Positions 1 through 64,000 of a stretch of DNA of 64,000 nucleotides are shown here, piece after piece; positions within the stretch are counted from its first letter, which is position 1; every line of letters begins with the position of its first letter. The notes under the pieces were generated by a model. That model ran no database searches and had not been told where the DNA came from. It saw nothing but the letters and a program-made list of their open reading frames with translations. Made by a program: the position numbers and the translations under genes. Origin of the DNA: Minisyncoccia bacterium (GTDB lineage: Bacteria > Patescibacteriota > Minisyncoccia > UBA6257 > 2-01-FULL-56-20); assembly GCA_050008535.1 (NCBI GenBank), contig JBEKML010000001.1, forward strand, positions 391,050 to 455,049, given 5' to 3'.

Positions 1-1450
1 AAACGATCACGTCGCGGCTGCTTTTATCGCCATATACCTTTATGGTGTTGTGGGCGCCCATTTCTTTCGCGATGCTGCCCGCCTTCGCGAAGCGTTTGTC
101 GCCCATTGCTTTTACCTTTTCGGCCTCATCGATCGCGATGCCGTTCTCGTCGTGTTCGTAGCTGTCAACTTTTACGACCGCGCCCGGCGTGCCGGGGAAG
201 ATCATCGGCGAAATGCCGTCCGGGGTGATCTTGTACCGGCCGTAATTTTCAGGGACGCCCTCCGCGATCTTTCCGCGTTCTACGGCGATCTTTGCCGGGT
301 TGGCCGCGGAAGTCTCCAAACTCTCCGAAAGTTGGCGGTCCAAAAGGACGATGACGGGCGTCTGATATTTCCACGCGAAGTTCAGCGCCTCCGCGCCGCA
401 GGCGAACGCTTCTTTGGGATCTCCCGGCGCGAGCACGATCCGCGGGAACTCGCCGTGGCCGGAATGAAGGACGAACTGCAGATCTCCCTGGCTCGTGTAC
501 GTAGGTGTGCCGGTCGCGGGGGCGTAGCGCTGCGAAACGGCGATCGCAAGCGGGAGCTCCGCCATGCCGCTCAATGCGAACGCCTCCTGCATCAGGGCAA
601 AACCGCCGGTCGCCGTGCCCACCGCGGCGCGCTTGCCGGCATAGGCAGCGCCCAACGCCATATTTATGACCGCGAGCTCGCTTTCTGGCTGGACGACTTT
701 GATCTTATATTCCTTCTGCTGTTTCGCGAGAAAATGGAGGATACTGGACGACGGCGTCATCGGGTAGGCGAAATAGAAATCCAATCCCGCCGCTACAAGG
801 CCCTTCGCGAACGCCGTGTTGCCATCAGTGAGCTCCGCTTCCTCTTTCCGTTGCGGCGTCAGTTTTTTCCAGTGGCGGAATTGCAATTTTTCCAAATGCT
901 CATATCCCATCTCGGCAAGCTTAAGGTTGGCATCCAGGCTTTTATTCTTGAAAACATCGTTCAACACCGCCTTCATGTTGTCCAAAGAAAATCCAAGAAG
1001 ATAGCAAGCGGCGCCGAGCGCGGCGGATGTGCGCGTGATGGGCGGCGCGCCAATCTTTTGCGCGAATTCTTTCATGGGAAGCACGACGGCATTCGCGCCG
1101 AACCGTTCCAGATCCTCTTTTTCAAAACTGTCCGCGAGGACGACGGCGTCTTTGTGGAGTTCGTTCCTGTGAATTGTGAGCGTTTCCTCGTTGAGCGCCA
1201 CAAGCACGTCAAGCGCCGAGTGGTCGCTGTGGATCTTTTCTCCGGAGAAGCTCACGCGGCTGAAATTGTGCCCGCCGCGGATGAGCGAGGGATAGTCAAA
1301 CGAAACAAAGGCCTCAAAGCTGAAGTCGTTCAAGAGTTCCGCCAGGCTTGCGCCCGCTTCGCGCGCGCCGTCGCCTGCCGCGCCGCCGATGCCGACGGTG
1401 AAAATGTTCTCGTGAGGGGATGCTTTCTTTGTTGGAGAGCCGAACAGCAT
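1..1450 (-). CDS. 2-oxoacid:ferredoxin oxidoreductase, fused gamma-alpha subunit (5' part only; gene runs off window start)
   Basis: Own translation of minus strand from ATG at 1448-1450: MLFGSPTKKASPHENIFTVGIGGAAGDG... (gamma-subunit glycine motif), then ...FYFAYPMTPSSSILHF... (YPxTPSS hallmark of PFOR/KOR alpha). Absent from the ORF track because it has no in-window stop; the track's 50..1468(+) ORF is its antisense shadow. TATAAT on the minus strand at about 1463-1468. Confidence 0.75.
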   Translation of the reverse strand, partial: MLFGSPTKKASPHENIFTVGIGGAAGDGAREAGASLAELLNDFSFEAFVSFDYPSLIRGGHNFSRVSFSGEKIHSDHSALDVLVALNEETLTIHRNELHKDAVVLADSFEKEDLERFGANAVVLPMKEFAQKIGAPPITRTSAALGAACYLLGFSLDNMKAVLNDVFKNKSLDANLKLAEMGYEHLEKLQFRHWKKLTPQRKEEAELTDGNTAFAKGLVAAGLDFYFAYPMTPSSSILHFLAKQQKEYKIKVVQPESELAVINMALGAAYAGKRAAVGTATGGFALMQEAFALSGMAELPLAIAVSQRYAPATGTPTYTSQGDLQFVLHSGHGEFPRIVLAPGDPKEAFACGAEALNFAWKYQTPVIVLLDRQLSESLETSAANPAKIAVERGKIAEGVPENYGRYKITPDGISPMIFPGTPGAVVKVDSYEHDENGIAIDEAEKVKAMGDKRFAKAGSIAKEMGAHNTIKVYGDKSSRDVIV

Positions 1451-1516
1451 GGTATATGGAAATTATAGCATCCCCGCCGCTTGCACGGTGAACATTAAAA
1501 AATCATTAAACAATTC

Positions 1517-1544
1517 TTGACGGTTAGCTTCCGAGTGCTATCAT
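1517..1544 (+). promoter_or_regulatory. sigma70-like promoter for hydrogenase operon (TTGACG-16nt-TGcTATCAT, extended -10)
   Basis: Seen in sequence: ttgacg gttagcttccgagtgc tatcat. It is followed by a roughly 250-nt leader before the small-subunit ATG. Confidence 0.4.
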
Positions 1545-1802
1545 ATTCTTGAAAGCAAGAGTCCGCAGAGCGGCGGACCATATATCCTTGTTTGGTATGC
1601 AAGTGGCCATTTCGGTGGCCGTTTGCATTTTAAATAGTTTTAATCACCTTTTTGTTAGCGTGACAATGCCCGTGGTCTTGGGCCCGTCGTTCATACGAGT
1701 AGGATTTTGCTTTTACCAAACAAGAGAAGCGGGTGCAAATCCCGCCGGGTCCACGGGCATCCGGATGGGCAATGAAGCAAAATTTCATGATATGATGAAG
1801 CA

Positions 1803-2297
1803 ATGGCGCCGGCGGAAAAATTGAAGATCGGTTGGTTTTCGTTCTCCTGCTGCGAAGACAACACGATCGTGATGACGGAGGTGATGAACGACCATTGGGC
1901 CGAGTGGAAAAAGAAATTTGAATTCCGGCACGCGCGGGTTTTGCAGTCAAAGAACGTGATGGATGAGTTTGATATTGCTTTTATTGAAGGCGCGGTCGCC
2001 TCGCCCGCGCAGGAAGAAAAGTTGAAAGACATCCGGAGGCGGTCAAAAAAGCTCGTGGCGATCGGCGCGTGTGCGGTGACGGGCCTGCCATCCGGCCAGA
2101 GAAACTCTTTCACCGACGCGCAAAAGGAAGCGATAGAATTTCTGACCGCGCGGTTCGGCGCACTGCCGAAGGTGCTTAAGGTTGCGGATGTGGTCACAGT
2201 TGACGCCGAAGTGCCGGGCTGCCCGATGGATCCGCAGAACTTTCTCAAGGTCCTTGAGAGCGTCGTGGCCGAGCTTGAGAACAAAATAATTCCATAA
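1803..2297 (+). CDS. [NiFe] hydrogenase small subunit, minimal (Oxidored_q6/NuoB-like, proximal-cluster-only type)
   Basis: 164 aa. KIGWFSFSCCEDNTIVM..GACAVTG..VPGCPMDP: four Cys (CC...C...CP) arranged as in the proximal 4Fe-4S site of HoxY/NuoB-like small subunits. Lies directly upstream of the large subunit. Confidence 0.8.
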   Translation: MAPAEKLKIGWFSFSCCEDNTIVMTEVMNDHWAEWKKKFEFRHARVLQSKNVMDEFDIAFIEGAVASPAQEEKLKDIRRRSKKLVAIGACAVTGLPSGQRNSFTDAQKEAIEFLTARFGALPKVLKVADVVTVDAEVPGCPMDPQNFLKVLESVVAELENKIIP

Positions 2298-2301
2298 TCC
2301 C

Positions 2302-3594
2302 ATGCACACGTTTGATCTCACGATGGAGGGTATCACGAAGGTAGAGGGCAGCGCCGGGCTTTCATTGCACGTGGAGGAGGGGAAAGTGACCGATGTGAAG
2401 TTCGCGATCACCGAATACAAGCGGTTCTTCACCGAGGCGATGAAGGGGAAATCGGTCATGGCCATTCCGCAGCATCTCGCGCGGATCTGCGGCACCTGCT
2501 CCAACGCGCACCTCATGTGCAGCATTGAAGCGTGCGAACACGCCTTGGGGATAGAACCCACCGCGCAGACAAAAACGCTCCGCGCGCTCACCATGCACGG
2601 CCTTATGATCCGCGACCACGCCCTACACCTTTATCTTTTTTCAATGCCCGATATTTTCGGCAAGGATGCGTTCCTTGATTTTGACGAGAACGTGGAGGCG
2701 GAGCACCAGTTGCTGCACGACGGGTTTGGCGTGAAGGGCGCCGGAAATTTCCTCGCGACGCTCGTCGCCGGGCGGAGCGTCCACGCAGTGTATCCAACGA
2801 TCGGCGGGTTCCTCAAATTCCCCGATGAAGCGGGCGTCGCGGAGGCGATCAAAAAACTGGAATCCGTCCGCCCCGCAGCGCTCCGGCTCATAGAAATTTT
2901 CAAAAACGCGCCGTTCCATTTTGATCGCAAGACGCAGTTCATGGCGCTCGTGCCGGATGGAAGCTACGGCTACATAGACGGCACTATTATCACGAGCAAG
3001 GGGGAGGTTTTTCCCGAGCGGGAATTCCACAGGCACTTGGAGCAGGTTGTGCTCCCGTATTCACAGGCATCGGCGTATCTTTATGGCGGTGAGGGCTATA
3101 TGGTGGGCGCGCTCGCGCGGCTCAGCATTGCAAAAGACAAGCTGCACCCGAGAACAAAGGAATCACTCGGCGATGTTCTGGATCTTTTCCCCTCCACCGA
3201 CATTTTTTACAACAACCTCGCGCAGGCGATAGAGATATTACATTCTATCGATGAATCAATAGATATTTTGAAGAACAATAAATTTGTGCCGGAGCCGATA
3301 ATAAAAGTTCCCAATCGCGAGGCCACGGGCGTGGGCGTTGTGGAAGCCCCGCGCGGCACGCTCTATCACAAAGTGGTGATCGGCGCGGACGGCCTGGTGA
3401 AAGAAGGGGAGGTAATCGTGCCCACCGGCCAGAACCAGGTGAATATTGAGAAGGACATCGCGACGCTCGTGCAAGGACTTTTACCCGACACGCCAAAAGA
3501 AAAAATAGAATTTGAAATAGAGAAGCTTGTCCGCGCCTACGATCCCTGCATGAGCTGCGCGGCGCATTTCCTCAAGGTGAAGTGGGACGCATAG
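2302..3594 (+). CDS. [NiFe] hydrogenase large subunit (group 3-like)
   Basis: 430 aa. N-terminal RICGTCSNAH (L1 CxxC) and C-terminal DPCMSCAAH (L5 CxxC-H), followed by an 8-aa extension (FLKVKWDA). Confidence 0.9.
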   Translation: MHTFDLTMEGITKVEGSAGLSLHVEEGKVTDVKFAITEYKRFFTEAMKGKSVMAIPQHLARICGTCSNAHLMCSIEACEHALGIEPTAQTKTLRALTMHGLMIRDHALHLYLFSMPDIFGKDAFLDFDENVEAEHQLLHDGFGVKGAGNFLATLVAGRSVHAVYPTIGGFLKFPDEAGVAEAIKKLESVRPAALRLIEIFKNAPFHFDRKTQFMALVPDGSYGYIDGTIITSKGEVFPEREFHRHLEQVVLPYSQASAYLYGGEGYMVGALARLSIAKDKLHPRTKESLGDVLDLFPSTDIFYNNLAQAIEILHSIDESIDILKNNKFVPEPIIKVPNREATGVGVVEAPRGTLYHKVVIGADGLVKEGEVIVPTGQNQVNIEKDIATLVQGLLPDTPKEKIEFEIEKLVRAYDPCMSCAAHFLKVKWDA

Positions 3595-3619
3595 ACAGGT
3601 GCGCCCCATTCGCTGAATA

Positions 3620-3648
3620 TTGACAATATATAGATATTACCTTATTAT
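3620..3648 (+). promoter_or_regulatory. sigma70-like promoter (TTGACA-17-TATTAT) plus strong SD (AAGGGAGG) for the UPF0182 gene
   Basis: ttgaca atatatagatattacct tattat; aagggagg lies 7 nt before the ATG at 3740. Confidence 0.45.
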
Positions 3649-3739
3649 ATGGCTGTCCATAAGGACAAAGCTGTTCTTTCCAAACCGAAAAAGATTTCAT
3701 TTCGGCATTGAATTTCTGGAAGAAAAAGGGAGGTAAGAC

Positions 3740-6613
3740 ATGTTGGGATTCCTGATGTTCCTGACGTGGTTCGTTCTCTCCATCCCCCCGCTCGGGCGGG
3801 CGGTATGGAAACTGATCAAACTCTACCGGGACGAGGACCGGGACGAGGAACCGCTCAAGCGGGCATACCGCTCCTTGGGCCTCACTATTCTGTGGGCCGT
3901 GCTCGTGATCGTTGGCTTGTGGGCCCTCGCCTGGCTGATGGACCTGCGCGTCGAATCCCTGTGGTTCGCGGACGCGGGCTATGCCGGACGCTTCTGGACC
4001 CAGTTCAACACCGAGCTCGTCCTCTACTGGATCGGGTTCGTGCTCGCCGGCGCGTTCTGTTTCACGAACGTGACCATGATCGCCAAGCTGAACGCCGGTT
4101 CCAAAACGGCGCAGCGGGTGATCCTCGGAGTCGGCGGGGCGCTCTCGCTTATCGCCGCTAACGTGTTCGGCAGCGTCGCCGAGGGCATTTGGCAGAGATT
4201 GCTGTTGTTCCTGAACGGTCAGCCGTTCGGCAAGCTCGACCCGGTGTTCTCAAAGGACGTCGGGTTCTATGTCTTTACCATGCCGTTCATCGACGGTCTG
4301 ACGTCGTTCGCGTACTGGCTGATAGGCCTGACCATGATCGCCTGCTTCGCTTTCTACGCGGTGAGGTATGGCGTAGCCAAGGCCGGCTCTTGCAACAACT
4401 ATGATTTCGGGGCCAGCAAGCGCGCAGAGCTCGCGGAACAAGCCGGGGTTGTGCTCAACCACGGCCTCTCACATGTCTCAGCTCTGGGCATCCTGTTTCT
4501 CCTGGACCTCGCAGTCGACACATTCCTGGACCGCTACAAGATCCTGTACTCCACGCACGGCAACGTCTATGGCGCCGGCTGGACGGATCTCAACGTGCGG
4601 ATCCCGGCCTACTGGGGGTTCATGATTGTCCTGGCCATCGGCATCGCGTTCCTCGCGACCTCGGTCCTATCGAAGTCGCACCGCCACACCGTGAAGAATG
4701 CCATCTTCGGTTTCGGCGGGACGCTCCTGTTCTGGCTCTTGGCCGTCGTCATCACACCTGCGATATTCCAATCGGCATATGTAAGCCCGAACGAGTTGCA
4801 GGTTGAGAGGCCCTTTATCCAGCGGGAGATCGACTACACCAGTGCGGCATACGGGCTCGATCGCATCAAACCCCTGGATTTCCCCGTGAAGGACGGCCTG
4901 ACGCGGGCCAATCTGACCCAAGACGCCGAGACCCTGGAAAGCGCGCGGCTCTGGGATTGGCGTGTCCTCCTGGCCACCAACCACCAGCTTCAAGCCTTCA
5001 AGCCGTACTACAGCTTCAAGGATGTGGACGTGGTGCGCTACGATGTCCACGGCAAGAAGGTCCAAGTGCTGTACAGCGGGCGCGAGTTGGACGTGGAGAA
5101 GCTCCCCGAGTCGGCGAAGACCTGGCAGAACATGCATCTGGTCTACACGCACGGCTTCGGCGGCACCGCCAATCCTGTGAACGATTTCACTTCGGACGGC
5201 CTGCCGGATTACTGGGTGAAGGACCTGCCGCCCGTCTCGAGATACCCCGAACTGGAGATGAAGCAGCCTCGCATCTATTTCGGCGAGGCGACCACGAACC
5301 ATGTGTATGTCAATACCCACATGCAGGAATACGACTACCCCGTGGGCGACGGCAACGCCTGGTTCCAGTATGACGGGCCGGCGGGCATTCCGCTCGGCGG
5401 CTTCTTCCGACGACTGTCCATTGCCTGGAAATTCGATGGTTTCTGGAGAACCTGGTCTGAGCAGCTCGGGCCGGAGAGCCGCATTCTGTTCAATCGCGAC
5501 ATCGCGACCCGCACCGAGAAGCTCGTGCCGTTCCTGTGGCACGAGGAGGACACCTACCAAGTCATCGCGGACGGGCAACTGTGGTTCATGCGCGACTTCA
5601 ATTCGGTGACCGAATGGTATCCCTACTCGGCACCGCACAACGGCGTGAACTACATGCGTAATTCGGTGAAGTCGGTGACGAACGCGTATACCGGCAAAAC
5701 CGATTTCTACGTGTTCGAGCCGAACGACCCCGTCATCCGCACCTATCAGGCGATCTTCCCGGGACTTTTCAAGCCAATGTCCCAGATGCCTGCATCGCTT
5801 CGCAAGCATGTCAGGTACCCGCAGGGGCTGCTTGAGGTCCAGGGAGACATGTATGCCTGGTATCACATGAAGGATGCCACTGCCTTCTACAACAAGGAGG
5901 ACATGTGGCAGTACGCCAAGCAATTCTCCCCGAGCATCAACAAGCCGGCGCAGGTTGAAGCGTACTATCTCGTGATGTCCTTGCCCGATCGCCACTCGCC
6001 GGAGTACGTGCTGGTACTGCCCTTCACTCCGAAGTCCACCGACGCGGAGCACCAGCGCAATAATCTGGAGTCCTGGCTCGCCGCCCGCTGTGACGGCGAC
6101 CACTATGGGGAGCTCATGCTTTACCGATTCCCCACGACCAAACAGGTTCAGGGTCCGCTCCAGGTTGGGATTAGGATGAACCAGGACGAGACGCTATCCA
6201 AGGATTTCAGCCTCTGGAACCAGCAGGGTTCCAAGGTGGTCCTGGGCGACATGCGTGTCCTGCCTCTTTCCGACCACCGATTGCTGAACGTCCAGGCCAT
6301 CTATCTGGAGAGCGAGGGCGCGAAAATGCCTCAGCTCAAGTACGTGGTTGCCGCCTCCGGCGACCAGATGGTCTACGAGAAGACGTTCTCCGCTGCACTG
6401 GAGCGGTTAATCGGCGCCGGGCCGACGCTCATGCCGCCTCCGGCTACCATCACCGCCGTTTCCGTACCCGCGTCCCTCGACCTGACCCAGGAGATACTGG
6501 GCCGGCTCGACAAGTACTTCGGGTTGCTCCAGCAGGGCAAGTTCTCGGAGGCCGGGAACGAACTCCAGGCTATCCGGGACGAACGGGCCAAAATGAAATC
6601 GACCAAAAAGTGA
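3740..6613 (+). CDS. UPF0182 family large membrane protein
   Basis: 957 aa with an N-terminal multi-TM region and a large soluble part. Recalled similarity to mycobacterial UPF0182 (Rv3193c-like): WF..GY, VYTHGFGG (cf. VYTHGNGF), NYMRNSVKSVTNAYTGKT (cf. SYIRNSVKATVDAYDGTV), HVRYPQGLLEVQ (cf. HLRYPEDLFKVQ), ILFNRD. Visibly higher GC than the flanks. Confidence 0.85.
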   Translation: MLGFLMFLTWFVLSIPPLGRAVWKLIKLYRDEDRDEEPLKRAYRSLGLTILWAVLVIVGLWALAWLMDLRVESLWFADAGYAGRFWTQFNTELVLYWIGFVLAGAFCFTNVTMIAKLNAGSKTAQRVILGVGGALSLIAANVFGSVAEGIWQRLLLFLNGQPFGKLDPVFSKDVGFYVFTMPFIDGLTSFAYWLIGLTMIACFAFYAVRYGVAKAGSCNNYDFGASKRAELAEQAGVVLNHGLSHVSALGILFLLDLAVDTFLDRYKILYSTHGNVYGAGWTDLNVRIPAYWGFMIVLAIGIAFLATSVLSKSHRHTVKNAIFGFGGTLLFWLLAVVITPAIFQSAYVSPNELQVERPFIQREIDYTSAAYGLDRIKPLDFPVKDGLTRANLTQDAETLESARLWDWRVLLATNHQLQAFKPYYSFKDVDVVRYDVHGKKVQVLYSGRELDVEKLPESAKTWQNMHLVYTHGFGGTANPVNDFTSDGLPDYWVKDLPPVSRYPELEMKQPRIYFGEATTNHVYVNTHMQEYDYPVGDGNAWFQYDGPAGIPLGGFFRRLSIAWKFDGFWRTWSEQLGPESRILFNRDIATRTEKLVPFLWHEEDTYQVIADGQLWFMRDFNSVTEWYPYSAPHNGVNYMRNSVKSVTNAYTGKTDFYVFEPNDPVIRTYQAIFPGLFKPMSQMPASLRKHVRYPQGLLEVQGDMYAWYHMKDATAFYNKEDMWQYAKQFSPSINKPAQVEAYYLVMSLPDRHSPEYVLVLPFTPKSTDAEHQRNNLESWLAARCDGDHYGELMLYRFPTTKQVQGPLQVGIRMNQDETLSKDFSLWNQQGSKVVLGDMRVLPLSDHRLLNVQAIYLESEGAKMPQLKYVVAASGDQMVYEKTFSAALERLIGAGPTLMPPPATITAVSVPASLDLTQEILGRLDKYFGLLQQGKFSEAGNELQAIRDERAKMKSTKK

Positions 6614-6668
6614 CACTCGCAGAAGCATGCAGGCCCTCGCTTCCCGGGTGACTCACATCTCATCCAGA

Positions 6669-6706
6669 GCCCTCCATCGCCGTCAGGCGGTCCGGAGGGC
6701 TTTTGC
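6669..6706 (+). terminator. rho-independent terminator after UPF0182 gene
   Basis: gccctcc atcgccgtcaggcggtcc ggagggc followed by ttttgc. Confidence 0.5.
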
Positions 6707-6712
6707 ATAAAA

Positions 6713-6741
6713 AGCCCGCTCCGGCGGCTGGATTCGAACTT
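6713..6741 (+). repeat. isolated copy of the tRNA-Asn 3'-end-like repeat (GCTCCGGCGGCTGGATTCGAAC)
   Basis: cccgctccggcggctggattcgaacttac. Its reverse complement contains a GTTCGAATCC T-loop-like motif but no foldable cloverleaf. Same orientation and core as the 24.7-39.6 kb repeat family. Confidence 0.5.
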
Positions 6742-7123
6742 ACTGCCCACTGAGAAATTTTTCGAGTAAGATAATTATTTTCTGGAGCGCCCCAGCTTCG
6801 TCCATGGCTCCCGGCACGCCGATTATTTTTATTTTCTTGAACTTGCCGAGCTTTTGGAGATATCGGAGGTTCGTGAGCGCGTCAAAATCGTGCATCGTGA
6901 CGCGCGGCACGGCGGCGAACTTTGCAAGATCGTCAAAAACAGTCACTTCGTTGATGCCTTCTACGGTATCAATAATAGTCAGTTCTTCGGGCACGTCCCA
7001 CTCTTCGTTCGGGTCTTTTACTTCAAATTGCACTTGCGGGAATCGTTTCTGAAGTTCGGGAAGGATCCGAAGCGGCAATGAGTCGGCGGGAAGGTCGGGA
7101 TTGCCGAAAACATAAACGATCAT
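6740..7123 (-). CDS. hydrogenase maturation protease (HycI/HybD/FrhD family)
   Basis: Start at MIVYVFGNPDLPADSLPLRILPEL... (127 aa), typical of the endopeptidase N-terminus. The track ORF 6740..7204 extends 27 codons upstream. Confidence 0.7.
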   Translation of the reverse strand: MIVYVFGNPDLPADSLPLRILPELQKRFPQVQFEVKDPNEEWDVPEELTIIDTVEGINEVTVFDDLAKFAAVPRVTMHDFDALTNLRYLQKLGKFKKIKIIGVPGAMDEAGALQKIIILLEKFLSGQ

Positions 7124-7226
7124 ATGCTTTTTATCATATGACGCTACGGGCCGAAGAGCTAATACAACTATTTTAAAGAAAGCGCGCCGTTTCCCGCGGT
7201 CCAAGACAGCTTGGCGGGAAACGGCG

Positions 7227-7679
7227 CTAGGATTCTACTTCTTCGATCTCTACGACCACCCGGCGGTGGAAGTAGACGAACTGGCCGCGCGAGAGGGGGA
7301 GATGGTACTGGTTGACCGCGTTGAGCGTCTCTCCTTCGCAAGCGAGGACTACGACTGTGCCGTTGCTTGCTTCGGCCACTTTGGCGCGGCGCACGCGGCA
7401 CTCGCCTTCGTGGCCGTGGTGATGGTGCCAGAAATCGGCTACCGTGGCCACCGCCCATTGGGCCAGTCCATTTTGGACCGCGTATTCGCGCAATCTCTCG
7501 ACTGCGTTTGGGAAACATCTTTCAAGAAGCGGACACGTCGGTTGCTCGTTTCTTCTGACGAGCTGGTCAAGCTCGATCAGGTCTTTCTCGGCGATCTTCC
7601 AACGTCTCCCATTGGTGACCACCACGCCGGTGGTGGCGCAAGGGAATGTGTAACGGAGGAACAATAGTTCTCCGGTCAT
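7227..7679 (-). CDS. hypothetical protein with His cluster (FWHHHHGHEGEC), co-directional with the maturation protease
   Basis: Start MTGELLFLRY... (150 aa) chosen inside track ORF 7227..7832. No family recognised. Confidence 0.5.
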   Translation of the reverse strand: MTGELLFLRYTFPCATTGVVVTNGRRWKIAEKDLIELDQLVRRNEQPTCPLLERCFPNAVERLREYAVQNGLAQWAVATVADFWHHHHGHEGECRVRRAKVAEASNGTVVVLACEGETLNAVNQYHLPLSRGQFVYFHRRVVVEIEEVES

Positions 7680-7722
7680 AGGACAACCCTCCTTCTGCGG
7701 GAAGTTCTGCCCCTGATTATAC

Positions 7723-8454
7723 TCAAATCGTCCGATTCGCCAAGTCGAGGTGGCGTAGCGTGTACTTGCGGAGCATCGCGGCCTCGCGTTCTGTGATGAC
7801 CTCGCAGGGGACACTCCAATGGATGGAAACAAGGTCGCCGGGCTTGATCTGCTCTATGTCGTACTCCGCCTCCAGCCGCCGCGCGAGTTTTTTCTCCGCG
7901 GGCGCGCCGAGAAAAAGTTTTCCGTTGGCATAGAGCAGCGGCTCGGCAAGCACGGTGATCGCGGGACCACTTACGTTTTTTACCCTTCCCCAACTCACGC
8001 GGCACTCGTCTATTTCGGAAAGCGTCCTCTCCCGCTCGCCGCGAGCCGCCTGCAACCAAACATCCAGAACGTGGAACGAATGATGCGGCACGGCTCCCTG
8101 CGCGATTTTTTCTTCAACGAGTGAAAAAGATTTTGCGCCGAGCTTTTTCTTTATTTTCTGGCCCTCAACAAGGTGGTGGTAAAACTTCCGCTGGCCGATA
8201 TTTTCCAAAAGTTCGTTGCCGATCCAGTATGCCTCTACCACGCGGTCATCAAAAGGATCGCGGATGCCGTTCGCTTCCGCGATGTGGCGGAGGTAGGGGA
8301 ACATTGTCTTGAATTGGCTCAACAATTTCTCAAGTCCCGGATCGCTTGCACCCTCTTCAATGTAGGCGCGGATTTCGCTCGCCGCATCCGGGCCGCAATA
8401 ATGGAGCCGGTTCGGTCCGAAAGCATATCGGCTGCAGCGGATGATGCCGTCCAT
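7723..8454 (-). CDS. hypothetical protein (243 aa)
   Basis: Start MDGIIRCSRYAFGPN... chosen inside track ORF 7723..8610. No family recognised. Same strand as 7227..7679 and hycI. Confidence 0.5.
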   Translation of the reverse strand: MDGIIRCSRYAFGPNRLHYCGPDAASEIRAYIEEGASDPGLEKLLSQFKTMFPYLRHIAEANGIRDPFDDRVVEAYWIGNELLENIGQRKFYHHLVEGQKIKKKLGAKSFSLVEEKIAQGAVPHHSFHVLDVWLQAARGERERTLSEIDECRVSWGRVKNVSGPAITVLAEPLLYANGKLFLGAPAEKKLARRLEAEYDIEQIKPGDLVSIHWSVPCEVITEREAAMLRKYTLRHLDLANRTI

Positions 8455-8470
8455 ATGATAAGATAATAGT

Positions 8471-9280
8471 ATGAATGAGACGCCACTCCAAGCATTGCTC
8501 AACCTTTCGGGAAAAACCGCGATCGTGACGGGCGGGGCGGTCGGCATTGGTTTGGGGATCAGCAGGCGCCTCGCCGAGGCGGGCGCGAACGTGCTCATTG
8601 CCGACATCAACGCGGAAAATGCCGAAAAGGCAAAGCAGGAGCTGCTCGCGGGCGGTTGGAAGGCGGAGGCGGTGCATGCCGACGTTTCAAATGAAGCAAA
8701 CGTTCAAGCAATGGTTCAAAAAGCGGTGAGCGTATTCGGGGGCGTGGACATTCTTGTGAACAATGCCGGCATCTATCCGAGCGTCCTTTTGATGAATATG
8801 ACCGCCGCCGATTTTGAACGAGTGCTTGCGGTCAATTTGGAAAGCGTGTTCCTGTGTACGAAAAGTGCTGCGGAGCAAATGATCAAACAGGGACGCGGCG
8901 GGAGAATTATCAATATCACTTCTATTGATGCGTTGCACCCGTCATCGGCGGGACTCGCGCACTACGATGCTTCAAAGCACGGCGTGTGGGGGTTCACAAA
9001 GAATGTGGCGCTGGAACTCGCGCCGCATAATATCTGGGTGAATGCCGTGGCGCCTGGCGGCATCGCCACGCCCGGCGTTGCCGGAATGCAGAAAAAGGCG
9101 CAGGTGCCCGCGGGCGTGGACATGGAAGCAATGCTCAAAAATTTCCTCGCGCGGATCCCGATGAAGCGGATGGGGGAACCCGACGATATCGGGAAGGCAG
9201 TGCTCTTCCTTGCTTCCGAAATGTCTTCCTATATGACCGGAAGCCAGATCGTGGTGGATGGCGGTGTGTTGCTCGCCTAA
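8471..9280 (+). CDS. SDR family oxidoreductase
   Basis: TGGAVGIGLG (Rossmann), NNAG, YDASKHGV (YxxxK). Confidence 0.85.
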   Translation: MNETPLQALLNLSGKTAIVTGGAVGIGLGISRRLAEAGANVLIADINAENAEKAKQELLAGGWKAEAVHADVSNEANVQAMVQKAVSVFGGVDILVNNAGIYPSVLLMNMTAADFERVLAVNLESVFLCTKSAAEQMIKQGRGGRIINITSIDALHPSSAGLAHYDASKHGVWGFTKNVALELAPHNIWVNAVAPGGIATPGVAGMQKKAQVPAGVDMEAMLKNFLARIPMKRMGEPDDIGKAVLFLASEMSSYMTGSQIVVDGGVLLA

Positions 9281-9334
9281 TAACCACACAGAGTACTCTT
9301 TTCAAACCCTGTGGTGTCTGTGATAGATAAATCT

Positions 9335-10615
9335 CTACCGGAGCGCGAAGAACATTGCCACTGCCGCTGCTCCCACAAGAATGAACGTCGCCCATACGAG
9401 AATATTTGAAAGTGTCCCGCTCTTGTGCTCGCCCATTATTTTCTCGTTTCGGGCGATCTTCGCGATAATGAATATCAATGGTACCGAGATGACGCCGTTC
9501 GCGACGGCGGTGAAGACAAGCGCCTGCATCGGGTCAATGCCCACAAAGTTGATTATGAGGCCGATGACGGTGGCGATTGTGATGATGCCGTAGAAGCCGT
9601 GGGCGCGCTTCAGTTTTAGGTTGAGGCCTTCTTTCCAGTTCAGCGCTTCCGAGAGCGCGTAGGAGGCCGATGCGGAAAGGACGGGGACCGCGAGGAGCCC
9701 GAGCCCCATGATGCCGATCGCGAAAATGAGCTTTGCGATGAACCCGGCATAGGGGAAGGTGGTAACCAATGGCTCGAGCGCTTTTGCGGCGTCGGCGGCG
9801 GTCGCGACGTTCGTCACACCGTTCTTATTGAGCACGGTGGCGGCAACAACGATGATGCACCACGTTGCGGCCTGCGAAGAAAGCATGCCAAGGAAATTAT
9901 CCAGCCGCAGCGCACGCATGAAGGATTTTGTAAGATGCGGTTTTCCATCGCGTATCAAGTGCCTCTTTCGTTCTTCTTCCACTTCTTCGGATGCTTCCCA
10001 GAAGAACATATAAGGGGAAATGGTCGTGCCGATCACGCCGATGATGATAAAGAGGAATGCAAAGTTGAACTCAATGTGCGGGATAAACGTTGCTTTAAGA
10101 ATGGTTCCCCACGGTTCCTGCACGAGAAATACCGTGATGATGTAGGAAAAAAGCGCGAGCGCGAGCCATTTCAAGATTTTTGCGTACGTGCGGTACGAAG
10201 TGAATATTTCAAGGATAAGAATGACGGCGGTGAAGAGCAGTGTGAGGATGACGAAGGGCAGGGGAACAATAAGCTGCGCGGCGGCACCCATCGCGCCCAG
10301 GTCCGCGCCGATGTTTATGGTATTCGCGATCAAAATAAGGGCGAGCGTCCCGTAAAGTATTTTTCTGTCGTAGTGCTCCTTGATGACGGCGGCAATGCCC
10401 TTCCCCGTCACCGCGCCTATCCGGGCGCACGCTTCCTGGACGGCGGTCATGAAGGGGAGCGCGAAGAGGGCGGTCCAAAGCTGTCCGTAGCCGAATTGCG
10501 CGCCGGTTTGCGTATACGTGGCGATCCCCGACGGATCGTCGTCCGCCGCGCCGGTGATGAGGCCTGGCCCCACGATCTTCACAATTGACTTGGTCTTTCT
10601 GCTGAATTTTGCCAC
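9335..10615 (-). CDS. mntH: NRAMP family divalent metal (Mn2+/Fe2+) transporter
   Basis: GPGLITGAADDDPSGIATY signature with multi-TM topology. Confidence 0.85.
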   Translation of the reverse strand: MAKFSRKTKSIVKIVGPGLITGAADDDPSGIATYTQTGAQFGYGQLWTALFALPFMTAVQEACARIGAVTGKGIAAVIKEHYDRKILYGTLALILIANTINIGADLGAMGAAAQLIVPLPFVILTLLFTAVILILEIFTSYRTYAKILKWLALALFSYIITVFLVQEPWGTILKATFIPHIEFNFAFLFIIIGVIGTTISPYMFFWEASEEVEEERKRHLIRDGKPHLTKSFMRALRLDNFLGMLSSQAATWCIIVVAATVLNKNGVTNVATAADAAKALEPLVTTFPYAGFIAKLIFAIGIMGLGLLAVPVLSASASYALSEALNWKEGLNLKLKRAHGFYGIITIATVIGLIINFVGIDPMQALVFTAVANGVISVPLIFIIAKIARNEKIMGEHKSGTLSNILVWATFILVGAAAVAMFFALR

Positions 10616-10682
10616 TTCACCTTATTTTAACACTTGCCTCGTTGATTTGTTTTGCGACCGCCGTGCCGTATCATATATAGTA

Positions 10683-10979
10683 ATGACCTTCAAACTTTAT
10701 AAAAATAAGCGGAACGCTTACGACGTCATCCGCCGCCTCGGGTACATACCGATCGGGACCACGCCGGAGGGCGAGATGAACTGCGTCCGGCCCCTGGGAG
10801 GGGACTATCCGCGTTTTCATATCTACCTTAAAGAAGATGCCGAGATATTCCATTTCTCCCTCCATCTTGACCAGAAAAAACCCGTCTATAAAGGGACGGC
10901 GGCCCACAGCGGAGAATATGATAGCGATGTCGTAAAAGACGAGGCCTCCCGGATCCGCGGAATCTTGTTAGAAGATTAA
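10683..10979 (+). CDS. hypothetical protein (98 aa)
   Basis: MTFKLYKNKRNAYDVIRRLGY... ATG at 10683 inside track ORF 10518..10979, whose upstream part overlaps mntH. Confidence 0.4.
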   Translation: MTFKLYKNKRNAYDVIRRLGYIPIGTTPEGEMNCVRPLGGDYPRFHIYLKEDAEIFHFSLHLDQKKPVYKGTAAHSGEYDSDVVKDEASRIRGILLED

Positions 10980-11309
10980 TTTCAAAGCGGAGAAACCGAT
11001 CAAGAGGACTATGGCAACGAGCCAAAGAAGGCTCCAAAGAACGGTCTTCATCGCTTCGTGGCGCTTGCCGGAGGAGAAAAGGACGAGCGGGTAGCCCAGG
11101 ATCAATGAACTGCAAATGAGGGCCGAGATGACGAAGGCGAGCAGGAAAAGGACGATGCTTATAATAGGGCCAGGTTGAACATTATGAAGCAATGACCAGT
11201 TTTGCACTTGCTGGACGAGCGTGGCGAAGGCGCTCACGTATAACGTCAAACCGGCAGCCTGGATAAAACCGACAGTTCGAGGAGAGGCTTTCATCAAACT
11301 ATTATACAA
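10968..11309 (-). CDS. hypothetical small membrane protein (2 TM)
   Basis: Hydrophobic ORF; start uncertain (alternative MKASPRT... at about 11294). Confidence 0.4.
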   Translation of the reverse strand: MYNSLMKASPRTVGFIQAAGLTLYVSAFATLVQQVQNWSLLHNVQPGPIISIVLFLLAFVISALICSSLILGYPLVLFSSGKRHEAMKTVLWSLLWLVAIVLLIGFSALKLIF

Positions 11310-11340
11310 TAGCCGACCGCTTTTATGCTATAATGATCCT

Positions 11341-11745
11341 ATGGATGGCTACGTGGTCAACATTGAGAAAGCATCGTCGGAAAACGAGAACTTCCGGAAG
11401 GTTTTGTATACCGCGAAAAACAGCCAGCTTGTGGTCATGAGCCTCAAGCCGGGAGAGGATATTGGCATGGAGGTCCACCACCTTGACCAGTTCATTCGCG
11501 TTGAATCCGGGACGGGGAAAACCGTGCTCAACGGCAAGGAGCACGACCTTTCGGATGGATATGCGGTAGTGGTCCCCGCGGGCACCGAGCACAACATCAT
11601 CAATACCTCGCCCGACAAAGAGATGAAACTTTATACCGTATATTCTCCGCCGAACCATCTGGACGGCACCATACACGCTTCAAAAGCCGCGGCCGAAGCA
11701 GACGAAGGGGAACATTTTGACGGCAAGACCACAGAACCGGCATAG
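11341..11745 (+). CDS. cupin domain protein
   Basis: MDGYVVNIEK... ; G..HHLDQFIRV...GKEHDLSDGYAVVVPAGTEHNIINT is a cupin two-motif pattern. Confidence 0.6.
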   Translation: MDGYVVNIEKASSENENFRKVLYTAKNSQLVVMSLKPGEDIGMEVHHLDQFIRVESGTGKTVLNGKEHDLSDGYAVVVPAGTEHNIINTSPDKEMKLYTVYSPPNHLDGTIHASKAAAEADEGEHFDGKTTEPA

Positions 11746-12993
11746 ATGACGCGGGCAACATATCTTTTTTTAATCGTAGCGCTTTTGGGGTCGGTTGGTT
11801 TGCAATATGCGAAGGCCGATCTGCCTACGTACGGTCCTTACGGGATCAATGCCGTGGCAGTCAGCGCTTCGGAGATCGATCTTACGTGGAATGCGGTGGA
11901 CGCCACGCCGGGCGTGACCGGTTACCGCATTGAACGCGAATTTCCCGTGGGCAGCGGGTTCAGCACGATCGTTGCAAACACCAATTCCGCTTCACCGAGC
12001 TACGCCGATACGAATCTTTCGCCGAATACTACGTATAGCTATCGCATTACCGCCATAAATAGCGACGGCCTGGGTCTCCCTTCCGCGAATCCTGTGATCG
12101 CGACGACGCTCGTGGCGAGCCCGTATGTTCCGCCGCCCGATCCGCCGCAAGGCCTTACTGCGGTTCCCACATCCGGTTCGCAATTGAATCTTTCTTGGAC
12201 GGCGCCGCCCGCCAGCCAAAACACGGCCGCTTATAAAATTGACCGGGCCGTGGGCGGCGGTTTCGGGACACTTGTCGCGAGCACGACTGCGACGAGCTAC
12301 ACGGATACAAATCTTTCGCCCGGCGGACAGTATGCCTACCGAGTGTATGCCATGAATGCCGCGGGCACCGGGAGTCCTTCTGTAATTGTATATGCGACGA
12401 TGCCTGTGCCACCCAGCCCTCCGGGAAATCCCACAGCGGTAGCCGGAGACGGCAAGGCGACCGTGAGTTGGCTTCCTGCATATGCTCCGTCTGCATATGC
12501 CCTGCCGGGAGGCGTGGCCGGCTATATAGTGACGGGTCCGGGAAGCAGCTCTGTAAGCGTACCCAGCGGCACCTTGAGCACGACCGTCACCGGCCTCACG
12601 AACGGCGTAAGTTATTCATTTTATGTGAGCGCCCAAAATGTCGCAGGGCAGAGTTCTGCGGTGCAGACAAATAGCGTCGTTCCCGCGACGTCCACTCCGC
12701 AGGCGGTAGTTTCCACGTCGTCCGCGTCATCCACATCGCCTGCATTGCCGGCGAATCACTCATCCCTTCCCGCTTTTTATTTTTCTTTTGCGCTCCAACA
12801 GGGAAGCCGGGGCCAGGCCGTGACGGCGCTTCAGAACCGCCTTACCGGTGCCGGATTTTATTCAGGGCCGATCACGGGATATTTCGGTCTGCTTACGAAA
12901 GCCGGAGTGGAGGCGTATCAGCGCGCTCACCACGTTTCAGCGATCGGTGTTGTCGGTCCGCTTACCCGCGCATATCTCAACGCGAATCTTTAG
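11746..12993 (+). CDS. secreted protein: fibronectin-III-like repeats plus C-terminal peptidoglycan-binding domain
   Basis: Signal peptide, repeated ...GYRIERE / YKIDRAVGGG / YRVYAMNAAG FN3-like units, and a C-terminal PG_binding_1-like segment (GSRGQAVTALQNRLTGAGFYSGPITGYFGLLTKAGVEAYQRAH). Confidence 0.7.
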   Translation: MTRATYLFLIVALLGSVGLQYAKADLPTYGPYGINAVAVSASEIDLTWNAVDATPGVTGYRIEREFPVGSGFSTIVANTNSASPSYADTNLSPNTTYSYRITAINSDGLGLPSANPVIATTLVASPYVPPPDPPQGLTAVPTSGSQLNLSWTAPPASQNTAAYKIDRAVGGGFGTLVASTTATSYTDTNLSPGGQYAYRVYAMNAAGTGSPSVIVYATMPVPPSPPGNPTAVAGDGKATVSWLPAYAPSAYALPGGVAGYIVTGPGSSSVSVPSGTLSTTVTGLTNGVSYSFYVSAQNVAGQSSAVQTNSVVPATSTPQAVVSTSSASSTSPALPANHSSLPAFYFSFALQQGSRGQAVTALQNRLTGAGFYSGPITGYFGLLTKAGVEAYQRAHHVSAIGVVGPLTRAYLNANL

Positions 12994-13000
12994 GTCCGGA

Positions 13001-13714
13001 TTACGATTGAAAGAGGACAGCGGAAGAGAAGGTGCAGCTGCAAGGGTCTTTGTGGCAAGCATGGCAATTCCTCCCGTACAATTCGGAAAGTTTTTTGGCG
13101 ACATCAAGATTGATCGAATTTGCCACGCCGAACACGCACGAGAGAGCATCTGCGATCTCATCCTCAAGCGCCCGCATCTGTTCTTCTTTGTGCTCGCCCA
13201 TGTAGGCATGGATGGCTTCGTTGACTTCGCCGATCTCCTCTGCCAGATGGACGCCCGCCTGGTCGAGCGTGCGCGTTTCAGGGGGATAGATCTCTCTGAA
13301 CATGTCTTGCAGTTGGGCGATAGTGTGCACTTCTGGAATTTTTAGCCCGGCATAGAGGATGCGTTCCTTCGGATGGATCGCTTTGCAGGCGCAGGGCCGT
13401 TTTCCGCAATAGGAGCATTGCATCGGAAATCGCCGCAGGACCCCGCTTTCGGTTTCAATATGGAAGCGATTCGCAATGGCCATCATCCAGGACAACGCGA
13501 TCAAAAGATTAAGAACAAGCTTTGCTTCGTCTTTTTTCCGGATCCCTTTCAGTGCACGCATGGCAAACCGGTCGACGTTCTGGGCCAGGTCCCATATGGA
13601 ATAAAAACGATCGTCGTGCTCGCCGTAAATAACTTTGATGAATTCCTGGAAATCCGCCAGAGAGCCTTGTTGGGAAAAACTATGCATGGCTTTAGAGAGG
13701 TTGCGGCTCTCCAT
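13001..13714 (-). CDS. MazG-like nucleotide pyrophosphohydrolase (two MazG-like segments, Cys-rich tails)
   Basis: AEEIGEVNEAIHAY and LEDEIADALSCVFGVANSINLDV (EExxE / E..AD motifs of the MazG family). Confidence 0.6.
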   Translation of the reverse strand: MESRNLSKAMHSFSQQGSLADFQEFIKVIYGEHDDRFYSIWDLAQNVDRFAMRALKGIRKKDEAKLVLNLLIALSWMMAIANRFHIETESGVLRRFPMQCSYCGKRPCACKAIHPKERILYAGLKIPEVHTIAQLQDMFREIYPPETRTLDQAGVHLAEEIGEVNEAIHAYMGEHKEEQMRALEDEIADALSCVFGVANSINLDVAKKLSELYGRNCHACHKDPCSCTFSSAVLFQS

Positions 13715-14078
13715 TTGCGGTCATATATTCCTCTCGCGGCACCAGCCCCTGTTCTTTCAGTAATTGTTCAAAAGCCTCCCGTAACTTTTCGGGGTTTTTG
13801 GAAAAGCTTATTTCTATCCCGACGTCAGGTCGTTTGGGGTCTGGCCGACAGCCGGCAAAGTACAGGAATCGCTCATCATATGCATGTCCTTCCTCTCGTA
13901 ATTTTTCCAACGCTCGCATAGCTTGGTCCCGTGTTTCCGGGGAATCGAATTCGAAATACAGCTTTGATTCCATTTCCCGTTCTTGGGCCGCATCTCTTAA
14001 TCTTCCTCTCTCCAGCCTCGCCACTTGTGCTTCGAGAGATTCTCCTTCTGCTGCTGCTTCTGCTTCGTTGCTGAACAT
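13692..14078 (-). CDS. hypothetical acidic protein (128 aa)
   Basis: ORF only; its end overlaps the start of 13001..13714 by about 23 nt. Confidence 0.4.
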   Translation of the reverse strand: MFSNEAEAAAEGESLEAQVARLERGRLRDAAQEREMESKLYFEFDSPETRDQAMRALEKLREEGHAYDERFLYFAGCRPDPKRPDVGIEISFSKNPEKLREAFEQLLKEQGLVPREEYMTANGEPQPL

Positions 14079-14130
14079 GGTTACAATTTAGCACATAGCT
14101 GGGTATGGAGGCAAGGGTTATAATATTCCT

Positions 14131-14799
14131 GTGATGATTCTCTTCTATAAAATAGGCAGGAACATCGCAGGATGTTTCCGCGGATATTATTTGCTTTTCC
14201 ATATTTTGGCGGCGGCGCTTACGTACGTGCTCGTGGTTTCCGGATTTGATTGGTTCTATTTCACTACGTTGCGGAATACCTCTTGGTATCTTTTTTTGTT
14301 CCCCGCCGCCGTTCTTGGCGCATTTCTGCCGGTCCTCGTGCCCTTGCTCATGCTTGCGATCGGCAAGGTTCGCAACAATCTGAGGAACATAAATGCGGCA
14401 TGGGGGACGGGACAGGCGGCGCTTCTTGGGTTGCTGATCTCTTCTTCCTATAAATTTTTTACCGGCAGGATCCGGCCGCCGTTCTTGCTGACCGCCTCCA
14501 CCCCCGACATAAGCCAGGTATTCAGATTTGGGTTAATGAAGGGCGGAGTGTTCTGGGGCTGGCCTTCCTCGCATACCACAGTGGCCTTTGCGGCGGCAAT
14601 CGCATTGGTAAAACTCTATCCCGAGAACAAACTGGTGAAAATTTTGGCTTTGGCGTGTGCGTGCTACGTGGGGGTCGGGGTTTCGGCCGGCATCCATTGG
14701 TTCTCTGATTTTGTTGCCGGCGCCATCATCGGTTCCGTGATCGGCGTAGTGGTGGGCAACAGTTTTCGCGCGCGGTTGCATGCGCGGGCGGAGCGCTAA
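14131..14799 (+). CDS. PAP2 family phosphatase (membrane)
   Basis: PAP2 motifs KFFTGRIRPP, PSSH, SAGIHWFSD. Confidence 0.75.
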   Translation: MMILFYKIGRNIAGCFRGYYLLFHILAAALTYVLVVSGFDWFYFTTLRNTSWYLFLFPAAVLGAFLPVLVPLLMLAIGKVRNNLRNINAAWGTGQAALLGLLISSSYKFFTGRIRPPFLLTASTPDISQVFRFGLMKGGVFWGWPSSHTTVAFAAAIALVKLYPENKLVKILALACACYVGVGVSAGIHWFSDFVAGAIIGSVIGVVVGNSFRARLHARAER

Positions 14800-14820
14800 G
14801 GCAGCGCCGCAGAACCGGGG

Positions 14821-15348
14821 CTACGCCGCCGGACGTTTTTCCAAGTTGAGATTTACAAACGCCAAGAGCAAGGCGGGTACCATAAGGTCTTTTCTGGTGA
14901 GCGTTCCTCCGGAGAAATACATTACCGGATCGTCTTCGCCGGCCAGGTTCTGGGTCAGAGTATCCATCTTGATGTTATTTTTTTGTATTTCTTCCATCAT
15001 CCACAACGGCACCCTGATGCCGGGAGTAAAACTTTCCACGTGCTTGCCGTCCTTGGTTTGGATGGAAATGCCGATCACGTAATACCACTCGTCCGCGTTA
15101 TAGATAAAACTCAACGAATTCTCAATGCCGATCCCGATATCAACATTTTCGCGATTGAGCGCTTCCGCTGCGCAAGCCCGCGCTCTTTTAAACAACTCTT
15201 CAAATCCAAAGATCTGCGAAGGCAACGACGGGCGAAAGGGACTATCAAGAGCGATGTCCGCCTCAACGCCAAGCTTTTTGATCGCTTCCTCTACGGCTGC
15301 TTTTTTCAGGTCAAAATAATGCTCTGAAGTATAGAAGCCTATCGTCAT
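14821..15348 (-). CDS. inosine/xanthosine triphosphatase (YjjX / DUF84 family)
   Basis: The C-terminal block DDPVMYFSGGTLTRKDLMVPALLLAFVNL matches the recalled YjjX segment [42 protein letters not shown]. Confidence 0.65.
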   Translation of the reverse strand: MTIGFYTSEHYFDLKKAAVEEAIKKLGVEADIALDSPFRPSLPSQIFGFEELFKRARACAAEALNRENVDIGIGIENSLSFIYNADEWYYVIGISIQTKDGKHVESFTPGIRVPLWMMEEIQKNNIKMDTLTQNLAGEDDPVMYFSGGTLTRKDLMVPALLLAFVNLNLEKRPAA

Positions 15349-15369
15349 CTCCGTGATTATATCATTTTC

Positions 15370-16380
15370 TCAACGGGGACTTCCCGGTGGCTGCTGATGC
15401 CTCTTTTCGTAGTTTTCGTGATACCGAAACGCCGCCGGAATGCTTGCGGCTACCGGGAGCGCGAGGAATGCTCCCAGGATCCCGAAAAGACTGGCGCCGA
15501 TTACTACTGCGAGAAAACTTAAGGCCGGGTAGAGATTAAGGGCTTTGTTGTAGATTACCGGGGAGATCACGGCATTTTCGATCTGCTGGTAGACAAGATA
15601 AAGAATGAGTACGGCGATGCCTTTTACCGGAGACAGGGCAAAGGCGATTATAAGAGCGGGTATGGCGCCGATGGTCTGGCCGACCAGCGGGAGCAGGTCC
15701 AGAATGCCCGCAAAAATGGCGAGCGGCAATGCAAAGGGAATTTGTAATGCCAAAAGTCCCACGAATATGACAGCGCTGCAAATGACAGAGATGATCAGAT
15801 TCCCCCGAATGTATTGCCCTGTTACCGTGCCCACTTCCCCGAGAAGTTCCTTAAGCTTGGTTTTCTCTCTGTAGGGGAAAATGCCCAGAAATAAATTGAA
15901 TAATCTTTCTTGGTCATATACGAAATAGAACGTTAAGATGAGAACCGTGATGATCGATAGTACCGTGAACGCGACGCTTTGCGTGGAAGCGAGAATGAAA
16001 GCGGGATGGCTTTGGAGATAGTTCCCGATATTAAAATTTTCTAATGCTTGGGGTGCGAAAGGTAAGTGGCCGATCGTAGCGTTCATGTTGTTTATGAGAT
16101 TAGGAACCTCCGTGCTTAGCTGCGGGATGATCGCAAAACCCAGTATGGCAAGGGGTATAAGAAGAACGAGCAAAACCAAGGATATCGAAAAGATCATTGG
16201 CAACCTCGTCTCTTTATGAACTTTACTTACTATGGGGGAAAGTGCCGCAGCCATAACAAGCGCTATCAAGATATCCACGAGTGCATCAGCGCCTTTCCAA
16301 ACGAGAAGCACTACGATCCCGGTAAGTATGATCCGGCTTAATGCTTCCCAGCTAAAAGGATGGTCTTGTTGATCGGCCAT
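15370..16380 (-). CDS. AI-2E family transporter (UPF0118/PerM-like)
   Basis: 8 TM. Start MADQQDHPF... chosen because a TATAAT lies immediately upstream on the minus strand; track ORF 15370..16467. Confidence 0.75.
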   Translation of the reverse strand: MADQQDHPFSWEALSRIILTGIVVLLVWKGADALVDILIALVMAAALSPIVSKVHKETRLPMIFSISLVLLVLLIPLAILGFAIIPQLSTEVPNLINNMNATIGHLPFAPQALENFNIGNYLQSHPAFILASTQSVAFTVLSIITVLILTFYFVYDQERLFNLFLGIFPYREKTKLKELLGEVGTVTGQYIRGNLIISVICSAVIFVGLLALQIPFALPLAIFAGILDLLPLVGQTIGAIPALIIAFALSPVKGIAVLILYLVYQQIENAVISPVIYNKALNLYPALSFLAVVIGASLFGILGAFLALPVAASIPAAFRYHENYEKRHQQPPGSPR

Positions 16381-16508
16381 TGTATTCATTATAGCAATCT
16401 CAGTCAGATTGTTTGACAAAAGTTCAGATTGGGTAGATAAAATAAGGGAACCCCTTCTCTTCGCCACAAGGTAGAGAGAAATACTGTAGGGGTAGGGAGT
16501 ACAGCACC

Positions 16509-17060
16509 TTGAGAAGAATCGCTGTTGTCTGTTTCCTGTTTGCGTTCGCGGCGTTGTCTGCCGCGAATGCGACTACTCTGTGGTCTCAACTGTGGGACAC
16601 CACGCCGATTACGCCGCCGGCGATGATAAACGGGATCATCGTTTACGCGGATACCCACACCGGATTGGAGTTCGGTGACGCATTGACAGATTTCAACATC
16701 TCCGGCTGGACGTCGCTGCTGATCAATCCATGGGAGGTCGAAGCATGGGGGACCCCAACGGACACCGTCTTCGATTTCAACGTCAACTTCGGCTCGCCGG
16801 CCAACGCGGCGGGGTACGTGATGTTCGAGTACCTGTACAACGGCCAGTTGGTCGCGCCCGAGACCGGCCCAAACCCGGAGATTTTCTACTACAACGGCGG
16901 GAATGGGGAGTCTCGCGGCCCCGTCACGTACGGCAACTTCTCGTGGCCCGCTCAAGATCCAGACTTCGGGAAGGTCCCCGAGTCCGGGACGGCGTGGCTC
17001 GTCGGTCTGGGGCTCCTGCTCTGGCAGGCTCCTCGCCTCTGGCGCCGTGTCTGGTGCTAG
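16509..17060 (+). CDS. secreted protein with PEP-CTERM-like C-terminus
   Basis: Signal peptide MRRIAVVCFLFAFAALSAANA; C-terminal VPESGTAWLVGLGLLLWQAPRLWRRVWC (PE-x, hydrophobic span, Arg cluster). High-GC segment. Confidence 0.45.
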   Translation: MRRIAVVCFLFAFAALSAANATTLWSQLWDTTPITPPAMINGIIVYADTHTGLEFGDALTDFNISGWTSLLINPWEVEAWGTPTDTVFDFNVNFGSPANAAGYVMFEYLYNGQLVAPETGPNPEIFYYNGGNGESRGPVTYGNFSWPAQDPDFGKVPESGTAWLVGLGLLLWQAPRLWRRVWC

Positions 17061-17124
17061 CCGCCAAGCGCTCCAGCTCCAGCAGTCCCTTCACAGCTCC
17101 TTTGCAGCCTTTGCGGTTTTACAC

Positions 17125-17160
17125 GGCCACCTTCCCTCGTTTGCTCGGGGGCAGGTGGCC
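17125..17160 (+). terminator. hairpin terminator between convergent genes
   Basis: ggccacct tccctcgtttgctcggggg caggtggcc followed by actttcattt. Confidence 0.45.
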
Positions 17161-17164
17161 ACTT

Positions 17165-17680
17165 TCATTTAATCTCAATTAACCTGCCATCGCTAATTTT
17201 TAAATATTTTGAAACTCCCACCGATGGCTGGGTGGTCATTGGTTCGTTCGGCCTCCGTTCGGCATAGTTCACTATCAATTCTCCTTCGCGGAACTCCGTG
17301 GTTTGTGGAGCGATCCGGTCACCAAGAAGGACAGCATTGGTTCCTGTATAACCGTTGCTCGTTTTGAGCGCAGCGACAACGTAATAAAAAGTGCCGCTCC
17401 CGCCGCCGCTTTGCGTTAGAAGAAAAGCAATGTCGTTCAATCCATCGCCATTCAAATCGGCCGTCACTTCGTTGCCGAAATATCGTGTGGTGAGCTTTGA
17501 AGCGGAGCCGGGCGCCGCCTCGCTTTCCGCCGCCCCATTGACCAGCGTGACCGTCCGGCCTTCGATCTCGTAAGAGATGTTCTTGTAGTCGCCCGTAGGA
17601 CGTGCGGCGGGCCGGTACCAAAAGAGAATGCCCGCAGCGAGCAGAACAAGAACACCCACAGTAATTACTCCTTTTTTCAT
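17165..17680 (-). CDS. hypothetical membrane-anchored protein
   Basis: N-terminal TM helix (MKKGVITVGVLVLLAAGILFW); no family recognised. Confidence 0.5.
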   Translation of the reverse strand: MKKGVITVGVLVLLAAGILFWYRPAARPTGDYKNISYEIEGRTVTLVNGAAESEAAPGSASKLTTRYFGNEVTADLNGDGLNDIAFLLTQSGGGSGTFYYVVAALKTSNGYTGTNAVLLGDRIAPQTTEFREGELIVNYAERRPNEPMTTQPSVGVSKYLKISDGRLIEIK

Positions 17681-17800
17681 GTCTTAACTTTAACACGGAG
17701 CGGGGTCTTTACATTTTGAGGCCTACGCTTTACTATAGCGGTAGAGCTGGTTCGCCAGCTTTCGCATCACAATTGACGGAGAGAAGAGGAGAACGACATC

Positions 17801-18943
17801 ATGAAGAGCGCGACGTGCTTGCTCGCGATTTTAGCGATTTTTGGGTTGATGATCCCTGTGGCTTCGGCCCAGGAAGAAACCCAGTTCTCGCTCAACCCGA
17901 ACGAAGGGCTCTACGACGGCCTCGCCCGCCAGGGGTGCAACCCAGGCTGGCTTTCCCTCGTGATGAGTGAAGACAACATCAAACTCGAAGACCTGCGCCG
18001 GCTGTGGAAGCCTGTGGCGATCGACATGACTCAATGCAAGGAAACGCCTCCCGAGGAGGTCCTTGCCGCCACGCGGCGCATCGTTAAGGCGGACATCGCG
18101 GCGGCCGCATCGGCTCGGAAGCGGAGCGACGGCGCTCAGCAGAGCGTTGCGTCCAACAGGGCTGCCGGACACGCGCTATCAGCGCCACCGATACCGGACA
18201 CTACCATCCACGAACGGGAAGATTTACAAGCGAAGCTGGACGCCGCGAACGCGACAATCCAGGGTCTGCAGGCGAAACTCGACGCCGCGAACGCAACGAT
18301 TCAGAGCATGAAATCTGCCGACGTGCCCAAGGAAAACGCTGCGGCAGGAACCGATCACTGGTCGGTGTTGGCGATCGTCGCCACTGCGGTGAGCATTACG
18401 GCGGTAATCCTCGGCGGACTGTTCTTTTTGCTCTGGCGCCGGAAACCCACGAGGAGTTCAATGGCCCTTTTCGGTGACGCGGGGTCGGCTGGGAAGGGAG
18501 CCGCCAAGATTTCCAGGCTTGAAGCGGACCTCGTCGCCTCAGAGAGAGCCAGGATCGAACTCGTTTCGAGGCTTGGCACGGCGGAGGAGTCCGCTGCCGC
18601 TTTAAAGACGGAACGCGACACCGCGCAGGCGGTCGTCACCGATCTCACGACGGCAATACAAGGTGCGGTTTTCTTCGACCGGGAGATCGAAGTCAGGCAC
18701 GACGGCGTGGCTCACACTTTCGTTCTTGTGGGGGTTGAGGCAAAGCGCGACGGCAACGGGTTCGTCGGCCTTTACGCGTGCCCGCTGTGCACCGAGCGGC
18801 GCTTGGTGCTGCCCGAGGGTTTAAGTGACCAGCAGCAACAGGAAAGGCTGGCGTTGCACTTTACGAAGTGCCCCGACATGAAACAACCGGGGCCGATCGC
18901 AGTACCCCCTCCCAGAAAGGGAACGCTGGTGGGAGTAGCTTAG
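17801..18943 (+). CDS. hypothetical secreted/TM protein with tandem LQAKLDAANATIQ repeats
   Basis: Signal peptide, internal TM segment (WSVLAIVATAVSITAVILGGLFFLLW), 13-aa tandem repeat. High GC. Confidence 0.5.
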   Translation: MKSATCLLAILAIFGLMIPVASAQEETQFSLNPNEGLYDGLARQGCNPGWLSLVMSEDNIKLEDLRRLWKPVAIDMTQCKETPPEEVLAATRRIVKADIAAAASARKRSDGAQQSVASNRAAGHALSAPPIPDTTIHEREDLQAKLDAANATIQGLQAKLDAANATIQSMKSADVPKENAAAGTDHWSVLAIVATAVSITAVILGGLFFLLWRRKPTRSSMALFGDAGSAGKGAAKISRLEADLVASERARIELVSRLGTAEESAAALKTERDTAQAVVTDLTTAIQGAVFFDREIEVRHDGVAHTFVLVGVEAKRDGNGFVGLYACPLCTERRLVLPEGLSDQQQQERLALHFTKCPDMKQPGPIAVPPPRKGTLVGVA

Positions 18944-19296
18944 CTGCCATCGCACGATCACGCACGGCGCGGCATTTCCACCTTCTTCTCTTCAAGTTTG
19001 TCAGAATCAGATTGGAAGAGTATTTGATGTTCTGGTTTATCCCCCGGATCCGTCTTGGGGGAGATGATCCTGCGCTTTGCGCGGGAGAACGTGGCCGGAT
19101 CCGTCTTGGCCATGAATCGGAGATCGAAAACTCGACACAATCTTCATGAGGGGGATCTGTACGGAGGCCGAACAAGCCCCACAGATCCTCCGATCACCTA
19201 AGCCCGTTACTTCGAACGTAGTGGGTTGAGGTGATTTTACGAAGGGCCGCGCGCGAGCACGGCCCATTTTGTTGCGCCGCGTTCCTTCAAGAGAAA

Positions 19297-19325
19297 TTGA
19301 CAAGAAACACAATGCGTGATACAAA
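19297..19325 (+). promoter_or_regulatory. sigma70-like promoter (TTGACA-17-TACAAA)
   Basis: ttgaca agaaacacaatgcgtga tacaaa, upstream of the ATG at 19364. Confidence 0.4.
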
Positions 19326-19363
19326 TATGCCAGCTACTCCCAACGACACCGAGGAGAAAAAAG

Positions 19364-20227
19364 ATGATCCCTATCGTCGCAGCATGGATGACCTCCACGG
19401 CCATCTTTTACGCTTTCGCCTGCTACTTTGCCTTTGAATACAAGCGATCGGAAGATTGTCTTCGATCGCCTGCCCTCAGGGCATTGAAGCCAGGCACAAC
19501 CCCAGGGGGGTTCTTCAAAACCACCCTGCTCGTCGCAGTCGTCATGATTCTTGTCCTTTCGGCGATGGTGTTCATCCTTCGGCGTTTCCCGAGGATTTTT
19601 GACACAATAAACGAAGCCGCCGTTTTCTTTTCTTTCTTCGTCCTGCCCTACACATTCAGAAAGAAACAGACTGCTTCGTCTGTCGCAACGATACTCTTCT
19701 TCGCGGGGGAGATCGTGTTTGCGACCGTCGCCACGCGCTACTGGGAAACACATCCCAATTGGATCACGAACAACATCTGCGCTTTCGTTGTCGGGATAGT
19801 GATCCTGCTCACGTTCCGTACCGTCACCAATCGGCAGTGTGCCGCCGTGTCGCTCGGCATCATGGCTTTCGACGCCTTCTCCGTGTTCGTCTCGGGCCAG
19901 ATGCAGCGGCTCGTAGAAGCCACGGGCGATCATGCAGGGACGTCCATCGCTATCCCGGCCGGGCTCTCGCCAGCCAATCCCAGCGTCTTCTCGACCGGAC
20001 TCGGCGACCTGGTGGTGCCGGGATTCGTCGTGCTCCTTGCCTACCGGACCTACGGAAAAAGGGGCGCGGCGGGAGCGATAGCGGGCTATCTGGCGGGGAT
20101 GCTGGTCGCGCTGGTCGCTCTCCTGGCTTCCGACTTTCCTCAGCCAGCAACGATCTATCTCATCCCCGGAGCGTACTTCGGATTCTGGGTCGCGACGGCG
20201 CGGGTAAGAAAACGCCAGCTCGCGTAA
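19364..20227 (+). CDS. presenilin/signal-peptide-peptidase-like (A22, GxGD) intramembrane aspartyl protease homolog
   Basis: Polytopic protein. ...MAFDAFSV... (first Asp), ...STGLGDLVVPG... (GxGD), ...QPATIYLIPGAYFG (PAL-like), with spacing as in archaeal presenilin homologs. Start MIPIVAAW chosen inside track ORF 19316..20227. Confidence 0.55.
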   Translation: MIPIVAAWMTSTAIFYAFACYFAFEYKRSEDCLRSPALRALKPGTTPGGFFKTTLLVAVVMILVLSAMVFILRRFPRIFDTINEAAVFFSFFVLPYTFRKKQTASSVATILFFAGEIVFATVATRYWETHPNWITNNICAFVVGIVILLTFRTVTNRQCAAVSLGIMAFDAFSVFVSGQMQRLVEATGDHAGTSIAIPAGLSPANPSVFSTGLGDLVVPGFVVLLAYRTYGKRGAAGAIAGYLAGMLVALVALLASDFPQPATIYLIPGAYFGFWVATARVRKRQLA

Positions 20228-20361
20228 CATCGCCAATATCGGCAGCGCCGCACGGTTCACCCCCTGCGGCGTTTTGCTTTTTTTGCCCCGCGACGGCTCA
20301 TGGACACAAGAACCTGCCTGGAGCAAATTTGGTTGTTTTCTGCTATATTACTTTATATCGC

Positions 20362-20790
20362 ATGAAGATTTACGTATTAGGCAGTAATAGTTTCGTGAAA
20401 GAAATGGTTGCCCGCAGGGACCAGCTTTGCGCTTTGGGCCACGACGGCTGGATCCATCAGGATTATGAAGATCACGTGAACGGCAAGAAACAAGCCTTCA
20501 TTGAAGGCGCCCTTCCCGGCGAGAGCGCCGATTTCAAACGAGCGCGTGACTATATACGCCAGCACTATAATCACATCCTTAAGAGCGACGCGATCCTTAT
20601 TGTGAACCTGGAGAAGAGAGGGATCAAAAACTACATCGGGGGCAACTGTCTTATGGAGATGGGGATGGCGTACGTGAACAACAAGAGAATATTCCTGTTG
20701 AACGACATCCCGACGGAAACGCCGTACCTTGATGAAATAAAAGCAATGGACCCGATCTGTCTGCACGGAAACCTTTCGGCGATCCAGTAA
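20362..20790 (+). CDS. nucleoside 2-deoxyribosyltransferase-like protein
   Basis: MKIYVLGS...; YIGGNCLMEMGMAY (G-x-x-x-E-x-G catalytic-Glu pattern of the Nuc_deoxyrib_tr fold). Tandem paralog of the next gene. Confidence 0.6.
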   Translation: MKIYVLGSNSFVKEMVARRDQLCALGHDGWIHQDYEDHVNGKKQAFIEGALPGESADFKRARDYIRQHYNHILKSDAILIVNLEKRGIKNYIGGNCLMEMGMAYVNNKRIFLLNDIPTETPYLDEIKAMDPICLHGNLSAIQ

Positions 20791-20793
20791 TCA

Positions 20794-21237
20794 ATGAAGA
20801 AAAAAGCCATCACCATTTGTTCGAGCGCGGCATTTTTCGCGCAGGCGCTTGATGCCGAGAAACAATTGAAGAAAATGGGATTCGCCGTGAAGCTCCCGTA
20901 CACCGCGCTCAAGATGAAAAAGAGCGGCGATTTCCGGGTAGAAACGTACAAAACCTGGTTCAAAGATCCGAAAAGCTACAGCCGGAAAAGTTGGCTCATG
21001 AAGAATCATTTCCGGAAGGTTATGAAGAGCGACGCGGTCCTGGTGATCAATCACGAAAAGAACGGCGTTCCGGGATATATCGGAGGAAATACGCTCATCG
21101 AAATGACCATCGCGTTCCACTATAAGAAGCCGATTTATGTCCTGAATCCCATCTCCGACGATCTCGGGTTCAAGGAAGAAATCTTCGGTCTGCAGCCGAT
21201 ATTCCTGAACGGCGACCTTGGAAAAATAAAACGGTAG
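20794..21237 (+). CDS. nucleoside 2-deoxyribosyltransferase-like protein (paralog)
   Basis: VLVINHEKNGVPGYIGGNTLIEMTIAFH parallels ILIVNLEKRGIKNYIGGNCLMEMGMAY of the previous gene. Confidence 0.6.
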   Translation: MKKKAITICSSAAFFAQALDAEKQLKKMGFAVKLPYTALKMKKSGDFRVETYKTWFKDPKSYSRKSWLMKNHFRKVMKSDAVLVINHEKNGVPGYIGGNTLIEMTIAFHYKKPIYVLNPISDDLGFKEEIFGLQPIFLNGDLGKIKR

Positions 21238-21251
21238 GACGGGTCAGTTTC

Positions 21252-21953
21252 CTATTTGCCGAACCTCCTTTCCCTTTTGGAAAAATCATCAAGTATCGCT
21301 TCAAGCTCTTTTTTCTTGAATGCCGGCCACAAGGTTTGCGTAAAAGCGAATTGAGCGTTCGCGGTTTGCCACATCATAAAGCCAGCCGACCAGTGCGGCT
21401 CACCGCCGGTTCTTACGACGAGATCTACGGGCGGCAACACGCCGGTCCAGAGCGCCTTGCGCAACACCCCATCATTCACTTCGGTTGCCGGATCCTTCTT
21501 TATTTTCTTTATGGCCTCGATCATTTCCCGCTGGCCGTCGTACCCAAAGAGGATCGTCAGATTGCGTTTTTTGAAACGCTCAGTTTGTTCTTCCAGAGCG
21601 CGGGCCAGCGTTCCCAGTTCGTCGTGGCCGGGGAGGATCGATCTCCAGCGTCCGATGAATCTGAACTTCGTCTCGTTTTTGACGAGGTCCTTCGTATCCA
21701 GCTCCCTTCGGAGCCAATCCTTCAATAAAGAAACCAGGAACCTTACTTCGTGCTTTGATCGTTTCGTCAGATTGTCCTCCGATGCCGCCCAAAAGGTGAG
21801 GTAGGGGACACGGTGCTTGAACACCACATCGGCCACTTCATGAAAACGCTCCACGCCTTCTTTATGGCCCCTCCAAGCGAGCAGATGGTGCTGTTTTGCC
21901 CAGCGGCGGTTGCCGTCGGGGATTATGGCGATGTGGTTCGGTATGTTGGTCAT
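21252..21953 (-). CDS. uppS: undecaprenyl diphosphate synthase
   Basis: IPNHIAIIPDGNRRWA (cf. HVAIIMDGNGRWA); 233 aa. Confidence 0.85.
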   Translation of the reverse strand: MTNIPNHIAIIPDGNRRWAKQHHLLAWRGHKEGVERFHEVADVVFKHRVPYLTFWAASEDNLTKRSKHEVRFLVSLLKDWLRRELDTKDLVKNETKFRFIGRWRSILPGHDELGTLARALEEQTERFKKRNLTILFGYDGQREMIEAIKKIKKDPATEVNDGVLRKALWTGVLPPVDLVVRTGGEPHWSAGFMMWQTANAQFAFTQTLWPAFKKKELEAILDDFSKRERRFGK

Positions 21954-21975
21954 GTTTAGATTAGAACCTGTCTGG

Positions 21976-22473
21976 CTATGATTTGTAGCGCTTAACTTCC
22001 GCTACGGCCTCATCTCTGCCGAAAAAACCCTCAATGTCCATGGTTTTGTTCTTCTGCACGCCAACTTCTTTGAAAAAGGCGGCAATATCTTCTTTTTCTT
22101 TGTCGCTCAAATCGTTGATAGATTTTAATTTGTCGGCAAGCGGATCTACGGATGGGACAGTAACAAGTTTATTGTCTTGTTCGCCCCTATCTTTCAATCT
22201 GAGAATGCCAAGCGGTTTTACCATAACCACCGTATTCGGCTGAATAGGATATGAACTTAAAACAATGGCGTCAAGCGGATCGTTATCTTCGGCTCTGGTG
22301 TGGGGGATTAATCCGTAGTTGAACGGAAAATGAAATCCGTCATGAAATACATAATCGAGCTTAATGGCTTGCAGGGCCTCGTCATACTCATACTTGTTGG
22401 AACTTCCGGTTGAGATTTCAACAAGAACATTGAATTCCTCGGGCGTGCCGAGCGGGATATTGTTGATGTCCAT
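21976..22473 (-). CDS. ppa: inorganic pyrophosphatase (family I)
   Basis: VLVEISTGSSNKYEYD, DNDPLDAIVLS; 165 aa. Confidence 0.85.
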   Translation of the reverse strand: MDINNIPLGTPEEFNVLVEISTGSSNKYEYDEALQAIKLDYVFHDGFHFPFNYGLIPHTRAEDNDPLDAIVLSSYPIQPNTVVMVKPLGILRLKDRGEQDNKLVTVPSVDPLADKLKSINDLSDKEKEDIAAFFKEVGVQKNKTMDIEGFFGRDEAVAEVKRYKS

Positions 22474-22518
22474 AATCTGATTGTATCAGAAAGGATTACT
22501 TTTTGCCCCGGCAATTGA

Positions 22519-22547
22519 TTGACAGTTATGAAAAAACGTGATATATT
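22519..22547 (+). promoter_or_regulatory. sigma70-like promoter (TTGACA-17-TATATT) with SD GGAGGA
   Basis: ttgaca gttatgaaaaaacgtga tatatt; ggagga lies 8 nt before the ATG at 22587. Confidence 0.45.
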
Positions 22548-22586
22548 CTTCGCAGTTCGCCAAAATTCAGTTCGGAGGATAGATCA

Positions 22587-24017
22587 ATGAGATTCATCTA
22601 CGTTACCGACCTGCACGGCAACCGCAAGGCGGTCGAACAGGTCCTCGAACGTGCCACCCAGAAGCAGGCAGATGCCATTGTCTTCGGGGGCGATCTGACT
22701 CCGAACGCAGTGGCTGCAAAGCTGGCAGTTGATTACGATGACGAAACGCGGGGCGGTGAGTTGTTGCCCTGGAACGCGCTGAAACGGGACCCCATTACTA
22801 GGAGCTTCCACGCGGGGCTCCTCAAGCTCAGAGAGCTGAATGCGCAACACGGAAAGCGAGAGCTCGAGGAAATGCTCCGGCGGCAAGGATACATGATCTA
22901 TGAAGTGAGCAATCACTTCTATGAATTGGAATCCCTGCTTCTCGAGCAACTTGTCCTGGAGAAGCTCTGGTCCTTCTTTGTGAAGAGCGAGAAGATTACG
23001 CTCTCCGAGGAAGAACTTCAGATAGTGAGGGAATGCGTCGTTGAGTGGATGAGGGAGTGCGAGATGGCTTGGAGCAGGGAACAACGCGAGTTCTTCCTCT
23101 GTAGATGCAGGGCTGCCTTCCGTGTCGACCACTCTGATTTCGCAATGATGGCACCCTCGCGACACCTTGAATACTGTCTCCTCTTTGCCGGGGCCGACCA
23201 GAGCCAGATCGCCGAACTCCTGCATTCCGTACGGGAAGTGCTCGGCCGTTTCGATTCCAGTGGTGCAGCGATGTTCAAGGAGGCATTCTGGAGATTTCAG
23301 GATGACTTTTTGAATTCGCCAAACTACCAAACGCTCATCGAAGGGGGCCTTCTCTCGCAGCTTGCCGCATATTCCTCCGTCACAGAGTTGAGGAGGCAGT
23401 CGGAGAGTGAAGAAGTAATCCGTCGCGGACAGGCCGAATTCCTTGAACAGTTTTTCCTTCCCGCCGTCTGTGGTTGGAAGGCAGGGCATCCCGGCGCGCA
23501 GGTTTTTGCGATGCTCGGCAACGACGACCTCGTTGAGAACGATTTTGTCATGCAGAGAGCTCATGATCAGGGAGCGCTCACGTATCTGTGTGACAGGGTG
23601 GGCGAGCTGTCGCCCGGGCTCATGATCGCGGGCTACTCGTTTGTGGAGGGTCTCCCCGAAGGAGTAACCTATCGAAACTGGGAGAGGAGCGGCAGGGAGA
23701 TGCTTGTCGACCTCACTAGGCTCCAAGGAATGGCCGGGGGTGCACCGCTCGTGTGGTGTATCCATCAACCGCCACTTGGGTATCTTGATAACACCGACGG
23801 AGGGAACGTGGGGAGCAGGACAGTGCGAGACTTTTTGCTCCAAACTAAACCTCCCCTGGCGTTGTTCGGGCACATCCACGAAGCAACTCGGCTCGCCAGA
23901 ACCGCCACCGTTCGTCTTGGTGACACGCTCTGCGTGAATCCGGGGGCGGAACATCACAAATCGCTCGATGCCGTGATCGTCAACACCGCCGACTTTACTG
24001 TTGAGCGGATCTTATGA
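22587..24017 (+). CDS. metallophosphoesterase (calcineurin-like) with long insert
   Basis: IYVTDLHGN ... GGDLT ... GNDD ... GHIHE motifs; 476 aa. Confidence 0.6.
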   Translation: MRFIYVTDLHGNRKAVEQVLERATQKQADAIVFGGDLTPNAVAAKLAVDYDDETRGGELLPWNALKRDPITRSFHAGLLKLRELNAQHGKRELEEMLRRQGYMIYEVSNHFYELESLLLEQLVLEKLWSFFVKSEKITLSEEELQIVRECVVEWMRECEMAWSREQREFFLCRCRAAFRVDHSDFAMMAPSRHLEYCLLFAGADQSQIAELLHSVREVLGRFDSSGAAMFKEAFWRFQDDFLNSPNYQTLIEGGLLSQLAAYSSVTELRRQSESEEVIRRGQAEFLEQFFLPAVCGWKAGHPGAQVFAMLGNDDLVENDFVMQRAHDQGALTYLCDRVGELSPGLMIAGYSFVEGLPEGVTYRNWERSGREMLVDLTRLQGMAGGAPLVWCIHQPPLGYLDNTDGGNVGSRTVRDFLLQTKPPLALFGHIHEATRLARTATVRLGDTLCVNPGAEHHKSLDAVIVNTADFTVERIL

Positions 24018-24029
24018 AAGGAGAGGATC

Positions 24030-24632
24030 ATGCCGGGACTAGGACTCTCGCTTCGGCACTCACTGGGTCTTTCCCTCCGTTGCGAACAACGCCTTGAACT
24101 CCGGGCACCCTCTCCTGAGGGTGCGCTCACCGGACTAGATGGCATACGCGCCGCGGACAGAATACTCAAGGGATACAACGTAGTCGGGATGCTCGTTGGC
24201 GGCCTCGCCAAGGAGCTTTGGCACGGCACTATCGATGCGGACACGCTCGCGTCTCACAAGGACGTAGATGTTCTCATCCTTTCCTACGACTGCGAACAGC
24301 ATCCGCAGCAGTGGGAAGAGGGCATCGATTGGTGGATCGGCCACACCAGCCAAGAACGTCCCACGAATGGGACTTCGGTCGGGCTGACCTGGATGGTAAG
24401 CCTCGAACCTCATGCAGTCGGAATCCCCAGGGGTTTGTATCTTTGCCCCATCGAGCTTCTGTTGTCCTCGGTTGTGGCAGAGCGGAAGTTCTTTCGGGAG
24501 CATCGGCCAACCATCGTGCGCTTGACGAAGAAATCACCAAGCAACCTGTTGCCGCAGCTTGACCAGCTACAGCTCAGGTGGGACTGGGGGACGAACAACG
24601 CCCCGGTCGCAGAACATTGCAAGCCCCGGTAA
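24030..24632 (+). CDS. hypothetical protein
   Basis: ORF only; high-GC segment. Confidence 0.4.
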   Translation: MPGLGLSLRHSLGLSLRCEQRLELRAPSPEGALTGLDGIRAADRILKGYNVVGMLVGGLAKELWHGTIDADTLASHKDVDVLILSYDCEQHPQQWEEGIDWWIGHTSQERPTNGTSVGLTWMVSLEPHAVGIPRGLYLCPIELLLSSVVAERKFFREHRPTIVRLTKKSPSNLLPQLDQLQLRWDWGTNNAPVAEHCKPR

Positions 24633-24667
24633 GCGGGGATGCGGGACCACTCCATCGTGTTTGGCCC

Positions 24668-24712
24668 CGCTTTTAATTTTACTGGGCGCTCTGGCGGCTG
24701 GACGATGTGATC
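24668..24712 (+). repeat. tRNA-Asn-3'-end-derived repeat, copy A
   Basis: cgcttttaattttactgggcgctctggcggctggacgatgtga. Its end overlaps the stop of the minus-strand gene 24714..25076. Confidence 0.6.
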
Positions 24713-24713
24713 G

Positions 24714-25076
24714 TTATCCCTTCGCCCACGCAACAATCTCGTCAAGATCGGAGATTGATTTTGGATAGAAGATTTTTTTATGGTTGGCTTCGGCCCATTC
24801 TATCTCCGCAAGTGTCCCGCTTGATTTTTCCCATCCGGGGATTACGACCATAGCGTCGGATGCCCTCTGGAGCATTTGCATATCAAGCTCTTTATAAAAT
24901 TCCTCTGGCGCGGTGGTTCGCAACTCAAACCGTGCTGTGTGAAGATGCGGCCCAAAAAAGCCGACGCCGCGGTTAGCAAGGGCAATCGCAAAACTTTCCG
25001 CCTCGCGAATGTTCTTATCTATATTTCTTAGGTCGCCCCCGCCATAATAAGGCCCTGCGATAAAAACTATCTTCAT
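24714..25076 (-). CDS. DUF4406-like / nucleoside 2-deoxyribosyltransferase-fold protein (120 aa)
   Basis: MKIVFIAGPYYGGG...SGTLAEIEWAEANHKKIF. Only this C-terminal part of track ORF 24714..25868 looks like a real protein. Confidence 0.6.
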   Translation of the reverse strand: MKIVFIAGPYYGGGDLRNIDKNIREAESFAIALANRGVGFFGPHLHTARFELRTTAPEEFYKELDMQMLQRASDAMVVIPGWEKSSGTLAEIEWAEANHKKIFYPKSISDLDEIVAWAKG

Positions 25077-25181
25077 AAGGTCATTATAACAAATTTTACT
25101 TGACATACTATTCCCCGAATCGTACCCTGACCGCAGGTCATCCAATGTCCGAAATACGAGTTTTATGGAAAGGGGGAACCT

Positions 25182-25922
25182 ATGCATCCCAATCTCTCGC
25201 CTGCGCTTAACGCCGCAGTACAAGCAGGAACTGACAACCCCGGCATCGACATCAAGACCCAAGCGAGGGGAACGATGTTTGATGTCGTGAGTGGTCACAC
25301 CAAGTACACCATCGTCGTGGTTGATCCCGAAAAACAGGAGATCGCCATGGTAACCGACAACCACAAGATCTCGGGAACCGACCTCTGGTATTACATGGGT
25401 GCCGGTTGGGGCGGCAGCATGATGAAGGTCGGCTGGATCGTCGTCGGCGCCCAGATGCGGATGCGTCGCCTCTCTGGTGGCGCGATCGAGACAAGCCCCG
25501 TCAAGAACTTCTCGTTGCGCAACGAGCCTGAAGAGGCGAGGCGCATCATGGACGAAGCCGAATCCAGAAGGCCGCAGGTCATGACCGAGGATCAAGAACA
25601 CGACCAGGACGCTCAGTTCGCGGAGGCGGCCGAAGAGATCATCAAGGGAGAGTTTCCGCCCGATCAGCAGGGGTGGATTCGCGAGATGGTCGGTCATTTC
25701 GGCAACATCCCCGCGAAGGCAGTCGTGCTGGGGGTTGTTTCTCAAGCCCAGAAGCACGGCAAACTGGATAAGGCCAAGCAACTCCTCGAGCGCGACTGGG
25801 AGAGAGACTGGCGCTTCCAGCCTCCATATGCGGCAGGCGATCCCGAGTTCATGCCGCTCAACGCTCACCGCTGGAACGCACTCTACCGCGAGCTCGGGGT
25901 TCCGCTGCCGAGCCAGGAGTGA
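25182..25922 (+). CDS. hypothetical protein (246 aa)
   Basis: ORF with plausible composition; no family recognised. Confidence 0.5.
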   Translation: MHPNLSPALNAAVQAGTDNPGIDIKTQARGTMFDVVSGHTKYTIVVVDPEKQEIAMVTDNHKISGTDLWYYMGAGWGGSMMKVGWIVVGAQMRMRRLSGGAIETSPVKNFSLRNEPEEARRIMDEAESRRPQVMTEDQEHDQDAQFAEAAEEIIKGEFPPDQQGWIREMVGHFGNIPAKAVVLGVVSQAQKHGKLDKAKQLLERDWERDWRFQPPYAAGDPEFMPLNAHRWNALYRELGVPLPSQE

Positions 25923-26009
25923 ACACCTCGTTTCGGTTCGCGATCAAGATTTCAAATCAGGCGTCCGTCTCGGGATCCTCCGGGGCGCGGCGCCTTTTTC
26001 GTTTGGCCC

Positions 26010-26040
26010 CTCGGTCTGCTGGACGACGTTAGAACCTGTT
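26010..26040 (+). repeat. repeat copy B (internally deleted variant)
   Basis: ctcggtctg|ctggacgacgttagaacctgtt joins the flank-like CTCGGTCTG directly to the CTGGACGA..GAACCTG core. The stop of the minus gene follows 8 nt downstream. Confidence 0.55.
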
Positions 26041-26047
26041 TGGTGGC

Positions 26048-26485
26048 CTAGAACTTTGAATAAATGAGGAGGGAAATGATGATAAGGATAAGATACGGTA
26101 ACCCTACGTGCAAAAGCAGCATATTGCGGACGGCGTTTTTTTTGTCATGAACGGGAAGATTGGGAACCCGAAAATCTTTCGGCAGATCTTTCCCGGAAGA
26201 AAGCGCCTGTAGGGCGTGTTGGACTTCGTTGCGCCGCTTCTTATAGTCGGTGCGGTAGGTTTTGTTATATCCGTCGAAAAACCAGAAAATGAGGGGGACG
26301 AGGGCGCCGATGAGAGCTATTTGGCCCTGCTTGGATTGGAATGCCCAGCCCGCCAGGGCGACCCAAAGGGTTACCGCCCACGTTTTAGTGGTTATAGAAA
26401 GCTGGTCATACTTGTCCACCTGATTTTGCGTAAGGGAAAGCTCCGCCTTCAAAAGATCGTAACGGATGTCGGTGCGGGTTTCCAT
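26048..26485 (-). CDS. hypothetical membrane protein
   Basis: 145 aa with 3 predicted TM segments. Confidence 0.5.
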   Translation of the reverse strand: METRTDIRYDLLKAELSLTQNQVDKYDQLSITTKTWAVTLWVALAGWAFQSKQGQIALIGALVPLIFWFFDGYNKTYRTDYKKRRNEVQHALQALSSGKDLPKDFRVPNLPVHDKKNAVRNMLLLHVGLPYLILIIISLLIYSKF

Positions 26486-26529
26486 TCCTTAAGCATACCA
26501 CTAGACCTAGCTCATCGCTTCTATTGGTT

Positions 26530-26575
26530 GGCTTTGTCCGATACTTTTACTAGCTCCGACGGCTGGACACGGCTC
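26530..26575 (+). repeat. repeat copy C (with flank TTTGTCCGATACTTTTACT)
   Basis: ggctttgtccgatacttttactagctccgacggctggacacggctc, immediately followed by the stop of the minus gene 26577..26906. Confidence 0.6.
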
Positions 26576-26576
26576 C

Positions 26577-26906
26577 CTACTTGAGAGCGGGGAATAATTT
26601 GAGTATGTCCAGCGGATTGACGCCTTTGACCAGCGCGGCGATTACCACAATCAGAAGCGCTACGCCAAGATAATCGCTCCATTCCCACGTTATTTTGCCA
26701 TTATCAATCACAACCTTCAGAGTCTGCGCTCCTCGCCCTTGTGTCCCTTGGCTTTGCATCCTTCGGGTTGGCCAAAAGCCGACTACGGCGACCAGCACCA
26801 AAAGCAAGATCGCAATCAGGGGGGTTATGGACACGAAGCTGGAAAGTAGCCATAAAATAATGGCGGCAATCCCTGCACGGGAAGCGGAAAATTTTATTTT
26901 GCCCAT
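26577..26906 (-). CDS. hypothetical membrane protein
   Basis: 109 aa, TM-rich. Confidence 0.5.
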   Translation of the reverse strand: MGKIKFSASRAGIAAIILWLLSSFVSITPLIAILLLVLVAVVGFWPTRRMQSQGTQGRGAQTLKVVIDNGKITWEWSDYLGVALLIVVIAALVKGVNPLDILKLFPALK

Positions 26907-26950
26907 GTATTGCTAAAAGAGAATCAGATATAACCTCGGCCTTTGAGATT

Positions 26951-26992
26951 AGTATACCATTTGCTCCGGCGGCTGGACGATGTGAGAACCTG
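26951..26992 (+). repeat. repeat copy D (near-consensus)
   Basis: agtataccatttgctccggcggctggacgatgtgagaacctg, directly followed by TATAAT and the rdgB ATG (27005). Confidence 0.65.
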
Positions 26993-27004
26993 TATAATCA
27001 ATAT

Positions 27005-27610
27005 ATGAACAAGAAGCTGCTTATTGTCACTCACAATAAGGGAAAATTTCCCGAAATAATCTCTGAGCTTAAGGGCGTAGCTTTTGATTTTTTAAATTTA
27101 AACGATATTCCCTCTCTCCCGCCAAAATATGAAGTGGAGGAACCCGCGATGACCTTTGAAGGAAATGCCATTATCAAGGCCGTGATACTTGGCAAGAAAA
27201 CGGGACTTATAACTCTTGCCGACGATTCGGGGCTCGAAGTCGACGCATTAAATGGAAAACCCGGAATTTATTCTGCGCGTTATGCGCCAGGAACCGATGA
27301 AGATCGCTATCGAAAGCTTCTGGGCGAACTTAAGAATGTTCCCGACGATAGGCTCGGCGCTCAATTTCATTGCGTCGTTGCCATTTATGATCCTGCCACC
27401 GATAAAATCCGCACATGCGAAGGCGTCTATCGAGGGAGAATTATTCGAGCACCGAGAGGAACGAATGGTTTTGGCTACGACCCTATCTTTTTCAACGAGC
27501 AGCTAAACAAGACAAACGCAGAAATGACGGTTGATGAGAAAAATTCAGTAAGCCATCGCGGCACGGCATTGAGGAAGGCCCGCGAGATTTTAGAAAAAGA
27601 ATTTAGCTAA
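27005..27610 (+). CDS. rdgB: dITP/XTP pyrophosphatase (Ham1/RdgB family)
   Basis: LLIVTHNKGKF..E, ...DDSGLEVDALNGKPGIYSARY..., FGYDPIF..., HRG (Ham1 motifs). Confidence 0.85.
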   Translation: MNKKLLIVTHNKGKFPEIISELKGVAFDFLNLNDIPSLPPKYEVEEPAMTFEGNAIIKAVILGKKTGLITLADDSGLEVDALNGKPGIYSARYAPGTDEDRYRKLLGELKNVPDDRLGAQFHCVVAIYDPATDKIRTCEGVYRGRIIRAPRGTNGFGYDPIFFNEQLNKTNAEMTVDEKNSVSHRGTALRKAREILEKEFS

Positions 27611-27613
27611 TTT

Positions 27614-27645
27614 CCGCTCCGGCAGTTAGACGACATGAGAACCTG
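27614..27645 (+). repeat. repeat copy E
   Basis: cgctccggcagttagacgacatgagaacctg. Confidence 0.6.
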
Positions 27646-27725
27646 CGTGACTAAGAAATGATACTCAAACTGCCGCTGCTTGTTACTGCATCGGTCCCGC
27701 AACTGGAGCGTGGTATAATATAAAC

Positions 27726-28844
27726 ATGAAAAAATTCATCCTTGGTGTCGGTGTGGTTGCGGTGCTTGTGCCGTTCGTGTCGTTCGGGGCGTACAAAAGC
27801 GCAGGGAAGAGCGTGGTTTTGAATGCAACGCAGCCGATAAACGACAATGCCTATGTTGCCGGCGGAAACGTTATGACTTCAGGCGTCATAAACGGTGATC
27901 TTCTCGCGGCGGGTGGATCGGTATTTGTATCCGGGAAAGTGGTCCGGGACGTCATGGCGGCGGGAGGCAACGTCACGCTTTCGGGAGTTTCCGCGGAAGA
28001 CGTCCGCATCGCGGGAGGCAATCTTAACGTCAGCGCCGTCTTGAGCGGCGAGCTCATGGCTGGCGGCGGAGAGGTTATCGTCACGCCGGACTCCAGGATC
28101 ACGAAGGATTCTGTGGTCGCCGGGGGATCGGTAACCTTCAATGGTGACGAGGCCGGAAATCTTGAAGTGTACGGGGGATCGGTCTACATCGGCGGTACGG
28201 TTGAAAAGAATTTGACCATTAAAGGATCGAAGGACATCACGATCGGTTCGGGCGCAGTTATTAAAGGAAATTTGGATTACACAAGTGTGAACGACGCCAC
28301 GATCGAAAGTGGTGCGCGGATCCTTGGCGCAAAAACGTTCCATAAGGTTGAGGCAAGCGCGCCAACAAATGTAGCCGGGCCTCTCGCTGCAGTTTTCACT
28401 TTCTGGTGGATCGCAAAGTTCCTTATGGCCCTTCTTGTCGCGTATCTCCTTTGGTATCTTTTCCGAAGCGATATGGTTGCGCTCATTACGGAAGCCGGAT
28501 CGCATTTCGGCAGGGAACTGCTCCGCGGTTTCATCTTTGCCGTCGTAATGCCCATAGCGATCATCATTGCCTGTGTTACCGTGGTCGGAGCTCTGGTTGG
28601 CGGCATTGCGGCGCTCGTCTATGCGGCACTCATCCTCCTCGCGTTCCCCGTCGCGATTCTCGTTGTTGCGTCACTTTTGAGGAAACGCAGGACCGATCTC
28701 CACTGGTACGGCATTCTCCTTGCAGCAGTGATCCTTGAGATCGTCGCGCTCATTCCGTTCGTTGGCTGCGTTGCGTGTCTCATCATATGTCTCGCCTCCC
28801 TCGGCGCATTGCTCAATGTTTTGCGCCGCCGATTTGCACGGTAG
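27726..28844 (+). CDS. bactofilin-like beta-helix repeat protein with C-terminal multi-TM domain
   Basis: Signal/TM N-terminus, repeated A(A)GGNV/GGSV units typical of the bactofilin/CcmA fold, then 4 TM helices. Confidence 0.6.
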   Translation: MKKFILGVGVVAVLVPFVSFGAYKSAGKSVVLNATQPINDNAYVAGGNVMTSGVINGDLLAAGGSVFVSGKVVRDVMAAGGNVTLSGVSAEDVRIAGGNLNVSAVLSGELMAGGGEVIVTPDSRITKDSVVAGGSVTFNGDEAGNLEVYGGSVYIGGTVEKNLTIKGSKDITIGSGAVIKGNLDYTSVNDATIESGARILGAKTFHKVEASAPTNVAGPLAAVFTFWWIAKFLMALLVAYLLWYLFRSDMVALITEAGSHFGRELLRGFIFAVVMPIAIIIACVTVVGALVGGIAALVYAALILLAFPVAILVVASLLRKRRTDLHWYGILLAAVILEIVALIPFVGCVACLIICLASLGALLNVLRRRFAR

Positions 28845-28964
28845 GTAAAACTAGACGTTATACGCCAAAGCATAAATCTAATCGGCGCGAAAATGAGTAA
28901 GGCGCACATCCAGCCGGGCTGGGCGTGCGCCTTAGAATGGTACGAATGCGAACTGCGGCCGACG

Positions 28965-29333
28965 CTAGCGGCCGCTGGATGCGGCTTGTGAGTGCCACCG
29001 CCCCCTCTTTCGCCAGCTTGTTGACTCTTGCCCGGCGGGCGCGTATGCCTGGTGGTTCAGGCCGTGCGCATCGTGTCCGGGTTTTGGAATGTGGGGGATG
29101 CCGGCGACCTGTTCCGGACGGGCGCCGTCTGTCCGGAATAACATCCCACCGATCCATTCGAAGACGGCGGACGGGTCAGCGGCGCTGCGCTCCGCAAGTC
29201 TCTTGTACCGCTTGCGGCGAGCGAGGTAATGCTCCGGCCCTCGTTGCGGGTTCGCAGCGGTGCCTATCGGCTGTTCGGAAGCCGAACGGAAGAACTGTCC
29301 CATACCTACTCCTTCCTTGTGGTATTCGCCCAC
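28965..29333 (-). CDS. hypothetical protein (questionable)
   Basis: ORF in a high-GC patch; alternative start MGQFFRSA at about 29303. Confidence 0.25.
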   Translation of the reverse strand: MGEYHKEGVGMGQFFRSASEQPIGTAANPQRGPEHYLARRKRYKRLAERSAADPSAVFEWIGGMLFRTDGARPEQVAGIPHIPKPGHDAHGLNHQAYAPAGQESTSWRKRGRWHSQAASSGR

Positions 29334-29397
29334 AAGTTCTGGACGCTAAAACAATAGTACTCCTCCAGTACTGCCGCATCAAGCGATGCCGAATCCA

Positions 29398-29443
29398 GTG
29401 CTCTTACTCGGTGCTCCGGCGGCTGGACGATATGAGAACTTGT
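29398..29443 (+). repeat. repeat copy F
   Basis: cttactcggtgctccggcggctggacgatatgagaacttgt. Confidence 0.6.
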
Positions 29444-29578
29444 CTACTCACCTAAAATCGTCAACGTTGCTGATGATCTTAGGTGGATGGGCAGAGGCAG
29501 CATGAGTGATGCTGCGTGCCCATTGATGGGCGTGTTTCGCGTTAGCGGCAATCCGCGGGTTGCGGCTAATGGGGCCGG

Positions 29579-30097
29579 TCATTCCGTGCCCTTGCCCAGA
29601 AGTTTTAAGGCGCGGGAGATCCTCCTCTCGGTCATCGCCTTGTCGTGGGTGTGCGCGAGGTATGCAGCCCGAAGCGGTTCGGTCCCGACGAGCCTAATGG
29701 CAAAAGCGTCAGCCATCTGATCCTCATATTCTCTCTCGCGTGCATTCGGGTTGGGATTGCGAGCATTTCTCGCAATATGCCCAAGTTCGTGGGCGAGGGC
29801 TCCAATGAGAGCGGCGTTTGAAAAGCGGGTGAAGGTGAAGCGTGAAGCGACGATGGTCGTTGTCTTCCGTCGACGTGATGCCGCCACAAAAGAACGTTCG
29901 TCTCCTTCCTGCACGCAAAGCTGGATCGGCATCGCCTGACTGCCGATTTTGAGCTGTAGTGCTTCGAGAAGCGCGTACGCGCGATGTCCGCTCTCCAGAA
30001 GAACACGTCCTGGAAATTCTTGGGTGCATTCGGCTGTACCGGCGTGGGCGGAGTTTGCGGAAAAAAGGAGAAACACCAGAGCGGCCAACTTTTTCAT
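29579..30097 (-). CDS. secreted HExxH zinc metallopeptidase-like protein
   Basis: Signal peptide MKKLAALVFLLFSANSAHA; HELGH motif. Confidence 0.55.
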   Translation of the reverse strand: MKKLAALVFLLFSANSAHAGTAECTQEFPGRVLLESGHRAYALLEALQLKIGSQAMPIQLCVQEGDERSFVAASRRRKTTTIVASRFTFTRFSNAALIGALAHELGHIARNARNPNPNAREREYEDQMADAFAIRLVGTEPLRAAYLAHTHDKAMTERRISRALKLLGKGTE

Positions 30098-30136
30098 CTT
30101 AAGTCTCCTGCCCGAAGTTTAGCACAAGGCCTATGT

Positions 30137-30625
30137 CTAATCCATTATTTGCGCAAAAAGCACCACATAATTCTTGCCGTATGCTTTGGCGCACTTCGGA
30201 CAAGTGGTATAGGAAAAATATAATTTTTTTAATCCCTTGCCCTTGCTTTTTACATATTCTTTCATCTCCTGCGCCCACTTGCCGACATTTTGATAGGGGC
30301 CTTCAAATACTTTAGTAAGAAATGTTCCTGAAAGTGTTGCCATTTGCGCGCCCGGAACACCTCCGGAAGCATCAATGTAAATATCCGCACCCCAGAGAGA
30401 TTTCTCATCAGTTAACATTAATTGCTGTGGCGCTTTGGCGCTTGCTTTCTCGATCAGTTTCATATTCTTGACCACCTTTCTCCCCATGTTAATGGGAATG
30501 TGCAAAAAGCTGGTGACATGATCCTTCACAAAAATTTTATCTTTCCAGATGATCTTTTTGTCCCGCCACGGTTCAGGATTAAACGGCTCGCAGCAACCGG
30601 TTGATTTTATTGTTTGATTAGCCAT
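30137..30625 (-). CDS. hypothetical protein (162 aa)
   Basis: ORF with normal composition; no family recognised. Confidence 0.5.
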   Translation of the reverse strand: MANQTIKSTGCCEPFNPEPWRDKKIIWKDKIFVKDHVTSFLHIPINMGRKVVKNMKLIEKASAKAPQQLMLTDEKSLWGADIYIDASGGVPGAQMATLSGTFLTKVFEGPYQNVGKWAQEMKEYVKSKGKGLKKLYFSYTTCPKCAKAYGKNYVVLFAQIMD

Positions 30626-30667
30626 ACCCTTATTCTACCAAAAAACCGCCCGATTAACGATTTTTAT

Positions 30668-30700
30668 TTGCTCCGGCGGGGCTGGAGGACGTTAGAACCT
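30668..30700 (+). repeat. repeat copy G
   Basis: ttgctccggcggggctggaggacgttagaacct, then TATAAT (30709-30714) and the ATG at 30727. Confidence 0.6.
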
Positions 30701-30726
30701 TTATTTGTTATAATCAAAAATATTGA

Positions 30727-31770
30727 ATGAATAGGATCTTCTTGGGTTTGTTGATTTTTGTGCCGCTTGCTATAGCAGCCCATTTTCTCGCCATCTCTCC
30801 GGTCGTTGTTTTCTTTTTGTGTGCTCTTGGCATCATTCCGCTTGCAAAATTCATTGGCGAAGCCACCGAAGAATTGTCCGTTCACGTGGGGTCGGCCCTT
30901 GGCGGATTGCTTAATGCGACTTTCGGTAACGCAACGGAGTTGATCATTGGGATATTCGCGATTAGAGCGGGGCTCATAGAAGTCGTAAGAGCGTCGCTAA
31001 CTGGTTCCGTTATCGGAAATCTGTTACTGGTGCTTGGCACCGCAATGTTTGCGGGAGGTCTCCGCCATAAAAAGCAGGAATTTAACAGGACTGCAGCGGT
31101 AGCGAGCGGGAGCTCTCTTTTTCTTGCGGTCATAGCGCTTGTTATTCCGACGATATTTCTACAGACTCTTTCGGCGGCGAACAGCGGCCTGATCAATGAA
31201 ATTAGTTGGATAATATCTCTTCTCATAATTGCCCTCTATGCTGCGGGATTATGGTTTTCGCTCTTTACGCACAAACACCTTTACACCGAAGAGGTTGGCA
31301 AGCTGGAAACGAAGTGGAGCACAAAAAAGAGCATCTCGATTCTGCTTGTCGCAACGCTTGCAGTCGCGTGGGTGAGCGAGATCCTGGTAGGCTCCATCGA
31401 GCCGCTTATCGCGCGTTTTGGGTGGACAGAGCTCTTCTTGGGAGTGGTATTTATCGCTATCATAGGCAACGCTGCAGAGCACGTCTCCGCGATTTCGATG
31501 GCAGTCAAAAATCGGATGGATCTTGCCCTTCAGGTTTCCATCGGTTCCGCAACACAGATCATTATGTTCGTCACGCCGTTTCTCGTGATCATCAGTTTGT
31601 TTTTCCCAACGCCGATGCCTTTGATATTCAAAATGCTGGAGATGGCCTCGATCGTCCTGTCGGTGGTCCTGATCAATCTCATAATAGCTGACGGGGAGAG
31701 CAATTGGCTCGAGGGATTGCAGCTTCTTGTGGCGTACGCCATCATGGCCGTCGCCTTTTTCTTTTCTTGA
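30727..31770 (+). CDS. Ca2+/H+ antiporter (CaCA family)
   Basis: Two GNATE/GNAAEH alpha-repeat motifs (FGNATELIIGI, IIGNAAEHVSAI); about 10 TM. Confidence 0.85.
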   Translation: MNRIFLGLLIFVPLAIAAHFLAISPVVVFFLCALGIIPLAKFIGEATEELSVHVGSALGGLLNATFGNATELIIGIFAIRAGLIEVVRASLTGSVIGNLLLVLGTAMFAGGLRHKKQEFNRTAAVASGSSLFLAVIALVIPTIFLQTLSAANSGLINEISWIISLLIIALYAAGLWFSLFTHKHLYTEEVGKLETKWSTKKSISILLVATLAVAWVSEILVGSIEPLIARFGWTELFLGVVFIAIIGNAAEHVSAISMAVKNRMDLALQVSIGSATQIIMFVTPFLVIISLFFPTPMPLIFKMLEMASIVLSVVLINLIIADGESNWLEGLQLLVAYAIMAVAFFFS

Positions 31771-31781
31771 GGAAGCAAAAA

Positions 31782-31812
31782 AACATCAGCTTTCGCTGAT
31801 GTTCGTCCTTTT
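31782..31812 (+). terminator. rho-independent terminator after CaCA gene
   Basis: aacatcagc tttc gctgatgtt followed by cgtccttttct. Confidence 0.5.
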
Positions 31813-31845
31813 CTGCTCCGGCAGCTGGACGACGTTAGAACCTGT
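31813..31845 (+). repeat. repeat copy H
   Basis: ctgctccggcagctggacgacgttagaacctgt; the stop of the minus gene lies 10 nt downstream. Confidence 0.6.
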
Positions 31846-31855
31846 CCGAGTTAGC

Positions 31856-32152
31856 TTACTTGTTCCCAGCCAGTAAAAGTTCTCTCACTTTTTTCCTGAG
31901 GCCGCCGGTCCTCGTAATACTATTTATATATATGGGTATAGGTGCCTTACGGGCATTTTCAATGCGCGTTTTAAGTTCGTTCGCAGAATAGGTTTTGTGA
32001 CCCCCCCGCAATTCTCCGATTTGATCGAGCGCGGTATATAGTTCATGGAAGTCCCGCGCCTCAGTAATAGATGGAAATTCATTTTCTTCTTGCGGGATGC
32101 GAGATGGCGTTTCTTCGGGGTCTTCCATCGCCGGTATTTGCTCGTGGTCCAT
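31856..32152 (-). CDS. hypothetical protein (98 aa)
   Basis: ORF only. Confidence 0.4.
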   Translation of the reverse strand: MDHEQIPAMEDPEETPSRIPQEENEFPSITEARDFHELYTALDQIGELRGGHKTYSANELKTRIENARKAPIPIYINSITRTGGLRKKVRELLLAGNK

Positions 32153-32170
32153 ATTCTTATTATACCTATT

Positions 32171-32752
32171 TTACCCTAGAATTAGTTTCGTAACCTCGGC
32201 CATTTTACGCGGATTCGCTTTCGCTTCGAGAATCCTGATCTTTAATTCTTGGTCGCCGAATTCGTCGCGCACAACCATGTTTACGAATTCCTCGAAATCC
32301 ACCAGCTTAAGTTCTATTTTTTCGGCCCCATCCAGACTTTGCTCTCCTACCTTCTTGCAACCCTTTGCAATAAAAGTATATACGGCCCAATCTATCTTGC
32401 TGACGGGCTGAACGGCGTCAAAGAGCAGCCACTCTTTGGCTTGGTATCCTGTCTCCTCAAGAAGCTCCCGTTGCGCGGTTTCTAACGCATCCTCTCCCTC
32501 ATCGATACGTCCTCCAATCAGTCCGATGAAAGGCTTTTTGCCCGGCTGCTCCTGGAGGCCCGCGATAATCTTCCCGTCTTCGGTAACGGGGACGATCATT
32601 GCCGTATCGGGCCTTTTGATCTTCTCGAACGTTCTCGTTGAACCGTCGTAACCCTTGACATCCCACTGGTAAACATCAAACAGAATGCCCCTGAACACCC
32701 TTTTGGCATCTTCCGGCATGGGCTGTTTTGAGGACGGTCTTACTATGTTCAC
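32171..32752 (-). CDS. NUDIX hydrolase
   Basis: Nudix box GGRIDEGEDALETAQRELLEETG. Confidence 0.8.
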   Translation of the reverse strand: MNIVRPSSKQPMPEDAKRVFRGILFDVYQWDVKGYDGSTRTFEKIKRPDTAMIVPVTEDGKIIAGLQEQPGKKPFIGLIGGRIDEGEDALETAQRELLEETGYQAKEWLLFDAVQPVSKIDWAVYTFIAKGCKKVGEQSLDGAEKIELKLVDFEEFVNMVVRDEFGDQELKIRILEAKANPRKMAEVTKLILG

Positions 32753-32804
32753 AGGACAAGTATATCGCCTTTTGCTACGCGGTGCGATTTATAGCTTGGG
32801 ATAC

Positions 32805-33809
32805 TTAGTGCGATTTAAGCACCTCATCCAGCCAGGAGTTTTGATAAAAGTCTCGAACCTTATCCATCACTTTGCTAAAAGCCCGTTTTCTCCAAAGACC
32901 GTTTTGATAATCAACGATGGTTTCCAGCAGCGGGTCGAGGTAATAGAGTTTCACGCGTTCGACCAGCTTTTTGGTCTCAAAAAGTGCGGGGTAATATTTC
33001 TTGAGCCAGTCCAATTCTCTCGTCATTTGATAACCCTCATAGAGTGATTCAAGCCGCCCTTCCACGGTGTAGAGGGGGTCATGGAACGTATCCAAAATTT
33101 TCCAGAGTTCAAAGTCTTTGGGCGCCTGGGCCACCCAGTCCAGATCTATGATTCCCGTAAGCCGATCGCCCTCGTAAAAAATGTTTTCCAGATGGATGTC
33201 GGAATGCGTGAGTACTGCAGTACCAATCTCATCCAGGCTGGCGATATGGTCGTGATAATATTTTTCTAGAACCTCTACGTTTACCAAAAGCTCCTTTGGG
33301 AGCTTTTCCTTTTGAAGGAGCCTGACTTCTTTCACGATGGGTTTCTCAATAGCCGCTCGCAAGTTTTGATACCGTTTCTCCGCTACTATCGGGATACAGT
33401 AACTATCAAAGGAAATTGAATGCCAGATTTGCAATTGCTCGGCAAGCTGGGCAATGAGCTTTTCTTTTTTAGTGTCCCCAAATGACATCCAGTCATCAGC
33501 CAGGTTATTCCCCCTTACCTTTTCCATGAGGATGTAGGGTTTTCCATCCACGCTGTCAAAGTCCAAGATCTTGGGCACCTTAGCGCCCTTAGCCAATAAT
33601 TGCGCGGTCAGGTCGGGCACGGGTTTGAGAAGCTCGTGCTGCGGCCCAAACTCGCTGTCACCCTCAATCTTGAGTATGTACTCATTGCCCAAGCCATAAA
33701 CGCGATTGACAACCCCGCTTAAGAAACGCTTGGCTTCCGGCAATTCTTTCAGCCCGTTTTTCTTAGCAACAAATGCAATTATTTTTGAGTCAAGAGCCTC
33801 CGCTTCCAT
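32805..33809 (-). CDS. aminoglycoside-phosphotransferase-like (APH/choline-kinase fold) kinase
   Basis: LTHSDIHLENIFY (HxDxxxxN catalytic loop) and IIDLDW (DxD). Confidence 0.75.
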   Translation of the reverse strand: MEAEALDSKIIAFVAKKNGLKELPEAKRFLSGVVNRVYGLGNEYILKIEGDSEFGPQHELLKPVPDLTAQLLAKGAKVPKILDFDSVDGKPYILMEKVRGNNLADDWMSFGDTKKEKLIAQLAEQLQIWHSISFDSYCIPIVAEKRYQNLRAAIEKPIVKEVRLLQKEKLPKELLVNVEVLEKYYHDHIASLDEIGTAVLTHSDIHLENIFYEGDRLTGIIDLDWVAQAPKDFELWKILDTFHDPLYTVEGRLESLYEGYQMTRELDWLKKYYPALFETKKLVERVKLYYLDPLLETIVDYQNGLWRKRAFSKVMDKVRDFYQNSWLDEVLKSH

Positions 33810-33827
33810 ACAAAGCTATTCTACCAG

Positions 33828-33870
33828 AATTTGCTCCGGCGGCTGGAGGATATGAGAACCTATTCTGTCT
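33828..33870 (+). repeat. repeat copy I
   Basis: tttgctccggcggctggaggatatgagaacctattctgtctgg. Confidence 0.6.
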
Positions 33871-33884
33871 GGGCCGCCGCTTTT

Positions 33885-34016
33885 TGTTAAAACAAAAGCC
33901 GATAGATGATCACAATAAGAGCAATCACAAGCAGTACATGAATCAATTTTCCCCCAATTTTGAAGCCGAATCCCAATAGCCAAAGAACGAATAAAACTAT
34001 AATGATTGTCCAAAGC
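33885..34016 (-). CDS. small membrane protein, UPF0391/DUF1328-like (43 aa)
   Basis: Own translation: MLWTIIIVLFVLWLLGFGFKIGGKLIHVLLVIALIVIIYRLLF. Not in the track, which shows a different-frame ORF 33816..34013. Confidence 0.45.
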
Positions 34017-34069
34017 ATATTTTTATTTCACCACCTTAAATGAAGCTACGGCGCCCGGGGGGATGTCGG

Positions 34070-34633
34070 CTATTTTGGTAGTGGTGAGTTAGGAAGAATA
34101 TTCGTCATATCGCTAAAAGTGATCCCTGCAGGAAGAGCGAATACGCTCGCGTTCGTGGTCCAATTACTACAGGAGTAATTAACTTTCTTATTCGGGTCGA
34201 ATCCCTGATTCGGGCCTGGGCCTTGCTGGTTCTCGGTCGTCGCGAGGGCCATTTTAACGCCCTCCTTTGTGGCGTCGGTCCACACGTAGCTCGTGTTGCC
34301 CAAGATGATCATGTGGCTCCCGATGGCCTTGCCCGAAACGACGGAAGTGAAATCACCCCGCAGTTGTCCCTGCGCCACATAGACGGTTCCCTCCGATGAG
34401 GCCGTGAGGCTCGTGGCATCGGTGAACGTGCATTTTTGGGAAGAGCCCAGGGCGAGCAATCCTTTAAGCGTCATGCCGCTTGCCGAGGATGGGGGAGGCG
34501 TGGTCCCGGGGGCTCCCGGGGTTCCTGCAGTTTGAGACGTTCCCGGCGTGGAAGATGGTTTGTAAAATATGAACATTGCGGCGGCGGCGACCACGACGAC
34601 GGCAATGAGCACGTATATTAGTTTTTTATTCAT
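34070..34633 (-). CDS. hypothetical secreted protein (membrane-anchored, Pro/Thr-rich linker)
   Basis: N-terminal TM helix followed by a PGTSQTAGTPGAPGTTPPPS linker. Confidence 0.5.
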   Translation of the reverse strand: MNKKLIYVLIAVVVVAAAAMFIFYKPSSTPGTSQTAGTPGAPGTTPPPSSASGMTLKGLLALGSSQKCTFTDATSLTASSEGTVYVAQGQLRGDFTSVVSGKAIGSHMIILGNTSYVWTDATKEGVKMALATTENQQGPGPNQGFDPNKKVNYSCSNWTTNASVFALPAGITFSDMTNILPNSPLPK

Positions 34634-34690
34634 AGATTTAAGTATAGCATGTTGGCTATTCGTTTCTTACCCACAGGTTTCATTATGGCC

Positions 34691-34748
34691 CTTGGTCTGT
34701 CCGATACTTTTACTCGGTGCTTCAGCGGCCGGACGATGTTAGAACCTG
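34691..34748 (+). repeat. repeat copy J (full length with flank)
   Basis: cttggtctgtccgatacttttactcggtgcttcagcggccggacgatgttagaacctg. The TTAGAA inside supplies the TAA stop and the last codons (..NRF*) of the minus gene 34739..35257. Confidence 0.65.
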
Positions 34749-35257
34749 TTTCCTGCGAGTTTTTTAACTGCCTCGATAAATGATTTCTTTCCGGCGGTAT
34801 ATTGCTCTCTGTCGTTTGGGTATTGCTTGGCAAGCCGTTGTTTCAAGTGAGCATAGGCCTTGGTCTTAGAGGGATGCGTTCTTAGAAAGTCACGGAATAA
34901 GAGATCGCTTTTCCATTTCGAGCCGTTATATTTCATAACATGAAGATAATGTGTCCGTTTTTTATCCGGACCTTTGGCGAAGAGGACCTGCCTCCTGAAT
35001 TTTCGGTAGAAGTGGTAACCCATCTCATCCAATGGTTTCACTAGTTTTTTCACATCCTTCAGCCGTCGCAGCCCGGCCGACATATCGATAATAGGCTTGG
35101 CATGCAATCCAGGAATCGCCGTGCTGCCGACATGTTGGATATCAACGACCATATCTCCTACGTGCGCAAGGAGTTTTTTCTTTTCACGTTCGAACGCAAC
35201 CTTCCATTGTTTGTGATATAGGATCAACTTAACCGTTCCGCGTTTAAGGCCGATCAT
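34739..35257 (-). CDS. GrpB family protein (UPF0157)
   Basis: HVGSTAIPGLHAKPIIDM motif; 172 aa. Confidence 0.75.
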   Translation of the reverse strand: MIGLKRGTVKLILYHKQWKVAFEREKKKLLAHVGDMVVDIQHVGSTAIPGLHAKPIIDMSAGLRRLKDVKKLVKPLDEMGYHFYRKFRRQVLFAKGPDKKRTHYLHVMKYNGSKWKSDLLFRDFLRTHPSKTKAYAHLKQRLAKQYPNDREQYTAGKKSFIEAVKKLAGNRF

Positions 35258-35283
35258 GTTTTTATATTATCACGAAAATTCTC

Positions 35284-35314
35284 CGCTCCGGCAGCTGGAC
35301 GATGTGAGAACCTG
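35284..35314 (+). repeat. repeat copy K
   Basis: cgctccggcagctggacgatgtgagaacctg. Confidence 0.6.
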
Positions 35315-35375
35315 GTTAGGGGTCAGCTAGGGGGGGCGTCGTAGACTATGTTCGAACGATTTTGGTTTACCAATC

Positions 35376-37634
35376 CTATCGAGGCAGTCCCTGAAGTTTT
35401 TGGAGCGTCAACATTAAAGATTGCAAAGATTCCAAGATGTTGGCGAGTTGTGCTGATCTTCCCAAAGATGACTGCATCTCAACTAGCGTAAACGTGCTCA
35501 CATGCCAATAGGCCGCATACTGGGAACCGAACGCGGCTTCGCAGGTTGCGAGCGTTTTCCCTATGCCGCAGACGCTGTCAAGATTCTCGTAATAGTTTGT
35601 TGTTTCATCAACAAAAACCGTATAGGTGCCACTGCTCAGTGAGCCTATGTTGGGCGAGGTAATGGTGTAGCTCGTAGTAGAATCCGGCACAACCATTGCT
35701 TGATTGTTCAAAGAAACACCTGACGGGTCGAAAACGTGGACGGACCAGTAGCCCGGTCCTTGCCAACCGCTCATGGAAGGAACGTTCACGAGCGTCGTGC
35801 TGGATGCCGAGATATACGAAGCGTCGAAAGGGGATCTAGCATTGACCGGGGAGGGGTATACACCCATACCTATTGCGGATGAAGTTGCCTGAAGATGGTA
35901 GTCAGTGGTTGAAACAAACCGGGGATCGGCATCAATATTATTCGATCCGCCAGACCATCCTCCAATGTCTGAATTGCTGATATTATAAGTGGGAGAAAGT
36001 ATAGTACTAACTCCTTCGTTGTTATAGTAGGTAATGTTTGAAATACTAAAATTGGGACTGCTGTTCCCCCAAAGAATTGAGTTGGACATCTGCAGGTTTC
36101 CCGATGTGTCCATTCCGCTATGGTTATTGCCGGCCACGGTAACATAGGTAAATAACGCGATCGACGAGGGATCACTCACTGGCACGCCATTTTTGAAAGA
36201 GGAACCGCTATCTATGGACACGCCGCCTCCAAAATTCGAAGCCTGGTTGTTATCAATGAGACAATGGTCAACGGTAACGTAGGTACTATCGTACAACAAA
36301 GCCATCCCGCCGCCACTGACGGCGCGATTACCGGTAAGACGGCATGACTCCAATGTTATATTGTTCGAGCCCAATATTAGGATTCCTCCTCCGATGTCGT
36401 TATTTGCACCACTGTTTTTTACGGTAAGATTCTCAATAATGGCGTATGAAACATTTTCCGCGCGAATCCCATTGGTGCCGCTTTTTGTAATGATTGTTTG
36501 ATCAATTCCAGCACCTTCAAGGCAGACGCCGCTTTTCATAATGAGGTTCTCGTTATAAGTTCCCGCAGCTACTCGAATAGTATCTCCCGTATTCGCAGCA
36601 TTAATTGCAGCCTGAATACTTGAATAGTCGCCGGGGACATTTTTGATCGTCTGATCGCAAACAGGGAATGCAGTTGCTGTAATTGGGCTTGCCTGCGTTG
36701 TGGCAGACGCTTGGTTCGACTGGCCCGAAACATTTCCTGCGGCGTCATAAGCAGCGACGGTGTAGGTGTAGGCGGTGGAAGCCTGAAGGCCGCTATCTGA
36801 ATAGGAAGATGTTGCAGATGCGGTTGACGCAGAGGTCGTTGCAATTTGCGCACCGCCCCGATAAATTCTGTATCCAACTACCCCAACGTTATCGGTGGAA
36901 TTCAACCAGGAAAGATTTATTTGGCTCGGTGAAGCGGCGGCAGCAGAAAGATTAGTGGGTACTGAGGGAGCCGTCGTGTCTGTGGAGGTAGCAGTCAATG
37001 GCGGTGGAGTCGATGGCGGAGGAGCTGTCCCACCACCTCCACCTCCACCACCACCTCCGCCACCGCCACCACCCGTTGAGGGTGTGGCTGGCGTGACAAG
37101 AATCGCAGGCGTCGCCGGCGTCGCAGGGGTCGCTGGCGTAGCAGGAACCAGCCCTGACGGCGTGGGGCTGCTGGCAGACGTAAGACCTGGCGGGATTACG
37201 CCCGATTGTCCAGCGCCAGTCGTTACCAACTCGTTAAGTTTCGCTTGGGTTTTTGGCCCTACGATACCAACAGACTCAATGCCATTCTGTCCCTGGAATT
37301 TTTTAACCGCTACCTCCGTAAGCGGACCGAAGTATCCAGTTACCAATCCTTCGGGATACACATCGGGGAAGGTTTTCAGAAACTCCTGCAGTTGTTTTAC
37401 GTCGTCGCCGGTAGTTCCCTGCGTTAAGACCCTGCTAAACTTGAGTTCTGTTTTCACGGATTGTACTTGATTCTGAAGATCCACTACTTGTGCCTGTAGT
37501 GATTGTACCTGCGCTTGGAGTTGTTTTATGGTGTCGAGCAGATCCTGATTCGTCGAGGTCCCATTTTGAGCAAAAGCAGCATTAAAGAACAAAAGGCCGA
37601 CAAGGATTCCCCCCGTCAAGACTTTATTGAACAT
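35376..37634 (-). CDS. large secreted surface protein: coiled coil, PG-binding domain, Pro/Gly tract, FN3, right-handed beta-helix repeats
   Basis: Start MFNKVLTGGILVGLLFFNAAFA (signal peptide) chosen inside track ORF 35376..37787. Contains a PG_binding_1-like segment (DDVKQLQEFL...GYFGPLTEVAVKKFQ), (PAT)x5-PPPPPPP-G14 low complexity, an FN3-like unit, and NxxGxxxxG beta-helix-like repeats. Confidence 0.7.
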   Translation of the reverse strand: MFNKVLTGGILVGLLFFNAAFAQNGTSTNQDLLDTIKQLQAQVQSLQAQVVDLQNQVQSVKTELKFSRVLTQGTTGDDVKQLQEFLKTFPDVYPEGLVTGYFGPLTEVAVKKFQGQNGIESVGIVGPKTQAKLNELVTTGAGQSGVIPPGLTSASSPTPSGLVPATPATPATPATPAILVTPATPSTGGGGGGGGGGGGGGGTAPPPSTPPPLTATSTDTTAPSVPTNLSAAAASPSQINLSWLNSTDNVGVVGYRIYRGGAQIATTSASTASATSSYSDSGLQASTAYTYTVAAYDAAGNVSGQSNQASATTQASPITATAFPVCDQTIKNVPGDYSSIQAAINAANTGDTIRVAAGTYNENLIMKSGVCLEGAGIDQTIITKSGTNGIRAENVSYAIIENLTVKNSGANNDIGGGILILGSNNITLESCRLTGNRAVSGGGMALLYDSTYVTVDHCLIDNNQASNFGGGVSIDSGSSFKNGVPVSDPSSIALFTYVTVAGNNHSGMDTSGNLQMSNSILWGNSSPNFSISNITYYNNEGVSTILSPTYNISNSDIGGWSGGSNNIDADPRFVSTTDYHLQATSSAIGMGVYPSPVNARSPFDASYISASSTTLVNVPSMSGWQGPGYWSVHVFDPSGVSLNNQAMVVPDSTTSYTITSPNIGSLSSGTYTVFVDETTNYYENLDSVCGIGKTLATCEAAFGSQYAAYWHVSTFTLVEMQSSLGRSAQLANILESLQSLMLTLQKLQGLPR

Positions 37635-37649
37635 ATGTTTATTATAACA

Positions 37650-37682
37650 CGCTCCGGCGGCTGGACGATGTGAGAACCTGTT
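37650..37682 (+). repeat. repeat copy L (consensus)
   Basis: cgctccggcggctggacgatgtgagaacctg lies between the start of 35376..37634 and the stop of 37693..39483. Confidence 0.65.
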
Positions 37683-37692
37683 TAAGAAGGGA

Positions 37693-39483
37693 TTATGCCA
37701 CTTCTGCTTGGTAGCACTGCTCGCAGTAGACGATTTCCGGGCGGTCGGGGGCATAGGTGGTTTCGAATTTGTTGGGGCAGGGTTCACTACCGTGAAAATG
37801 AGAGGCGGTATTTATGTAGCTACTTGCCTTTACTCCAGCGCATGCGCACGTACGCTTATAAAGCTGCGGAACATTGCGCCAGCTGATACGCTCTACGTGG
37901 CGGCAATTGAAACACAGCTTCGGCAACGGCAAATTCATTTTCCTATAGAACTGCAATTCTTGCTGAGTGATGCGGAAAACCGTAGGACAATTAGCTCCAC
38001 ATTGGAGTCCGGCATGATCGCCGGTTTCGTCGTGCTTGCACTGGACTATCTCTTGTATGATGTCGTCACCAGTTTCGGCAATGGTGTCGGGCAAGGCGGA
38101 AGCGGCCTTGGTTGGTTCATATTTTCTCTTCTCGGGAACGCGCCAGTTGAACCCCATGTGCTCAACTTGACTCCTCGGAAGTTGAAAATATTCGTATGCT
38201 TGGGATTCATTGAACCCGAAAGGGCTCATGTCGGGCGGGAAAAACTCGCCGTATTTATATATCCTACCCAGCGTATCTACGTAGGGCGTCTCGTTCATAT
38301 GCGCGATGATCTTTGGAATAAGTGATTCGTATTGTTCTTTAGAATACTGCTTATTGAGGATGCAATACTGCGCATTGCGCAGCCCCACGCAGCCGAACAC
38401 TTCCCGCGAGTTGCGGCATGTTATGGAATATCGTACATCGCTCACTGTTTCGCAATCGAACGAAAAATATACTCCGCGCAGGCCTTGTCCGCAGCAGCTT
38501 ATTTCGTAGTTGCGCTCAATATCGACGCCTGAGGAGGTAACGTCCATGCAGTCCCGAATCGGATTGTAGATGACGCTTTGGCAATGTGTGCAGTTTTGCA
38601 CCTCATTCGTAAAAAAACAATTGCGCACCTGGGAGGAGTTGTATATGTAATCACCGGTGCAACCCGCGTCCTGCAGCCCGTGCCGAAAACGGAACGGAAA
38701 CGAAAGCCAAATCCTCTCCGCCTCTTTTTGCATTCTTTCCAATCCCAGCCTTGAATGCAGGTTGAATCCCGCCACTTTTTTTCTATAGTTTTCTTTCGAA
38801 TGCGGCTGGTTAAAAATGTAGTAACTTTTGTTGCGCAAGCCGGTACACCCCACGCAATCGTTGCACCCAACACAATCCTGGCTGAACCATACCTCACGGC
38901 AGCCGGTACAATTCCTGGAAAAGAAGGTCTTATAACAGTTCGTGGTGTTAATCACGTAATAGCAGAGTTCACACAGTTTACAATTGATAGTGTCAAAACA
39001 TTGCTTGCTCTTTTGTAGGGTAACCCCATATGCACTGTCTTCAGAAAACCCTGCATCGAAGCATAGATATGTATTTTTCATATCCAGACCCATGCTGTAA
39101 TCGCTGTTTACCTGGTTGCGGGACATGATGTAGGTGAATGGCATAACATTGAACAAATCCCGTATTTGATCGAAAAACGGCCGCGTAAAATCATATTCCC
39201 GCGCATACGATTTAGGATCCCAAGCGTCGCTCCACCAGTAGTCTCGATCGAAAGGGGGCATGGGCGCATTGGGGGGCACCATGCTGAAAATTTTTTTGCC
39301 AGTGCCAGCGCAGGTGCGTTCGTAAAGATAACGGAAGTTGCGAAACGCCATCCGCCGCATGGCCCGGCATTTCCAGCACCATGTTGGTGGAGGCACGTTG
39401 AGGCTTTTATAGAACGTAAGATCTTCTGGCTCAATCGCAAAATTATTTTTGCAGTTCTGACACGCGCGCGTTTCCTGTTCCAT
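37693..39483 (-). CDS. cysteine-rich protein with N- and C-terminal FmdB-like zinc-ribbon motifs (paralog A)
   Basis: 596 aa. N-terminal CQNCKNNFAIEPEDLTFYKSLNVPPPTWCWKCRAMRRMAFRN; the same motif recurs near the C-terminus. Central Cys repeats (CTGCREVWFSQDCVGCNDCVGC...). The last 23 aa, ETTYAPDRPEIVYCEQCYQAEVA, are identical to paralog 58255..60072. Confidence 0.7.
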   Translation of the reverse strand: MEQETRACQNCKNNFAIEPEDLTFYKSLNVPPPTWCWKCRAMRRMAFRNFRYLYERTCAGTGKKIFSMVPPNAPMPPFDRDYWWSDAWDPKSYAREYDFTRPFFDQIRDLFNVMPFTYIMSRNQVNSDYSMGLDMKNTYLCFDAGFSEDSAYGVTLQKSKQCFDTINCKLCELCYYVINTTNCYKTFFSRNCTGCREVWFSQDCVGCNDCVGCTGLRNKSYYIFNQPHSKENYRKKVAGFNLHSRLGLERMQKEAERIWLSFPFRFRHGLQDAGCTGDYIYNSSQVRNCFFTNEVQNCTHCQSVIYNPIRDCMDVTSSGVDIERNYEISCCGQGLRGVYFSFDCETVSDVRYSITCRNSREVFGCVGLRNAQYCILNKQYSKEQYESLIPKIIAHMNETPYVDTLGRIYKYGEFFPPDMSPFGFNESQAYEYFQLPRSQVEHMGFNWRVPEKRKYEPTKAASALPDTIAETGDDIIQEIVQCKHDETGDHAGLQCGANCPTVFRITQQELQFYRKMNLPLPKLCFNCRHVERISWRNVPQLYKRTCACAGVKASSYINTASHFHGSEPCPNKFETTYAPDRPEIVYCEQCYQAEVA

Positions 39484-39518
39484 TACCTCAATTCTATCAG
39501 ATTAAAAAAATCGTACGT

Positions 39519-39590
39519 CTCTCGGTCTGTCCGATACTTTTACTGGGTGCTCCCCAAGTCGGACTTGAATTTTTTGGGGCAAGTCCCACA
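39519..39590 (+). repeat. repeat copy N (most tRNA-trailer-like, degenerate core)
   Basis: ctctcggtctgtccgatacttttactgggtgctccccaagtcggacttgaa. The first 20 nt almost match the tRNA-Asn trailer ctctcggtcggtccgatact at 40353-40372. Confidence 0.55.
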
Positions 39591-39660
39591 AGCGTCCCCA
39601 GAGAATCCTTTGAGGGGAGGGGAATAACACACCTCGGTCGCAAAATGATACAATCACAAT

Positions 39661-40329
39661 GTGAATATAGAATGGAACAGGGTCACGTGGTATTCAAAAC
39701 TGGTTGCCATAGTCGTTTTTATTGGAACTGCCGCGCTATTCTTTTTCTTTGGCGAAATATATGGAAGAACACTGGGTCAGATCGGCATCTCTCAGCTTTC
39801 ATCTGGGACTACCCCTTTGTCGGCGTCACTAAATCGGACGACTGGGACAGCTGTCGCCACTGGATCTCAACCTCTGCAAATTGATCTTCCGTTGGGAGAT
39901 TCTGGATATGAGGCGGTGGCTGAACGTGCCAAGCAGAAATGCGGTCAAAACGTTCAGCTGGCAGGAACAAGCGTACAGGTCGATCAAGAAACGGGAGGAT
40001 TTTTTACCTACTATTCGTTTCGTGGGAATTGTTATTCGGAAGTTAAGATCGACCCTTATCACAGACCGGACCCGAGCGATCCTATTGTGACGAATATCGC
40101 AAAAGATAATTTCATACCCATTCCTCTTTCGGATTGGAAAATTAGCGCCAAACAAGCGCTTTCGATTGCAGGCATGGGAAACGGATCGGCGCTGAATCTT
40201 TCCGAAGAAAGTAACACCCTGGTTTGGGCGATAACCTATAGGAATGAGTACGCTCTTTCCGAAGCACGCGTCAATGCCTCAACGGGAGAGTTGATCAGCA
40301 AACAAACGACCAGACTCCCGATCTATTGA
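39661..40329 (+). CDS. hypothetical membrane-anchored protein
   Basis: N-terminal TM helix, then a soluble domain. TACAAT-like -10 at about 39636. Confidence 0.5.
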   Translation: MNIEWNRVTWYSKLVAIVVFIGTAALFFFFGEIYGRTLGQIGISQLSSGTTPLSASLNRTTGTAVATGSQPLQIDLPLGDSGYEAVAERAKQKCGQNVQLAGTSVQVDQETGGFFTYYSFRGNCYSEVKIDPYHRPDPSDPIVTNIAKDNFIPIPLSDWKISAKQALSIAGMGNGSALNLSEESNTLVWAITYRNEYALSEARVNASTGELISKQTTRLPIY

Positions 40330-40388
40330 TTGGATGTTCGCGTCTCCACGGACCGCCTCTCGGTCGGTCCGATACTAAATGTTGCCTG

Positions 40389-40460
40389 CTCCGGCGCCAG
40401 GACTCGAACCTGGAACCATCTCCTTAACAGGGAGCCGCTCTACCATTGAGCTACGCCGGA
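40389..40460 (-). tRNA. tRNA-Asn (anticodon GTT)
   Basis: Reverse complement tccggcgtagctcaatggtagagcggctccctgttaaggagatggttccaggttcgagtcctggcgccggag folds as a cloverleaf: acceptor TCCGGCG/CGCCGGA, D-arm GCTC-AATGGTA-GAGC, anticodon loop CU-GUU-AA, T-arm CCAGG-TTCGAGT-CCTGG, discriminator G. CCA is not encoded. Confidence 0.85.
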
Positions 40461-40520
40461 ATACGTATAGTAGTGTAGCAGAAACGCGGGCGGTTTCAAG
40501 CGTATTGCGCGGCGGATAAC

Positions 40521-41162
40521 TTATCCCGAACGTGAAGGCAACGCGACGTCAACACTGCCGGCGGTATCGGTGGCAACGGTAAAGAAAACATTTGATGCGC
40601 CGCCGGTGGTGAAAAGGAACGGCACCGCGACGGACGGGCCGACGGCAAAGGTGACTGATTGGCTGTAGGTTGCGCCAGGCGTGCCTCCGCAGTTTTGCGT
40701 GTCGGGGAACGTGAAGGTGCTGCCGGCGGGGGAGCTCGGCGGTTCAAGCGTGCCGGATTCGTCGGTGACGAGGCGGAGGTTCGCCGGCACGCATTCGGAG
40801 ACGCTGCTCATTTCGATCGCGAGGGAGAAAGTGATCTGGTTTCCCTGGAACGCGGCGCCAGTGATGGAAAAAGTTTCGTGTCCTTCGGCCCACGTGACGG
40901 GATAGGGAGGTGGATATTCGCTTGCGAAGTTGCCGGGAATCATGCTGATCGGCGTTGTGGATGCGTTGCTCGCCGAAGAGGAGGTGGTCGATGAGGGAAA
41001 ATTGGAAAAGGAAACGGCGCCGGGACCCCGCACGATGACTGGTTCGTAGGATCCGGTAGGAAAGAACAGGATGAGTGCGGTAAGGATGCCAAGGGCAACC
41101 GCCACTGCAGAAAAAACAAGAAGCGTTATTTTGAGGCGGTTGGTTTTCGGTCTGATTTTCAT
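40521..41162 (-). CDS. hypothetical secreted protein (membrane-anchored, Ser/Thr-rich)
   Basis: N-terminal TM helix; no family recognised. Confidence 0.5.
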   Translation of the reverse strand: MKIRPKTNRLKITLLVFSAVAVALGILTALILFFPTGSYEPVIVRGPGAVSFSNFPSSTTSSSASNASTTPISMIPGNFASEYPPPYPVTWAEGHETFSITGAAFQGNQITFSLAIEMSSVSECVPANLRLVTDESGTLEPPSSPAGSTFTFPDTQNCGGTPGATYSQSVTFAVGPSVAVPFLFTTGGASNVFFTVATDTAGSVDVALPSRSG

Positions 41163-41191
41163 AAATCAATTGTAGCAAATCAGTCGTGGCG

Positions 41192-41273
41192 GCGTGAGCA
41201 GCAGCAAGGCAAGGTTTTGAAACGAGCCCTTCTGAGTACTCGTTTCAAAACCTTGCCTTGCTGCTGCTCACGC
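41192..41273 (+). repeat. 35-bp perfect inverted repeat (stem-loop, 12-nt loop) between divergent genes
   Basis: gcgtgagcagcagcaaggcaaggttttgaaacgag cccttctgagta ctcgtttcaaaaccttgccttgctgctgctcacgc. Confidence 0.6.
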
Positions 41274-41322
41274 AGTCAAGTTCTTTTTAAAGAAGATTTA
41301 ATGGTCGTTGTGATAGGATGCG

Positions 41323-42903
41323 GTGCAAATGACCATAAAGAACCGCATCAGTATAAAAAGGATATTTTTCGGCGTGGTGATCGGGGGATTTTTTGCCGCG
41401 CTTGCTTCCGTGTATTTCTTCTTTCCGGCAACCGCCACGAATGTTTTTAAAAACGCTACTGCAATTGTGGTGAATTCTTGGGACGATACTTTCGGCGGCG
41501 CAAGTGGCGGTTACGTTTCGGAAATTGATCTTGGGGCGAGCAGTACAGACTTGATTGCGGAGGGGACGTCGTCTGTTGATCATGTATCGGACGCCGGCCA
41601 GGAAATCGCGATCACTCCGGACAATGAAAGCGCTCTACAAAGCAGCAGTCCGCAAAACAATGCCGCGTCGCCACGCGATAGTATGCAGGAGGGTAGTGCC
41701 ACGGCCACTACAACCGGAACTATAGTGGAAACCGCGCCTCCGCCGCAGTGTGCCGTTGCGACGTCCGCCAATGCTTCGCGCAAGCTGATCTTTAACGAGA
41801 TCGCATGGATGGGATCGTCGCCGCTTGCCGGGGAAACGGTATCTGCGGCGGTTAACCGCGAGTGGATAGAGCTCAAAAATATTTCAGGCGTCGTGATGGA
41901 CATTTCCCATTGGCAGATTTTGGATGCGGCGGGGAAAATAAAGATCGTTTTTGATGCCGGCACAAGTGTCCCTGCGGGTGGATTGCTGCTCGTTGCGCGC
42001 GGGGAAGATTCGGTGGCTGGCGTAACAGCCGATAAAACATATTCCGGCGTTCTCTCAAATGTTGGCGGTGCACTCGCGATTTTTGATGACGCGTGCAACG
42101 TCTCTGATGTTTTGGATGCCTCTTCTGGTTGGCCGGCAGGGAACAATACGACAAAACAAACCCTTGAGCGCGATACGGACGGTGTGGGGTGGCACACGAG
42201 CGTCGCGCCCGGGGGAACGCCGAAAATGGAGAATTCGATTGCGTCGCGGCCGGCCGCCGCCGGCACCGTTGCCGTTGCTGCGAGTACGGGGAATGAGGGA
42301 GTTGCGATGGTCACCACCACAACAACAACAACGGCTACCACCACGGTAGCCACCACGACGATTGCCACGAGCACTGATTCCGCGACGACGACCGTGGCGG
42401 CGACAACCACAACGGATACCGCGCAGTCCTGCACGCCGTCCATCGATCACCTCGTGATTGCGGAAGTGCAGATCGCGGGCGCCGCGAGCACGAATGATTT
42501 TGTAAAGATATTCAACCCGACCGATGCCCCGGTGGATATTGGCGGATGGAAATTGCGCAAAAAGTCTAAAAGCGGCGCCGATTATTCGCTGCGGGTTTTT
42601 CCTGATGGAAATATCGTGGCATCCGGCGGCTATTTTACGTGGGCGAACGCGGCTGACGGCTTCGGCGATTCCATCGGCGCGAACGTGACAAGCACAGAAA
42701 CCCTCGCGGCCGATAACAGCGCGGCGCTTTTGAATGCGAGCGGCACTATTATCGACGCGGTCGCATGGGGCAAGGGGACGAATCAATACGGCGAAGGAGC
42801 CGCGTATCCGACGAACCCAGAAGCAGGCCAGCGGCTTACAAGGAAGTCCGTAAACGGCGCGCCAGTCGATACCGACAACAATGCGGACGACTTCACGCTA
42901 TAA
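41323..42903 (+). CDS. secreted protein with two lamin-tail (LTD) domains and a Thr-rich linker
   Basis: N-terminal TM/signal; LIFNEIAWMGS...EWIELKN...WQILD and LVIAEVQIAGA...FVKIFNP...GGWKLRK LTD-like blocks separated by TTTTTTTATTTVATTTIATS. Confidence 0.65.
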   Translation: MQMTIKNRISIKRIFFGVVIGGFFAALASVYFFFPATATNVFKNATAIVVNSWDDTFGGASGGYVSEIDLGASSTDLIAEGTSSVDHVSDAGQEIAITPDNESALQSSSPQNNAASPRDSMQEGSATATTTGTIVETAPPPQCAVATSANASRKLIFNEIAWMGSSPLAGETVSAAVNREWIELKNISGVVMDISHWQILDAAGKIKIVFDAGTSVPAGGLLLVARGEDSVAGVTADKTYSGVLSNVGGALAIFDDACNVSDVLDASSGWPAGNNTTKQTLERDTDGVGWHTSVAPGGTPKMENSIASRPAAAGTVAVAASTGNEGVAMVTTTTTTTATTTVATTTIATSTDSATTTVAATTTTDTAQSCTPSIDHLVIAEVQIAGAASTNDFVKIFNPTDAPVDIGGWKLRKKSKSGADYSLRVFPDGNIVASGGYFTWANAADGFGDSIGANVTSTETLAADNSAALLNASGTIIDAVAWGKGTNQYGEGAAYPTNPEAGQRLTRKSVNGAPVDTDNNADDFTL

Positions 42904-42911
42904 TATGATGC

Positions 42912-43472
42912 ATGAAGTTCGCAGTCGTGCTCCATAATGTGCGGAGCGTCCACAACGTCGGTTCCATTTTCAGAACGGCGGACGCGGCCGGCGCAGGGAA
43001 GATCTATCTCTGCGGCATTACGCCCGCGCCTTTTGACCGGCTGAAAACGCTCCGGCCCGACTTTGCGAAAGTGGCGCTCGGTGCACATGAGTATGTGGCG
43101 TGGGAATCCGCCAAGAATACCGCGGCGGTTCTGAAACAATTGAAGCGCGAAGGGTATCACGTTTTCGCCATTGAACAATCGCGCACCGCCATTCCCTATT
43201 TCAACCTTCCCCGCGCATCGCTTGTGCACGGCAAATTTTGTCTTGTGCTGGGAAGCGAGGTGGACGGACTTCCTCCGTCGCTCATGAGGCTTGCGGACAA
43301 AACGCTTGAGATCCCCATGTTCGGGAAGAAAGAATCGCTCAATGTTGCGGTGGCGTTCGGCATCGTGGCATTCGGCCTGCGATTTTTGGGCCGAACGCTT
43401 TTGGGCCGCGGGCACGGCGTGGTACCATCTAGGAAATGGACCCGGAAAAAAGCCGGAAGAAAAGAAAGATGA
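42912..43472 (+). CDS. SpoU/TrmH family RNA 2'-O-methyltransferase
   Basis: LHNVRSVHNVGSIFRTADAAGA...LVLGSE..G motifs of SPOUT methyltransferases. Confidence 0.75.
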   Translation: MKFAVVLHNVRSVHNVGSIFRTADAAGAGKIYLCGITPAPFDRLKTLRPDFAKVALGAHEYVAWESAKNTAAVLKQLKREGYHVFAIEQSRTAIPYFNLPRASLVHGKFCLVLGSEVDGLPPSLMRLADKTLEIPMFGKKESLNVAVAFGIVAFGLRFLGRTLLGRGHGVVPSRKWTRKKAGRKER

Positions 43473-43930
43473 TCTGGACATTGATCGGGATTGTGGTGGT
43501 CGTGGTTGCGCTCGTCACGGCGTATTTGGGGATTTTTCAAAAAGCCAATCAGCCGCTTGCGAAAAACGAAGCAAAGATCGGCAACGCCGTTTTTGAAGTA
43601 GAGATCGCCGCAACGATGACCGAGCAGGCCCGCGGACTTTCGTTCCGTCCGAGCTTGGGCGAGAACCAGGGGATGCTTTTTCTTTTCGGCAAGCCCGCGG
43701 CCCAGAGTTTTTGGATGAAAGACATGAATTTTCCGATCGATATTATCTGGATCGGCGGGGATGCCGTTCTCGGTTTTGCGCAAAACGCGGCGCCCCAGCC
43801 CGGCGTGCCGCTTTGGGGGCTCACCTTATATCGATCGCCGGACGGTACGGACAAGGTGCTTGAGGTGAACGCCGGCACGGTCGCGAAAGACGGCATAAAA
43901 GTGGGCGATAGGGTGCAGATTGGTATATAA
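43469..43930 (+). CDS. DUF192 family protein
   Basis: MIWTLIG... TM anchor then ...MLFLFGKPAAQSFWMKDMNFPIDIIWIGGD... DUF192-like. Start chosen inside track ORF 43436. Confidence 0.6.
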   Translation: MIWTLIGIVVVVVALVTAYLGIFQKANQPLAKNEAKIGNAVFEVEIAATMTEQARGLSFRPSLGENQGMLFLFGKPAAQSFWMKDMNFPIDIIWIGGDAVLGFAQNAAPQPGVPLWGLTLYRSPDGTDKVLEVNAGTVAKDGIKVGDRVQIGI

Positions 43931-43937
43931 TAGAAGG

Positions 43938-44969
43938 ATGGCAAAGGCACGCATTGCGATAAACGGATTCGGACGGATAGGCCGGTTGTTTTTCAGGGCC
44001 GCTTTTGAGTCGCCGGATCTGGAGATCGTGGCGGTGAACGACTTGGGCGATGTGGAAAATCTTGCGTACCTTCTGAAATATGATACGGTCTACGGTCGGT
44101 ACGGAAAAGACGTAAAAGCGGACCTTCCGAACGGAAAGCTTGTGGTCGACGGAACGGAAATAACGTTTTTGCAGGTGAAAGACCCGACGCAGCTCCCCTG
44201 GGGAGCGCTCAAGGTTGATATCGTCATTGAATCAACGGGATTGTTCGAGTCGTACGAGGGGAATAAAGTGCATTTGGCCGCCGGGGCGAAACGCGTGGTC
44301 ATAACGGCTCCGGCAAAAGATGAGGACGGGCCGGACGGAAAAACCGTTTTGATGGGGATTAACGAAGACGATTTGAAAACATGCGCGATCACTTCCAACG
44401 GCTCCTGCACGACGAATTCGGCGTCGCCCGTGATCCAGGTGCTTTCGGAGAACCCCGGCATCGTGAAGGCGATACTCTCCACCGTGCATTCCTATACCGC
44501 GACGCAGAGCATTGTGGATGGCCCCGTCCGCGGCGGAAAGGATTATCGGCGCGGCCGTGCGGCGGCGCAGAATATCTCGCCGTCCACGACGGGCGCCGCG
44601 ATCGCCGTCACGCGGGCCATTCCTTCACTCAAAGGAATGTTTGACGGTATGGCGTTCCGGGTGCCCTCCATTAACGGCTCCATTTCCGACATCACGTTCG
44701 TCGCGAAGCGGAAAACAAGCGTGGAAGAAATAAACCGGATCCTGACGGACGCCGCCGCCTCGCCCCGCTGGCAGGGGATCTTGAAAGTGACGGACGAACA
44801 GCTGGTTTCCTCGGACATTGTGGGCGATCCCTACGGCGCGATCGTCGACCTTGGTTTTACAAAGGTCATTGACGGCGATCTCGTGAAAGTGCTTTCGTGG
44901 TACGACAACGAGGCCGGTTATGTTGCGACGCTCGTGAAGCACGTAGAGAAAATAGCGGCGATTCTCTAA
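43938..44969 (+). CDS. gap: glyceraldehyde-3-phosphate dehydrogenase
   Basis: ARIAINGFGRIGR (NAD binding) and SCTTNS (catalytic Cys). The track ORF begins at a TTG at 43920; the ATG at 43938 is the likelier start. Confidence 0.9.
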   Translation: MAKARIAINGFGRIGRLFFRAAFESPDLEIVAVNDLGDVENLAYLLKYDTVYGRYGKDVKADLPNGKLVVDGTEITFLQVKDPTQLPWGALKVDIVIESTGLFESYEGNKVHLAAGAKRVVITAPAKDEDGPDGKTVLMGINEDDLKTCAITSNGSCTTNSASPVIQVLSENPGIVKAILSTVHSYTATQSIVDGPVRGGKDYRRGRAAAQNISPSTTGAAIAVTRAIPSLKGMFDGMAFRVPSINGSISDITFVAKRKTSVEEINRILTDAAASPRWQGILKVTDEQLVSSDIVGDPYGAIVDLGFTKVIDGDLVKVLSWYDNEAGYVATLVKHVEKIAAIL

Positions 44970-45427
44970 TGACCATCTATCTCGGCGCCGACCATCGCGG
45001 GTTTAACTTGAAGGAGCGGCTGAAGCAGGAGTTGAAAAACGAGGGGTACGACGTGGTGGATTGCGGCGCGGCGGAGCTTGTGCCGGATGACGACTATCCC
45101 GATTATGCGTCGGCGGTTGCGGCGAAGGTGGCCGCAGCGCCGGAGGTGGGGCGCGGCATAGTGATCTGCGGGTCGGGATTCGGCACGGATATCGTTGCGA
45201 ACAAGTTCGACGGCGTGCGTGCGGGACTTGCCATGTCCGCCGATCATGCGTATCAGGGACGGCACGACGACGACCTGAATGTTCTTGCCCTTGCCGCGGG
45301 GTTTGTGGATGAAGCGGCCGCCCTGAACATCGTGAAAGTTTTTTTGACGACGCCTTTTGCGAAAGAGGAACGGTACGCGCGCCGGCTTCAAAAGATCGGG
45401 AAGATAGAGCTTGATAGGCAAAAATGA
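44969..45427 (+). CDS. rpiB: ribose-5-phosphate isomerase B
   Basis: MTIYLGADHRGF..., GICGSGFG (RpiB/LacAB). Its ATG overlaps the gap stop (TAATG). Confidence 0.85.
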   Translation: MTIYLGADHRGFNLKERLKQELKNEGYDVVDCGAAELVPDDDYPDYASAVAAKVAAAPEVGRGIVICGSGFGTDIVANKFDGVRAGLAMSADHAYQGRHDDDLNVLALAAGFVDEAAALNIVKVFLTTPFAKEERYARRLQKIGKIELDRQK

Positions 45428-45428
45428 T

Positions 45429-47015
45429 ATGAGGGTAATTCCCGTCATCAATTGCACCGATTTTGAGTCCGTGCGGGAGAGGGTTGAGGTCGCGAAGACG
45501 TTTTTGGAAGAAGGACATTTTTTGCATCTTGACGTCGCGGACGGCGCATTCACGTTTCATAAAACATGGGGAAATCCTACGGAGTGGGCAAACCTCCGCG
45601 TGCCGTTTAACCTGGAGGTGCACTTGATGGTGGAGAGGCCGGAGCGATACATCGAACAATGGCTTGCTGCGGGTGCGAAGCGATTTATTATTCACATTGA
45701 AACAACAGAGAGAAATTCCTTCGAGTGGATCTTGCAAATATGCAAGAAACGCGGCGTTGAGGTAATGCTTTCCTCCAGCCCCGAAACGCCCATGAAGAAA
45801 CTGGAGCCCTATTGCAAACACTGCACGTTGTTCCAGGTCCTCTCGGTCCATCCTGGCCCGACCGCACAGAAATTTCTTCCGCTCACGCTTGAAAAAATAA
45901 GGTTTTTAAGGCGGAGAGTGCCGGATGCTACAATTGAAGTGGATGGCGGCATAACGCCCGCGACGGCGCGCCGCGCGAAGGCGGCCGGTGCGGACGTGGT
46001 GGTATCGGGCAGCTATATTTTCGGGAGCGACGATCCCGCCGCGGCGTACGACGACCTCGTGCACCTCCGCCTGCCTCGTTCGGCATGGTATCGTGCGTCG
46101 GCAGGGTCGCGCTTGCCGTCATGGATGCCGTCGCGCACGACATTTTTCCCTCATATGGAATCGCTCACGGAAAAAAAATTACAAGAATTGGAACTTACGG
46201 CGAATCGCCTCCGCGAGGACGTGATCAAGATGGTCTCGGGCGCGGGGTCGGGCCACATCGCGGGACCCTTGGGGATGGCGGAAATTTTTACCGCATTCTA
46301 TTTTCACCTTTTGCATCATGATCCCAAGAGGCCCCATTGGCCGGATCGCGATCGGCTGGTGCTTTCGAACGGCCATATTTGTCCGATCCAGTATGCGGCG
46401 CTCGCGCACGCAGGATATTTTCCGGTGGAAGAATTAAAAACGCTGCGCGAGCTCGGCACGCGCCTGCAGGGCCATCCGCACCGCGGCGTTCTTCCCGGCA
46501 TCGAAACCACATCGGGGCCCCTTGGCTCGGGGATCTCGCAGGCGGCGGGCATGGCGCTCGCGGCGCGCATGGACGGCAAGAAATGGCGAACGTATTGCCT
46601 TACCTCCGACGGCGAGCACGAGGAGGGCAATACTTGGGAAGCAGTGATGTTTGCGGGGAAGCACCGCTTGAACAATCTCACGGTGGTCATGGACCGCAAC
46701 AACATCCAGATCGACGGCTTTACCGAAAACGTGATGCCGCTTGAGCCCCTCCGCGAGAAATACGAATCGTTCAATTGGCACGTGCTTGAGATCGACGGCC
46801 ACAGTTTTGAGGAGATCATTGCGGCCGTTCACGAAGCAAGGGCCATTTATGAAAAACCGACATGCATCATTGCGCATACGATCCCAGGCAAGGGCGTTGA
46901 CTTTATGGAGAACGATTACTTGTGGCATGCAAAGCCGTTCAAGCCCGGGGAGGCGCAACAGGCGCTGGCCGAACTCCGGGCATCGAGAGGAAAAATAACG
47001 TCGGAACATCAATAA
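45429..47015 (+). CDS. rpe/tkt: ribulose-phosphate 3-epimerase fused in frame to transketolase N-terminal (TPP-binding) subunit
   Basis: Residues about 7-225 are Rpe-like (HLDVADG...VDGG), followed by a 25-aa linker with no homology. From the internal ATG at 46155 (MESLTEKK...GHIAGPLGMAEI...GPLGSGISQAAGMA) the protein is the transketolase N-terminal half. No stop codon separates the two. Confidence 0.6.
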   Translation: MRVIPVINCTDFESVRERVEVAKTFLEEGHFLHLDVADGAFTFHKTWGNPTEWANLRVPFNLEVHLMVERPERYIEQWLAAGAKRFIIHIETTERNSFEWILQICKKRGVEVMLSSSPETPMKKLEPYCKHCTLFQVLSVHPGPTAQKFLPLTLEKIRFLRRRVPDATIEVDGGITPATARRAKAAGADVVVSGSYIFGSDDPAAAYDDLVHLRLPRSAWYRASAGSRLPSWMPSRTTFFPHMESLTEKKLQELELTANRLREDVIKMVSGAGSGHIAGPLGMAEIFTAFYFHLLHHDPKRPHWPDRDRLVLSNGHICPIQYAALAHAGYFPVEELKTLRELGTRLQGHPHRGVLPGIETTSGPLGSGISQAAGMALAARMDGKKWRTYCLTSDGEHEEGNTWEAVMFAGKHRLNNLTVVMDRNNIQIDGFTENVMPLEPLREKYESFNWHVLEIDGHSFEEIIAAVHEARAIYEKPTCIIAHTIPGKGVDFMENDYLWHAKPFKPGEAQQALAELRASRGKITSEHQ

Positions 47016-47031
47016 AACTTCATTAAAAATC

Positions 47032-47574
47032 ATGAAAATAGTAAATATCGTGCTTGCAATCGGTACGCTCATCATCTTGGGGGCGCTCATCACGCTGGGC
47101 ATCAAGGCGTTCTATCCCGAACCCGTGGCGCCGGATTATTCGACGATCATGAAACCAATACCGGCGTACGCGCCGACGCCCTGCGCGGCGAACGACACGC
47201 AGTGCAAAAAAGAATTGGCGGATTACAATATGCAGCAGCAGGCGCAGCAGGAGCAGTATAATGCCGCCCAGAAAACATACGAGGATGCGATGAAGCTCTA
47301 CAATAGAAATGTTTTCATCGCGGCAAACATCATCGGCATCGTTGTTTTTGTCGTCGGATTTCTGCTTGTGCTCTATGCCGGCCTCGCGGGCCAGGGGGCG
47401 CCCATCGGCATCATGATGGCGGGTCTTTGGGGCATCATCTACGGCTATATGCGCGGTTGGGACAGTATCGACGACAAGCTCAAGTTCTTTGTGGGGCTCG
47501 TGATCGCGGTGCTCGTGATCGGCGGCAGTATATGGCTCATACAGCGCCGTCAGGGACGGTCATCCGCCGCATGA
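47032..47574 (+). CDS. hypothetical membrane protein
   Basis: 4 TM helices; lies between the two transketolase halves. Confidence 0.5.
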   Translation: MKIVNIVLAIGTLIILGALITLGIKAFYPEPVAPDYSTIMKPIPAYAPTPCAANDTQCKKELADYNMQQQAQQEQYNAAQKTYEDAMKLYNRNVFIAANIIGIVVFVVGFLLVLYAGLAGQGAPIGIMMAGLWGIIYGYMRGWDSIDDKLKFFVGLVIAVLVIGGSIWLIQRRQGRSSAA

Positions 47575-47598
47575 CCCGGATAAAGTAAAACAAAAACA

Positions 47599-48591
47599 AT
47601 GCTGAACCCCGCCGCAAAACTGAATCCGAGGTTGTTCGACGAAACGGTTGAACGAAAGCCGACGCGCGACGGTTACGGCGAGGGCTTGGTCGTGGCGGGA
47701 GAAAAAAACAGGAACGTCGTCGCGCTCTGCGCGGACCTGAGGGAATCCACGCGTACGGAGCCGTTCGCGAAAAAATTTCCGGAGCGGTTTTTCGAGCTCG
47801 GCGTCGCGGAACAGAACATGGCGGCCATCGCGGCAGGCCTCGGCGTCTCCGGTAAAATTCCGTTCATTGCATCCTTCGCGACGTTTTCTCCCGGCCGCAA
47901 TTGGGAGCAGATACGCACGACGATCGCGTACAACGATGCGAACGTGAAGATCGCCGGGCATCACGCGGGCATCTCCGTGGGTCCCGACGGGGCGACGCAC
48001 CAGGCGACGGAGGACATAGCGATGATGCGTGCGATGCCGAATATGAAAGTGTTCGTACCATGCGATGCGATCGAGGGGCGGAAGGCGACGCTTGCCGCAG
48101 CGCATATTTGGGGGCCGATCTATTTGCGTTTAGAGCGCGAGAAGACGCCGATCATGACGACCGATCAAACGCCGTACACGCCCGGGAAAGCGGAAATTTT
48201 CTGGCAATCAAAAAAGCCCGAGGTGCTTTTGATCGGCTGCGGCGGCCTTCTCTATAACGTGCTTCTCGCCGCGCGGGAATTGGAGAAAGAGAAGATCGGC
48301 AGCGTTGTTTTGAATTGCCACACGATAAAGCCGATTGACGAGAAAAAGATCGTGGAACTTGCAAAGAAGATCGGCGCGGTCGTGACGGTTGAAGAACATC
48401 AGACGCAGGGCGGCTTGGGCGGCGCGGTGGCCGAGGTGCTCGCGAAGCACGCGCCCGTGCCCATGGAATTCATCGGTCTCCAGGACACCTTCGGCGAATC
48501 CGGTCCGCCGGACGCGCTTATCGAGAAATACGGCATGAGCGCAAAAGACATCAAAGCCGCGGCAAAACGGGCGGTGAGGAGAAAAAGATAA
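47599..48591 (+). CDS. transketolase C-terminal (pyrimidine-binding) subunit
   Basis: ELGVAEQNMAAIAAGL and the C-terminal domain of split transketolases. Confidence 0.85.
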   Translation: MLNPAAKLNPRLFDETVERKPTRDGYGEGLVVAGEKNRNVVALCADLRESTRTEPFAKKFPERFFELGVAEQNMAAIAAGLGVSGKIPFIASFATFSPGRNWEQIRTTIAYNDANVKIAGHHAGISVGPDGATHQATEDIAMMRAMPNMKVFVPCDAIEGRKATLAAAHIWGPIYLRLEREKTPIMTTDQTPYTPGKAEIFWQSKKPEVLLIGCGGLLYNVLLAARELEKEKIGSVVLNCHTIKPIDEKKIVELAKKIGAVVTVEEHQTQGGLGGAVAEVLAKHAPVPMEFIGLQDTFGESGPPDALIEKYGMSAKDIKAAAKRAVRRKR

Positions 48592-48595
48592 TTCC

Positions 48596-48754
48596 GTGAT
48601 CAAAAAGATCGGCAGAAAGTATATTGTGCTTTCGGAGACGACCGGACGCTCATTTGGCACCTATAAAACAAAGGCGGAGGCGCAGAAGCGCCTGCGGCAA
48701 ATTGAATTTTTCAAACATTTGAAAGGAAAAACGGCGACGAAGCGCCGCGCATAA
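48596..48754 (+). CDS. small basic protein (52 aa, GTG start), hypothetical
   Basis: Own translation: VIKKIGRKYIVLSETTGRSFGTYKTKAEAQKRLRQIEFFKHLKGKTATKRRA. No ATG and a weak RBS. Confidence 0.25.
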   Translation: MIKKIGRKYIVLSETTGRSFGTYKTKAEAQKRLRQIEFFKHLKGKTATKRRA

Positions 48755-48771
48755 GGTATAATAGAAGCACC

Positions 48772-49773
48772 ATGAAGCGAAAATATGATCTGGTGTGCGT
48801 GGGCGACGCAGTGATAGACGCTTTTATCCAACTGCACGAAGCGTCGGTGCATTGCGCTTTGCGCCATGAGGATTGCCAGCTTTGCATGTCGTTTGGGACA
48901 AAAATACCATATGAGTCGCTTATCGTCGCGCCCGCAGTGGGAAACGCATCAAACGTGGCAGTGGGCGCAAGCCGCCTGGGGCTTGAGACGGCCATCGTGA
49001 CCGCCATCGGGAAGGATCACTACGGCGAGGAGATCCTTGATGTGTACCGCAAAGAAGGCGTTTCGCCGGAGTTCGTGAGGGTGAACCGCGGGAAGCCGAC
49101 GAACTATCATTTTGTGCTTACCTTCCAGGCGGAACGGACGATCCTTATCAAGCACGAAAAGTATGAATATACGGACCCGTGTTTGTTGGACCGGCGGACA
49201 GACTGGGTCTATTTTTCTTCCATCGCCGAGCATACGCTGCCCTTCCATCATAAGGTGGCGGGTTACATGAAGCGGCATCCCGATGTGCGGATGGGATTCA
49301 ATCCGGGCACGTTCCAGCTGCGGTTCGGCGCGGACAAACTGAAGGATATTTACAAACACACCTACGTACTTTTTCTGAATCGTGAGGAAGCGGAGCTCGT
49401 CCTGAAGAAAAAAGAGGGGACGGACATCCATGCGCTTTTTAAGGGGTTGCACAAACTTGGGCCGAAGGTCGTTGCGATCACGGACGGGCCGGATGGCGCT
49501 TATGCCTCCGACGGTAATGCATGCTATTTCATGCCGCCGTATCCTGACCCACGGCCGCCGATCTCGCGGACCGGCGCAGGCGATGCGTTCTCCACCGGAT
49601 TTTTGTGCGCCTTGATCTACGGCCTGCCAGTGCACGAGGCGTTGCGCTGGGCGCCGATTGAATCCATGCACGTGGTGCAATTCTTCGGTGCGCAGACCGG
49701 CCTCCTTTCCAAACAAAAACTGATGCAGTTCCTGAAAAAAGCGCCGAAAAATTATCGCGCAAAAATTATATAG
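48772..49773 (+). CDS. PfkB family carbohydrate/nucleoside kinase
   Basis: LVCVGDAVIDAF (N-terminal GG-like) and TGAGDAF (anion hole). Confidence 0.8.
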   Translation: MKRKYDLVCVGDAVIDAFIQLHEASVHCALRHEDCQLCMSFGTKIPYESLIVAPAVGNASNVAVGASRLGLETAIVTAIGKDHYGEEILDVYRKEGVSPEFVRVNRGKPTNYHFVLTFQAERTILIKHEKYEYTDPCLLDRRTDWVYFSSIAEHTLPFHHKVAGYMKRHPDVRMGFNPGTFQLRFGADKLKDIYKHTYVLFLNREEAELVLKKKEGTDIHALFKGLHKLGPKVVAITDGPDGAYASDGNACYFMPPYPDPRPPISRTGAGDAFSTGFLCALIYGLPVHEALRWAPIESMHVVQFFGAQTGLLSKQKLMQFLKKAPKNYRAKII

Positions 49774-49794
49774 CGCGGCAAATTTTCCTGCTCC

Positions 49795-50673
49795 ATGAAA
49801 ACCCTCCGTGAAACACTTGTTGATGCCGATGCCCGCCGCGTTGCCGTGGGACATTTCAATATTTCCGAACTCGCTGCGCTCAAAGGGATCTTTGAAGCTG
49901 CGCGCGAGCAGAACGTTCCGGTTTTGATCGGCGTTTCGGAAGGGGAGCGTGAGTTCGTCGGGGTGCGCCAGGCGGCCGCGCTCGTAAAAAGCTTGCGCGA
50001 AGAATACGACTTCCCGATCTTTTTGAATGCCGACCATACGCACTCACTGGATAAAGCAAAGGAGGCCGCCGAGGCCGGTTTTGACGAAATACTTTTTGAC
50101 GGCTCGGCGCTGCCGATGGAAGAAAATATCCGGCAAACCGTGGAGGCGGTGAAAATTATCCGCTCAATAAACCCAAATATCGTTATTGAAGGGGAGATCG
50201 GCTACCTCGGTCCTTCGTCAGAGATCGTGGCGGAGCGCCCCGCAGAGTCGCTCAAGTTTTCCACGCCGGAGGAAGCCGCGCGGTTCGTAGAGGCGACGGG
50301 CGTGGACGCGCTCGCGCCTGCCGTCGGCAACATGCACGGGCTTCTCGCGAAGATGGTGACGGGCGAAGAGCATAAGCGCTTGGATATCGCGCGGATCGTG
50401 GAGATAAAAAAAGCGATTGCCGCGGCGGGTTGCCGGTTTATGACGCTGCACGGCGGTTCCGGCACCGCTGACGAGGATTTCAAGGCGGCTGTTGCGGCCG
50501 GCATGACGATCGTCCATGTTTCAAGCGAGCTCCGCCTCGCCTGGCGCCGCGGCGTGGGGGAAGGCCTTGCAATGAATCCAAACGAAATCGCCCCGTATAA
50601 AATCCTTCCGCCGGCGGTCGCGGGGATAAAGAAGATCGTGGCGGATCGGCTCAAACTTTTCAACGGACGCTGA
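49795..50673 (+). CDS. fba: class II fructose/tagatose-bisphosphate aldolase
   Basis: HFNISELA, NADHTHS, LHGGSGT motifs. Confidence 0.85.
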   Translation: MKTLRETLVDADARRVAVGHFNISELAALKGIFEAAREQNVPVLIGVSEGEREFVGVRQAAALVKSLREEYDFPIFLNADHTHSLDKAKEAAEAGFDEILFDGSALPMEENIRQTVEAVKIIRSINPNIVIEGEIGYLGPSSEIVAERPAESLKFSTPEEAARFVEATGVDALAPAVGNMHGLLAKMVTGEEHKRLDIARIVEIKKAIAAAGCRFMTLHGGSGTADEDFKAAVAAGMTIVHVSSELRLAWRRGVGEGLAMNPNEIAPYKILPPAVAGIKKIVADRLKLFNGR

Positions 50674-50678
50674 TCGTG

Positions 50679-50838
50679 CCAGGTGGGTTGAGGAACCGCG
50701 CTCCGGACTCGAGAAATCTAACTCGCTCATATACGAAAAAATGCCGCCCTCTCGCGCTTCGCACGGGGGCACCCGGCATTTTTTCTATTCGCTCGTTGAT
50801 TTCTTTCTCGTCCTCCGCGATGGTTCCTCAACCCACCT
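50679..50838 (+). repeat. 160-bp element bounded by 19-22-bp inverted repeats (MITE-like) enclosing a bidirectional terminator
   Basis: Left arm ccaggtgggttgaggaaccgcg, right arm cgcgatggttcctcaacccacctgg. Inner hairpin gaaaaaatgccg ... cggcatttttt at about 50735-50783. Confidence 0.55.
50735..50783. terminator. bidirectional rho-independent terminator (A-tract/stem/T-tract)
   Basis: aaaaaatgccgccctctcgcgcttcgcacgggggcacccggcatttttt between convergent fba (+) and 50846..51427 (-). Confidence 0.55.
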
Positions 50839-50845
50839 GGCACGG

Positions 50846-51427
50846 TCAAGCTGTTGTAATAGTTTTTTTGAGCCCAAACTTTATCGCGATTAGAATGGAT
50901 AGGCTCGCCAGGCAAATATAAAACGGGAAGGCTAACAGAATAAGATTGAAGCTGCCGACGGCTACGCAAGCGAAGAAACCCCCAAGAAAAGTAAGTAGCC
51001 AGGAGCTGATCGTTTCTGTTGTGGGATATTCATAGGCTTTTATGGTGGTTAAAACGGCGCCGATTGCATCAATAAATATCACCACAAACAGTGCTACGGC
51101 GGCTTCTCCGGTAAAATACCAAAGAATCAGACCGATGACCGCACCGATCAGGCCGATGATATCTCTTTTATTTAATCCTCCCAATCCATATTTGATGGCC
51201 AATAAGAAGATCAATGTATCGCCCACAGCTTGGGCACCCGTCATGATCAAAGACCACGATGCCCCCTTGGCCAGTTGGGAGAAAAGAGAGATCAAACCCA
51301 ATATGGCCCATATCAACCAAGAAGCTCTTTCTGGCTTTGTCTTCAGTAAGAAAATATCCCTCAAATAAGGGACGAAAGATAATAAAATCGCTATCCCGGA
51401 GAAGTATCCTGCCAGTTGTGTAACCAT
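50846..51427 (-). CDS. hypothetical membrane protein (about 6 TM)
   Basis: Hydrophobic ORF; no family recognised. Confidence 0.5.
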   Translation of the reverse strand: MVTQLAGYFSGIAILLSFVPYLRDIFLLKTKPERASWLIWAILGLISLFSQLAKGASWSLIMTGAQAVGDTLIFLLAIKYGLGGLNKRDIIGLIGAVIGLILWYFTGEAAVALFVVIFIDAIGAVLTTIKAYEYPTTETISSWLLTFLGGFFACVAVGSFNLILLAFPFYICLASLSILIAIKFGLKKTITTA

Positions 51428-51506
51428 TGTTTTATTTTAACACCAAATAATTTTTAAGGATTTTGATGCTTGCGGTGCGGAAAAATCCTTGCTATACTCC
51501 TTACCA

Positions 51507-52211
51507 ATGGACTTAGCCGTGCAAAAACGGGAAAAATTTGGGAGACAGACGAAGGCGCTCCGGGCGGAGGGCCTGATTCCTGCCGAACTCTACGGCCACG
51601 GCCTTGCGAACATCCACCTTTCGGTGCCGGTGAAAGATTTTACAAAAGTATTCAAGGAGGCGGGGATGAATACGGTGGTTACGCTGCTTGTTGAAAAAGA
51701 CAAGAGGCCGGCGCTCATTTACGAGGTGATGCACGACGCGATCACTGGCGAAGTGGCGCATGTTGATTTTTATCAGGTGAGAATGGACGAAAAGATCAAG
51801 GCGAAAGTGCCGCTTGAATTTACGGGCGAGGCGCCGGCGGTAAAAGAGAAGGGGGCTATTTTGAACAAATCTATGTCCGAGGTTGAGGTTGAGGCGTTGC
51901 CGCAGGACCTGCCGCACAAGCTTCTTGTTGACCTCGCGGCGCTTGACGATGTTAATAAGAGCATATACGTGCGCGATCTTGTGGTGCCGAAAGGAGTTGA
52001 GGTGCTTATTGAGGAAAATACGGCGGTCGCAACCGCGACGCCGCCTGCGCCGAAGGAGGAAGAAAAGGTTGTTGAAGAACCTGTCGTGGATGTGTCTGCG
52101 GTGAAAGTGGAAGGGGAAGAGAAAAAAGCGGAGCGCGCAGCAGAGAAGGTGGAGAAAACGGGAAAAACCGAAAAGGCAGAAGGGAGGGCCGAGAAAGCCG
52201 ATACCAAATAG
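51507..52211 (+). CDS. rplY: 50S ribosomal protein L25 / general stress protein Ctc with Lys/Glu-rich C-terminal tail
   Basis: MDLAVQKREKFGRQTKALRAEGLIPAELYG (L25 N-terminus), a beta-barrel region, and a KE-rich tail. Confidence 0.8.
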   Translation: MDLAVQKREKFGRQTKALRAEGLIPAELYGHGLANIHLSVPVKDFTKVFKEAGMNTVVTLLVEKDKRPALIYEVMHDAITGEVAHVDFYQVRMDEKIKAKVPLEFTGEAPAVKEKGAILNKSMSEVEVEALPQDLPHKLLVDLAALDDVNKSIYVRDLVVPKGVEVLIEENTAVATATPPAPKEEEKVVEEPVVDVSAVKVEGEEKKAERAAEKVEKTGKTEKAEGRAEKADTK

Positions 52212-52228
52212 CCCCCGCTTCCGTTATA

Positions 52229-53704
52229 ATGGGAGTAATGCGGAGGTGCTTAAAACCTGCTGTTCTTGGCGACGTCATACCGCCGTCCGCGCGTTGGGGG
52301 CGGCGCTGGAGCGCGTTTGAAAATCCGTCCCTGCGGATCAATCTGTCCTATAAAAGGGCGTTCCGGATTCCTGTCATCGGATCGTTGCGGACGCTCATTG
52401 CTCTCGGGGCAACCGTTTTTTTGATCTTCGGTTCGGTTGCGGCACCGACGATCTTCACGCGCGCTCAGGGAGACGCAACGACGACGGATGCCACCGTGGA
52501 ACGCGCCCAGCTTCAAGACCAATTGCAGCAGCTTGAAACGCAGATCAATCAATACGAGGGGCAGGTTACGAGCTACGAGAAACAAGGGAATACCCTGAAT
52601 GGGGAGATTTCCCAATTGAACGCAAAGATCGCCAAGCTGAATCTTCAGATCCAAGCGACCAACCTCACCATCGCTCAACTGAACAATCAGATTGCAAGTA
52701 CGCAGTCGCAGATCACGGTCACGCAGGCGGATATCATAGACAAAAAAACCTCGATCGGGGGGCTCATACAGAGCTTGTATGAAACCGACCAGATGAGCCT
52801 CATGGAGATCTTTTTGAAAAACCCGCACCTTTCGGATTTTTGGAGCGATACCCAGAATATCGCGTTGGTACAGGATAATTTGCGGGTGGCGGTGCAGCAG
52901 ATCACCGATCTTCAAGGCCAGCTTCAGGACCAGGAGCAACAGTTCCAGGCGTCGAAAAGTGACGCAGCAAGCGCGGCTGCGTATCAGCGGACGCAGGTAG
53001 CCGGGGTCGCGGACACCAAGAACCAAAAAGCGCAGCTTCTCACGGAAACAAAAGGACAGGAATCAAAGTACCAGGCATTGCTTGTGCAGACCAAAGCGAC
53101 CGCGGCGCAGATCAGGAGCCGCATCTTCCAGCTCCTGGGGGGTGGCGAGCTTTCTTTTGAGCAGGCCTACCAGTACGCCAAGCTCGCTTCAAGCGCCACG
53201 GGGATTGATGCCGCTTTTATCCTTGCCATTTTGGACCGCGAGTCGGCGCTCGGCCAGAACGTCGGACAGTGCAACTATAAAACGGCTATGAGCCCATCTA
53301 ATACCCCGATCTTTCTCACGATCGTGGGGCAGCTCAAGCTTGACCCGAACACCATGATGGTTTCCTGCCCGAACGCCGACGGCGCATACGGGGGCGCGAT
53401 GGGGCCGGCGCAGTTCGTCCCTTCCACGTGGGAGCTTTATGCGGCGGGCGTTGCAAAAATCACCGGGAACAATCCTTCTTCGCCATGGAACAATGCCGAT
53501 GCCTTCGTTGCGACAGCGCTCTATTTGAAAGATGCCATGGTCGGCTGCAAATCGGTGTATAGCTCAACCGTCAGCCAGGAGCGTTGCACTGCCGCAAAAT
53601 ACTACGCCGGAGGCCGCTGGAAGAACTACCTGTGGACCTACGGGGAGGCCGTCGTTGATCGGGCGCAAAGCTTTATGGACGACATCAAAACCATCACCTC
53701 ATGA
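52229..53704 (+). CDS. coiled-coil protein with C-terminal lytic-transglycosylase-like domain
   Basis: A long Q/L-rich coiled coil, then ...YGGAMGPAQFVPSTW... (SLT/MltB-like AMGxxQFMPxTW motif). Confidence 0.65.
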   Translation: MGVMRRCLKPAVLGDVIPPSARWGRRWSAFENPSLRINLSYKRAFRIPVIGSLRTLIALGATVFLIFGSVAAPTIFTRAQGDATTTDATVERAQLQDQLQQLETQINQYEGQVTSYEKQGNTLNGEISQLNAKIAKLNLQIQATNLTIAQLNNQIASTQSQITVTQADIIDKKTSIGGLIQSLYETDQMSLMEIFLKNPHLSDFWSDTQNIALVQDNLRVAVQQITDLQGQLQDQEQQFQASKSDAASAAAYQRTQVAGVADTKNQKAQLLTETKGQESKYQALLVQTKATAAQIRSRIFQLLGGGELSFEQAYQYAKLASSATGIDAAFILAILDRESALGQNVGQCNYKTAMSPSNTPIFLTIVGQLKLDPNTMMVSCPNADGAYGGAMGPAQFVPSTWELYAAGVAKITGNNPSSPWNNADAFVATALYLKDAMVGCKSVYSSTVSQERCTAAKYYAGGRWKNYLWTYGEAVVDRAQSFMDDIKTITS

Positions 53705-54972
53705 CCCATTTCAGAAAAATTATTTTCAAAAACGGTTTGCGCTTGATCCTTGCGCCGCAGCGGAGCGGCCTTGCGGCGAGCGTTTTGATCCTTGTGGAAG
53801 CAGGGTCGGAATATGAAAAAAAGGAGATTAACGGCCTTTCGCATTTCCTTGAGCATATGATGTTCAAGGGTACGACGAACCGGCCGCGCGTCGGACAGAT
53901 CGCGGAAGAACTCGCGGCGTTAGGGGCGCAGTCCAACGCTTTTACCACGCAGGAATTCACCGGCTATTGGGCGAAGGCCGAAGCGCGGAAGCTTCCGAAG
54001 ATCCTGGATATTGTGTCGGACCTCTATCTGAACCCGCTTTTTGTGCCGGAAGAGATCGAAAAGGAACGGGGCGTGATCATTGAGGAGCTCAATATGTACG
54101 AGGACACGCCGATGCGGAAGGTGCAAGATATTTTTCTTTCGCTCATGTACGGCGACCAGCCTGCGGGGTGGGACGTCGGCGGCACCAAGGAGGTTATCAG
54201 AAAATTGGCGCGCGAGGATTTTGTGGCTTATCGCGGCGAGCGGTACGTGATGCCGGGAACTGCCGTCGTGGTTGCGGGAAGCTTCAACGAGAAGGCGGTC
54301 ATACAACAAGTGCAAAAGGCGTTTGCTAACCTCAAGCGCCGCCCGGTCCAAGGGAAACCAAAGACCCGCGAGCACCAGAAAAAGCCGGCCCTTCTTCTTA
54401 AACTGAAAGAATCCGACCAGGGGCACCTTGTGCTTGGGTTCCGCGCGTTCGATATTTTCGACAAGCGGCGGTACGCGCTCCAGGCGCTTGCCGATGTCCT
54501 GGGCGGCGGGATGAGCTCGCGGCTTTGGAAGCGGGTGCGCGACGAACTGGGTGCCGCGTATTATGTGCACGCGGATGCCGAGCTTTCCCTTGATCACGGG
54601 GTGTTCGGGATCTCTGCCGGCGTGGATCATGCGAAGATCCAAACGGTCATTCAGGCCGTTCTTGAAGAGTGCAGAAAATTGCGCGACGAAGCGGTCCCCG
54701 AAAAAGAGTTGCAGAGGTCAAAGGACCATCTCATCGGGAACCTCATCCTCGGCCTTGAGACCTCCGATGAGCTCGCAAGCTTTTACGGGGGGCAGGAAAT
54801 CCTTACGAAAGCGCTTTTGCCGCCGGAGAAGATTATAGATAGAATGAATAAAGTGACCGCGGCGGAGGTGCGGTCGGTTGCGAGGGCTATCTTTAAGAGC
54901 AAGGGGCTTAACCTTGCGATCATTGGTCCCTACCGCAATCGGGCGATGTTTGAAAAAAATCTTATGGTGTAA
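53701..54972 (+). CDS. M16 family (insulinase-like) zinc peptidase
   Basis: GLSHFLEHMMFKGT (inverted HxxEH motif). Confidence 0.8.
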   Translation: MTHFRKIIFKNGLRLILAPQRSGLAASVLILVEAGSEYEKKEINGLSHFLEHMMFKGTTNRPRVGQIAEELAALGAQSNAFTTQEFTGYWAKAEARKLPKILDIVSDLYLNPLFVPEEIEKERGVIIEELNMYEDTPMRKVQDIFLSLMYGDQPAGWDVGGTKEVIRKLAREDFVAYRGERYVMPGTAVVVAGSFNEKAVIQQVQKAFANLKRRPVQGKPKTREHQKKPALLLKLKESDQGHLVLGFRAFDIFDKRRYALQALADVLGGGMSSRLWKRVRDELGAAYYVHADAELSLDHGVFGISAGVDHAKIQTVIQAVLEECRKLRDEAVPEKELQRSKDHLIGNLILGLETSDELASFYGGQEILTKALLPPEKIIDRMNKVTAAEVRSVARAIFKSKGLNLAIIGPYRNRAMFEKNLMV

Positions 54973-54977
54973 TCACA

Positions 54978-55985
54978 ATGGAGAAACAACGGTACGAAAT
55001 CTCATGGGCAAGCTTGTGGCGGATACTTATCTTCATCGTCTTAGTGGCGATCTTTTACGAGGGGAGACAGATCGTGCTTGGTCTTTTTCTTGCCATCATT
55101 ATTTCTTCCGGTCTTGAGGGGCTGGTGAATTTCCTTGAACGCATAGGGCTTCCGCGGAGCGTAGGCGTCATATTGATATTCCTGGTCTCTGTTTTTTTTG
55201 TTATGTTCGTTCTCTATTCTTTGGTGCCGGTCATCATTGTGGAATTGAACACCATCTTCTCCACCACCGGAAAAGTGGCTACGGGAAGCCTGGGAACGTT
55301 TTTGAGCTTGAACACGTCGCAATCGATGAGTGGGCTCGTAGGCAAGCTCTCTTCCGCGTTTTTTGCGGGAGGCTCGCCGCTTGACTTTTTATCAAATGCC
55401 ATTGGAAGCGTCGGACTTGCCATCGCCGTCATCCTTTGCTCGTTCTATTTGAGCTTGAGCAAGGACGGGGTGGAGCGGTTCCTCAAGGTGGTGATCCCGC
55501 CGGCGTACGAAGAGACCGCGCTTAAGATCTACGATCGCTCAAGGAAGCTTATTAGTTCGTGGTTCCGCACCCAGATTCTTCTGAGCTTCATCTTCGGATT
55601 CACCGTCTGGGCGGGGCTTACCGTTCTCGGCGTAAAATACGCGTTGCTTATCGCATTTCTCGCGGGGCTCTTCGAGCTCGTGCCGTTCGTGGGGCCGTTC
55701 CTTTCGGGCGCGCTTGCGGTGATTTCCGCGCTTTCGACCTCCAACACGCTTGCGATCTATACCCTGATCTTTTTTGTCATTGCCGAACAATTTGAGGCCA
55801 ATGTCCTCGTGCCGATCCTGAACCAGCAGATGGTGGGGCTGCATCCGGTGATCGTCATTGTCGCATTGCTCATCGGCGCCGAAGTGGGTGGCATTTTGGG
55901 CATCGTCATTTCGGTTCCGGCTGCGGGCGTGTTCCAGGAGGTCATCCAGGAGTGGTCGACGAAGAAACGAGCGGCAGCCGGGTAG
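54978..55985 (+). CDS. AI-2E family transporter (second copy)
   Basis: 8 TM; C-terminal ...IGAEVGGILGIVISVPAAGVFQEV typical of UPF0118. Confidence 0.8.
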   Translation: MEKQRYEISWASLWRILIFIVLVAIFYEGRQIVLGLFLAIIISSGLEGLVNFLERIGLPRSVGVILIFLVSVFFVMFVLYSLVPVIIVELNTIFSTTGKVATGSLGTFLSLNTSQSMSGLVGKLSSAFFAGGSPLDFLSNAIGSVGLAIAVILCSFYLSLSKDGVERFLKVVIPPAYEETALKIYDRSRKLISSWFRTQILLSFIFGFTVWAGLTVLGVKYALLIAFLAGLFELVPFVGPFLSGALAVISALSTSNTLAIYTLIFFVIAEQFEANVLVPILNQQMVGLHPVIVIVALLIGAEVGGILGIVISVPAAGVFQEVIQEWSTKKRAAAG

Positions 55986-56002
55986 CGGAACGGCGCGTAC
56001 CG

Positions 56003-57430
56003 ATGGATCGTTTTTATATCACAACGCCGATCTATTACGTGAACGATAAGCCGCATATCGGCCATGCGTACACGACGATCGTGGCGGATGTCCTTGCACG
56101 CTCACGGGCAGCGTACGGTGAGGATGTGGTTTTTTTAACGGGCACCGACGAGTTTGCGCAGAAAACGGTGGATGCGGCAAAAAAAGCGGGGGAGGAGATC
56201 CGCGCTTACACCGACCGGATGGCCGACCTTTGGCGTTCCACGTGGGAGAAGCTCGGTATCTCAAACACCGATTTTATACGGACCACGGAACAGCGGCACA
56301 TTGAAACGGTGAGAGAAATTTGGGCGCGCGTCGCGGCCGACGGGGACATTTATAAAGGCAAGTACGAGGGACTTTATTGCAAGGGCCACGAGGCGTTTAT
56401 GAGCGAGGATGAATTGGTGGACGGCCTTTGTCCCGACCACAAGACGAGGCCCGAACTCGTTTCCGAAGAGAATTATTTCTTCCGTCTTTCGAAGTATCAA
56501 AAGCAGCTTTTGGAGTTTTACGAGGCCCACGGGGAATTCGTCGTGCCCGCGAACCGCTTCAATGAGGTAAAAAGTTTCGTGGAGCGGGGGTTGGAAGACA
56601 TCAGCGTTTCGCGGGAGAAACGTGAGTGGGGGATTCCGGTGCCCGACGATCCGAATCAGGTGATTTACGTTTGGTTCGATGCACTTGTCAATTATGTTTC
56701 GGCAGTCGGCCTTGAGGGTTGGGAAAATCATCCGGCGGATATCCACGCTATGGGGAAGGATATTACCCGCTTTCATGCGGTAATCTGGCCAGCGATGCTC
56801 ATGTCGGCGGGGCTCCCGCTTCCCGGGCAGGTGATCGCGCACGGCTTTTTTACGATCGATGGCACAAAGATCTCGAAATCGCTTGGAAATGTGATTGATC
56901 CGCTGGATTTGAAAAAAAAATACGGGAACGATGCGATTCGCTACTTCCTCCTCCGCGAGATTCCTTTCGGCGCCGACGGGGATTTTTCCGAAACGAAGCT
57001 CAAAGAGCGGTACAACGCCGACCTCGCGAACGGACTTGGCAATTTCGCCGCGCGGGTGCTTGCGCTTGCGGAGAAGGAGGAATTGAAGCTTGGCAAGCTT
57101 GACCCGGAATTTGAAACGCAGATCGGCGGGATGAAGCGCACGGTTGCGGAAAAACTGGGTGAATTCAAATTTTCGGAGGCGCTTGCCGCGATCTGGGCCG
57201 CGATCTCTTTTGGTGACCGCTTCGTGAACGAGAAAAAGATATGGGAAATAAAAGATGGCGAAGCGCGCAAGCAAGCCCTCTTTGACCTTGTTTCGCTGCT
57301 TGATAACATTGCCGCCGTACTCCTGCCGTTTCTGCCAGATGCCTCGGTAAAGATCAGTAAGGCGCTCGCTTGGGAAGGGGATGTTCTCCGGGCCAAAAAG
57401 ACAGAAACGCTTTTCCCGCGGCTCAAGTAA
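56003..57430 (+). CDS. metG: methionyl-tRNA synthetase (short form)
   Basis: PHIGHAYTT (HIGH) and KISKSLGN (KMSKS). Start MDRFYITT chosen inside track ORF 55952. Confidence 0.85.
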   Translation: MDRFYITTPIYYVNDKPHIGHAYTTIVADVLARSRAAYGEDVVFLTGTDEFAQKTVDAAKKAGEEIRAYTDRMADLWRSTWEKLGISNTDFIRTTEQRHIETVREIWARVAADGDIYKGKYEGLYCKGHEAFMSEDELVDGLCPDHKTRPELVSEENYFFRLSKYQKQLLEFYEAHGEFVVPANRFNEVKSFVERGLEDISVSREKREWGIPVPDDPNQVIYVWFDALVNYVSAVGLEGWENHPADIHAMGKDITRFHAVIWPAMLMSAGLPLPGQVIAHGFFTIDGTKISKSLGNVIDPLDLKKKYGNDAIRYFLLREIPFGADGDFSETKLKERYNADLANGLGNFAARVLALAEKEELKLGKLDPEFETQIGGMKRTVAEKLGEFKFSEALAAIWAAISFGDRFVNEKKIWEIKDGEARKQALFDLVSLLDNIAAVLLPFLPDASVKISKALAWEGDVLRAKKTETLFPRLK

Positions 57431-57431
57431 T

Positions 57432-58277
57432 ATGGAGTTTTTTGACGCGCACACGCATGTGCAGTTTTCGGCATACGACGCCGATCGTGACGAAGTGATC
57501 CGCCGCGCGCGGGATGCGGGCATCCGGATGGTGAATGTGGGCACCCAGCGCGACACCTCGGCGCGCGCCGTCGCGCTTGCGGAACAACACGAAGGACTCT
57601 ATGCGGCCGTGGGGCTTCACCCCATTCACACAAGCGTTTCGTTCCATGATGCGGACGAGCTCGGTGGCGGCGAGGCTGCAAAAGCGTTCACCTCGCGCGG
57701 CGAGGTTTTTGATCGCGATCATTATCTGGAACTTGCACGGCATCCGAAAGTGGTCGCGATCGGCGAGTGCGGATTGGATTATTTCCATTTCAACGAGAAT
57801 GAAAGCCGCGAAGACCAGATAAAAAAACAGAAAGCGGCGCTTTTGGTGCAGATCGAGTTCTCGCGCGAAGTAAAAAAACCGCTCATGATCCATTGCCGCG
57901 ATGCGTTCGCCGACCTTATTCAGATATTAAAAGAAAGTTCCGCAAACCCTTTGGGCGCGAATCCCGGCATTATCCATTTTTTTACCGGCACATCCGACGA
58001 GGCGCGCGCATTGCTTGGCCTCGGTTTTTCTTTCACCTTCGGCGGCGTCATCACGTTTGCGCGGAACTACGACGAGCTCATACGGCTTGTGCCGCTTGAC
58101 CGGCTCCTCTCCGAAACCGATGCGCCGTACGTCGCGCCCGCGCCCTATCGCGGCAGGCGCAACGAACCCGCGTACGTGGTGGAGGTCGTGAAAAAACTCG
58201 CCGAGCTCAAAGATGTTTCGCTGGACGGGATGCGGGAACAGATTGGAAAAAATGTCCGGCGCGTGTTTGGGGTATAA
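57432..58277 (+). CDS. tatD: TatD family deoxyribonuclease
   Basis: MEFFDAHTHVQFS..., ...GECGLDY..., ...ETDAPY motifs. Confidence 0.8.
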   Translation: MEFFDAHTHVQFSAYDADRDEVIRRARDAGIRMVNVGTQRDTSARAVALAEQHEGLYAAVGLHPIHTSVSFHDADELGGGEAAKAFTSRGEVFDRDHYLELARHPKVVAIGECGLDYFHFNENESREDQIKKQKAALLVQIEFSREVKKPLMIHCRDAFADLIQILKESSANPLGANPGIIHFFTGTSDEARALLGLGFSFTFGGVITFARNYDELIRLVPLDRLLSETDAPYVAPAPYRGRRNEPAYVVEVVKKLAELKDVSLDGMREQIGKNVRRVFGV

Positions 58278-60072
58278 TAAGATCATTCCCGAAGCTCAAA
58301 CCAAAACCTGCCAGAATTGCAAAGCCCAGTTCGCCATAAAGCCAGAGGATTTTGCGTTCTATGAAAAGATCGGCGTCCCGCCGCCGACGTTCTGTTTTGA
58401 TTGCCGGGCGCAGCGGCGCATGGCATTCCGGAACGAACGGGCGCTGTATCGGAGAAAGTGCGATTTTCCCGGGCATACCGAGGAGCTCATTTCTATCTTT
58501 GCGCCGGACAATCCCCAGCGCGTCTATGACCATGCGGCATGGTGGGGAGACGGCTGGGATCCATTGAAATACGGGCGCGCCATTGATTTTTCCCGGCCCT
58601 TTTTTGAACAGGTGCGGGAGCTTTGGCGCGAAGTGCCCGACATTGCGCTTATGAACATCAATCCGGTGAACAGCGAATATTGCAGCATCACGGAAGGAAA
58701 CAAAAATTGTTATCTGGTATTCGGCGGCGATTTCAACGAAGACACGCTCTATTCCACCTATACGTTCCACAGTAAATTTTGCGTTGATACGTACTGGGTG
58801 GACAAGTCGGAGTTCAATTACGAAACGGTGGACTGCATATCCTGCAGCCGCTTGCTCTACAGCCGCTATTGCGAAGGGTGTTACGATGGCGCGTTTCTCT
58901 TCAATTGCCGCAATTGCCACGATTGTTTCGGGTGCGCAAACCTTACGAACGGCAGCTATCAGATTTTTAACGTGCAACACACGAAAGAGGACTATCAAAA
59001 GAAATTGAGCGAGCTCAATCTTTCTTCGCGGCGCGCCTTGGACAATATCAAAGAAAAATTCGCGGAGCATATGCTCAAATATCCGCGCCGATTCGCGAAG
59101 ATGATCCATTGCACGAACTCTTCGGGCGACAACATGGAGAACTGTAAAAATTGCACGCAGTGCTTTGATGTGTTTGGCGGGGGAGAGGATTGCCGACGCT
59201 CATTTCTTTTGTACTCAACAGTGAAGGACGGCATGGACATTGATCATGTGGGGCTTGGGACCGAACTTAGCTACGAAACCTCCACGGCTTATCCGGGGAG
59301 CAGGATCTTCTTCTCCCGTTTTGTCTTCACCTGCCATGACGTGCAGTATTCCTACAACGTGCATAACGCGGCATATCTTTTCGGATGTGTGGGCGTGCGG
59401 AGCAAGCAGTATTGTATTCTGAACAAGCAATATTCAAAAGAAGAGTATGAAGCGCTTGTGCCGAAGATCGTCGCGCATATGAATACGATGCCGTATCGTG
59501 ATGCGTCCGGACGCGAGTACCGCTATGGAGAGTTCTTCCCTGAGGAGCTTTCGCCGTTCACCTATAACGAAACGCTGGCGCAGGAAATGTTCCCGTTGAC
59601 ACCCGCCGAGGCGCAGCAAAAGGGATATCCGTGGCGCGAACCGGATGAAAAGAAGCATGTGTCGACGATCGCGGCGGGCGCGGTTCCGGATACGCTCCGG
59701 CAGGTTCCCGATGCCATTGTGGATGAAATAATTGAGTGCGCGCACAAAGGAGCGTGCATGACCGACCAGTGCACGAAGGCATTCAGGGTCGTGCCGGCAG
59801 AACTTGCATTGTACCGAAAGATGAATATTCCGCTTCCCGCGCTTTGCCCCAGCTGTCGGCACTTCGCGCGCATCCGCCAGCGGAATCCCATGACATTATG
59901 GAAACGGGCGTGCCAATGCGCCGGTGCCGATGCGGAAAAGGGAGGATATAAAAATGTGGCGAAGCATCCCCACGGCACCGGCCGCTGTCCGAATGAATTT
60001 GAAACCACTTACGCCCCCGACCGCCCCGAGATCGTCTACTGCGAACAGTGCTACCAGGCGGAGGTGGCGTGA
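58255..60072 (+). CDS. cysteine-rich protein with N- and C-terminal FmdB-like zinc-ribbon motifs (paralog B)
   Basis: CQNCKAQFAIKPEDFAFYEKIGVPPPTFCFDCRAQRRMAFRNE at the N-terminus, a central Cys-repeat region, and the C-terminal 23 aa identical to 37693..39483. The start could be earlier (track 58213). Confidence 0.65.
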   Translation, partial: SGACLGYNKIIPEAQTKTCQNCKAQFAIKPEDFAFYEKIGVPPPTFCFDCRAQRRMAFRNERALYRRKCDFPGHTEELISIFAPDNPQRVYDHAAWWGDGWDPLKYGRAIDFSRPFFEQVRELWREVPDIALMNINPVNSEYCSITEGNKNCYLVFGGDFNEDTLYSTYTFHSKFCVDTYWVDKSEFNYETVDCISCSRLLYSRYCEGCYDGAFLFNCRNCHDCFGCANLTNGSYQIFNVQHTKEDYQKKLSELNLSSRRALDNIKEKFAEHMLKYPRRFAKMIHCTNSSGDNMENCKNCTQCFDVFGGGEDCRRSFLLYSTVKDGMDIDHVGLGTELSYETSTAYPGSRIFFSRFVFTCHDVQYSYNVHNAAYLFGCVGVRSKQYCILNKQYSKEEYEALVPKIVAHMNTMPYRDASGREYRYGEFFPEELSPFTYNETLAQEMFPLTPAEAQQKGYPWREPDEKKHVSTIAAGAVPDTLRQVPDAIVDEIIECAHKGACMTDQCTKAFRVVPAELALYRKMNIPLPALCPSCRHFARIRQRNPMTLWKRACQCAGADAEKGGYKNVAKHPHGTGRCPNEFETTYAPDRPEIVYCEQCYQAEVA

Positions 60073-60103
60073 CGAGGTGGCGTAATGCGGAGCTAAAATT
60101 GCG

Positions 60104-60136
60104 GAAGCCCGACCGGCATGGTGCCAATCGGGCTTC
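60104..60136. terminator. hairpin terminator between convergent genes
   Basis: gaagcccg accggcatggtgccaat cgggcttc. Confidence 0.5.
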
Positions 60137-60770
60137 AGATAGCTGATGAACTGTTCCGCCGTTCGATCTGCTTGATAAGGCGGAGGATCGCGCAGCAGAA
60201 TATGACCGACCGTAACGGATAAAACACCGCCAGGCCGCCACCGCCGATGAGCGCGGCGCATAACCCGAAGAAGCTCGCCGTGGCGCTCACTGCCCACGCA
60301 TCAAATGGCTCGGGACTTTTCTCTTCCCGCCAACGCCGAAGCCTTTTGACCATCGGCCAGTAGGCCACGATCATTACGACCTGAAAGCTCACGTTCGCAA
60401 CCCACGGGTTATGGCTTGCGGCCCACAGCAAGAATGCACAGGTGATGATTCGAAAGCACCACCGTTGGTTCTCGCGCTCTTCTTTTGTCGCCGGGAATTT
60501 TTCGCCGCGCCTTCGCATAACGAGCAGCGTAGTAAAAATTGCCCCGACAGCGAAGAGGTCAACGGCGTTCGTGATGCTCTTCACGACATTGTGTTCGTGA
60601 GAGGTCAAGTATGTTATCAAGCTCATCACGATGCCGATCTCGAAAATGAACCATGTGGCGATTGGCGGATGCGCGTCGCCACGAACGACCTTTCTGCAGT
60701 ATCGCACCCCCATCCAAACGGTGAGGAGGGCGGATACAATTGCGGTACTTACAAATGCGATTTCTCGCAC
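60135..60770 (-). CDS. hypothetical membrane protein (about 6 TM)
   Basis: Hydrophobic ORF; no family recognised. Confidence 0.5.
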   Translation of the reverse strand: MREIAFVSTAIVSALLTVWMGVRYCRKVVRGDAHPPIATWFIFEIGIVMSLITYLTSHEHNVVKSITNAVDLFAVGAIFTTLLVMRRRGEKFPATKEERENQRWCFRIITCAFLLWAASHNPWVANVSFQVVMIVAYWPMVKRLRRWREEKSPEPFDAWAVSATASFFGLCAALIGGGGLAVFYPLRSVIFCCAILRLIKQIERRNSSSAI

Positions 60771-60914
60771 GGGACCCTCCTTCTTTCGGACCTTCGTGAT
60801 TTCTATTGCTGCCGCAATTTTAACACGAAAAATTCACTTCGTCAATCTTCTGCACGCGGCATTGCAGGAACTTATTGAGAAAATCACCATACCGTCTTAC
60901 AATAGGAGATACCG

Positions 60915-63407
60915 ATGTCCAAATACGAACCGAAGGAAATTGAGGAGAAATGGCAGAAGAAATGGCTTGAGGAGGGGATATATGAACCGGACCTGGACCG
61001 CGCGAAAAAACCGTTCTACAACCTGATGATGTTCCCGTATCCGTCGGCCGAAGGGCTGCACGTGGGGAATGTCTACGCGTTCACGGGCGCGGATATTTAC
61101 GGGCGGATGAAGCGCATGCAGGGCAATGATGTTTTTGAGCCGATTGGCCTGGACGGGTTCGGCATCCACTCGGAGAATTACGCGCTGAAGATCGGAGCGC
61201 ACCCGATGGACCAGGCGGCGATCTCCGAAAAACGCTTTTATAAGCAATTGCAATCCATCGGGAACGGCTTCGCATGGAACGAACGCCTGCAAACCTATGA
61301 CCCCGCCTATTACCGCTGGACACAATGGATCTTCGTCCAGATGTTCAAGCACGGTCTTGCGTACCGTAAGAAGCAATCGGTCAATTGGTGTCCGAAAGAT
61401 TTGACCGTACTTGCGGATGAGCAAGTGATTGCGGGCGCGTGCGAGCGCTGCGGCACGACGGTTATCCAAAAGGAGCTTGAGCAGTGGTTTTTCGGCATCA
61501 CGAAATATGCCGACCGCCTGCTAAAAAATCTGGAGACGCTTGACTGGTCGGAGAGGGTGAAAATAGCGCAGAAGAATTGGATAGGCAGAAAAGAGGGAAT
61601 CGAAATAACCTATCCCATTGTGGATACAAAGGAAACGGTGAGTGTTTTTACCACGCGGCCCGATACAAACTTTGGGGCGACCTTTGTGGTCGTTGCGCCA
61701 GAGAACGAACTTGCGATGCGAATTACCCTTCCTGAACATCGTGGAAAGGTTGCCGAATATATTGCCAAAGCGAAGAGCAGGACCGACGAGGAGCGTATTC
61801 AGGAAGGGAGGAAAAAGACAGGGGTTTTTACTGGTTGCTACGCACTCAATCATCTGACGGGGCGCAAGATGCCGATCTGGGTAAGTGATTTCGTTCTTGC
61901 TTCTTTTGGCACCGGGTCGGTGGTCGGCGTACCGGGCCACGACCTCCGGGATTTTGAGTTCGCAAAAGAATTCGGTATAGAGATCATCCGGGTCGTTGTG
62001 GGAAACGACGGGGATGTTTCGCCGATCACCCGTCCCGGACAGGTTCAGGAAGAGGAAGGGAAGATGGTGAATTCTGGATTTTTGGATGGTTTGGATATTC
62101 ATGCTGCGACCAAGGTAGTTATGGATCATATTGAGAAAAAGGGCTGGGGCAAGAAGGTTGTGCAATTCCACCTGCGCGATTGGTCAATCTCGCGCCAGCG
62201 GTATTGGGGGCCGCCGGTCCCGATGGTGCATTGCGAAGCGTGCGCGGCGAAAAATGCGGGCGAACGGAGCGACGCGCCGGGATGGTATGCGGTTCCGGAG
62301 GAGGACCTTCCGGTAAAACTCCCGCATATCAAAAATTTCCAGCCGACGGGAAGCGGCGTTTCTCCGCTTGCCGCTGAAGCGTCGTTCTACCAGACGAAAT
62401 GCCCGCGGTGTGGCGGTGCTGCCCGGCGCGAGACCGACATTCTGGACAACTTCTTTGATTCTGCGTGGTATTACTTGCGCTATCTTGATCCGCAGAATGA
62501 AAAGAGCGCGTTGAATGACGGGCGGGTGAAGCGTTGGCTTCCGGCCGCAATGTATACGGGCGGTGCCGAACACTCCGTACTTCACCTGCTCTATGTGCGC
62601 TTCGTTGCGATGGCGCTCCACGATTGGGGACTGGTTGATTTTGAGGAACCATTCAAAAAATTCCGCGCGCACGGGCTGATCATCAGAGACGGCGCGAAGA
62701 TGTCAAAATCAAAAGGGAACGTGGTAAACCCCGACGAATATATCAAACAATTCGGCGCGGACACGCTGCGGATGTATCTTATGTTTCTTGCGCCGTTTGA
62801 AGAAGGCGGCGACTTCCGCGACCGGGCGATCCTCGGTATCCTCCGCTTTTTGGAGCGCGTTTGGAAATTGGGGGAGGCGGTCGCGGCGGGAAAGGGGCGC
62901 CTGGAAAAGGCGAGCAAAGAAAGTGGTGACAAAAAAGGCGGCGCGGCGAAGGCGGTGATGGTCGCCGTGAAAAAAGTGACGGATGATATTGAGCGGCTCC
63001 ACTATAATACTGCCGTGAGCGCACTTATGGTCTGTCTTCGTGCGCTGGAAGATGATTCATCCGGGCCGCCCGAAAAAGAACAGCTCCAGATATTTTTGAA
63101 GCTCCTTGCTCCCTTCGCGCCGCATATTACGGAAGAACTTTGGCGCGCAACGCTTGGGAACACCGCTTCCGTTCATTGTGCGGCGTGGCCCGCGTACGAC
63201 TCCGCGCTCACCGTGGAGAAAATGATTACCCTTATCCTTCAAGTGAACGGCAAGGTGCGCGACGCGATTTCCGCGGATGCGTCGCTTACGGAAGATGCCG
63301 CGAAAGCGCTTGCGCTCGGTAACGCAAAGGTGCAGAATGCGATTAAGGGACAAACTCCCAAAAAGGTCATCTATGTGGATAAAAAATTGGTAAATATAGT
63401 GCTTTGA
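60915..63407 (+). CDS. leuS: leucyl-tRNA synthetase
   Basis: HVGNVYAFTGADIY (HIGH-class), the CP1 editing region, KMSKSKGN; 830 aa. Confidence 0.9.
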   Translation: MSKYEPKEIEEKWQKKWLEEGIYEPDLDRAKKPFYNLMMFPYPSAEGLHVGNVYAFTGADIYGRMKRMQGNDVFEPIGLDGFGIHSENYALKIGAHPMDQAAISEKRFYKQLQSIGNGFAWNERLQTYDPAYYRWTQWIFVQMFKHGLAYRKKQSVNWCPKDLTVLADEQVIAGACERCGTTVIQKELEQWFFGITKYADRLLKNLETLDWSERVKIAQKNWIGRKEGIEITYPIVDTKETVSVFTTRPDTNFGATFVVVAPENELAMRITLPEHRGKVAEYIAKAKSRTDEERIQEGRKKTGVFTGCYALNHLTGRKMPIWVSDFVLASFGTGSVVGVPGHDLRDFEFAKEFGIEIIRVVVGNDGDVSPITRPGQVQEEEGKMVNSGFLDGLDIHAATKVVMDHIEKKGWGKKVVQFHLRDWSISRQRYWGPPVPMVHCEACAAKNAGERSDAPGWYAVPEEDLPVKLPHIKNFQPTGSGVSPLAAEASFYQTKCPRCGGAARRETDILDNFFDSAWYYLRYLDPQNEKSALNDGRVKRWLPAAMYTGGAEHSVLHLLYVRFVAMALHDWGLVDFEEPFKKFRAHGLIIRDGAKMSKSKGNVVNPDEYIKQFGADTLRMYLMFLAPFEEGGDFRDRAILGILRFLERVWKLGEAVAAGKGRLEKASKESGDKKGGAAKAVMVAVKKVTDDIERLHYNTAVSALMVCLRALEDDSSGPPEKEQLQIFLKLLAPFAPHITEELWRATLGNTASVHCAAWPAYDSALTVEKMITLILQVNGKVRDAISADASLTEDAAKALALGNAKVQNAIKGQTPKKVIYVDKKLVNIVL

Positions 63408-64000
63408 TGGGAAGGCTTGCGTTTGTTATTGTTGCGATCGTGCTGCTCGGGGCGCTCATATATGCGTATAATTCCGGAATGATAAGCGGCGGCACCGGCG
63501 GTCTCAATTTGACCTGGCTTTTGCCGCACTTCACAAGTTCTTCGTTGAACACCAATCTAAACTCTCCTTATATTCCGCCCGCCGCCCCTCCGACGGGCAC
63601 GTTCGTCGGTTCCGTGCAGACCTCGTCTCCGAATTCCTGGGACGTTCCTGCGGGGTTCACCGCGAGCCAGCTTTCGCCGTATTTTCACCAGGTCCGCTTC
63701 GGCGGGGTTTCGGCCGGAAGCTTATACTCCTACGGCCAGATATCGTTCTATGCATACCCTACAGCACAGACCTCGAGCATTGACGTGACCAGCTGGCACA
63801 TCAAATCCAATCGCGGAGGAGAGTACATCCCGCAGGCGGTGACCGTCTATGATCCTCTGGGACTCAATCCCGCGACCGACATCCTTTTGAAAAACGGCGA
63901 TATGCTGAATCTTTATTCCACCTGGGCGCCGGTGAACCTGCGGCTCAACAAGTGCATCGGTTACTTGCCGAACAAAACGCAGTTCAATCCGCAGTTGCCG
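63407..64000 (+). CDS. hypothetical membrane-anchored protein (3' end beyond window)
   Basis: Own translation from the ATG overlapping the leuS stop (TGATGG): MGRLAFVIVAIVLLGALIYAYNSG..., open to the window end. Not in the track (no stop). Confidence 0.45.
   Translation, partial: MGRLAFVIVAIVLLGALIYAYNSGMISGGTGGLNLTWLLPHFTSSSLNTNLNSPYIPPAAPPTGTFVGSVQTSSPNSWDVPAGFTASQLSPYFHQVRFGGVSAGSLYSYGQISFYAYPTAQTSSIDVTSWHIKSNRGGEYIPQAVTVYDPLGLNPATDILLKNGDMLNLYSTWAPVNLRLNKCIGYLPNKTQFNPQLP

Follow-up and report, generated by a model that had tools for sequence, protein, structure and literature searches.

A hyd2-type [NiFe] hydrogenase of a Minisyncoccia bacterium and its putative ferredoxin and flavoprotein partners

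The hydrogenase core and its relatives

The window analysed here, 64,000 nucleotides of a contig from a Minisyncoccia bacterium, opens within a gene for a 2-oxoacid:ferredoxin oxidoreductase (OFOR). The two genes of a [NiFe] hydrogenase face away from it, and a HycI-like protease and two DUF6390-family proteins are encoded further downstream on the opposite strand (Table 1). A preliminary description of this DNA had proposed a fused gamma-alpha OFOR divergent from the hydrogenase across a shared region of about 350 bp. This is confirmed by the POR and POR_N domains and by a spacer of 352 bp. Beyond the window, the OFOR operon (locus L001, same contig) continues with the OFOR beta subunit (264 aa) and then an ADP-forming acetyl-CoA synthetase (ACS, 696 aa). 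The stop codon of the small subunit is separated by 4 nt from the ATG of the large one.

Table 1. Features at the hydrogenase locus, in window positions
Feature	Position	Strand	Remarks
Fused gamma-alpha 2-oxoacid:ferredoxin oxidoreductase	1..1450	-	N-terminal 483 aa of 578, gene starts at 1450 and runs off the window; POR 9e-25, POR_N 3.2e-50
Sigma-70-like promoter match	1517..1544	+	TTGACG, 16-nt spacer, TG-extended TATCAT; consensus match only
tRNA-like cloverleaf	1680..1753	+	Rfam tRNA 33.4 bits (gathering score 29)
[NiFe]-hydrogenase small subunit, hyd2 type	1803-2297	+	164 aa; Pfam Oxidored_q6 1.3e-18
[NiFe]-hydrogenase large subunit, group-3b-related (hyd2)	2302-3594	+	430 aa; Pfam NiFeSe_Hases
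Mini HycI-like hydrogenase maturation endopeptidase	6740..7123	-	127 aa from ATG at 7123
His-rich 150-aa protein (HHHHGHEGEC), short DUF6390 paralogue	7227..7679	-	hhalign to DUF6390
DUF6390 protein	7723..8454	-	243 aa; Pfam DUF6390 5.9e-61

The large subunit is identical to NCBI entry MGC9968500.1 (Minisyncoccia bacterium). It bears the canonical RICGTCS and DPCMSCAAH motifs previously read from the sequence, as R61-I-C63-G-T-C66-S and D414-P-C416-M-S-C419-A-A-H422, in which C63/C66 and C416/C419 form the Ni-Fe site; eight further residues follow H422 as a C-terminal tail. Its best solved relatives are alpha subunits of group 3b sulfhydrogenases (PDB 5yxy, 9nez), namely T. kodakarensis Hyh (E 2.6e-63) and P. 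furiosus SHI, HydABGD (5e-60), with Mvh, Hox and Frh behind. The NCBIfam ShyA and HydA scores are below the equivalog cut-offs (254 vs 700 and 231 vs 880). Both the group 3b enzymes and that of the window are cytoplasmic, and their large subunits are homologous over the full length (428 vs 430 aa) and share the Ni motifs. The small subunits are homologous in the N-terminal domain, the match covering no more of P. furiosus SHI delta (261 aa) than residues ~3-148. The window protein thus consists of the proximal-cluster domain only, in agreement with the proposed two-gene core with a single-cluster small subunit, and is without the C-terminal domain of ~100 aa that carries the medial and distal clusters in group 3b. 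HydB and HydG are also missing.

The number of Cys residues reported for the 164-aa protein, four, is right (C16, C17, C90 and C140), but these do not form a canonical CxxC...C...C set. The first ligand motif is C16-C17-E18-D19-N20, in contrast to SCYGC in group 3b; in the alignment with P. furiosus SHI delta, the first Cys there stands opposite C17 and the second opposite N20. All 121 small-subunit sequences compared keep C16, E18, D19, C90 and C140, and 116 keep C17. Since C17 is replaced by Ser in the five others, Asp19, and not the second Cys, may be the ligand of the cluster. Shortening of the small subunit by a frameshift, which had been considered, is ruled out: the best 120 of 1161 homologues (E<=1e-5) measure 155-216 aa, with a median of 164, and have PF01058 as sole Pfam domain.

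HoxY of the group 3d hydrogenases (HoxEFUYH; PDB 5xf9, 189-aa chain) is likewise short with the proximal cluster only, and these enzymes are likewise soluble and have a flavoprotein link to pyridine nucleotides, as is proposed below for the window enzyme. However, the window large subunit is nearer to group 3b (E 1e-63 vs 5e-33), and the flavoprotein described below belongs with the FAD-containing ferredoxin reductases (PF07992) and not with HoxFU of the FMN-containing NuoF/NuoE/NuoG type. NuoB/Nqo6 of complex I (cluster N2, tandem-cysteine ligation) belongs to the same family, Oxidored_q6. It resembles the window subunit in having a single cluster, a [4Fe-4S], and the first motif of both holds neighbouring Cys, CC-x-x-E there and C16-C17-E-D here. 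The sequence match is weak and partial (E 1e-3 to 0.07), and the window protein pairs with a true Ni-Fe large subunit.

None of the window ORFs, all annotated by eye, encodes HydB, HydG, HoxFU or Hyp proteins, and a six-frame motif scan of the window was negative for the ferredoxin-type CxxCxxCxxxC motif and for signatures of the Hyp A/C/E type. The claimed absence of canonical beta/gamma and HoxFU partners holds in the window, in 7.7 kb further upstream and in ~1 Mb of related loci. A stripped-down, two-subunit hydrogenase of this type has already been described as hyd2, a group-3b-related clade specific to Patescibacteria/CPR (Jaffe et al. 2020, BMC Biol 18:69, PMC7304191). Its small subunit has a "mean 164 aa", its beta/gamma subunits are not co-located, a PF07992 flavoprotein as well as FeS and "hypC-like" families lie nearby in a subset, and its function was left uncertain (PMC7304191). 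The window core is a member of this clade, because the 164-aa small subunit, the lack of nearby beta/gamma genes and the neighbouring PF07992 and FeS families all match. The group-3b-related large subunit and the CPR (Parcubacteria-type) host agree as well, and nothing essential differs. What is added here to hyd2 is the frequency of the flavoprotein and a ferredoxin beside the hydrogenase, the gene fusions, the OFOR/ACS embedding, the HycI-like protease, the DUF6390 paralogues and the CC-E-D ligand motif.

Candidate maturation genes and electron partners

We compared 46 related loci, ascertained through the large subunit, 35 of which have >=7 kb of upstream sequence. The HycI-like protease adjoins the large subunit in 38 of the 46. 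Pfam HycI is matched by 20 of 24 members of its family (best E 1.8e-5; window copy 0.021), G7, N8, D14, D52 and H78-D79 are invariant, and a profile search of PDB sequences gave no match. The DUF6390 gene adjoins the hydrogenase in 35/46 loci and is also found beside variants in which the small subunit is fused to the ferredoxin-reductase-type flavoprotein described below or to a NuoF-like module. Its product, with invariant C7, C20, C151, C217, H125, H128 and H212, is a candidate hydrogenase accessory factor on the strength of synteny. The His-rich protein, for which Pfam gave no matches, aligns with DUF6390 over its full length in hhalign (probability 96.4%, E 1.1e-9). In 15 related loci its gene immediately follows that of the large subunit in the same orientation, and the protein is a candidate accessory or maturation factor. 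A search for canonical hyp genes, as had been advised, was negative in the window, over 84 kb surrounding the locus and over ~1 Mb of related loci.

The preliminary description held that diaphorase and FeS partners are absent. A non-canonical pair was found instead: a ferredoxin-reductase-type flavoprotein (FdR; Pyr_redox_2 and Reductase_C domains) and an 89-aa ferredoxin lie beside the hydrogenase in 30 of the 46 loci, that is, in 30 of the 35 with >=7 kb upstream. FdR is directly upstream of the small subunit in 11 loci, often in translational coupling with it, its stop overlapping the small-subunit start in L032, L033, L034, L037, L039 and L040, and in 17 it stands just past the divergent ACS-OFOR operon. 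Among loci with a full upstream flank, FdR was not found in five (L024, L043, L044, L045 and L046). The ferredoxin gene always precedes FdR, and in L045 it is directly before the small subunit. The ferredoxin has 3 Cys, with CIGAASC...CP in 17/17 copies, and is nearest to the single-cluster ferredoxins of T. maritima and P. furiosus. Its cluster is probably a [3Fe-4S] of fairly high potential, in which case H2 evolution would be feasible only at low H2 partial pressure.

FdR carries the ferredoxin-reductase signature Y-S-R-V-M-L-S-K (read by eye). Its nearest solved sequences are rubredoxin/ferredoxin reductases and AorC, the FAD subunit of the tungsten aldehyde oxidoreductase AorABC (PDB 8c0z_E; E 4.5e-33 to the FdR of this genome). 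AorC is the NAD-coupling module of an Fe-S-wired metalloenzyme. AorABC differs in its tungsten cofactor in place of Ni-Fe, in the docking of AorC on a polyferredoxin subunit and in a remainder that is non-homologous. Fold and domain set are shared with the reductases of class I P450 and ring-hydroxylating dioxygenase chains (PdR/Pdx, BphA4/BphA3, TodA/TodB, ArR), whose genes likewise come together with one for a small ferredoxin. A path from NAD(P)H through FAD to a one-electron Fe-S carrier would be common to both. The terminal partner here would be a hydrogenase small subunit and not an oxygenase, and the ferredoxin is of the Fer4_13/15 single-cluster, 3-Cys type and not [2Fe-2S] or Rieske.

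FdR and the small subunit form a single fused protein in three protein clusters, P0256 (622 aa), P0289 (579 aa) and P0294 (615 aa). P0289 is identical on 4 contigs from different samples, in an operon ordered nifS-nifU-nfu-ferredoxin-FdR::small subunit-large subunit. The N-terminal 410 residues of its AF2 model (pLDDT 89.6; pTM 0.71, by which the inter-domain geometry is not fixed) superpose on ArR, PdR, BphA4 and TodA (TM-scores of 0.88-0.92, normalised to the target). Independent fusions join hyd2-type small subunits to a TrxR-like flavoprotein (L044, one of the loci without FdR, and P0365) and to a NuoF/HoxF-like FMN module (P0368).

The genome studied here has the pair as well. Its FdR (NCBI MGC9968490.1) and the large subunit share a 535-kb contig; the FdR and ferredoxin genes lie outside the window, ~9.1 kb before its first base and ~10.9 kb upstream of the small subunit. 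Locus L071, which overlaps L001 at 100% identity across 5,693 bp, reads nifS-190aa-nifU-nfu-ferredoxin-FdR, then a defence-gene insertion of five genes (70 aa, 665 aa, 197 aa, DUF2130 and OLD-like) and then the reversed ACS/OFOR operon. Partner genes elsewhere on the contig, one outcome foreseen earlier, thus exist, though of a non-canonical kind and not as an operon fragment split by assembly. Being 10.9 kb away, past the defence insertion and an opposite operon, ferredoxin and FdR should not be co-transcribed with the hydrogenase here.

A possible electron route and its alternatives

As best explanation, and a rather probable one, we propose that the hyd2 core works with ferredoxin and FdR and is coupled to OFOR fermentation. 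It would be a cytoplasmic enzyme derived from group 3b by loss of the HydB/HydG diaphorase and, in the small subunit, of the medial/distal cluster domain; its electron partners would be the 3-Cys ferredoxin and FdR, kin of putidaredoxin reductase and BphA4. Electrons would move between the Ni-Fe site and the proximal Fe-S cluster, and from there to FdR and/or ferredoxin, predicted to dock on the small subunit. FdR would link this flow to NAD(P)+/NAD(P)H, and ferredoxin would also tie the hydrogenase to the two-subunit OFOR of the same gene cluster. The whole may form one fermentative module, in which OFOR oxidises 2-oxoacids such as pyruvate, the ADP-forming acetyl-CoA synthetase makes ATP and reductant is released as H2; run in reverse, it could drive NAD(P)H formation with H2. 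Maturation would rely on the HycI-like protease and probably also on the two DUF6390-family proteins. We infer this coupling of hydrogenase, ferredoxin, FdR and OFOR wholly from synteny and gene fusions. The link to OFOR itself appears real, since OFOR gamma-alpha, OFOR beta and the ADP-forming acetyl-CoA synthetase lie divergently upstream of the hydrogenase in 22/46 related loci.

A strictly ferredoxin-dependent enzyme, making H2 from OFOR-reduced ferredoxin only, with FdR working apart from it and without contact as a ferredoxin:NAD(P) oxidoreductase, is possible but rather unlikely. The OFOR is a two-subunit form without a delta-ferredoxin domain and so requires a free ferredoxin; the constant place of the ferredoxin gene ahead of FdR, its presence alone before the small subunit of L045 and the location of FdR outside the hydrogenase operon in this genome all fit this alternative. 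However, the three FdR::small-subunit clusters, together with the TrxR- and NuoF-like fusions, argue for direct contact of a pyridine-nucleotide flavoprotein with the small subunit, as do the stop-start overlaps in at least six loci.

Direct docking of the hydrogenase on OFOR, with cluster-to-cluster transfer and no soluble carrier, was an option of the preliminary description. The genes are tightly adjacent (spacers of 12-48 bp in ~10 loci), and the relevant subunit of each enzyme is stripped to one Fe-S cluster. Yet in at least 11 loci FdR, small and large subunit occur with no OFOR within 10 kb, and the gene cluster has a conserved ferredoxin. None of the top 150 of 734 representative small-subunit homologues (E<=0.001) is fused to OFOR, the fusion partner being a flavoprotein or the large subunit, so that this option is improbable, and less likely than coupling through ferredoxin and FdR.

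Reduction of S0 or polysulfide, as proposed for group 3b, with the PF07992 flavoprotein as an NAD(P)H sulfur/persulfide reductase, is more improbable still. The nearest solved large-subunit relatives are indeed sulfhydrogenases, and PF07992 includes CoA-persulfide and CoA-disulfide reductases that match FdR more weakly. FdR matches ferredoxin/rubredoxin reductases best in sequence and fold (E ~1e-38 vs ~1e-21 for persulfide reductase), has their signature and no Cys at the CoADR/Npsr redox-active position (by eye), and the sulfite-reductase-like HydB/HydG subunits are missing. Least credible is that the enzyme is a sensor, or a decaying or non-catalytic relic that has ceased to be matured. The strong reduction of CPR genomes and the failure to find hyp genes in the regions named above speak for this, but large subunits are >=71% identical over the 120 best clusters with every metal ligand intact, the small-subunit ligands are invariant, the C-terminal tail and a dedicated protease are kept, and the cluster is spread across many Parcubacteria lineages, reaching DPANN archaea.

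The leader of the hydrogenase genes

The promoter match agrees with the consensus at 10/12 positions, about 0.9 such sites being expected by chance in the region, and is kept in one sister lineage, L051. Folding and an Rfam search, both suggested earlier, recovered the proposed pairing of gcccgtgg (1668-1675) with ccacgggc (1751-1758) in the MFE fold as well as the tRNA match. The earlier reading as a shared control region with a leader was not supported; spacers between OFOR and small subunit are only 15-33 bp in the next closest relatives. ARAGORN reads the cloverleaf as tRNA-Val(TAC), at a relaxed threshold only. The L051 orthologue scores 30.2 bits and is read as tRNA-Gly(GCC) in a different register, and the element is absent in all other relatives. 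By this comparison, the leader is a lineage-specific insert with a tRNA-like cloverleaf and not a conserved riboswitch. The cloverleaf is atypical in that it lacks G18G19 and has C37 and a UGCAAAU T-loop. Window and L051 have the same acceptor and T arms, with compensatory changes in the anticodon stem, and the pairing of 1668-1675 with 1751-1758 either extends the acceptor stem or is an alternative to it.

Hydrogenase core and kinship

The two-gene [NiFe] core of the preliminary description was confirmed in the ORFs and their Pfam domains (Table). In the large subunit (LSU), the ligand pairs R61-I-C63-G-T-C66 (RICGTCS) and D414-P-C416-M-S-C419-A-A-H422 (DPCMSCAAH) follow the RxCGxC and DPCxxCxxH patterns, and both motifs align with their counterparts in 5yxy_A and 9nez_D. 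An 8-residue tail, FLKVKWDA, extends past H422. Truncation of the small subunit (SSU) by a frameshift is ruled out: among its 1161 homologues (E≤1e-5), the best 120 are 155–216 aa long (median 164), with PF01058 as sole domain. The SSU aligns only to residues ~3–148 of the 261-aa delta subunit of P. furiosus SHI. Its first cluster motif, C16-C17-E18-D19-N20, departs from the canonical SCYGC: C17 is aligned to the first Cys of the latter, and Asn20 stands at the second. C16, E18, D19, C90 and C140 are invariant in 121/121 small subunits, position 17 being Cys in 116 and Ser in the other 5, and farther relatives present intermediate (TCDEGC) and canonical (GCEGC) forms of the motif. Ligation of a cluster by tandem Cys is known from NuoB of complex I. 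Because of the conservation of CC-E-D and the replacement of C17 by Ser in five proteins, the fourth cluster ligand would be either a tandem Cys, as in NuoB, or Asp19.

The LSU is identical to NCBI MGC9968500.1 (Minisyncoccia; Patescibacteria/CPR MAG). Its closest solved relatives belong to group 3b (T. kodakarensis, 2.6e-63; P. furiosus SHI, 5e-60), and these structures outrank Mvh, Hox and Frh among the PDB sequences. The best NCBIfam matches are likewise 3b alpha subunits, with scores well under the equivalog cut-offs. By sequence, the LSU thus appears nearest to group 3b. However, in contrast to the delta subunit of that group (~240–260 aa, three Fe-S clusters), the SSU has 164 aa and 4 Cys, as previously described. 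A scan of a genome collection with the LSU gave 46 related loci, spread over numerous lineages of Parcubacteria plus two DPANN archaea, and the two core genes are adjacent in all loci holding both. Unlike group 3b HydABGD, no gene for HydB (Fe-S) or HydG (FAD/NADP, 2Fe-2S) is present in the window or in L001 and L071, two loci of this genome, nor do HydB and HydG occur in the conserved gene clusters of the 46 loci. Unlike group 3d HoxEFUYH, neither the window nor the 46 loci encode a Complex1_51K or NADH_4Fe-4S protein, a NuoF-like module being seen only in a distant relative, P0368, where it is fused to the small subunit.

Jaffe et al. (2020, PMC7304191) described "hyd2" as a CPR-specific, long-branched clade related to group 3b, with small subunits of "mean 164 amino acids" and some members located near PF07992 flavoprotein, Fe-S and hypC-like families, and stated that its "function remains uncertain"; Valentin-Alvarado et al. 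(2024) treated only the four-subunit hyd1-type. The locus studied here has a CPR host, a 3b-related LSU, an SSU of ~164 aa and no proximal beta or gamma gene, and a PF07992 flavoprotein and an Fe-S protein are found around some members, this genome included. Among the 120 best LSU clusters, which are at least 71% identical, all named ones are Patescibacteria. Judged from sequence, the locus is a member of hyd2 that matches every published feature, and its finding is a rediscovery. What our computational inferences would add to PMC7304191 is the strength of the association with a flavoprotein and a ferredoxin, the multiple flavoprotein fusions, the CC-E-D motif, and the set of DUF6390 and miniature protease genes. 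The clade is very widespread, with thousands of LSU homologues (5,008 at E≤1e-10, other hydrogenase groups included). The same cluster was also observed in two archaeal (DPANN) MAGs, L044 and L046, from an unclassified archaeon and a member of the Micrarchaeota, with 47–55% LSU identity; these sequences suggest transfer of the hydrogenase cluster between CPR and DPANN. The taxon labels look doubtful for some typical Parcubacteria-type loci, such as L014, L015, L021 and L022 (Saccharibacteria) and L050 (Gammaproteobacteria).

Table. Features of the hydrogenase locus and of the remainder of the window (window coordinates; negative values lie 5' of the window)
Feature	Position	Strand	Remarks
Ferredoxin (Fd), this genome	about -10577 to -10308		located through L071
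Ferredoxin-reductase-type flavoprotein (FdR), this genome	about -10305 to -9073		located through L071
OFOR gamma-alpha gene	starts 1450, continues beyond window edge	-	POR (gamma) and POR_N (alpha) domains
Sigma-70-like promoter match	1517-1544	+	consensus match
tRNA-like cloverleaf	1680-1753	+	74 nt; Rfam tRNA 33.4 bits, gathering score 29
Small subunit	1803-2297	+	164 aa; Oxidored_q6 family (hydrogenase small subunit / NuoB)
Large subunit	2302-3594	+	430 aa; NiFeSe_Hases; tightly coupled to small-subunit gene
HycI-like protease gene	6740-7123	-	127 aa; family ~122 aa
Cys-rich paralogue 1	37693-39483	-	~600 aa
GAPDH	43920-44969		by-eye translation
RpiB	about 44966-45427		by-eye translation
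Ribulose-phosphate-epimerase-like domain fused to transketolase N-terminal half	45411-47015		by-eye translation
Small membrane protein separating the transketolase halves	47032-47574		by-eye translation
Transketolase C-terminal half	47599-48591		by-eye translation
PfkB kinase	48772-49773		by-eye translation
Class II aldolase	49795-50673		by-eye translation
Cys-rich paralogue 2	58213-60072	+	~600 aa; no NCBIfam match

Flavoprotein and ferredoxin neighbours of the core

A six-frame motif scan and a reading of the ORFs by eye, which took in genes masked by antisense ORFs, revealed no HydB, HydG, HoxFU, poly-ferredoxin or hyp gene in the 64 kb, and queries with FdR, Fd, NifS and NifU had no match in the window or in L001. 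The hydrogenase had been described as lacking diaphorase or FeS partner subunits. The absence of HydB, HydG and HoxFU from the window stands, but a non-canonical pair, FdR and Fd, is encoded ~9 kb outside. The "no partner" reading arose from where the window ends, ~9 kb short of both genes. The FdR family (~410–430 aa) emerged from de novo clustering of all ORFs, where it was grouped with the SSU because genuine gene fusions join the two. It was named after its ferredoxin-reductase architecture (Pyr_redox_2 with Reductase_C/Rubredoxin_C), and Pfam (Pyr_redox_2 and Reductase_C), a PDB sequence search and Foldseek (TMt 0.88–0.92) agree on this assignment; the CoADR-type Cys is absent from the sequence as read by eye. 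FdR is present in 30 of the 46 loci. Upstream sequence reaches at least 7 kb in 35 loci, and all 30 are among these. FdR is found immediately 5' of the small subunit in 11 loci, with overlapping stop and start codons in six of them, and just past the operon for ADP-forming acetyl-CoA synthetase (ACS) and 2-oxoacid:ferredoxin oxidoreductase (OFOR) in 17 loci. The ferredoxin (86–103 aa, Fer4_13/15) is nearly always encoded 5' of FdR and contains three Cys only (CIGAASC...CP in 17/17 copies), and nifS, nifU and nfu are commonly located 5' of its gene.

The FdR of this genome, P0512, corresponds to MGC9968490.1, "FAD-dependent oxidoreductase [Minisyncoccia bacterium]", in the 90%-identity cluster of P0250. 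It is encoded on the same 535-kb contig as the LSU, with an accession ten numbers below MGC9968500.1. The preliminary description counted partner subunits elsewhere on the contig, in an operon fragment split by assembly, against its reading; both FdR and Fd are encoded there, though not through an assembly split. L071 overlaps L001 over 5,693 bp at 100% identity and gives the order nifS, a 190-aa gene, nifU, nfu, Fd, FdR, five inserted genes, the reversed ACS/OFOR operon, SSU and LSU. The inserted genes encode proteins of 70, 665 and 197 aa, a DUF2130 protein and an OLD-like ATPase (AAA)/TOPRIM nuclease, and this insert occupies 11136–16744 of L071 (about -8.8 to -3.2 kb in window coordinates). 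In L069, from a strain 95% identical to this one, the same FdR/ACS junction contains a different insert, with a UvrD-like helicase (L069 1892–5338), and in the closest sister lineage (L051) FdR directly abuts ACS without any insert. The junction looks like a defence-island hotspot. On the other side of the core, POR and POR_N domains on the upstream minus strand confirm the reported divergent arrangement with a fused gamma-alpha OFOR. In L001, 100% identical to the window, this divergent operon encodes OFOR gamma-alpha (578 aa), OFOR beta (264 aa) and ACS (696 aa), and such an operon is found in 22/46 loci.

Several homologues are natural fusions. FdR is fused to the small subunit in P0256 (622 aa), P0289 (579 aa) and P0294 (615 aa, from locus L049); a TrxR-like flavoprotein in the archaeal locus L044 (491 aa) and in P0365 (500 aa); and a NuoF-like FMN module in P0368 (702 aa), followed 3' by a 430-aa large subunit, a 132-aa gene and DUF6390. 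Fusions of the small to the large subunit also occur (P0470, P0508). P0289 is identical on four contigs from different samples, in an operon nifS-nifU-nfu-Fd-FdR::SSU-LSU that continues with protease-like and DUF6390 genes. In its confident AF2 model (pLDDT 89.6, pTM 0.71), residues 1 to ~410 superpose on ArR, PdR, BphA4 and TodA, all ferredoxin reductases, with target-normalised TM-scores of 0.88–0.92. These recurrent independent fusions are the strongest available evidence on the physiological partner of the SSU, which we infer to be a pyridine-nucleotide flavoprotein.

A single Fe-S cluster domain is present in the core, which has FdR, sometimes fused to it, and the single-cluster Fd as conserved neighbours, and a two-subunit OFOR devoid of a ferredoxin-like delta domain is embedded in the gene cluster together with the ATP-forming ACS. 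We consider it probable that the hydrogenase is coupled to FdR/Fd in a fermentative scheme. Electrons would pass between the Ni-Fe site, the proximal cluster, FdR (FAD) and/or Fd, and NAD(P)+/NAD(P)H, in this order, and OFOR would reduce the same ferredoxin as that used by the hydrogenase. The physiological mode is probably fermentative: a 2-oxoacid and CoA would be converted into acyl-CoA, CO2 and reduced Fd, acyl-CoA with ADP and Pi would then yield the acid and ATP, and H2 would be the exit for reductant. Flow in the other direction, from H2 to NAD(P)H, may also take place, and FdR would keep the NAD(P)H pool in balance. In a ferredoxin with three Cys, one expects a [3Fe-4S] cluster whose potential is moderate, and the two-subunit OFOR of Sulfolobus reduces a ferredoxin cluster of this type. 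With such a potential, H2 evolution would need a low H2 pressure, which would fit a symbiont living beside H2 consumers.

Other couplings can be envisaged. A purely ferredoxin-dependent enzyme would draw on the Fd that accompanies FdR so regularly; considering the flavoproteins joined to the small subunit itself, we hold it to be unlikely. Direct docking of the hydrogenase on OFOR, its divergent neighbour in nearly half of the loci, is improbable in view of the same fusions. The kinship with P. furiosus SHI could evoke a sulfhydrogenase, which is still harder to credit with HydB and HydG missing from the conserved clusters, and a relic or a sensor, for an enzyme with both Ni-Fe motifs in place, is the least credible of all.

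Patescibacteria/CPR represent a large uncultivated part of bacterial diversity, with an energy and redox metabolism of which little is understood. Should the coupling to FdR/Fd be true, these symbionts would possess a compact module for the conversion of pyruvate into acetate, ATP and H2 (or of H2 into NAD(P)H), with a bearing on H2 exchange with hosts and methanogens in peat and groundwater. It would also be a natural case of a [NiFe] diaphorase module replaced by a plain FAD ferredoxin reductase, and as such relevant to enzyme engineering.

Candidate maturation genes

In the window, the LSU gene is followed by a UPF0182 gene and then by minus-strand genes for a 127-aa protein, a 150-aa His-rich protein and a DUF6390 protein. 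The gene for the 127-aa protease-like protein adjoins the core in 38/46 loci and DUF6390 in 35/46. In the protease family, the GN...D...D...HD motifs are invariant and Pfam HycI is matched by 20 of the 24 members (best E 1.8e-5). The 127-aa protein is therefore a candidate miniature maturation endopeptidase, consistent with the C-terminal tail of the LSU; a search of PDB sequences gave no meaningful match for it. The 150-aa protein (HHHHGHEGEC) is a shortened DUF6390 paralogue (hhalign probability 96.4%, E 1.1e-9). Four Cys and three His are invariant in DUF6390. Together with the protease-like gene, DUF6390 accompanies the core whichever diaphorase module is attached, including at the P0289 and P0368 loci, and this synteny suggests that DUF6390 and the short paralogue serve in maturation or in the delivery of metal. 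If the coupling to FdR/Fd holds, such tight association with a hydrogenase would give this orphan family its first functional context.

DUF6390 and the short paralogue were also compared with the chaperone HypC. None of 16 members matched Pfam HupF_HypC, and hhalign against an approximate E. coli HypC query aligned only a G-x-x-V-x-x-H segment, without significance (E 0.014 and 0.11). The conserved Cys is internal, whereas that of HypC is expected at the N-terminus. A single-sequence AF2 model of DUF6390 reached a pLDDT of only 45.7, PDB sequences gave no match, and no paper mentioning DUF6390 was found in a literature search, nor any on hyp genes in Patescibacteria. The six-frame scan found no Hyp A/C/E signature motif in the window, the stretch surrounding the locus (-20 kb to +64 kb) contains no hyp gene, and ~1 Mb of related loci contained no Hyp A–F motif bar one chance match.

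As a more tentative proposal, hyd2 might form a separate and hitherto uncharacterised class among the soluble [NiFe] enzymes, combining a minimal core, swappable flavoproteins and a maturation set specific to CPR and DPANN. The proximal cluster of the LSU/SSU core would be held by the non-canonical CC-E-D (NuoB-like tandem Cys, or Asp), and the core would plug straight into interchangeable pyridine-nucleotide flavoproteins, usually of FdR type but also of TrxR or NuoF type, the 3-Cys ferredoxin going with the FdR-type clusters. The enzyme would be matured by the 122-aa HycI-like protease and two metal-binding paralogues of the DUF6390 family, and this accessory set may replace part of the canonical Hyp machinery.

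Some neighbours are less constant. The UPF0182 membrane protein (3740–6613(+), 957 aa, Pfam 6.5e-239), separates the LSU from the protease/DUF6390 genes solely in L001/L068, the copies from this genome. In the 46 related loci it never adjoins the LSU, which is usually followed directly by a DUF6390 paralogue, and the L051 sequence stops within the LSU gene. A short-chain dehydrogenase/reductase (SDR) gene, 8471–9280(+), adjoins DUF6390 in the window, and in three other loci (L007, L023, L031) SDR genes, 43–46% identical to this copy, are located between OFOR and the small subunit. As neighbours of the hydrogenase cluster, the SDRs could consume NAD(P)H. Two genes past DUF6390 is an Nramp-family divalent-metal transporter, 9335–10615(-), matching the NCBIfam MntH subfamily (3.5e-33, under cut-off) and not conserved across the other related loci. 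That it supplies metal to the hydrogenase is pure speculation.

Leader region and other loci of the window

The 352-bp spacer between OFOR and the SSU contains a promoter match, two hairpins and a tRNA-like cloverleaf. The octamers 1668–1675 and 1751–1758, reported as a possible long-range pairing, are present and are reinterpreted as an extension or alternative of the cloverleaf acceptor stem. The leader does fold better than shuffled controls, but only mildly (z = -2.1), and Rfam returned a marginal tRNA match instead of a riboswitch or known leader RNA; Atu_Ti1, RAGATH-21 and Tymo_tRNA-like scored far under their gathering scores. With nhmmer and blastn, the leader was found only in L051 and in copies of this genome, i.e. 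as two distinct sequences. The L051 cloverleaf scores 30.2 bits against the same Rfam tRNA gathering score of 29. Its acceptor and T arms are identical to those of the window, and in the anticodon stem these two sequences differ by two compensatory changes plus one that is half-compensatory. The element is atypical for a tRNA, with a D-loop lacking G18G19, a UGCAAAU T-loop and C37 in place of a purine. Its anticodon according to Rfam is UAC in the window versus UGC in L051, and ARAGORN called Val in the window, at a relaxed threshold only, and Gly (GCC) in L051. The atypical loops, C37 and the anticodon differing between the two genomes argue against a functional elongator tRNA.

The next closest relatives have an OFOR-SSU spacer of merely 15–33 bp with no tRNA-like element. 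Because L051 alone shares the element and the spacers of other relatives are so short, the cloverleaf is best described, on these sequences, as a lineage-specific tRNA-like insert and not as a conserved hydrogenase riboswitch. Possible explanations are a cis-acting element for processing, a degenerate tRNA or the scar of a mobile element. Between the promoter-like site and the cloverleaf, at 1556–1640(+), there are two conserved hairpins, at 1561–1580 and as a ~14-bp stem around 1596–1630, the latter with a U-rich stretch directly 3'. Within the corresponding region of L051 (about 7930–8030), an added GC hairpin with a T-run is inserted and has the look of a terminator. On the evidence of these two sequences, the hairpin region could encode a small RNA or act as an attenuator.

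Elsewhere in the window, a block of sugar-phosphate metabolism genes (43920–50673) was identified by eye from translations; a naive ORF pick masks several of them behind longer antisense ORFs. Two Cys-rich paralogues have near-identical N-termini (CQNCK..F.I.PED..FY.K..VPPPT.C..CRA.RRMAFRN) and identical C-termini (PNKFETTYAPDRPEIVYCEQCYQAEVA).

Follow-up and report, generated by a model that had tools for sequence, protein, structure and literature searches.

Genomic islands of the Prochlorococcus type, reportedly a subject of Coleman et al. 2006, are said to carry repeated tRNA 3' fragments. By the Islander principle, an island is delimited by an intact tDNA and by a displaced fragment of its cognate that has the same orientation (PMC4383910). 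The UPF0182 family has been linked in actinobacteria to FtsH/YccA membrane-protein quality control (bioRxiv 10.1101/2025.11.14.688347). Here, we analyzed 64,000 nucleotides of a Minisyncoccia bacterium (the window), in which a UPF0182 gene followed by a tRNA fragment lies beside hydrogenase genes. The gain of this gene was a fairly ordinary acquisition, and the interpretation in an earlier note was partly supported. The unexplained and interesting residue of the case is the family of tRNA-Asn-derived repeats to which the fragment is related.

The hydrogenase junction and the inserted unit

The UPF0182 unit is an insertion of about 3.1 kb at the variable junction between the hydrogenase large-subunit gene (hydL) and a HycI-like gene (Table 1). 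We compared this junction in relatives (L089-L093), which were identified through their flanking genes; flank orthologues are 69-88% identical. Neither L089 (hydL 85% identical) nor L091 (77% identical) has UPF0182 there; the hydL and HycI-like stop codons are separated by 34 nt and 15 nt, respectively, and DUF6390 follows. The other loci hold different genes at the hydL junction, namely a P-type ATPase gene and a 175-aa gene in L090, where both lie between hydL and HycI, an unrelated gene in L092 (hydL 92% identical) and sufCBD in L093. The empty junctions in two relatives and the different genes in three identify the unit as inserted, and the spacer 3' of this group 3b-type hydrogenase is a recurrent gene-gain site in the lineage. 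The earlier note had described the gene as splitting hydSL from a convergent hycI-type gene, and the short spacers of L089 and L091, where the hydrogenase genes are directly followed by that gene, bear this out. Since the same junctions, with the tRNA fragment (copy M), occur in three independent assemblies of the genome (L001-L003), the locus is not a chimera.

Table 1. Features of the UPF0182 locus and of the related repeats, in window coordinates
Feature	Position	Strand	Remarks
[NiFe]-hydrogenase small subunit gene (1803-2297) and large subunit gene (2302-3594)	1803..3594	+	Pfam; left flank of insertion
Upstream non-coding part of inserted unit	3595..3739	+	Promoter, 5' UTR of about 85 nt, Shine-Dalgarno
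UPF0182 family membrane protein gene	3740..6613	+	957 aa, PF03699 profile match
Intrinsic terminator of UPF0182 unit	6666..6704	+	Hairpin 6666-6703 and UUUU
Copy M, 22-nt tRNA-Asn(GUU) 3' fragment	6718..6739	-	Exact match to common tRNA-Asn allele
Divergent HycI-type hydrogenase maturation protease candidate	6740..7123	-	127 aa; remote homology; right flank
Gene without Pfam match	7227..7679	-	150 aa; ORF
DUF6390 gene	7723..8454	-	Pfam
Array of 12 tRNA-Asn-3'-derived repeats	24686..37685	+	Consensus GCTCCGGCGGCTGGACGATGTGAGAACCTGTTT; one to three genes between repeats
Resident tRNA-Asn(GUU) gene	40388..40460	-	ARAGORN; Rfam 68.7 bits

The empty junction of L089 already holds CTCCGGCGG, so part of copy M could predate the insertion, and the right boundary may fall about 24 nt past M because the final 7 codons of the HycI-like gene are divergent. 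When the two sides of the UPF0182 gene (3595-3740 against 6614-6765) were searched for direct or inverted repeats, matches did not rise above chance level. The promoter and leader region has no counterpart 3' of hydL in L089, L091 or L092.

The hydrogenase subunits match Pfam Oxidored_q6 and NiFeSe_Hases, and their best NCBIfam matches are the alpha and delta subunits of sulfhydrogenase (group 3b-type). Homologues at 72-92% identity carry the names Patescibacteria, Paceibacterota or Parcubacteria. The gene on the right scored 15.1 bits against PF01750, below the cut-off of 23, and matched NF045519 and TIGR00072 weakly, the latter with 12.8 bits at a cut-off of 47.45. Within its family, 31 of 92 members match PF01750 (E <=0.01) and no other family. 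Residues G7, D14, D52, H78 and D81 are invariant in the 92-member alignment, and D14, D52 and H78 may correspond to the acidic-acidic-His metal-binding triad of HycI/HybD. No HycI match turned up when PDB sequences were searched by profile, and a single-sequence AF2 model (pLDDT 53) was too poor for use. Orthologues with 63-77% identity adjoin hydL in L089 and L091 and lie two genes further on in L090, and DUF6390 is syntenic with them in all three (66-78% identity). Of the proposed hycI-containing operon, the hycI gene is recognizable by remote homology only, and a single operon over 6740-8454 is not assured since a hairpin with a perfect 14-bp stem (7184-7227) and the additional gene of 150 aa lie between it and DUF6390.

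The inserted gene itself was correctly named. PF03699 (UPF0182) matches it over the full profile (positions 3-770 of 770) with E 6.5e-239 and 795.5 bits, far above the gathering score of 27, and the UPF0182-type NCBIfam models gave E values of 1e-194 to 5e-208, below their equivalog cut-offs. The full-length match is shared with the family that includes M. smegmatis MSMEG1959, M. tuberculosis Rv3193c and C. glutamicum cgp_0896. Eight hydrophobic 19-aa segments were found in residues 1-339 and none beyond them, giving about 7-8 hydrophobic segments in the N-terminal part (residues 1-340). Thus, the protein is predicted to have about seven N-terminal TM segments and a large C-terminal, extracytoplasmic domain; N-terminal TM segments with a large C-terminal domain are also the organization of the family (bioRxiv 10.1101/2025.11.14.688347). 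In contrast, it is only ~35% identical to the named homologues, falls in a separate clade and has a C-terminal extension outside the Pfam domain (residues 827-957). By family membership, it may have a role in the FtsH/YccA pathway.

The signals reported around the gene also held up. The near-consensus promoter TTGACA-17-TATTAT (3620-3648) matches 11 of 12 positions; only two sites as good occur on both strands of the window, with 0.2 expected from Markov simulations. A Shine-Dalgarno sequence, AAGGGAGG, at 3726-3733 lies 6 nt upstream of the ATG. The terminator hairpin is stable (-27.3 kcal/mol, z = -5.3) and was missed by a simple terminator scan because only four T follow it. It has no homology to a terminator common to the UPF0182 genes of three other loci (L209, L004 and L005).

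Composition and origin of the UPF0182 gene

The UPF0182 gene is atypical in composition. Its elevated GC, as noted earlier, is confirmed (0.599 vs 0.547), but the excess lies almost wholly at third codon positions; GC1 and GC2 are normal. Its GC3 is 0.824, compared to a mean of 0.655 in the other genes (sd 0.063, maximum 0.788, n = 42; z = 2.7) and to 0.663 expected from its amino-acid content, and the excess is even along the gene and over amino acids. Codon bias (B = 0.428) exceeds that of every other gene of 300 aa or more, with other genes of at least 480 aa at 0.19-0.27, and the dinucleotide signature is at the window-maximum delta*. By GC, GC3 and codon usage, then, the gene is an outlier among window genes at synonymous sites only. 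No gene in L089, L090 or L092 exceeds 0.74. These data support a synonymous-site composition that is foreign to the host. A point against a foreign origin is that the window has one other high-GC3 gene (16509-17060, GC3 0.788), which looks native.

In a set of 5.8 billion proteins, the best UPF0182 homologue reaches 65% identity, and the closest ones (49-65%) are in other metagenome contigs of different organization. Six further, mutually different gene contexts were seen in the clade (P0001-P0011), including next to IS21, 8 kb from a serine recombinase and beside a convergent tRNA; the closest homologue, in L209, is itself followed by a convergent tRNA gene. None of 85 other loci has tRNA-Asn beside UPF0182. 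Among the matches listed, the family occurs in Nitrospirota, Chloroflexota, Firmicutes, Proteobacteria, Acidobacteriota, archaea and Patescibacteria, and the earlier idea that it is mostly actinobacterial has to be dropped. A single-protein scan of GTDB representatives gave no match, and an alignment-based scan gave homologues of at most 43% identity among the matches listed, so that neither this genome nor a close relative was seen there among the representatives. The clade of the window protein is sister to Nitrospirota/Thermodesulfovibrionia in an NJ tree. No cross-phylum donor signal was found, and the L005 homologue is in the host phylum, since L005 is Paceibacterota (i.e. Patescibacteria) by its iPGM.

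It could be, instead, that UPF0182 is native to the lineage and either changed its place in the genome or disappeared from the junction in relatives, with a gene-specific GC3 and an unrelated tRNA fragment beside it. The closest homologues are in the same phylum, and a Na/Ca exchanger shared by the window and L005 is as diverged (59.8% identity) as UPF0182 (58.8%). Vertical descent with relocation is also conceivable because 59-65% identity fits a fast-evolving orthologue at the L089/L090 divergence, other proteins shared with those loci having identities down to 32-56%. In L004, L005 and L007, the homologue ranks first or nearly first in GC3 among the genes around it. However, the window gene, at 0.82, is far above all close homologues (0.63-0.71), and the L209 and L211 homologues differ from their neighbours by +0.02 and -0.08, respectively, so there is no consistent gene-intrinsic bias and we rejected high GC3 as a trait of the family. 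Codon bias and dinucleotide signature are outliers as well, and the empty junction is common to L089 and the outgroup-like L091. We consider a native gene unlikely, while granting it appreciable weight. From the composition we infer a foreign origin for the unit, with no donor above 65% identity; of the horizontally acquired single-gene module that had been proposed, it is the insertion and the atypical composition that were directly observed.

Copy M and the tRNA-Asn-derived repeats

Copy M, GCTCCGGCGGCTGGATTCGAAC, abuts the stop codon of the HycI-like gene and spans the T loop, 3' T stem, 3' acceptor strand and discriminator +1 of tRNA-Asn. The tRNA-derived repeat with a T loop that had been noticed right after UPF0182 is thus real, matching tRNA-Asn 3' ends at 22/22 positions, and shuffling produced 0 chance matches. 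The exact 22-mer was found in 115 metagenome stretches, 88 times inside full tRNA-Asn(GTT) genes, and once in IMG/VR, again inside a full tRNA-Asn gene. The same allele was also seen elsewhere as fragments bounded at the T loop. The resident tRNA-Asn gene matches copy M at 19/22 positions; both have the same orientation as the array repeats.

An exact 15-nt core is common to copy M and the array repeats, and this 15-mer is present at four further places in the array, where units of 0.4-2.4 kb lie in low-GC DNA (24.7-40.4 kb). Outside the core, copy M follows the canonical T loop and not the array consensus. Scanned with an nhmmer profile of the array repeats, the left boundary of the UPF0182 unit showed no second copy, not even a degenerate one. 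That boundary (ACAGGT...CATTCG) looked by eye somewhat like the repeat in reverse complement, but too weakly to be counted. Integrase, recombinase and transposase Pfam domains were absent from the ORFs scanned at 3.7-41.2 kb. Copy M had been called the same kind of att-like site as the array repeats; its tRNA origin and its core agree with this, but it is a single copy with neither a left partner nor an integrase. In L089, the family has three copies, and the 15-mer recurs there with one mismatch at cassette boundaries. Two of the copies, in direct orientation, lie on either side of a 189-aa gene; L090 lacks this gene, and there the enolase and amidohydrolase genes overlap. The array-type repeat was not found in IMG/VR.

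Copy M might have had no part in mobility, being either a decayed pseudo-tRNA stump or a GC-rich hairpin kept for termination of the minus-strand HycI-like transcript. Its minus strand reads CCGC-CGGA-GCGG and then UUUUUAU straight after the stop codon, and GC-rich CCGCC/GGCGG hairpins occur at the equivalent junction in L089 and L090. A 4-bp hairpin, however, would not need a 22/22 tRNA-Asn match that includes the T loop, and the same core recurs in the array and, in the one-mismatch form, at the L089 cassette boundaries. We find this explanation quite doubtful. That copy M is the displaced fragment at the far end of one large island or of tandem islands in tRNA-Asn (6740-40387, 33.6 kb), with UPF0182 as the original neighbour of the tRNA, is very improbable: M does lie on the 3' side of the tRNA gene, the 24.7-40.4 kb DNA has low GC and 12 further fragments, and a convergent tRNA gene follows UPF0182 in L209, but the interval has no integrase, the 3' T stem of M (CCAGC) does not pair with the resident 5' T stem (CCAGG), a stem that crossover in the T loop would not have altered, and a single 33.6-kb island was rejected on its housekeeping genes (e.g. 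UppS, inorganic pyrophosphatase) and on synteny, with the HycI-like and DUF6390 genes just inside the interval syntenic with hydSL in relatives and hydL adjoining HycI in L089 and L091.

Origin of the unit and comparison with known systems

On balance, we think it probable that a self-contained transcription unit of about 3.1 kb, with its promoter, leader, UPF0182 gene and terminator, was inserted into the short spacer where hydL and the HycI-like gene converge on a Patescibacteria (Paceibacteria/'Minisyncoccia') chromosome and that it came from a related genome with a higher GC3. The source would most likely be another genome of the same broad lineage, and the gene would not be an old resident; its arrival would have been recent enough that synonymous sites have not equilibrated. 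The tRNA-Asn 3' fragment may be a relic of recombination or of donor context. It could be an att-type site, of a kind that targets tRNA-Asn and is also interspersed in the 24.7-37.7 kb array, or else the remnant of a donor tRNA gene that was convergent to UPF0182.

A more speculative proposal, which we hold tentatively and as rather unlikely, is that copy M, the 12 array repeats and the three L089 copies are sites of an undescribed Paceibacteria gene-cassette system with an integrase acting in trans. The mimic of the tRNA-Asn 3' end would serve as the recombination site and the cargo would be single self-expressed genes (UPF0182 here, the 189-aa gene in L089). Destinations would be the tRNA-Asn-proximal array and secondary sites between convergent or overlapping core genes.

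The case illustrates cleanly, and with synteny in support, how a reduced Patescibacteria genome recently gained a single gene. In at least two related genomes, the repeat family borders variable units of one gene, with no integrase nearby, and if these repeats are active recombination sites, they would provide a route by which small genomes exchange accessory genes.

The locus resembles Islander-type tDNA islands in having a 3' tDNA fragment that starts at the T loop, in the orientation of the cognate tRNA-Asn, beside atypical DNA. It differs in lacking an integrase, in having one fragment for a 3.1-kb unit, with no direct att repeats at both ends, and in the distance of the intact tRNA, which is 33.6 kb off with syntenic core genes between. 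The Islander geometry fits 6740-40387, with a fragment that differs at 3/22 positions, and the UPF0182 unit is outside that interval. As in integron arrays, single genes or small groups are split by one short repeat in one orientation, and L089 has, between flanking repeats, a single-gene unit that L090 lacks. Unlike integrons, the repeats derive from a tRNA 3' end and show no sequence resembling attC, the region scanned revealed neither IntI nor attI nor a common promoter, the genes lie in both orientations and UPF0182 has its own promoter. With islands of the Prochlorococcus type, the locus shares several partial tRNA 3' ends that punctuate a variable region by a tRNA gene, but its units are much smaller and copies also lie away from any tRNA gene (M and the three in L089).

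Gene order downstream of hydL

The decisive test was synteny in relatives, which were found through the hydrogenase large subunit. In loci L089 (85% identical) and L091 (77%), the order is POR (leftward), hydS and hydL (rightward) and, immediately after, the HycI-like and DUF6390 genes (leftward), with 34 nt and 15 nt, respectively, between the stop codons of hydL and the HycI-like gene. Therefore, one closer and one more remote relative have this adjacency in common, and the UPF0182 gene does split hydS/hydL from the HycI-like gene, as an earlier note had claimed. The cargo after hydL in the relatives and the window ranges from nothing (L089 and L091) to a P-type ATPase and a 175-aa gene (L090, 84%), sufCBD (L093, 87%), an unrelated minus-strand gene (L092, 92%) and UPF0182. 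The junction is a hot spot at which genes have been gained, with the 3.1-kb UPF0182 unit inserted in the window's lineage. Orthologues flanking the junction are 69-88% identical to those of the window. The neighbourhood has the same gene order in three independent assemblies and, therefore, its junctions are no assembly artefact. The HycI-like gene differs from all orthologues in its last seven codons, so the right breakpoint may lie up to ~24 nt past the 22-nt tRNA-Asn fragment (copy M) that follows UPF0182. The empty spacer of L089 carries CTCCGGCGG, an exact match to the middle of the repeat core discussed below. Two GCCGCCTCCGGCGACCAG-like strings in the 3' part of the UPF0182 ORF (6350-6369 and 6433-6452) resemble that spacer (GCCGCCTCCGGCGGACCAG, L089 11288-11306); the likeness may be due to chance in GC-rich sequence.

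The matches of the 127-aa HycI-like protein to PF01750, NF045519 and TIGR00072 were all below threshold. A full HMMER search gave a family of 533 representatives; in an alignment of 92 of these, G7, D14, D52, H78 and D81 were invariant, and 31 of the 92 matched PF01750 and no other family. Family matches, invariant residues and the conserved position beside hydL support a divergent, putative maturation endopeptidase. A perfect 14-bp inverted repeat (GCGCCGTTTCCCGC / GCGGGAAACGGCGC, 7184-7227) between this gene and a 150-aa gene, which is missing in L089 and L091, is probably a terminator dividing the supposed operon.

Hundreds of hydL homologues were found at 72-92% identity, the named ones being Patescibacteria, Paceibacterota, Parcubacteria or Vogelbacteria. 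A tRNA-like element (1680-1756, plus strand; Rfam tRNA, 33.4 bits) lies 47 nt upstream of hydS, flanked by an inverted repeat (1667-1674 / 1751-1758). ARAGORN made no call for it in the window and called its counterpart in L092 (2201-2276, ~85% identity) tRNA-Ala(TGC). The two differ by a double (compensatory) change in the acceptor stem and another in the T stem. The entire ~350-nt spacer that holds the element is missing in L089 and L090.

Composition and signals of the UPF0182 gene

The GC content of the gene is raised, as had been noted (0.599 vs 0.547). The surplus sits at third codon positions, with GC1 and GC2 ordinary. GC3 was 0.824 (z = 2.7); the other 42 genes that encode at least 150 aa and lie outside the repeat array have a mean of 0.655 (sd 0.063, maximum 0.788). 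With host codon usage, the amino-acid content would give 0.663, and the surplus was even along the gene and over nearly all amino acids. Karlin codon bias (0.428) was the highest among genes of at least 300 aa and was 0.19-0.27 in genes of comparable length. Across the window, the dinucleotide-signature distance peaked in the 3-kb interval 3501-6500 (122 vs 64±25). Since GC3 does not exceed 0.74 in any gene of L089, L090 and L092, the closest relatives, and is 0.63-0.71 in the closest UPF0182 homologues, some above and some below their own neighbours, the GC3 signal is foreign to both the host lineage and the gene family. A 183-aa ORF (16509-17060, plus strand) has the second-highest GC3 (0.788), and its codon bias is also very high (B = 0.51). 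It had no match in a Pfam search and may be another foreign gene.

By hydropathy, the protein has ~8 hydrophobic segments in residues 1-339, followed by a large hydrophilic remainder. The promoter, SD, terminator and tRNA-like repeat described previously are all present. The promoter is one of only two equally good sites in the 64-kb window (0.2 expected), AAGGGAGG is located 6 nt upstream of the ATG, and a 3' hairpin (-27.3 kcal/mol, z = -5.3) precedes TTTT.

Features of the UPF0182 unit and the repeats, and neighbourhoods of UPF0182 genes in the same clade
Feature	Position	Strand	Description
UPF0182 gene	3740-6613	+	957 aa; Pfam UPF0182, whole profile, E 6.5e-239
Promoter TTGACA-17-TATTAT	3620-3648	+	consensus match at 11/12 positions
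Copy M, GCTCCGGCGGCTGGATTCGAAC	6718-6739		3' of UPF0182 terminator; adjoins stop codon of minus-strand gene 6740-7123
Repeat array	24686-37685		GC low (~0.48)
Conserved ~115-nt stretch	window 29411-29530; L089 14691-14810		repeat, spacer, terminator-like hairpin
L004 neighbourhood	16142-17773		defence-like genes; large serine recombinase 8 kb off
L005 neighbourhood			ABC transporter
L007 neighbourhood			ribosomal L10/L12
L209 neighbourhood			convergent tRNA
L211 neighbourhood	3610-6041		adjoins IS21 (IstA/IstB)
P0004 contig neighbourhood			2-thiouracil desulfurase-like gene

Origin of the UPF0182 gene

Homologues at 33-43% identity among the matches listed came from Nitrospirota, Chloroflexota, Firmicutes, Proteobacteria, Acidobacteriota, methanogens, DPANN archaea and Patescibacteria, and also from megaplasmids; the family is not mostly actinobacterial, as had been supposed. 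In an NJ tree, the window's protein was nested in a tight clade with homologues P0002-P0011 (49-65% identity), sister to Nitrospirota/Thermodesulfovibrionia. Two GTDB 'Patescibacteria' sequences were placed elsewhere.

The UPF0182 neighbourhoods of the clade members examined all differ, none has a hydrogenase beside the gene, and most members have their own sigma-70-like promoter. The differing neighbourhoods and own promoters thus suggest that UPF0182 acts as a mobile, self-expressed unit within its genome group. The terminators of L209, L004 and L005 are homologous to one another; the window has no counterpart. L005, Paceibacterota by its phosphoglycerate mutase, shares with the window a Na/Ca exchanger of the same divergence as UPF0182 (59.8% vs 58.8%). 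This 60% identical exchanger lies within the repeat array in the window (30727-31770) and directly downstream of UPF0182 in L005 (13467-14516).

The best match among 5.8 billion proteins was 65% identical. Poorly conserved proteins common to the window and L089/L090 reach only 32-56% identity, with which vertical descent of UPF0182 is compatible. On identity alone, vertical descent with relocation is a live alternative to transfer; the case for transfer rests on composition.

The tRNA-Asn-derived repeats

Copy M and the resident tRNA-Asn(GUU) gene (minus strand, 40388-40460) have the same orientation and agree at 19 of 22 positions. An exact 22-mer search of metagenome contigs found 115 stretches, 88 of them within complete tRNA-Asn(GTT) genes, and M therefore represents the stretch from the T loop to the 3' end in a common tRNA-Asn allele. 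This allele differs from the resident one in its T stem (CCAGC, not CCTGG). About 18 of the 115 were internal 3' fragments starting at the anticodon loop or T loop, which are classic att-site forms. Over its first 15 nt, M has the exact core sequence of the array repeats; past this core, array copies have CGATGTGAGAACCTG and M has the canonical T loop.

After a profile search, the array comprised 12 same-strand copies, with two (30669 and 26018) found by profile only. The repeats separate assorted housekeeping-type accessory genes (Ham1, NUDIX, GrpB, APH, Na/Ca exchanger and a deoxyribosyltransferase-like gene), and several copies have the ~20-nt flank (GTCCGATACTTTTACT) found after the resident tRNA-Asn. 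L089 has three copies of the family. Two direct copies (14683-15620), one array-type and the other tRNA-like, as M, with the GTCCGATACTTTTACT flank before it, bracket a 189-aa gene between enolase and amidohydrolase genes; the enolase and amidohydrolase genes of L090 overlap (ATGA, 16520-16530), without an insert. The 189-aa gene and the two repeats that bound it have the appearance of a single-gene cassette. The array-type copy of L089 and window copy 29413 share ~115 nt of non-coding sequence (~80% identity) beside unrelated genes, and a longer conserved element may include the repeat.

The cassette and this stretch support the earlier idea that the repeats are att-like sites. UPF0182 has such a repeat at one end only: a profile search with the array repeat found nothing repeat-like at the left boundary, no direct repeats flanking the gene were found, and no integrase or transposase domain was found from 6.7 to 41 kb. 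Under the Islander principle (PMC4383910), M and the tRNA gene would mark out a 33.6-kb island, which was rejected because it lacks an integrase, holds UppS and inorganic pyrophosphatase, and begins with genes syntenic with hydSL in relatives.

In sum, insertion of a self-contained UPF0182 unit of foreign composition into a variable junction separated hydSL from the putative maturation protease gene, and a tRNA-Asn 3' fragment is found beside one end of the unit. The finding of the earlier note is real and its reading largely right, but an actinobacterial source is wrong; a mechanism by att sites is plausible, though unproven. The insertion is an ordinary case of gene gain, and the tRNA-Asn-derived repeat family is worth separate study.

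Follow-up and report, generated by a model that had tools for sequence, protein, structure and literature searches.

A repeat array beside tRNA-Asn in a Minisyncoccia genome, probably built of stacked attachment junctions left by large serine recombinases of one family

Introduction

Canonical large serine recombinases (LSRs) require two defined half-sites; they recombine attP with attB at a central dinucleotide, and an RDF controls the direction. Cis-mobilizable elements (CIMEs) adjoin ICEs and accrete in tandem at tRNA genes through tyrosine integrases. In the tycheposon islands of Prochlorococcus, tandem accretion at tRNA genes is the work of tyrosine integrases (bioRxiv 10.1101/2020.12.28.424599), and SSV-type archaeal integrases, which target tRNA genes, have their attP inside the int gene (reviewed in PMC8371274). 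Tandem integration at a tRNA gene is a known principle; what is new at the locus described here is the serine recombinase, the att site in its coding tail and the integron-like arrays that hold cargo only.

The 16-kb region in question is best explained, with a probability that we put at roughly 0.85, as an integration hotspot (a genomic island) downstream of tRNA-Asn, built by LSRs carried on small integrative elements.

The repeat array and its tRNA anchor

In the window (the whole 64-kb stretch of DNA that was analysed), relaxed and position weight matrix (PWM) scans find a core of approximately 32 nt on the + strand, in 11 clear and 2 degenerate copies between 24.7 and 39.6 kb, and every copy is oriented toward tRNA-Asn(GTT). 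Neither scan of the window finds cores on the minus strand or outside 24.6–39.6 kb, save for chance-level matches with 11–12 mismatches in the relaxed scan. The 30-mer consensus has 6 matches at three mismatches or fewer, against 0 in 100 shuffles, and the tRNA gene (40388/9–40460, minus strand) is called by both ARAGORN and Rfam; Rfam finds tRNAs in the window and nothing else. The same-orientation array ending at this gene, first proposed in a sequence-only reading, is real. From its distal end toward the tRNA the features are as follows, P-left denoting the flank motif (C)TCGGTCTGTCCGATACTTTTACT.

24669–24717 (core at 24688), +: copy A, partial P-left and truncated core; distal array end
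26008–26039, +: core B, left part eroded
26530–26570 (half core at 26553), +: copy B2, P-left and the left half of the core only
26962–26993, +: core C, perfect consensus
27615–27646, +: core D, with a synonymous TTA in place of CTG (Leu)
29398–29443 (core at 29413), +: core E, partial P-left
30671–30702, +: core F, 2-nt insertion, frame broken
31814–31845, +: core G
33832–33863, +: core H
34686–34749 (core at 34719), +: core I, complete P-left; ~62-nt attP-like site
35284–35315, +: core J
37650–37681, +: core K, putative attL-type junction, LRRLDDVRTC
39516–39580 (core part ~39545), +: copy N, P-left and a differing right half (GCTCCCCAAGTCGGACTTGAA..., LPKSDLN...)
40354–40387, +: trailer that the tRNA has now (cgcctctcggtcggtccgatactaaatgttgcct), probably a P-left half-site
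40388–40460, minus: tRNA-Asn(GTT), putative attB; its 3' end, 40388–40396 on + (GCTCCGGCG), as crossover region

The flank motif is present at 26530, 34686 and 39516 and partially at 24669 and 29398, and it is also the tRNA's own trailer (40354–40387), which we interpret as a remnant of the recombinase 3' coding region from the last insertion. The core shares with tRNA-Asn 9 nt of the 3' end (GCTCCGGCG) plus GAACCTG, the remainder being recombinase-gene sequence. Both alignments, of flank to trailer and of core to tRNA end, had been made correctly in the sequence-only reading. It had also taken the rest of the core for a decayed T-arm and had seen similarity fall with distance from the tRNA, and neither view holds: the right half of the core appears to be an attP arm, that is, LSR coding sequence and not tRNA, and there is no smooth fall. 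By PWM scores copies C to K are equally attP-like and visible erosion is confined to copy F and the three copies farthest from the tRNA, while the tail of copy N matches a second tail class, that of two other LSRs (L057 and P0017).

The core as the 3' end of a recombinase gene

The recombinase behind the repeat, which had been described as unknown along with its mechanism, can now be named. A related contig (L031) encodes at 1267–2955 a protein of 562 aa with the domains Resolvase (PF00239), Recombinase (PF07508) and Zn_ribbon (PF13408), distantly akin to the SPbeta and A118 integrases (its PDB relatives), and the exact core lies in frame at the 3' end of this LSR reading frame, which ends ...SQSMLRRLDDVRTIVQRQTNYIYIPDLSPQA and stop. 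Two cores of the related genome JBEKRC01 continue into the remainder of the LSR tail, for example LRRVEDVRTRIEEQKGYIYIPDLRPEA.

Variation among the cores points to the same reading frame. Among 55 distinct cores the entropy at codon positions 1, 2 and 3 of the LSR frame is 0.42, 0.25 and 0.59, and synonymous codon differences number 66 in this frame but 24 and 27 in the two alternative frames, a codon-like pattern. This variation, as well as the near confinement of the core, in one complete relative, to the tRNA-Asn locus, argues against the idea that the core is a REP/MITE-like repeat, a terminator or an operator acting at the RNA or transcription level with no relation to recombination. The core does usually lie 0–60 nt beyond the stop codon of a same-sense gene, and a few isolated intergenic copies occur elsewhere (L004, L012), as such an idea would have it; but there is no hairpin and no T-run, and promoter and terminator counts over the array are at shuffle level, so that we consider it highly improbable. 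TGnTATAAT boxes were noticed beside some cores, a sequence impression that is unquantified.

Read antisense in the recombinase frame, the tRNA-Asn 3' end gives LLRRQDSNLEPSP and stop. At least 66 of the 120 closest LSR homologues carry an antisense tRNA T-loop (DSN/ESN) at the C-terminus; six end in QDSNLEP[SY]P (five exactly in ...QDSNLEPSP, one in ...LEPYP), endings that match the antisense reading of the window tRNA-Asn, and 15 of the 120 keep the LD[DE]VRT tail. In related contigs, LSRs are fused to antisense tRNA-Asn with the C-terminus ...LRxQDSNLEPSP and stop, which is the window tRNA-Asn read antisense save for one variable residue. Viral contigs hold neither the exact core nor a close relative of the LSR; by profile search, a single LSR of 52% identity turned up on an IMG/VR contig of 12.8 kb, and the remaining matches of that search extend over the N-terminal two-thirds only, at 37–43% identity. 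Full-text literature searches found no prior description of an LSR family that targets tRNA 3' ends.

Integrated elements at tRNA-Asn in related contigs

Several related contigs capture the recombination states. The LSR overlaps tRNA-Asn in L052, whose flank is syntenic to the window, and in L055; within the contig DNA covered, the attL of these two was not found. In L091 and L094 a core-type junction of the same orientation lies 7.3 and 7.7 kb, respectively, upstream of the junction between LSR and tRNA-Asn, and each pair of junctions brackets a complete element. The attP-type state is thus represented by L031, attR by L052, L055, L091 and L094, and the attL core by L091 and L094. In the complete elements of L091, L094 and L055 the cargo lies beside attL, and the backbone and the LSR lie beside the tRNA.

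L031 and L055 are 89% identical as far as TGCTCCGGCGGYTGGA and divergent beyond it, which brackets the crossover to the shared TGCTCCGGCGGYTGGA; more narrowly, it probably lies at GCTCCG. No RDF was found. The trailer motif of the window and the LSR coding sequence of L052 also share ACTTTTACTCG at the corresponding position. Because of the fusions of LSR to tRNA-Asn and of the two contigs with bracketed complete elements, the window cores are read as attL-type junctions, which would consist of a left flank, the tRNA acceptor end and the attP right half.

Cargo modules and the absence of a recombinase

Between successive junctions, from 24714 to 40329, the window holds 13 cargo modules of 1–3 genes each, among them the following.

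DUF7768/deoxyribosyltransferase-like protein
two small membrane proteins
Ham1, +
DUF8173 protein (+) with a small ORF
unknown protein with Bact_hydrolase
CaCA exchanger, +
unknown protein with NUDIX and APH
187-aa protein with a 43-aa lmo0937-like protein
GrpB
PG_binding/fn3 surface protein
596-aa protein
222-aa protein, +

Neither a recombinase nor an element backbone gene occurs among these modules (24714–40329). That the array lacks a recombinase had been noted before, and it is borne out by Pfam on the array, by precomputed Pfam matches over 12.6–51 kb and by tblastn over the whole window. The 213-aa conserved flank gene (40521–41162) was considered as a hidden recombinase and rejected, its product being a signal-anchored secreted-type protein with no Pfam match. 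More generally, no LSR gene, pseudogene or backbone gene was found either in the window or in the array-bearing loci covered (~70 cores, at least 6 lineages).

Same-orientation repeats between small, promoter-poor modules recall a classical integron or CALIN, in which the repeats would be attC sites of an IntI tyrosine recombinase, and GTTAGAA has a superficial likeness to the R' box GTTRRRY. The sequence-only reading had drawn this analogy, which fails where the structure of the sites is concerned: the cores have no consistent inverted-repeat partner within 200 nt, single-strand folds are no better than those of shuffles (z +0.2 to +1.3; three sites, both strands), and the GTT varies, with GTG or ATG in its place in some cores. 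There is no Phage_integrase or IntI match at 12.6–51 kb of the window or in the related arrays searched, and the core is LSR coding sequence, all of which leaves this explanation next to no chance of being right.

Related arrays and genome-wide distribution

Two related Minisyncoccia, OY970175.1 and JBEKRC01, each carry at least 14 cores downstream of tRNA-Asn. The flank gene is kept at 58–62% identity and only two modules are shared between the genomes, so the comparison of orthologous loci that had been suggested reveals hypervariable module content at the same tRNA. Between the tRNA and what is the tRNA-proximal module in JBEKRC01, OY970175.1 has a 4-gene module (ArsR, thioredoxin, permease, rhodanese), a new module inserted at the tRNA-proximal position. 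JBEKRC01 also contains near-empty units of ~100 nt that consist of a right half, a spacer and a left half. An IS481-type transposase in the OY970175.1 array, its sole such gene, was judged an unrelated insertion.

The core is rare elsewhere. Only 12 stretches carry it among 185,579 species genomes, and in a complete related chromosome of 899 kb seven of the eight exact pattern matches lie just downstream of its tRNA-Asn; the genome-wide count that had been proposed as a check hence speaks against a REP/MITE family. Isolated cores away from tRNA-Asn do exist in related genomes (L004, L012), and no recombinase was found near the isolated cores in L004, L012 and L002. Among same-population contigs neither a circular cassette nor a presence/absence difference of a single module was seen. 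A strain-level replacement in the window locus has core E as its right breakpoint, and with only one of its breakpoints in a core this polymorphism is not a clean site-specific event.

How the array may have been assembled

The hotspot reading agrees with the earlier proposal of repeated site-specific insertion at the tRNA-Asn 3' end with the copies as stacked att junctions, a proposal that the evidence supports. According to this model, attP would lie inside the last ~30 codons of the LSR gene, with a left half-site encoding ...FY.xSPxML, a right half-site encoding ...LDDVRT and a short tail, and a crossover region that mimics the tRNA acceptor 3' end (GCTCCGGCG...). Integration at the tRNA 3' end would fuse the LSR gene to the antisense tRNA, which creates attR, and the far junction (attL) would receive the right half-site followed by the cargo of the element. 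Each new insertion beside the tRNA would shift older material outward, and a series of same-orientation attL junctions would build up.

The recombinase-free modules suggest that the LSR-bearing backbone departed or was lost. It may have been excised via an inner attL while the outer modules stayed; alternatively, modules may have been delivered as recombinase-less passengers, or as mini-elements with only the ~62-bp att site, with the LSR acting in trans. Several observations weigh against the hotspot reading: simple decay of whole elements does not readily account for the LSR-free loci (~70 cores), the left flanks of most window cores are arbitrary although canonical LSRs require two defined half-sites, the sole strain-level polymorphism is not cleanly site-specific, and isolated cores are present in two related genomes.

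One account of the loss is that the modules are what is left, at the cargo end, of LSR elements that were once complete and whose backbone and LSR were later removed by ordinary deletion in a streamlined genome. Since cargo lies at attL and backbone with LSR at the tRNA in the three complete elements, deletion of the tRNA-proximal part would leave attL plus cargo, and erosion is seen in the distal copies (A, B and B2). Against this, at least 13 independent deletions per genome would each have had to erase a 1.6-kb gene entirely and spare a 32-nt core, in several cases sparing exactly one and the same ~30-nt left motif as well, and tblastn finds no LSR fragments. We regard this account as doubtful.

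A somewhat better, still tentative possibility is a true cassette platform, a functional integron analogue based on a serine recombinase with the tRNA in the role of attI. Its units would be autonomous mini-elements with no recombinase of their own, each made up of a right half-site, the cargo and a left half-site of ~30 nt, that are inserted and excised singly as circles by an LSR acting in trans; this overlaps the hotspot reading and differs from it solely in the nature of the mobile unit. It is favoured by copies I, N and B2, complete ~62-nt attP-like sites with a sharp left motif and no recombinase gene; by the latest insertion in OY970175.1, a 4-gene module with the left motif on the tRNA side and no LSR; and by the ~100-nt near-empty units in JBEKRC01 together with the lack of LSR remnants in any array. 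The left motif is missing, however, from most window modules (C, D, F, G, H, J and K), which would leave these unable to act as independent attP sites, and neither circles nor single-module gain or loss were seen among same-population contigs. To our knowledge, LSRs do not act on such sites without both half-sites.

Significance

The hotspot reading names the enzyme behind a conspicuous hypervariable locus of CPR bacteria that are ultra-small and uncultured, and little is understood of how such bacteria gain genes. The enzyme belongs to a very large LSR family, apparently undescribed, that has tRNA 3' ends as its targets, and LSRs are a class valued for genome engineering; the att sites of this family can be read from its own C-terminal coding sequence, which yields ready-made attP/attB pairs. 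An annotation artefact also comes to light, in that many recombinase ORFs in databases end in antisense-tRNA codons. The recombinase-free arrays raise the testable question of whether serine recombinases can run a cassette system. It is conceivable, though on balance improbable, that Patescibacteria possess an integron-like platform of this kind, in which recombinase-less modules with a ~62-bp site derived from the LSR 3' end are captured, stacked and released at tRNA genes by an enzyme that transient small elements bring in trans; one tRNA locus would then be the main accessory-gene portal of these ~0.9-Mb genomes.

Comparison with known systems

With the known LSRs (SPbeta SprA/YokA, A118, phiC31, Bxb1) the family shares the set of Resolvase, Recombinase and Zn-ribbon domains, the hybrid attL and attR that flank integrated elements, and an attP at the integrase gene. 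It differs from them in that the target is the 3' end of a tRNA gene and not a protein-coding or intergenic site, and in that attP lies inside the recombinase ORF, with the consequence that integration swaps the last ~25 residues for antisense-tRNA-encoded ones. Moreover, attP and attB share up to 16–17 nt, where those of known LSRs share few; the left half of attB is apparently unconstrained; and junctions pile up as long arrays.

The locus resembles tycheposons and CIMEs in its entry at a tRNA, in the outward displacement of older units, in what may be taken as partial tRNA copies between them and in the degenerate recombinase-less remnants that make up a flexible island. Unlike theirs, the linked enzyme is a serine and not a tyrosine recombinase, the repeat is mostly attP-arm coding sequence with only ~9–16 nt of tRNA, and the units are small (0.1–2.4 kb, 1–3 genes), with integrase fragments in none of the ~70 junction intervals.

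The resemblance to integrons and CALINs lies in the overall layout, a one-ended array whose modules are small, hold mostly one gene each and have unrelated accessory functions, the modules being separated by a single recurring site in one orientation, hypervariable among relatives and recombinase-free as CALINs are. The site is nonetheless of a plain double-strand type with no attC palindrome or fold, the enzyme is of another class, the anchor is a tRNA and not attI/intI, and the modules occur in both orientations.

Finally, the SSV integrases likewise have an att site inside the recombinase ORF that corresponds to a tRNA gene, so that the ORF is altered when the element integrates. Those are tyrosine recombinases of archaeal viruses whose gene is split into two large parts, whereas here a serine recombinase exchanges no more than a short tail at its C-terminus.

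The repeat array at tRNA-Asn

The 30-mer of the sequence-only reading has six matches on the + strand at up to three mismatches, against none in 100 shuffles, and a search for repeats, a scan with relaxed mismatch limits and a position-weight scan extended the set to the following cores.

Cores and tRNA gene of the array (window coordinates)
24688 (start), + strand: core with a truncation
26009, 26963, 27616, 29413, 31815, 33833, 34719, 35285 and 37651 (starts), + strand: cores
26553 (start), + strand: core, left half only
30672 (start), + strand: core with a 2-nt insertion
near 39545, + strand: divergent copy (N)
40388-40460, - strand: tRNA-Asn(GTT), the sole tRNA called by ARAGORN in the window; Rfam concurs

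The mismatch and position-weight scans found no core outside the array or on the - strand in the 64 kb. The same-orientation array reported at tRNA-Asn is confirmed. Conservation extends over about 32 nt (T/C-GCTCCGGCGGCTGGACGAYRTKAGAACCTGT) with a sharp stop at both edges, and a subset of cores carries in addition a left motif of about 30 nt, CCTCTCGGTCTGTCCGATACTTTTACTCGGT, which is also the trailer of the window tRNA-Asn itself. The genes between cores have unrelated accessory functions: Ham1, CaCA, NUDIX, APH, GrpB, Bact_hydrolase, a PG-binding/fn3 protein, DUF7768 and several unknowns. To these can be added an unlisted 43-codon gene at 33888-34019 (-) for an lmo0937-like small membrane protein (MLWTIIIVLFVLWLLGFGFKIGGKLIHVLLVIALIVIIYRLLF), whose 88% identical homologue (locus L003, 4903-5068) adjoins the last core of the related contig JBEKRC010000003.1 (JB) in a different module context. 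Outside the array, a cupin-like gene (11221-11745) and an adjacent small membrane-protein gene (together 10977-11745) have homologues adjoining cores in two other Patescibacteria genomes (L010 2029-2494; L001 4019-4375). A second candidate tRNA at 1680-1753 (+), a weak Rfam match (33.4 bits) without an ARAGORN call, overlaps an ORF on the minus strand (1691-2284) at its end.

It had been suggested, as one possibility, that the repeats are tRNA-derived recombination sites of an integron-like cassette array. An inverted-repeat partner is absent within 200 nt of every core, three sites folded as single strands (each of the two strands) show no stability beyond that of shuffles, and the "GTT" of the supposed R' box is in some copies GTG or ATG, all of which rules the cores out as attC sites. 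Promoter and terminator scans of the array gave background levels.

Origin of the core in a large serine recombinase gene

One metagenome match (L031) has an exact core within the 3' end of an ORF of 562 aa. The Resolvase, Recombinase and zinc-ribbon domains of this ORF identify it as a large serine recombinase (LSR), with the SPbeta and A118 integrases as distant relatives. In its frame the core reads (M)LRRLDDVRT, after which the ORF continues ...IVQRQTNYIYIPDLSPQA*. Across 55 distinct cores the entropy at codon positions 1, 2 and 3 of the LSR frame is 0.42, 0.25 and 0.59, and synonymous codon differences number 66 (24 and 27 in the two alternative frames); the variation includes Leu CTG to TTA. 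Two JB cores are still followed by the remainder of the LSR tail (e.g. LRRVEDVRTRIEEQKGYIYIPDLRPEA), and the left "trailer" motif matches LSR coding sequence just upstream of the core position (CACTTTTACTCG-ACTTGTCACCCT-TTGCTCC in the LSR of L052, ACTTTTACTCG-GTGCTCC in the motif). This codon-like variation, the retained tails and the left-motif match show that the core is recombinase-gene sequence and not tRNA with a decayed T-arm, the interpretation first offered.

Of 8,000 candidates scored against the L031 protein, 6,671 match at E <= 1e-10; a few of the best 120 carry source names, all of Patescibacteria type. At least 66 of these 120 run at the C-terminus into antisense tRNA (DSN/ESN being the reverse complement of the T-loop), six end in QDSNLEP[SY]P, and 15 keep the LD[DE]VRT "P tail". 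The ending ...QDSNLEPSP* is what the window + strand gives when translated through the 3' half and the anticodon loop of tRNA-Asn. In more than half of the family ORFs (P0001-P0120) the last 10-25 residues come from antisense tRNA (e.g. DSNLEPSP, DSNQDTRLQRAMSYH), a systematic feature that could give integration targets directly from LSR protein sequences.

Integration sites and inferred growth of the array

In L052 the LSR ORF overlaps tRNA-Asn by 40 nt, flanked by SpoU, DUF192 and GAPDH genes as in the window. L055 has an LSR with 94% identity to the one in L031 and fused to tRNA-Asn; identity between the two DNAs is 89% as far as TGCTCCGGCGGYTGGA, beyond which they diverge into T-arm (L055) or tail (L031), and the crossover is therefore placed within this stretch. 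Two further loci, L091 and L094, have a core-type junction in LSR orientation upstream of the LSR|tRNA-Asn junction, at distances of 7.3 and 7.7 kb. The two junctions have CTCCGC or GCTCCG in common, and between them are cargo, the LSR and small backbone genes (HTH_36, SpoVG-like). Judged by their junctions, these are complete integrated elements with predicted attL and attR, and the window cores have the structure and orientation expected of attL. LSR elements (L055 6107-11644; L052 3658-8205; L091 3040-7463) have a common small backbone, in the order DUF5659 or SpoVG-like protein, HTH_36 protein, sometimes an IstB/DnaA-like ATPase, and LSR; their cargo is defence-type (Mrr, RM methylase/ResIII, Fic, RadC).

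The junctions show a putative attP in the LSR gene, attB at the tRNA-Asn 3' end, attR as the LSR-tRNA fusion and attL as the core. Insertion next to the tRNA is shown as well: the related complete chromosome OY970175.1 (OY) has an ArsR-thioredoxin-permease-rhodanese module on the tRNA side of the module that is tRNA-proximal in JB, with the older junction kept behind. The proposal of att remnants stacked at the tRNA 3' end is upheld by the attL-like cores, the LSR|tRNA fusions and this tRNA-proximal insertion. The accompanying claim, of an unknown recombinase and a possibly new system, was only partly right: its recombinase part falls, as the core lies in the L031 LSR ORF and relatives carry LSR|tRNA-Asn fusions.

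The 13 window junctions would have arisen by successive insertions, and the stronger erosion of the distal copies A, B and B2 is consistent with greater age. The right half of copy N (LPKSDLN...) differs and matches a second tail class (L057, P0017); therefore, more than one LSR subfamily appears to have used the window tRNA-Asn.

Variation among relatives

A degenerate core pattern occurs in only 12 stretches in 185,579 species (one genome per species), most of them from two Minisyncoccia (Patescibacteria) assemblies. Seven of the eight exact matches in OY (899 kb) lie within 20 kb downstream of tRNA-Asn, where a weight-matrix scan finds at least 14 cores, as it does downstream of tRNA-Asn in JB. 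The metagenome scan added arrays in other lineages (L048/L037/L032, L050, L039 and L030/L046, the last with tRNA-Asn present). The flank gene across the tRNA from the array (40521-41162) has 58-62% identity in relatives and the syntenic genes past it were recovered in JB only, while almost no module gene is common to the window, OY and JB. The arrays are locus-specific and hypervariable, which rules out both a dispersed REP/MITE family and an ancient fixed gene order.

Other samples yielded contigs of the same population, and these are colinear with the window (>99.5% identity) except at 28846-29434, where L022 (16260-16736) and L025 have an unrelated 477 nt instead. The right breakpoint falls inside core E, of which L022 keeps only ...GCTTAGAACCTGT; the left is at the stop codon of the neighbouring gene, without a core. 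The small minus-strand ORF differs between the two versions, and in both it has an RBS of its own.

Several individual sites were also recorded. Seven cores in L050 (815-5076) have a common right half (GGACGATGTTAGAACCTGT) and differing left parts (e.g. ATCTGCGGGTCGT), and in L033 (8633-8664) a core that follows tRNA-Tyr is oriented like this tRNA and not opposite to it. Isolated high-scoring cores lie away from tRNA-Asn (L004 4902-4933; L012 3078-3109, equal to L040 4377-4408; L002 5576-5607, equal to L047): one, at 12 kb from the OY array, is flanked by convergent genes, one is on another JB contig 30 nt past a stop codon, and a near-perfect one is on a contig assigned by binning to Candidatus Ratteibacteria, pointing to either misbinning or cross-phylum transfer. 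An IS481-family (rve) transposase gene directly adjoining a core within the OY array (L001 1000-1950, -) is probably an independent IS insertion. The OY tRNA-Asn (L008 943-1160; OY970175.1 ~520943-521160) is missed by ARAGORN because an insert of ~210 nt interrupts its anticodon loop; the insert gives a weak match, over its full length, to the model for group I introns (22.6 bits, E 0.0015, below gathering).

Arrays without a recombinase

The reported lack of a recombinase holds: none is found among the inter-core genes of the window, and tblastn with nine LSR sequences detected no fragment in the window or any array-bearing locus (~70 junction intervals, at least six lineages). The window modules also contain no backbone genes of LSR elements. 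Several junctions are complete attP-like sites of ~62 nt with a sharply bounded left motif, others have arbitrary left flanks, and JB contains near-empty units of ~100 nt. One JB cluster (L009 4388-4653) has three cores in 270 nt, its near-empty units consisting of a right half-site, ~40-100 nt and a left half-site, and looks like att sites stacked without cargo.

In the favoured model the LSR-bearing backbone would be transient. Excision via an inner attL would leave the outer modules behind and give the tRNA an arbitrary trailer, and excision via an outer attL would take modules up as passengers. Less probable rivals are mini-cassettes mobilised in trans and, at slightly lower probability, plain deletional decay of complete elements. 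A cassette platform run by a serine recombinase is given a probability of about 0.3.

Comparison with known systems

The principle of tandem accretion at a tRNA gene, with partial repeats and degenerate, cargo-bearing remnants, is already known. CIMEs, of tyrosine-integrase type, follow this principle. So do the tyrosine-integrase tycheposons of Prochlorococcus (10.1101/2020.12.28.424599). In SSV-type archaeal tyrosine integrases (PMC8371274), the att site within the integrase ORF matches a tRNA, as does that of the LSR. A full-text literature search of incomplete coverage returned no prior account of tRNA-targeting LSRs or of such Patescibacteria arrays, which is absence of evidence only. The present system differs in its enzyme, a serine and not a tyrosine recombinase, in the C-terminal tail swap on integration, in its regular, very small modules and in the complete absence of recombinase remnants; together, these features give an architecture like that of integrons and CALINs, but without attC sites.
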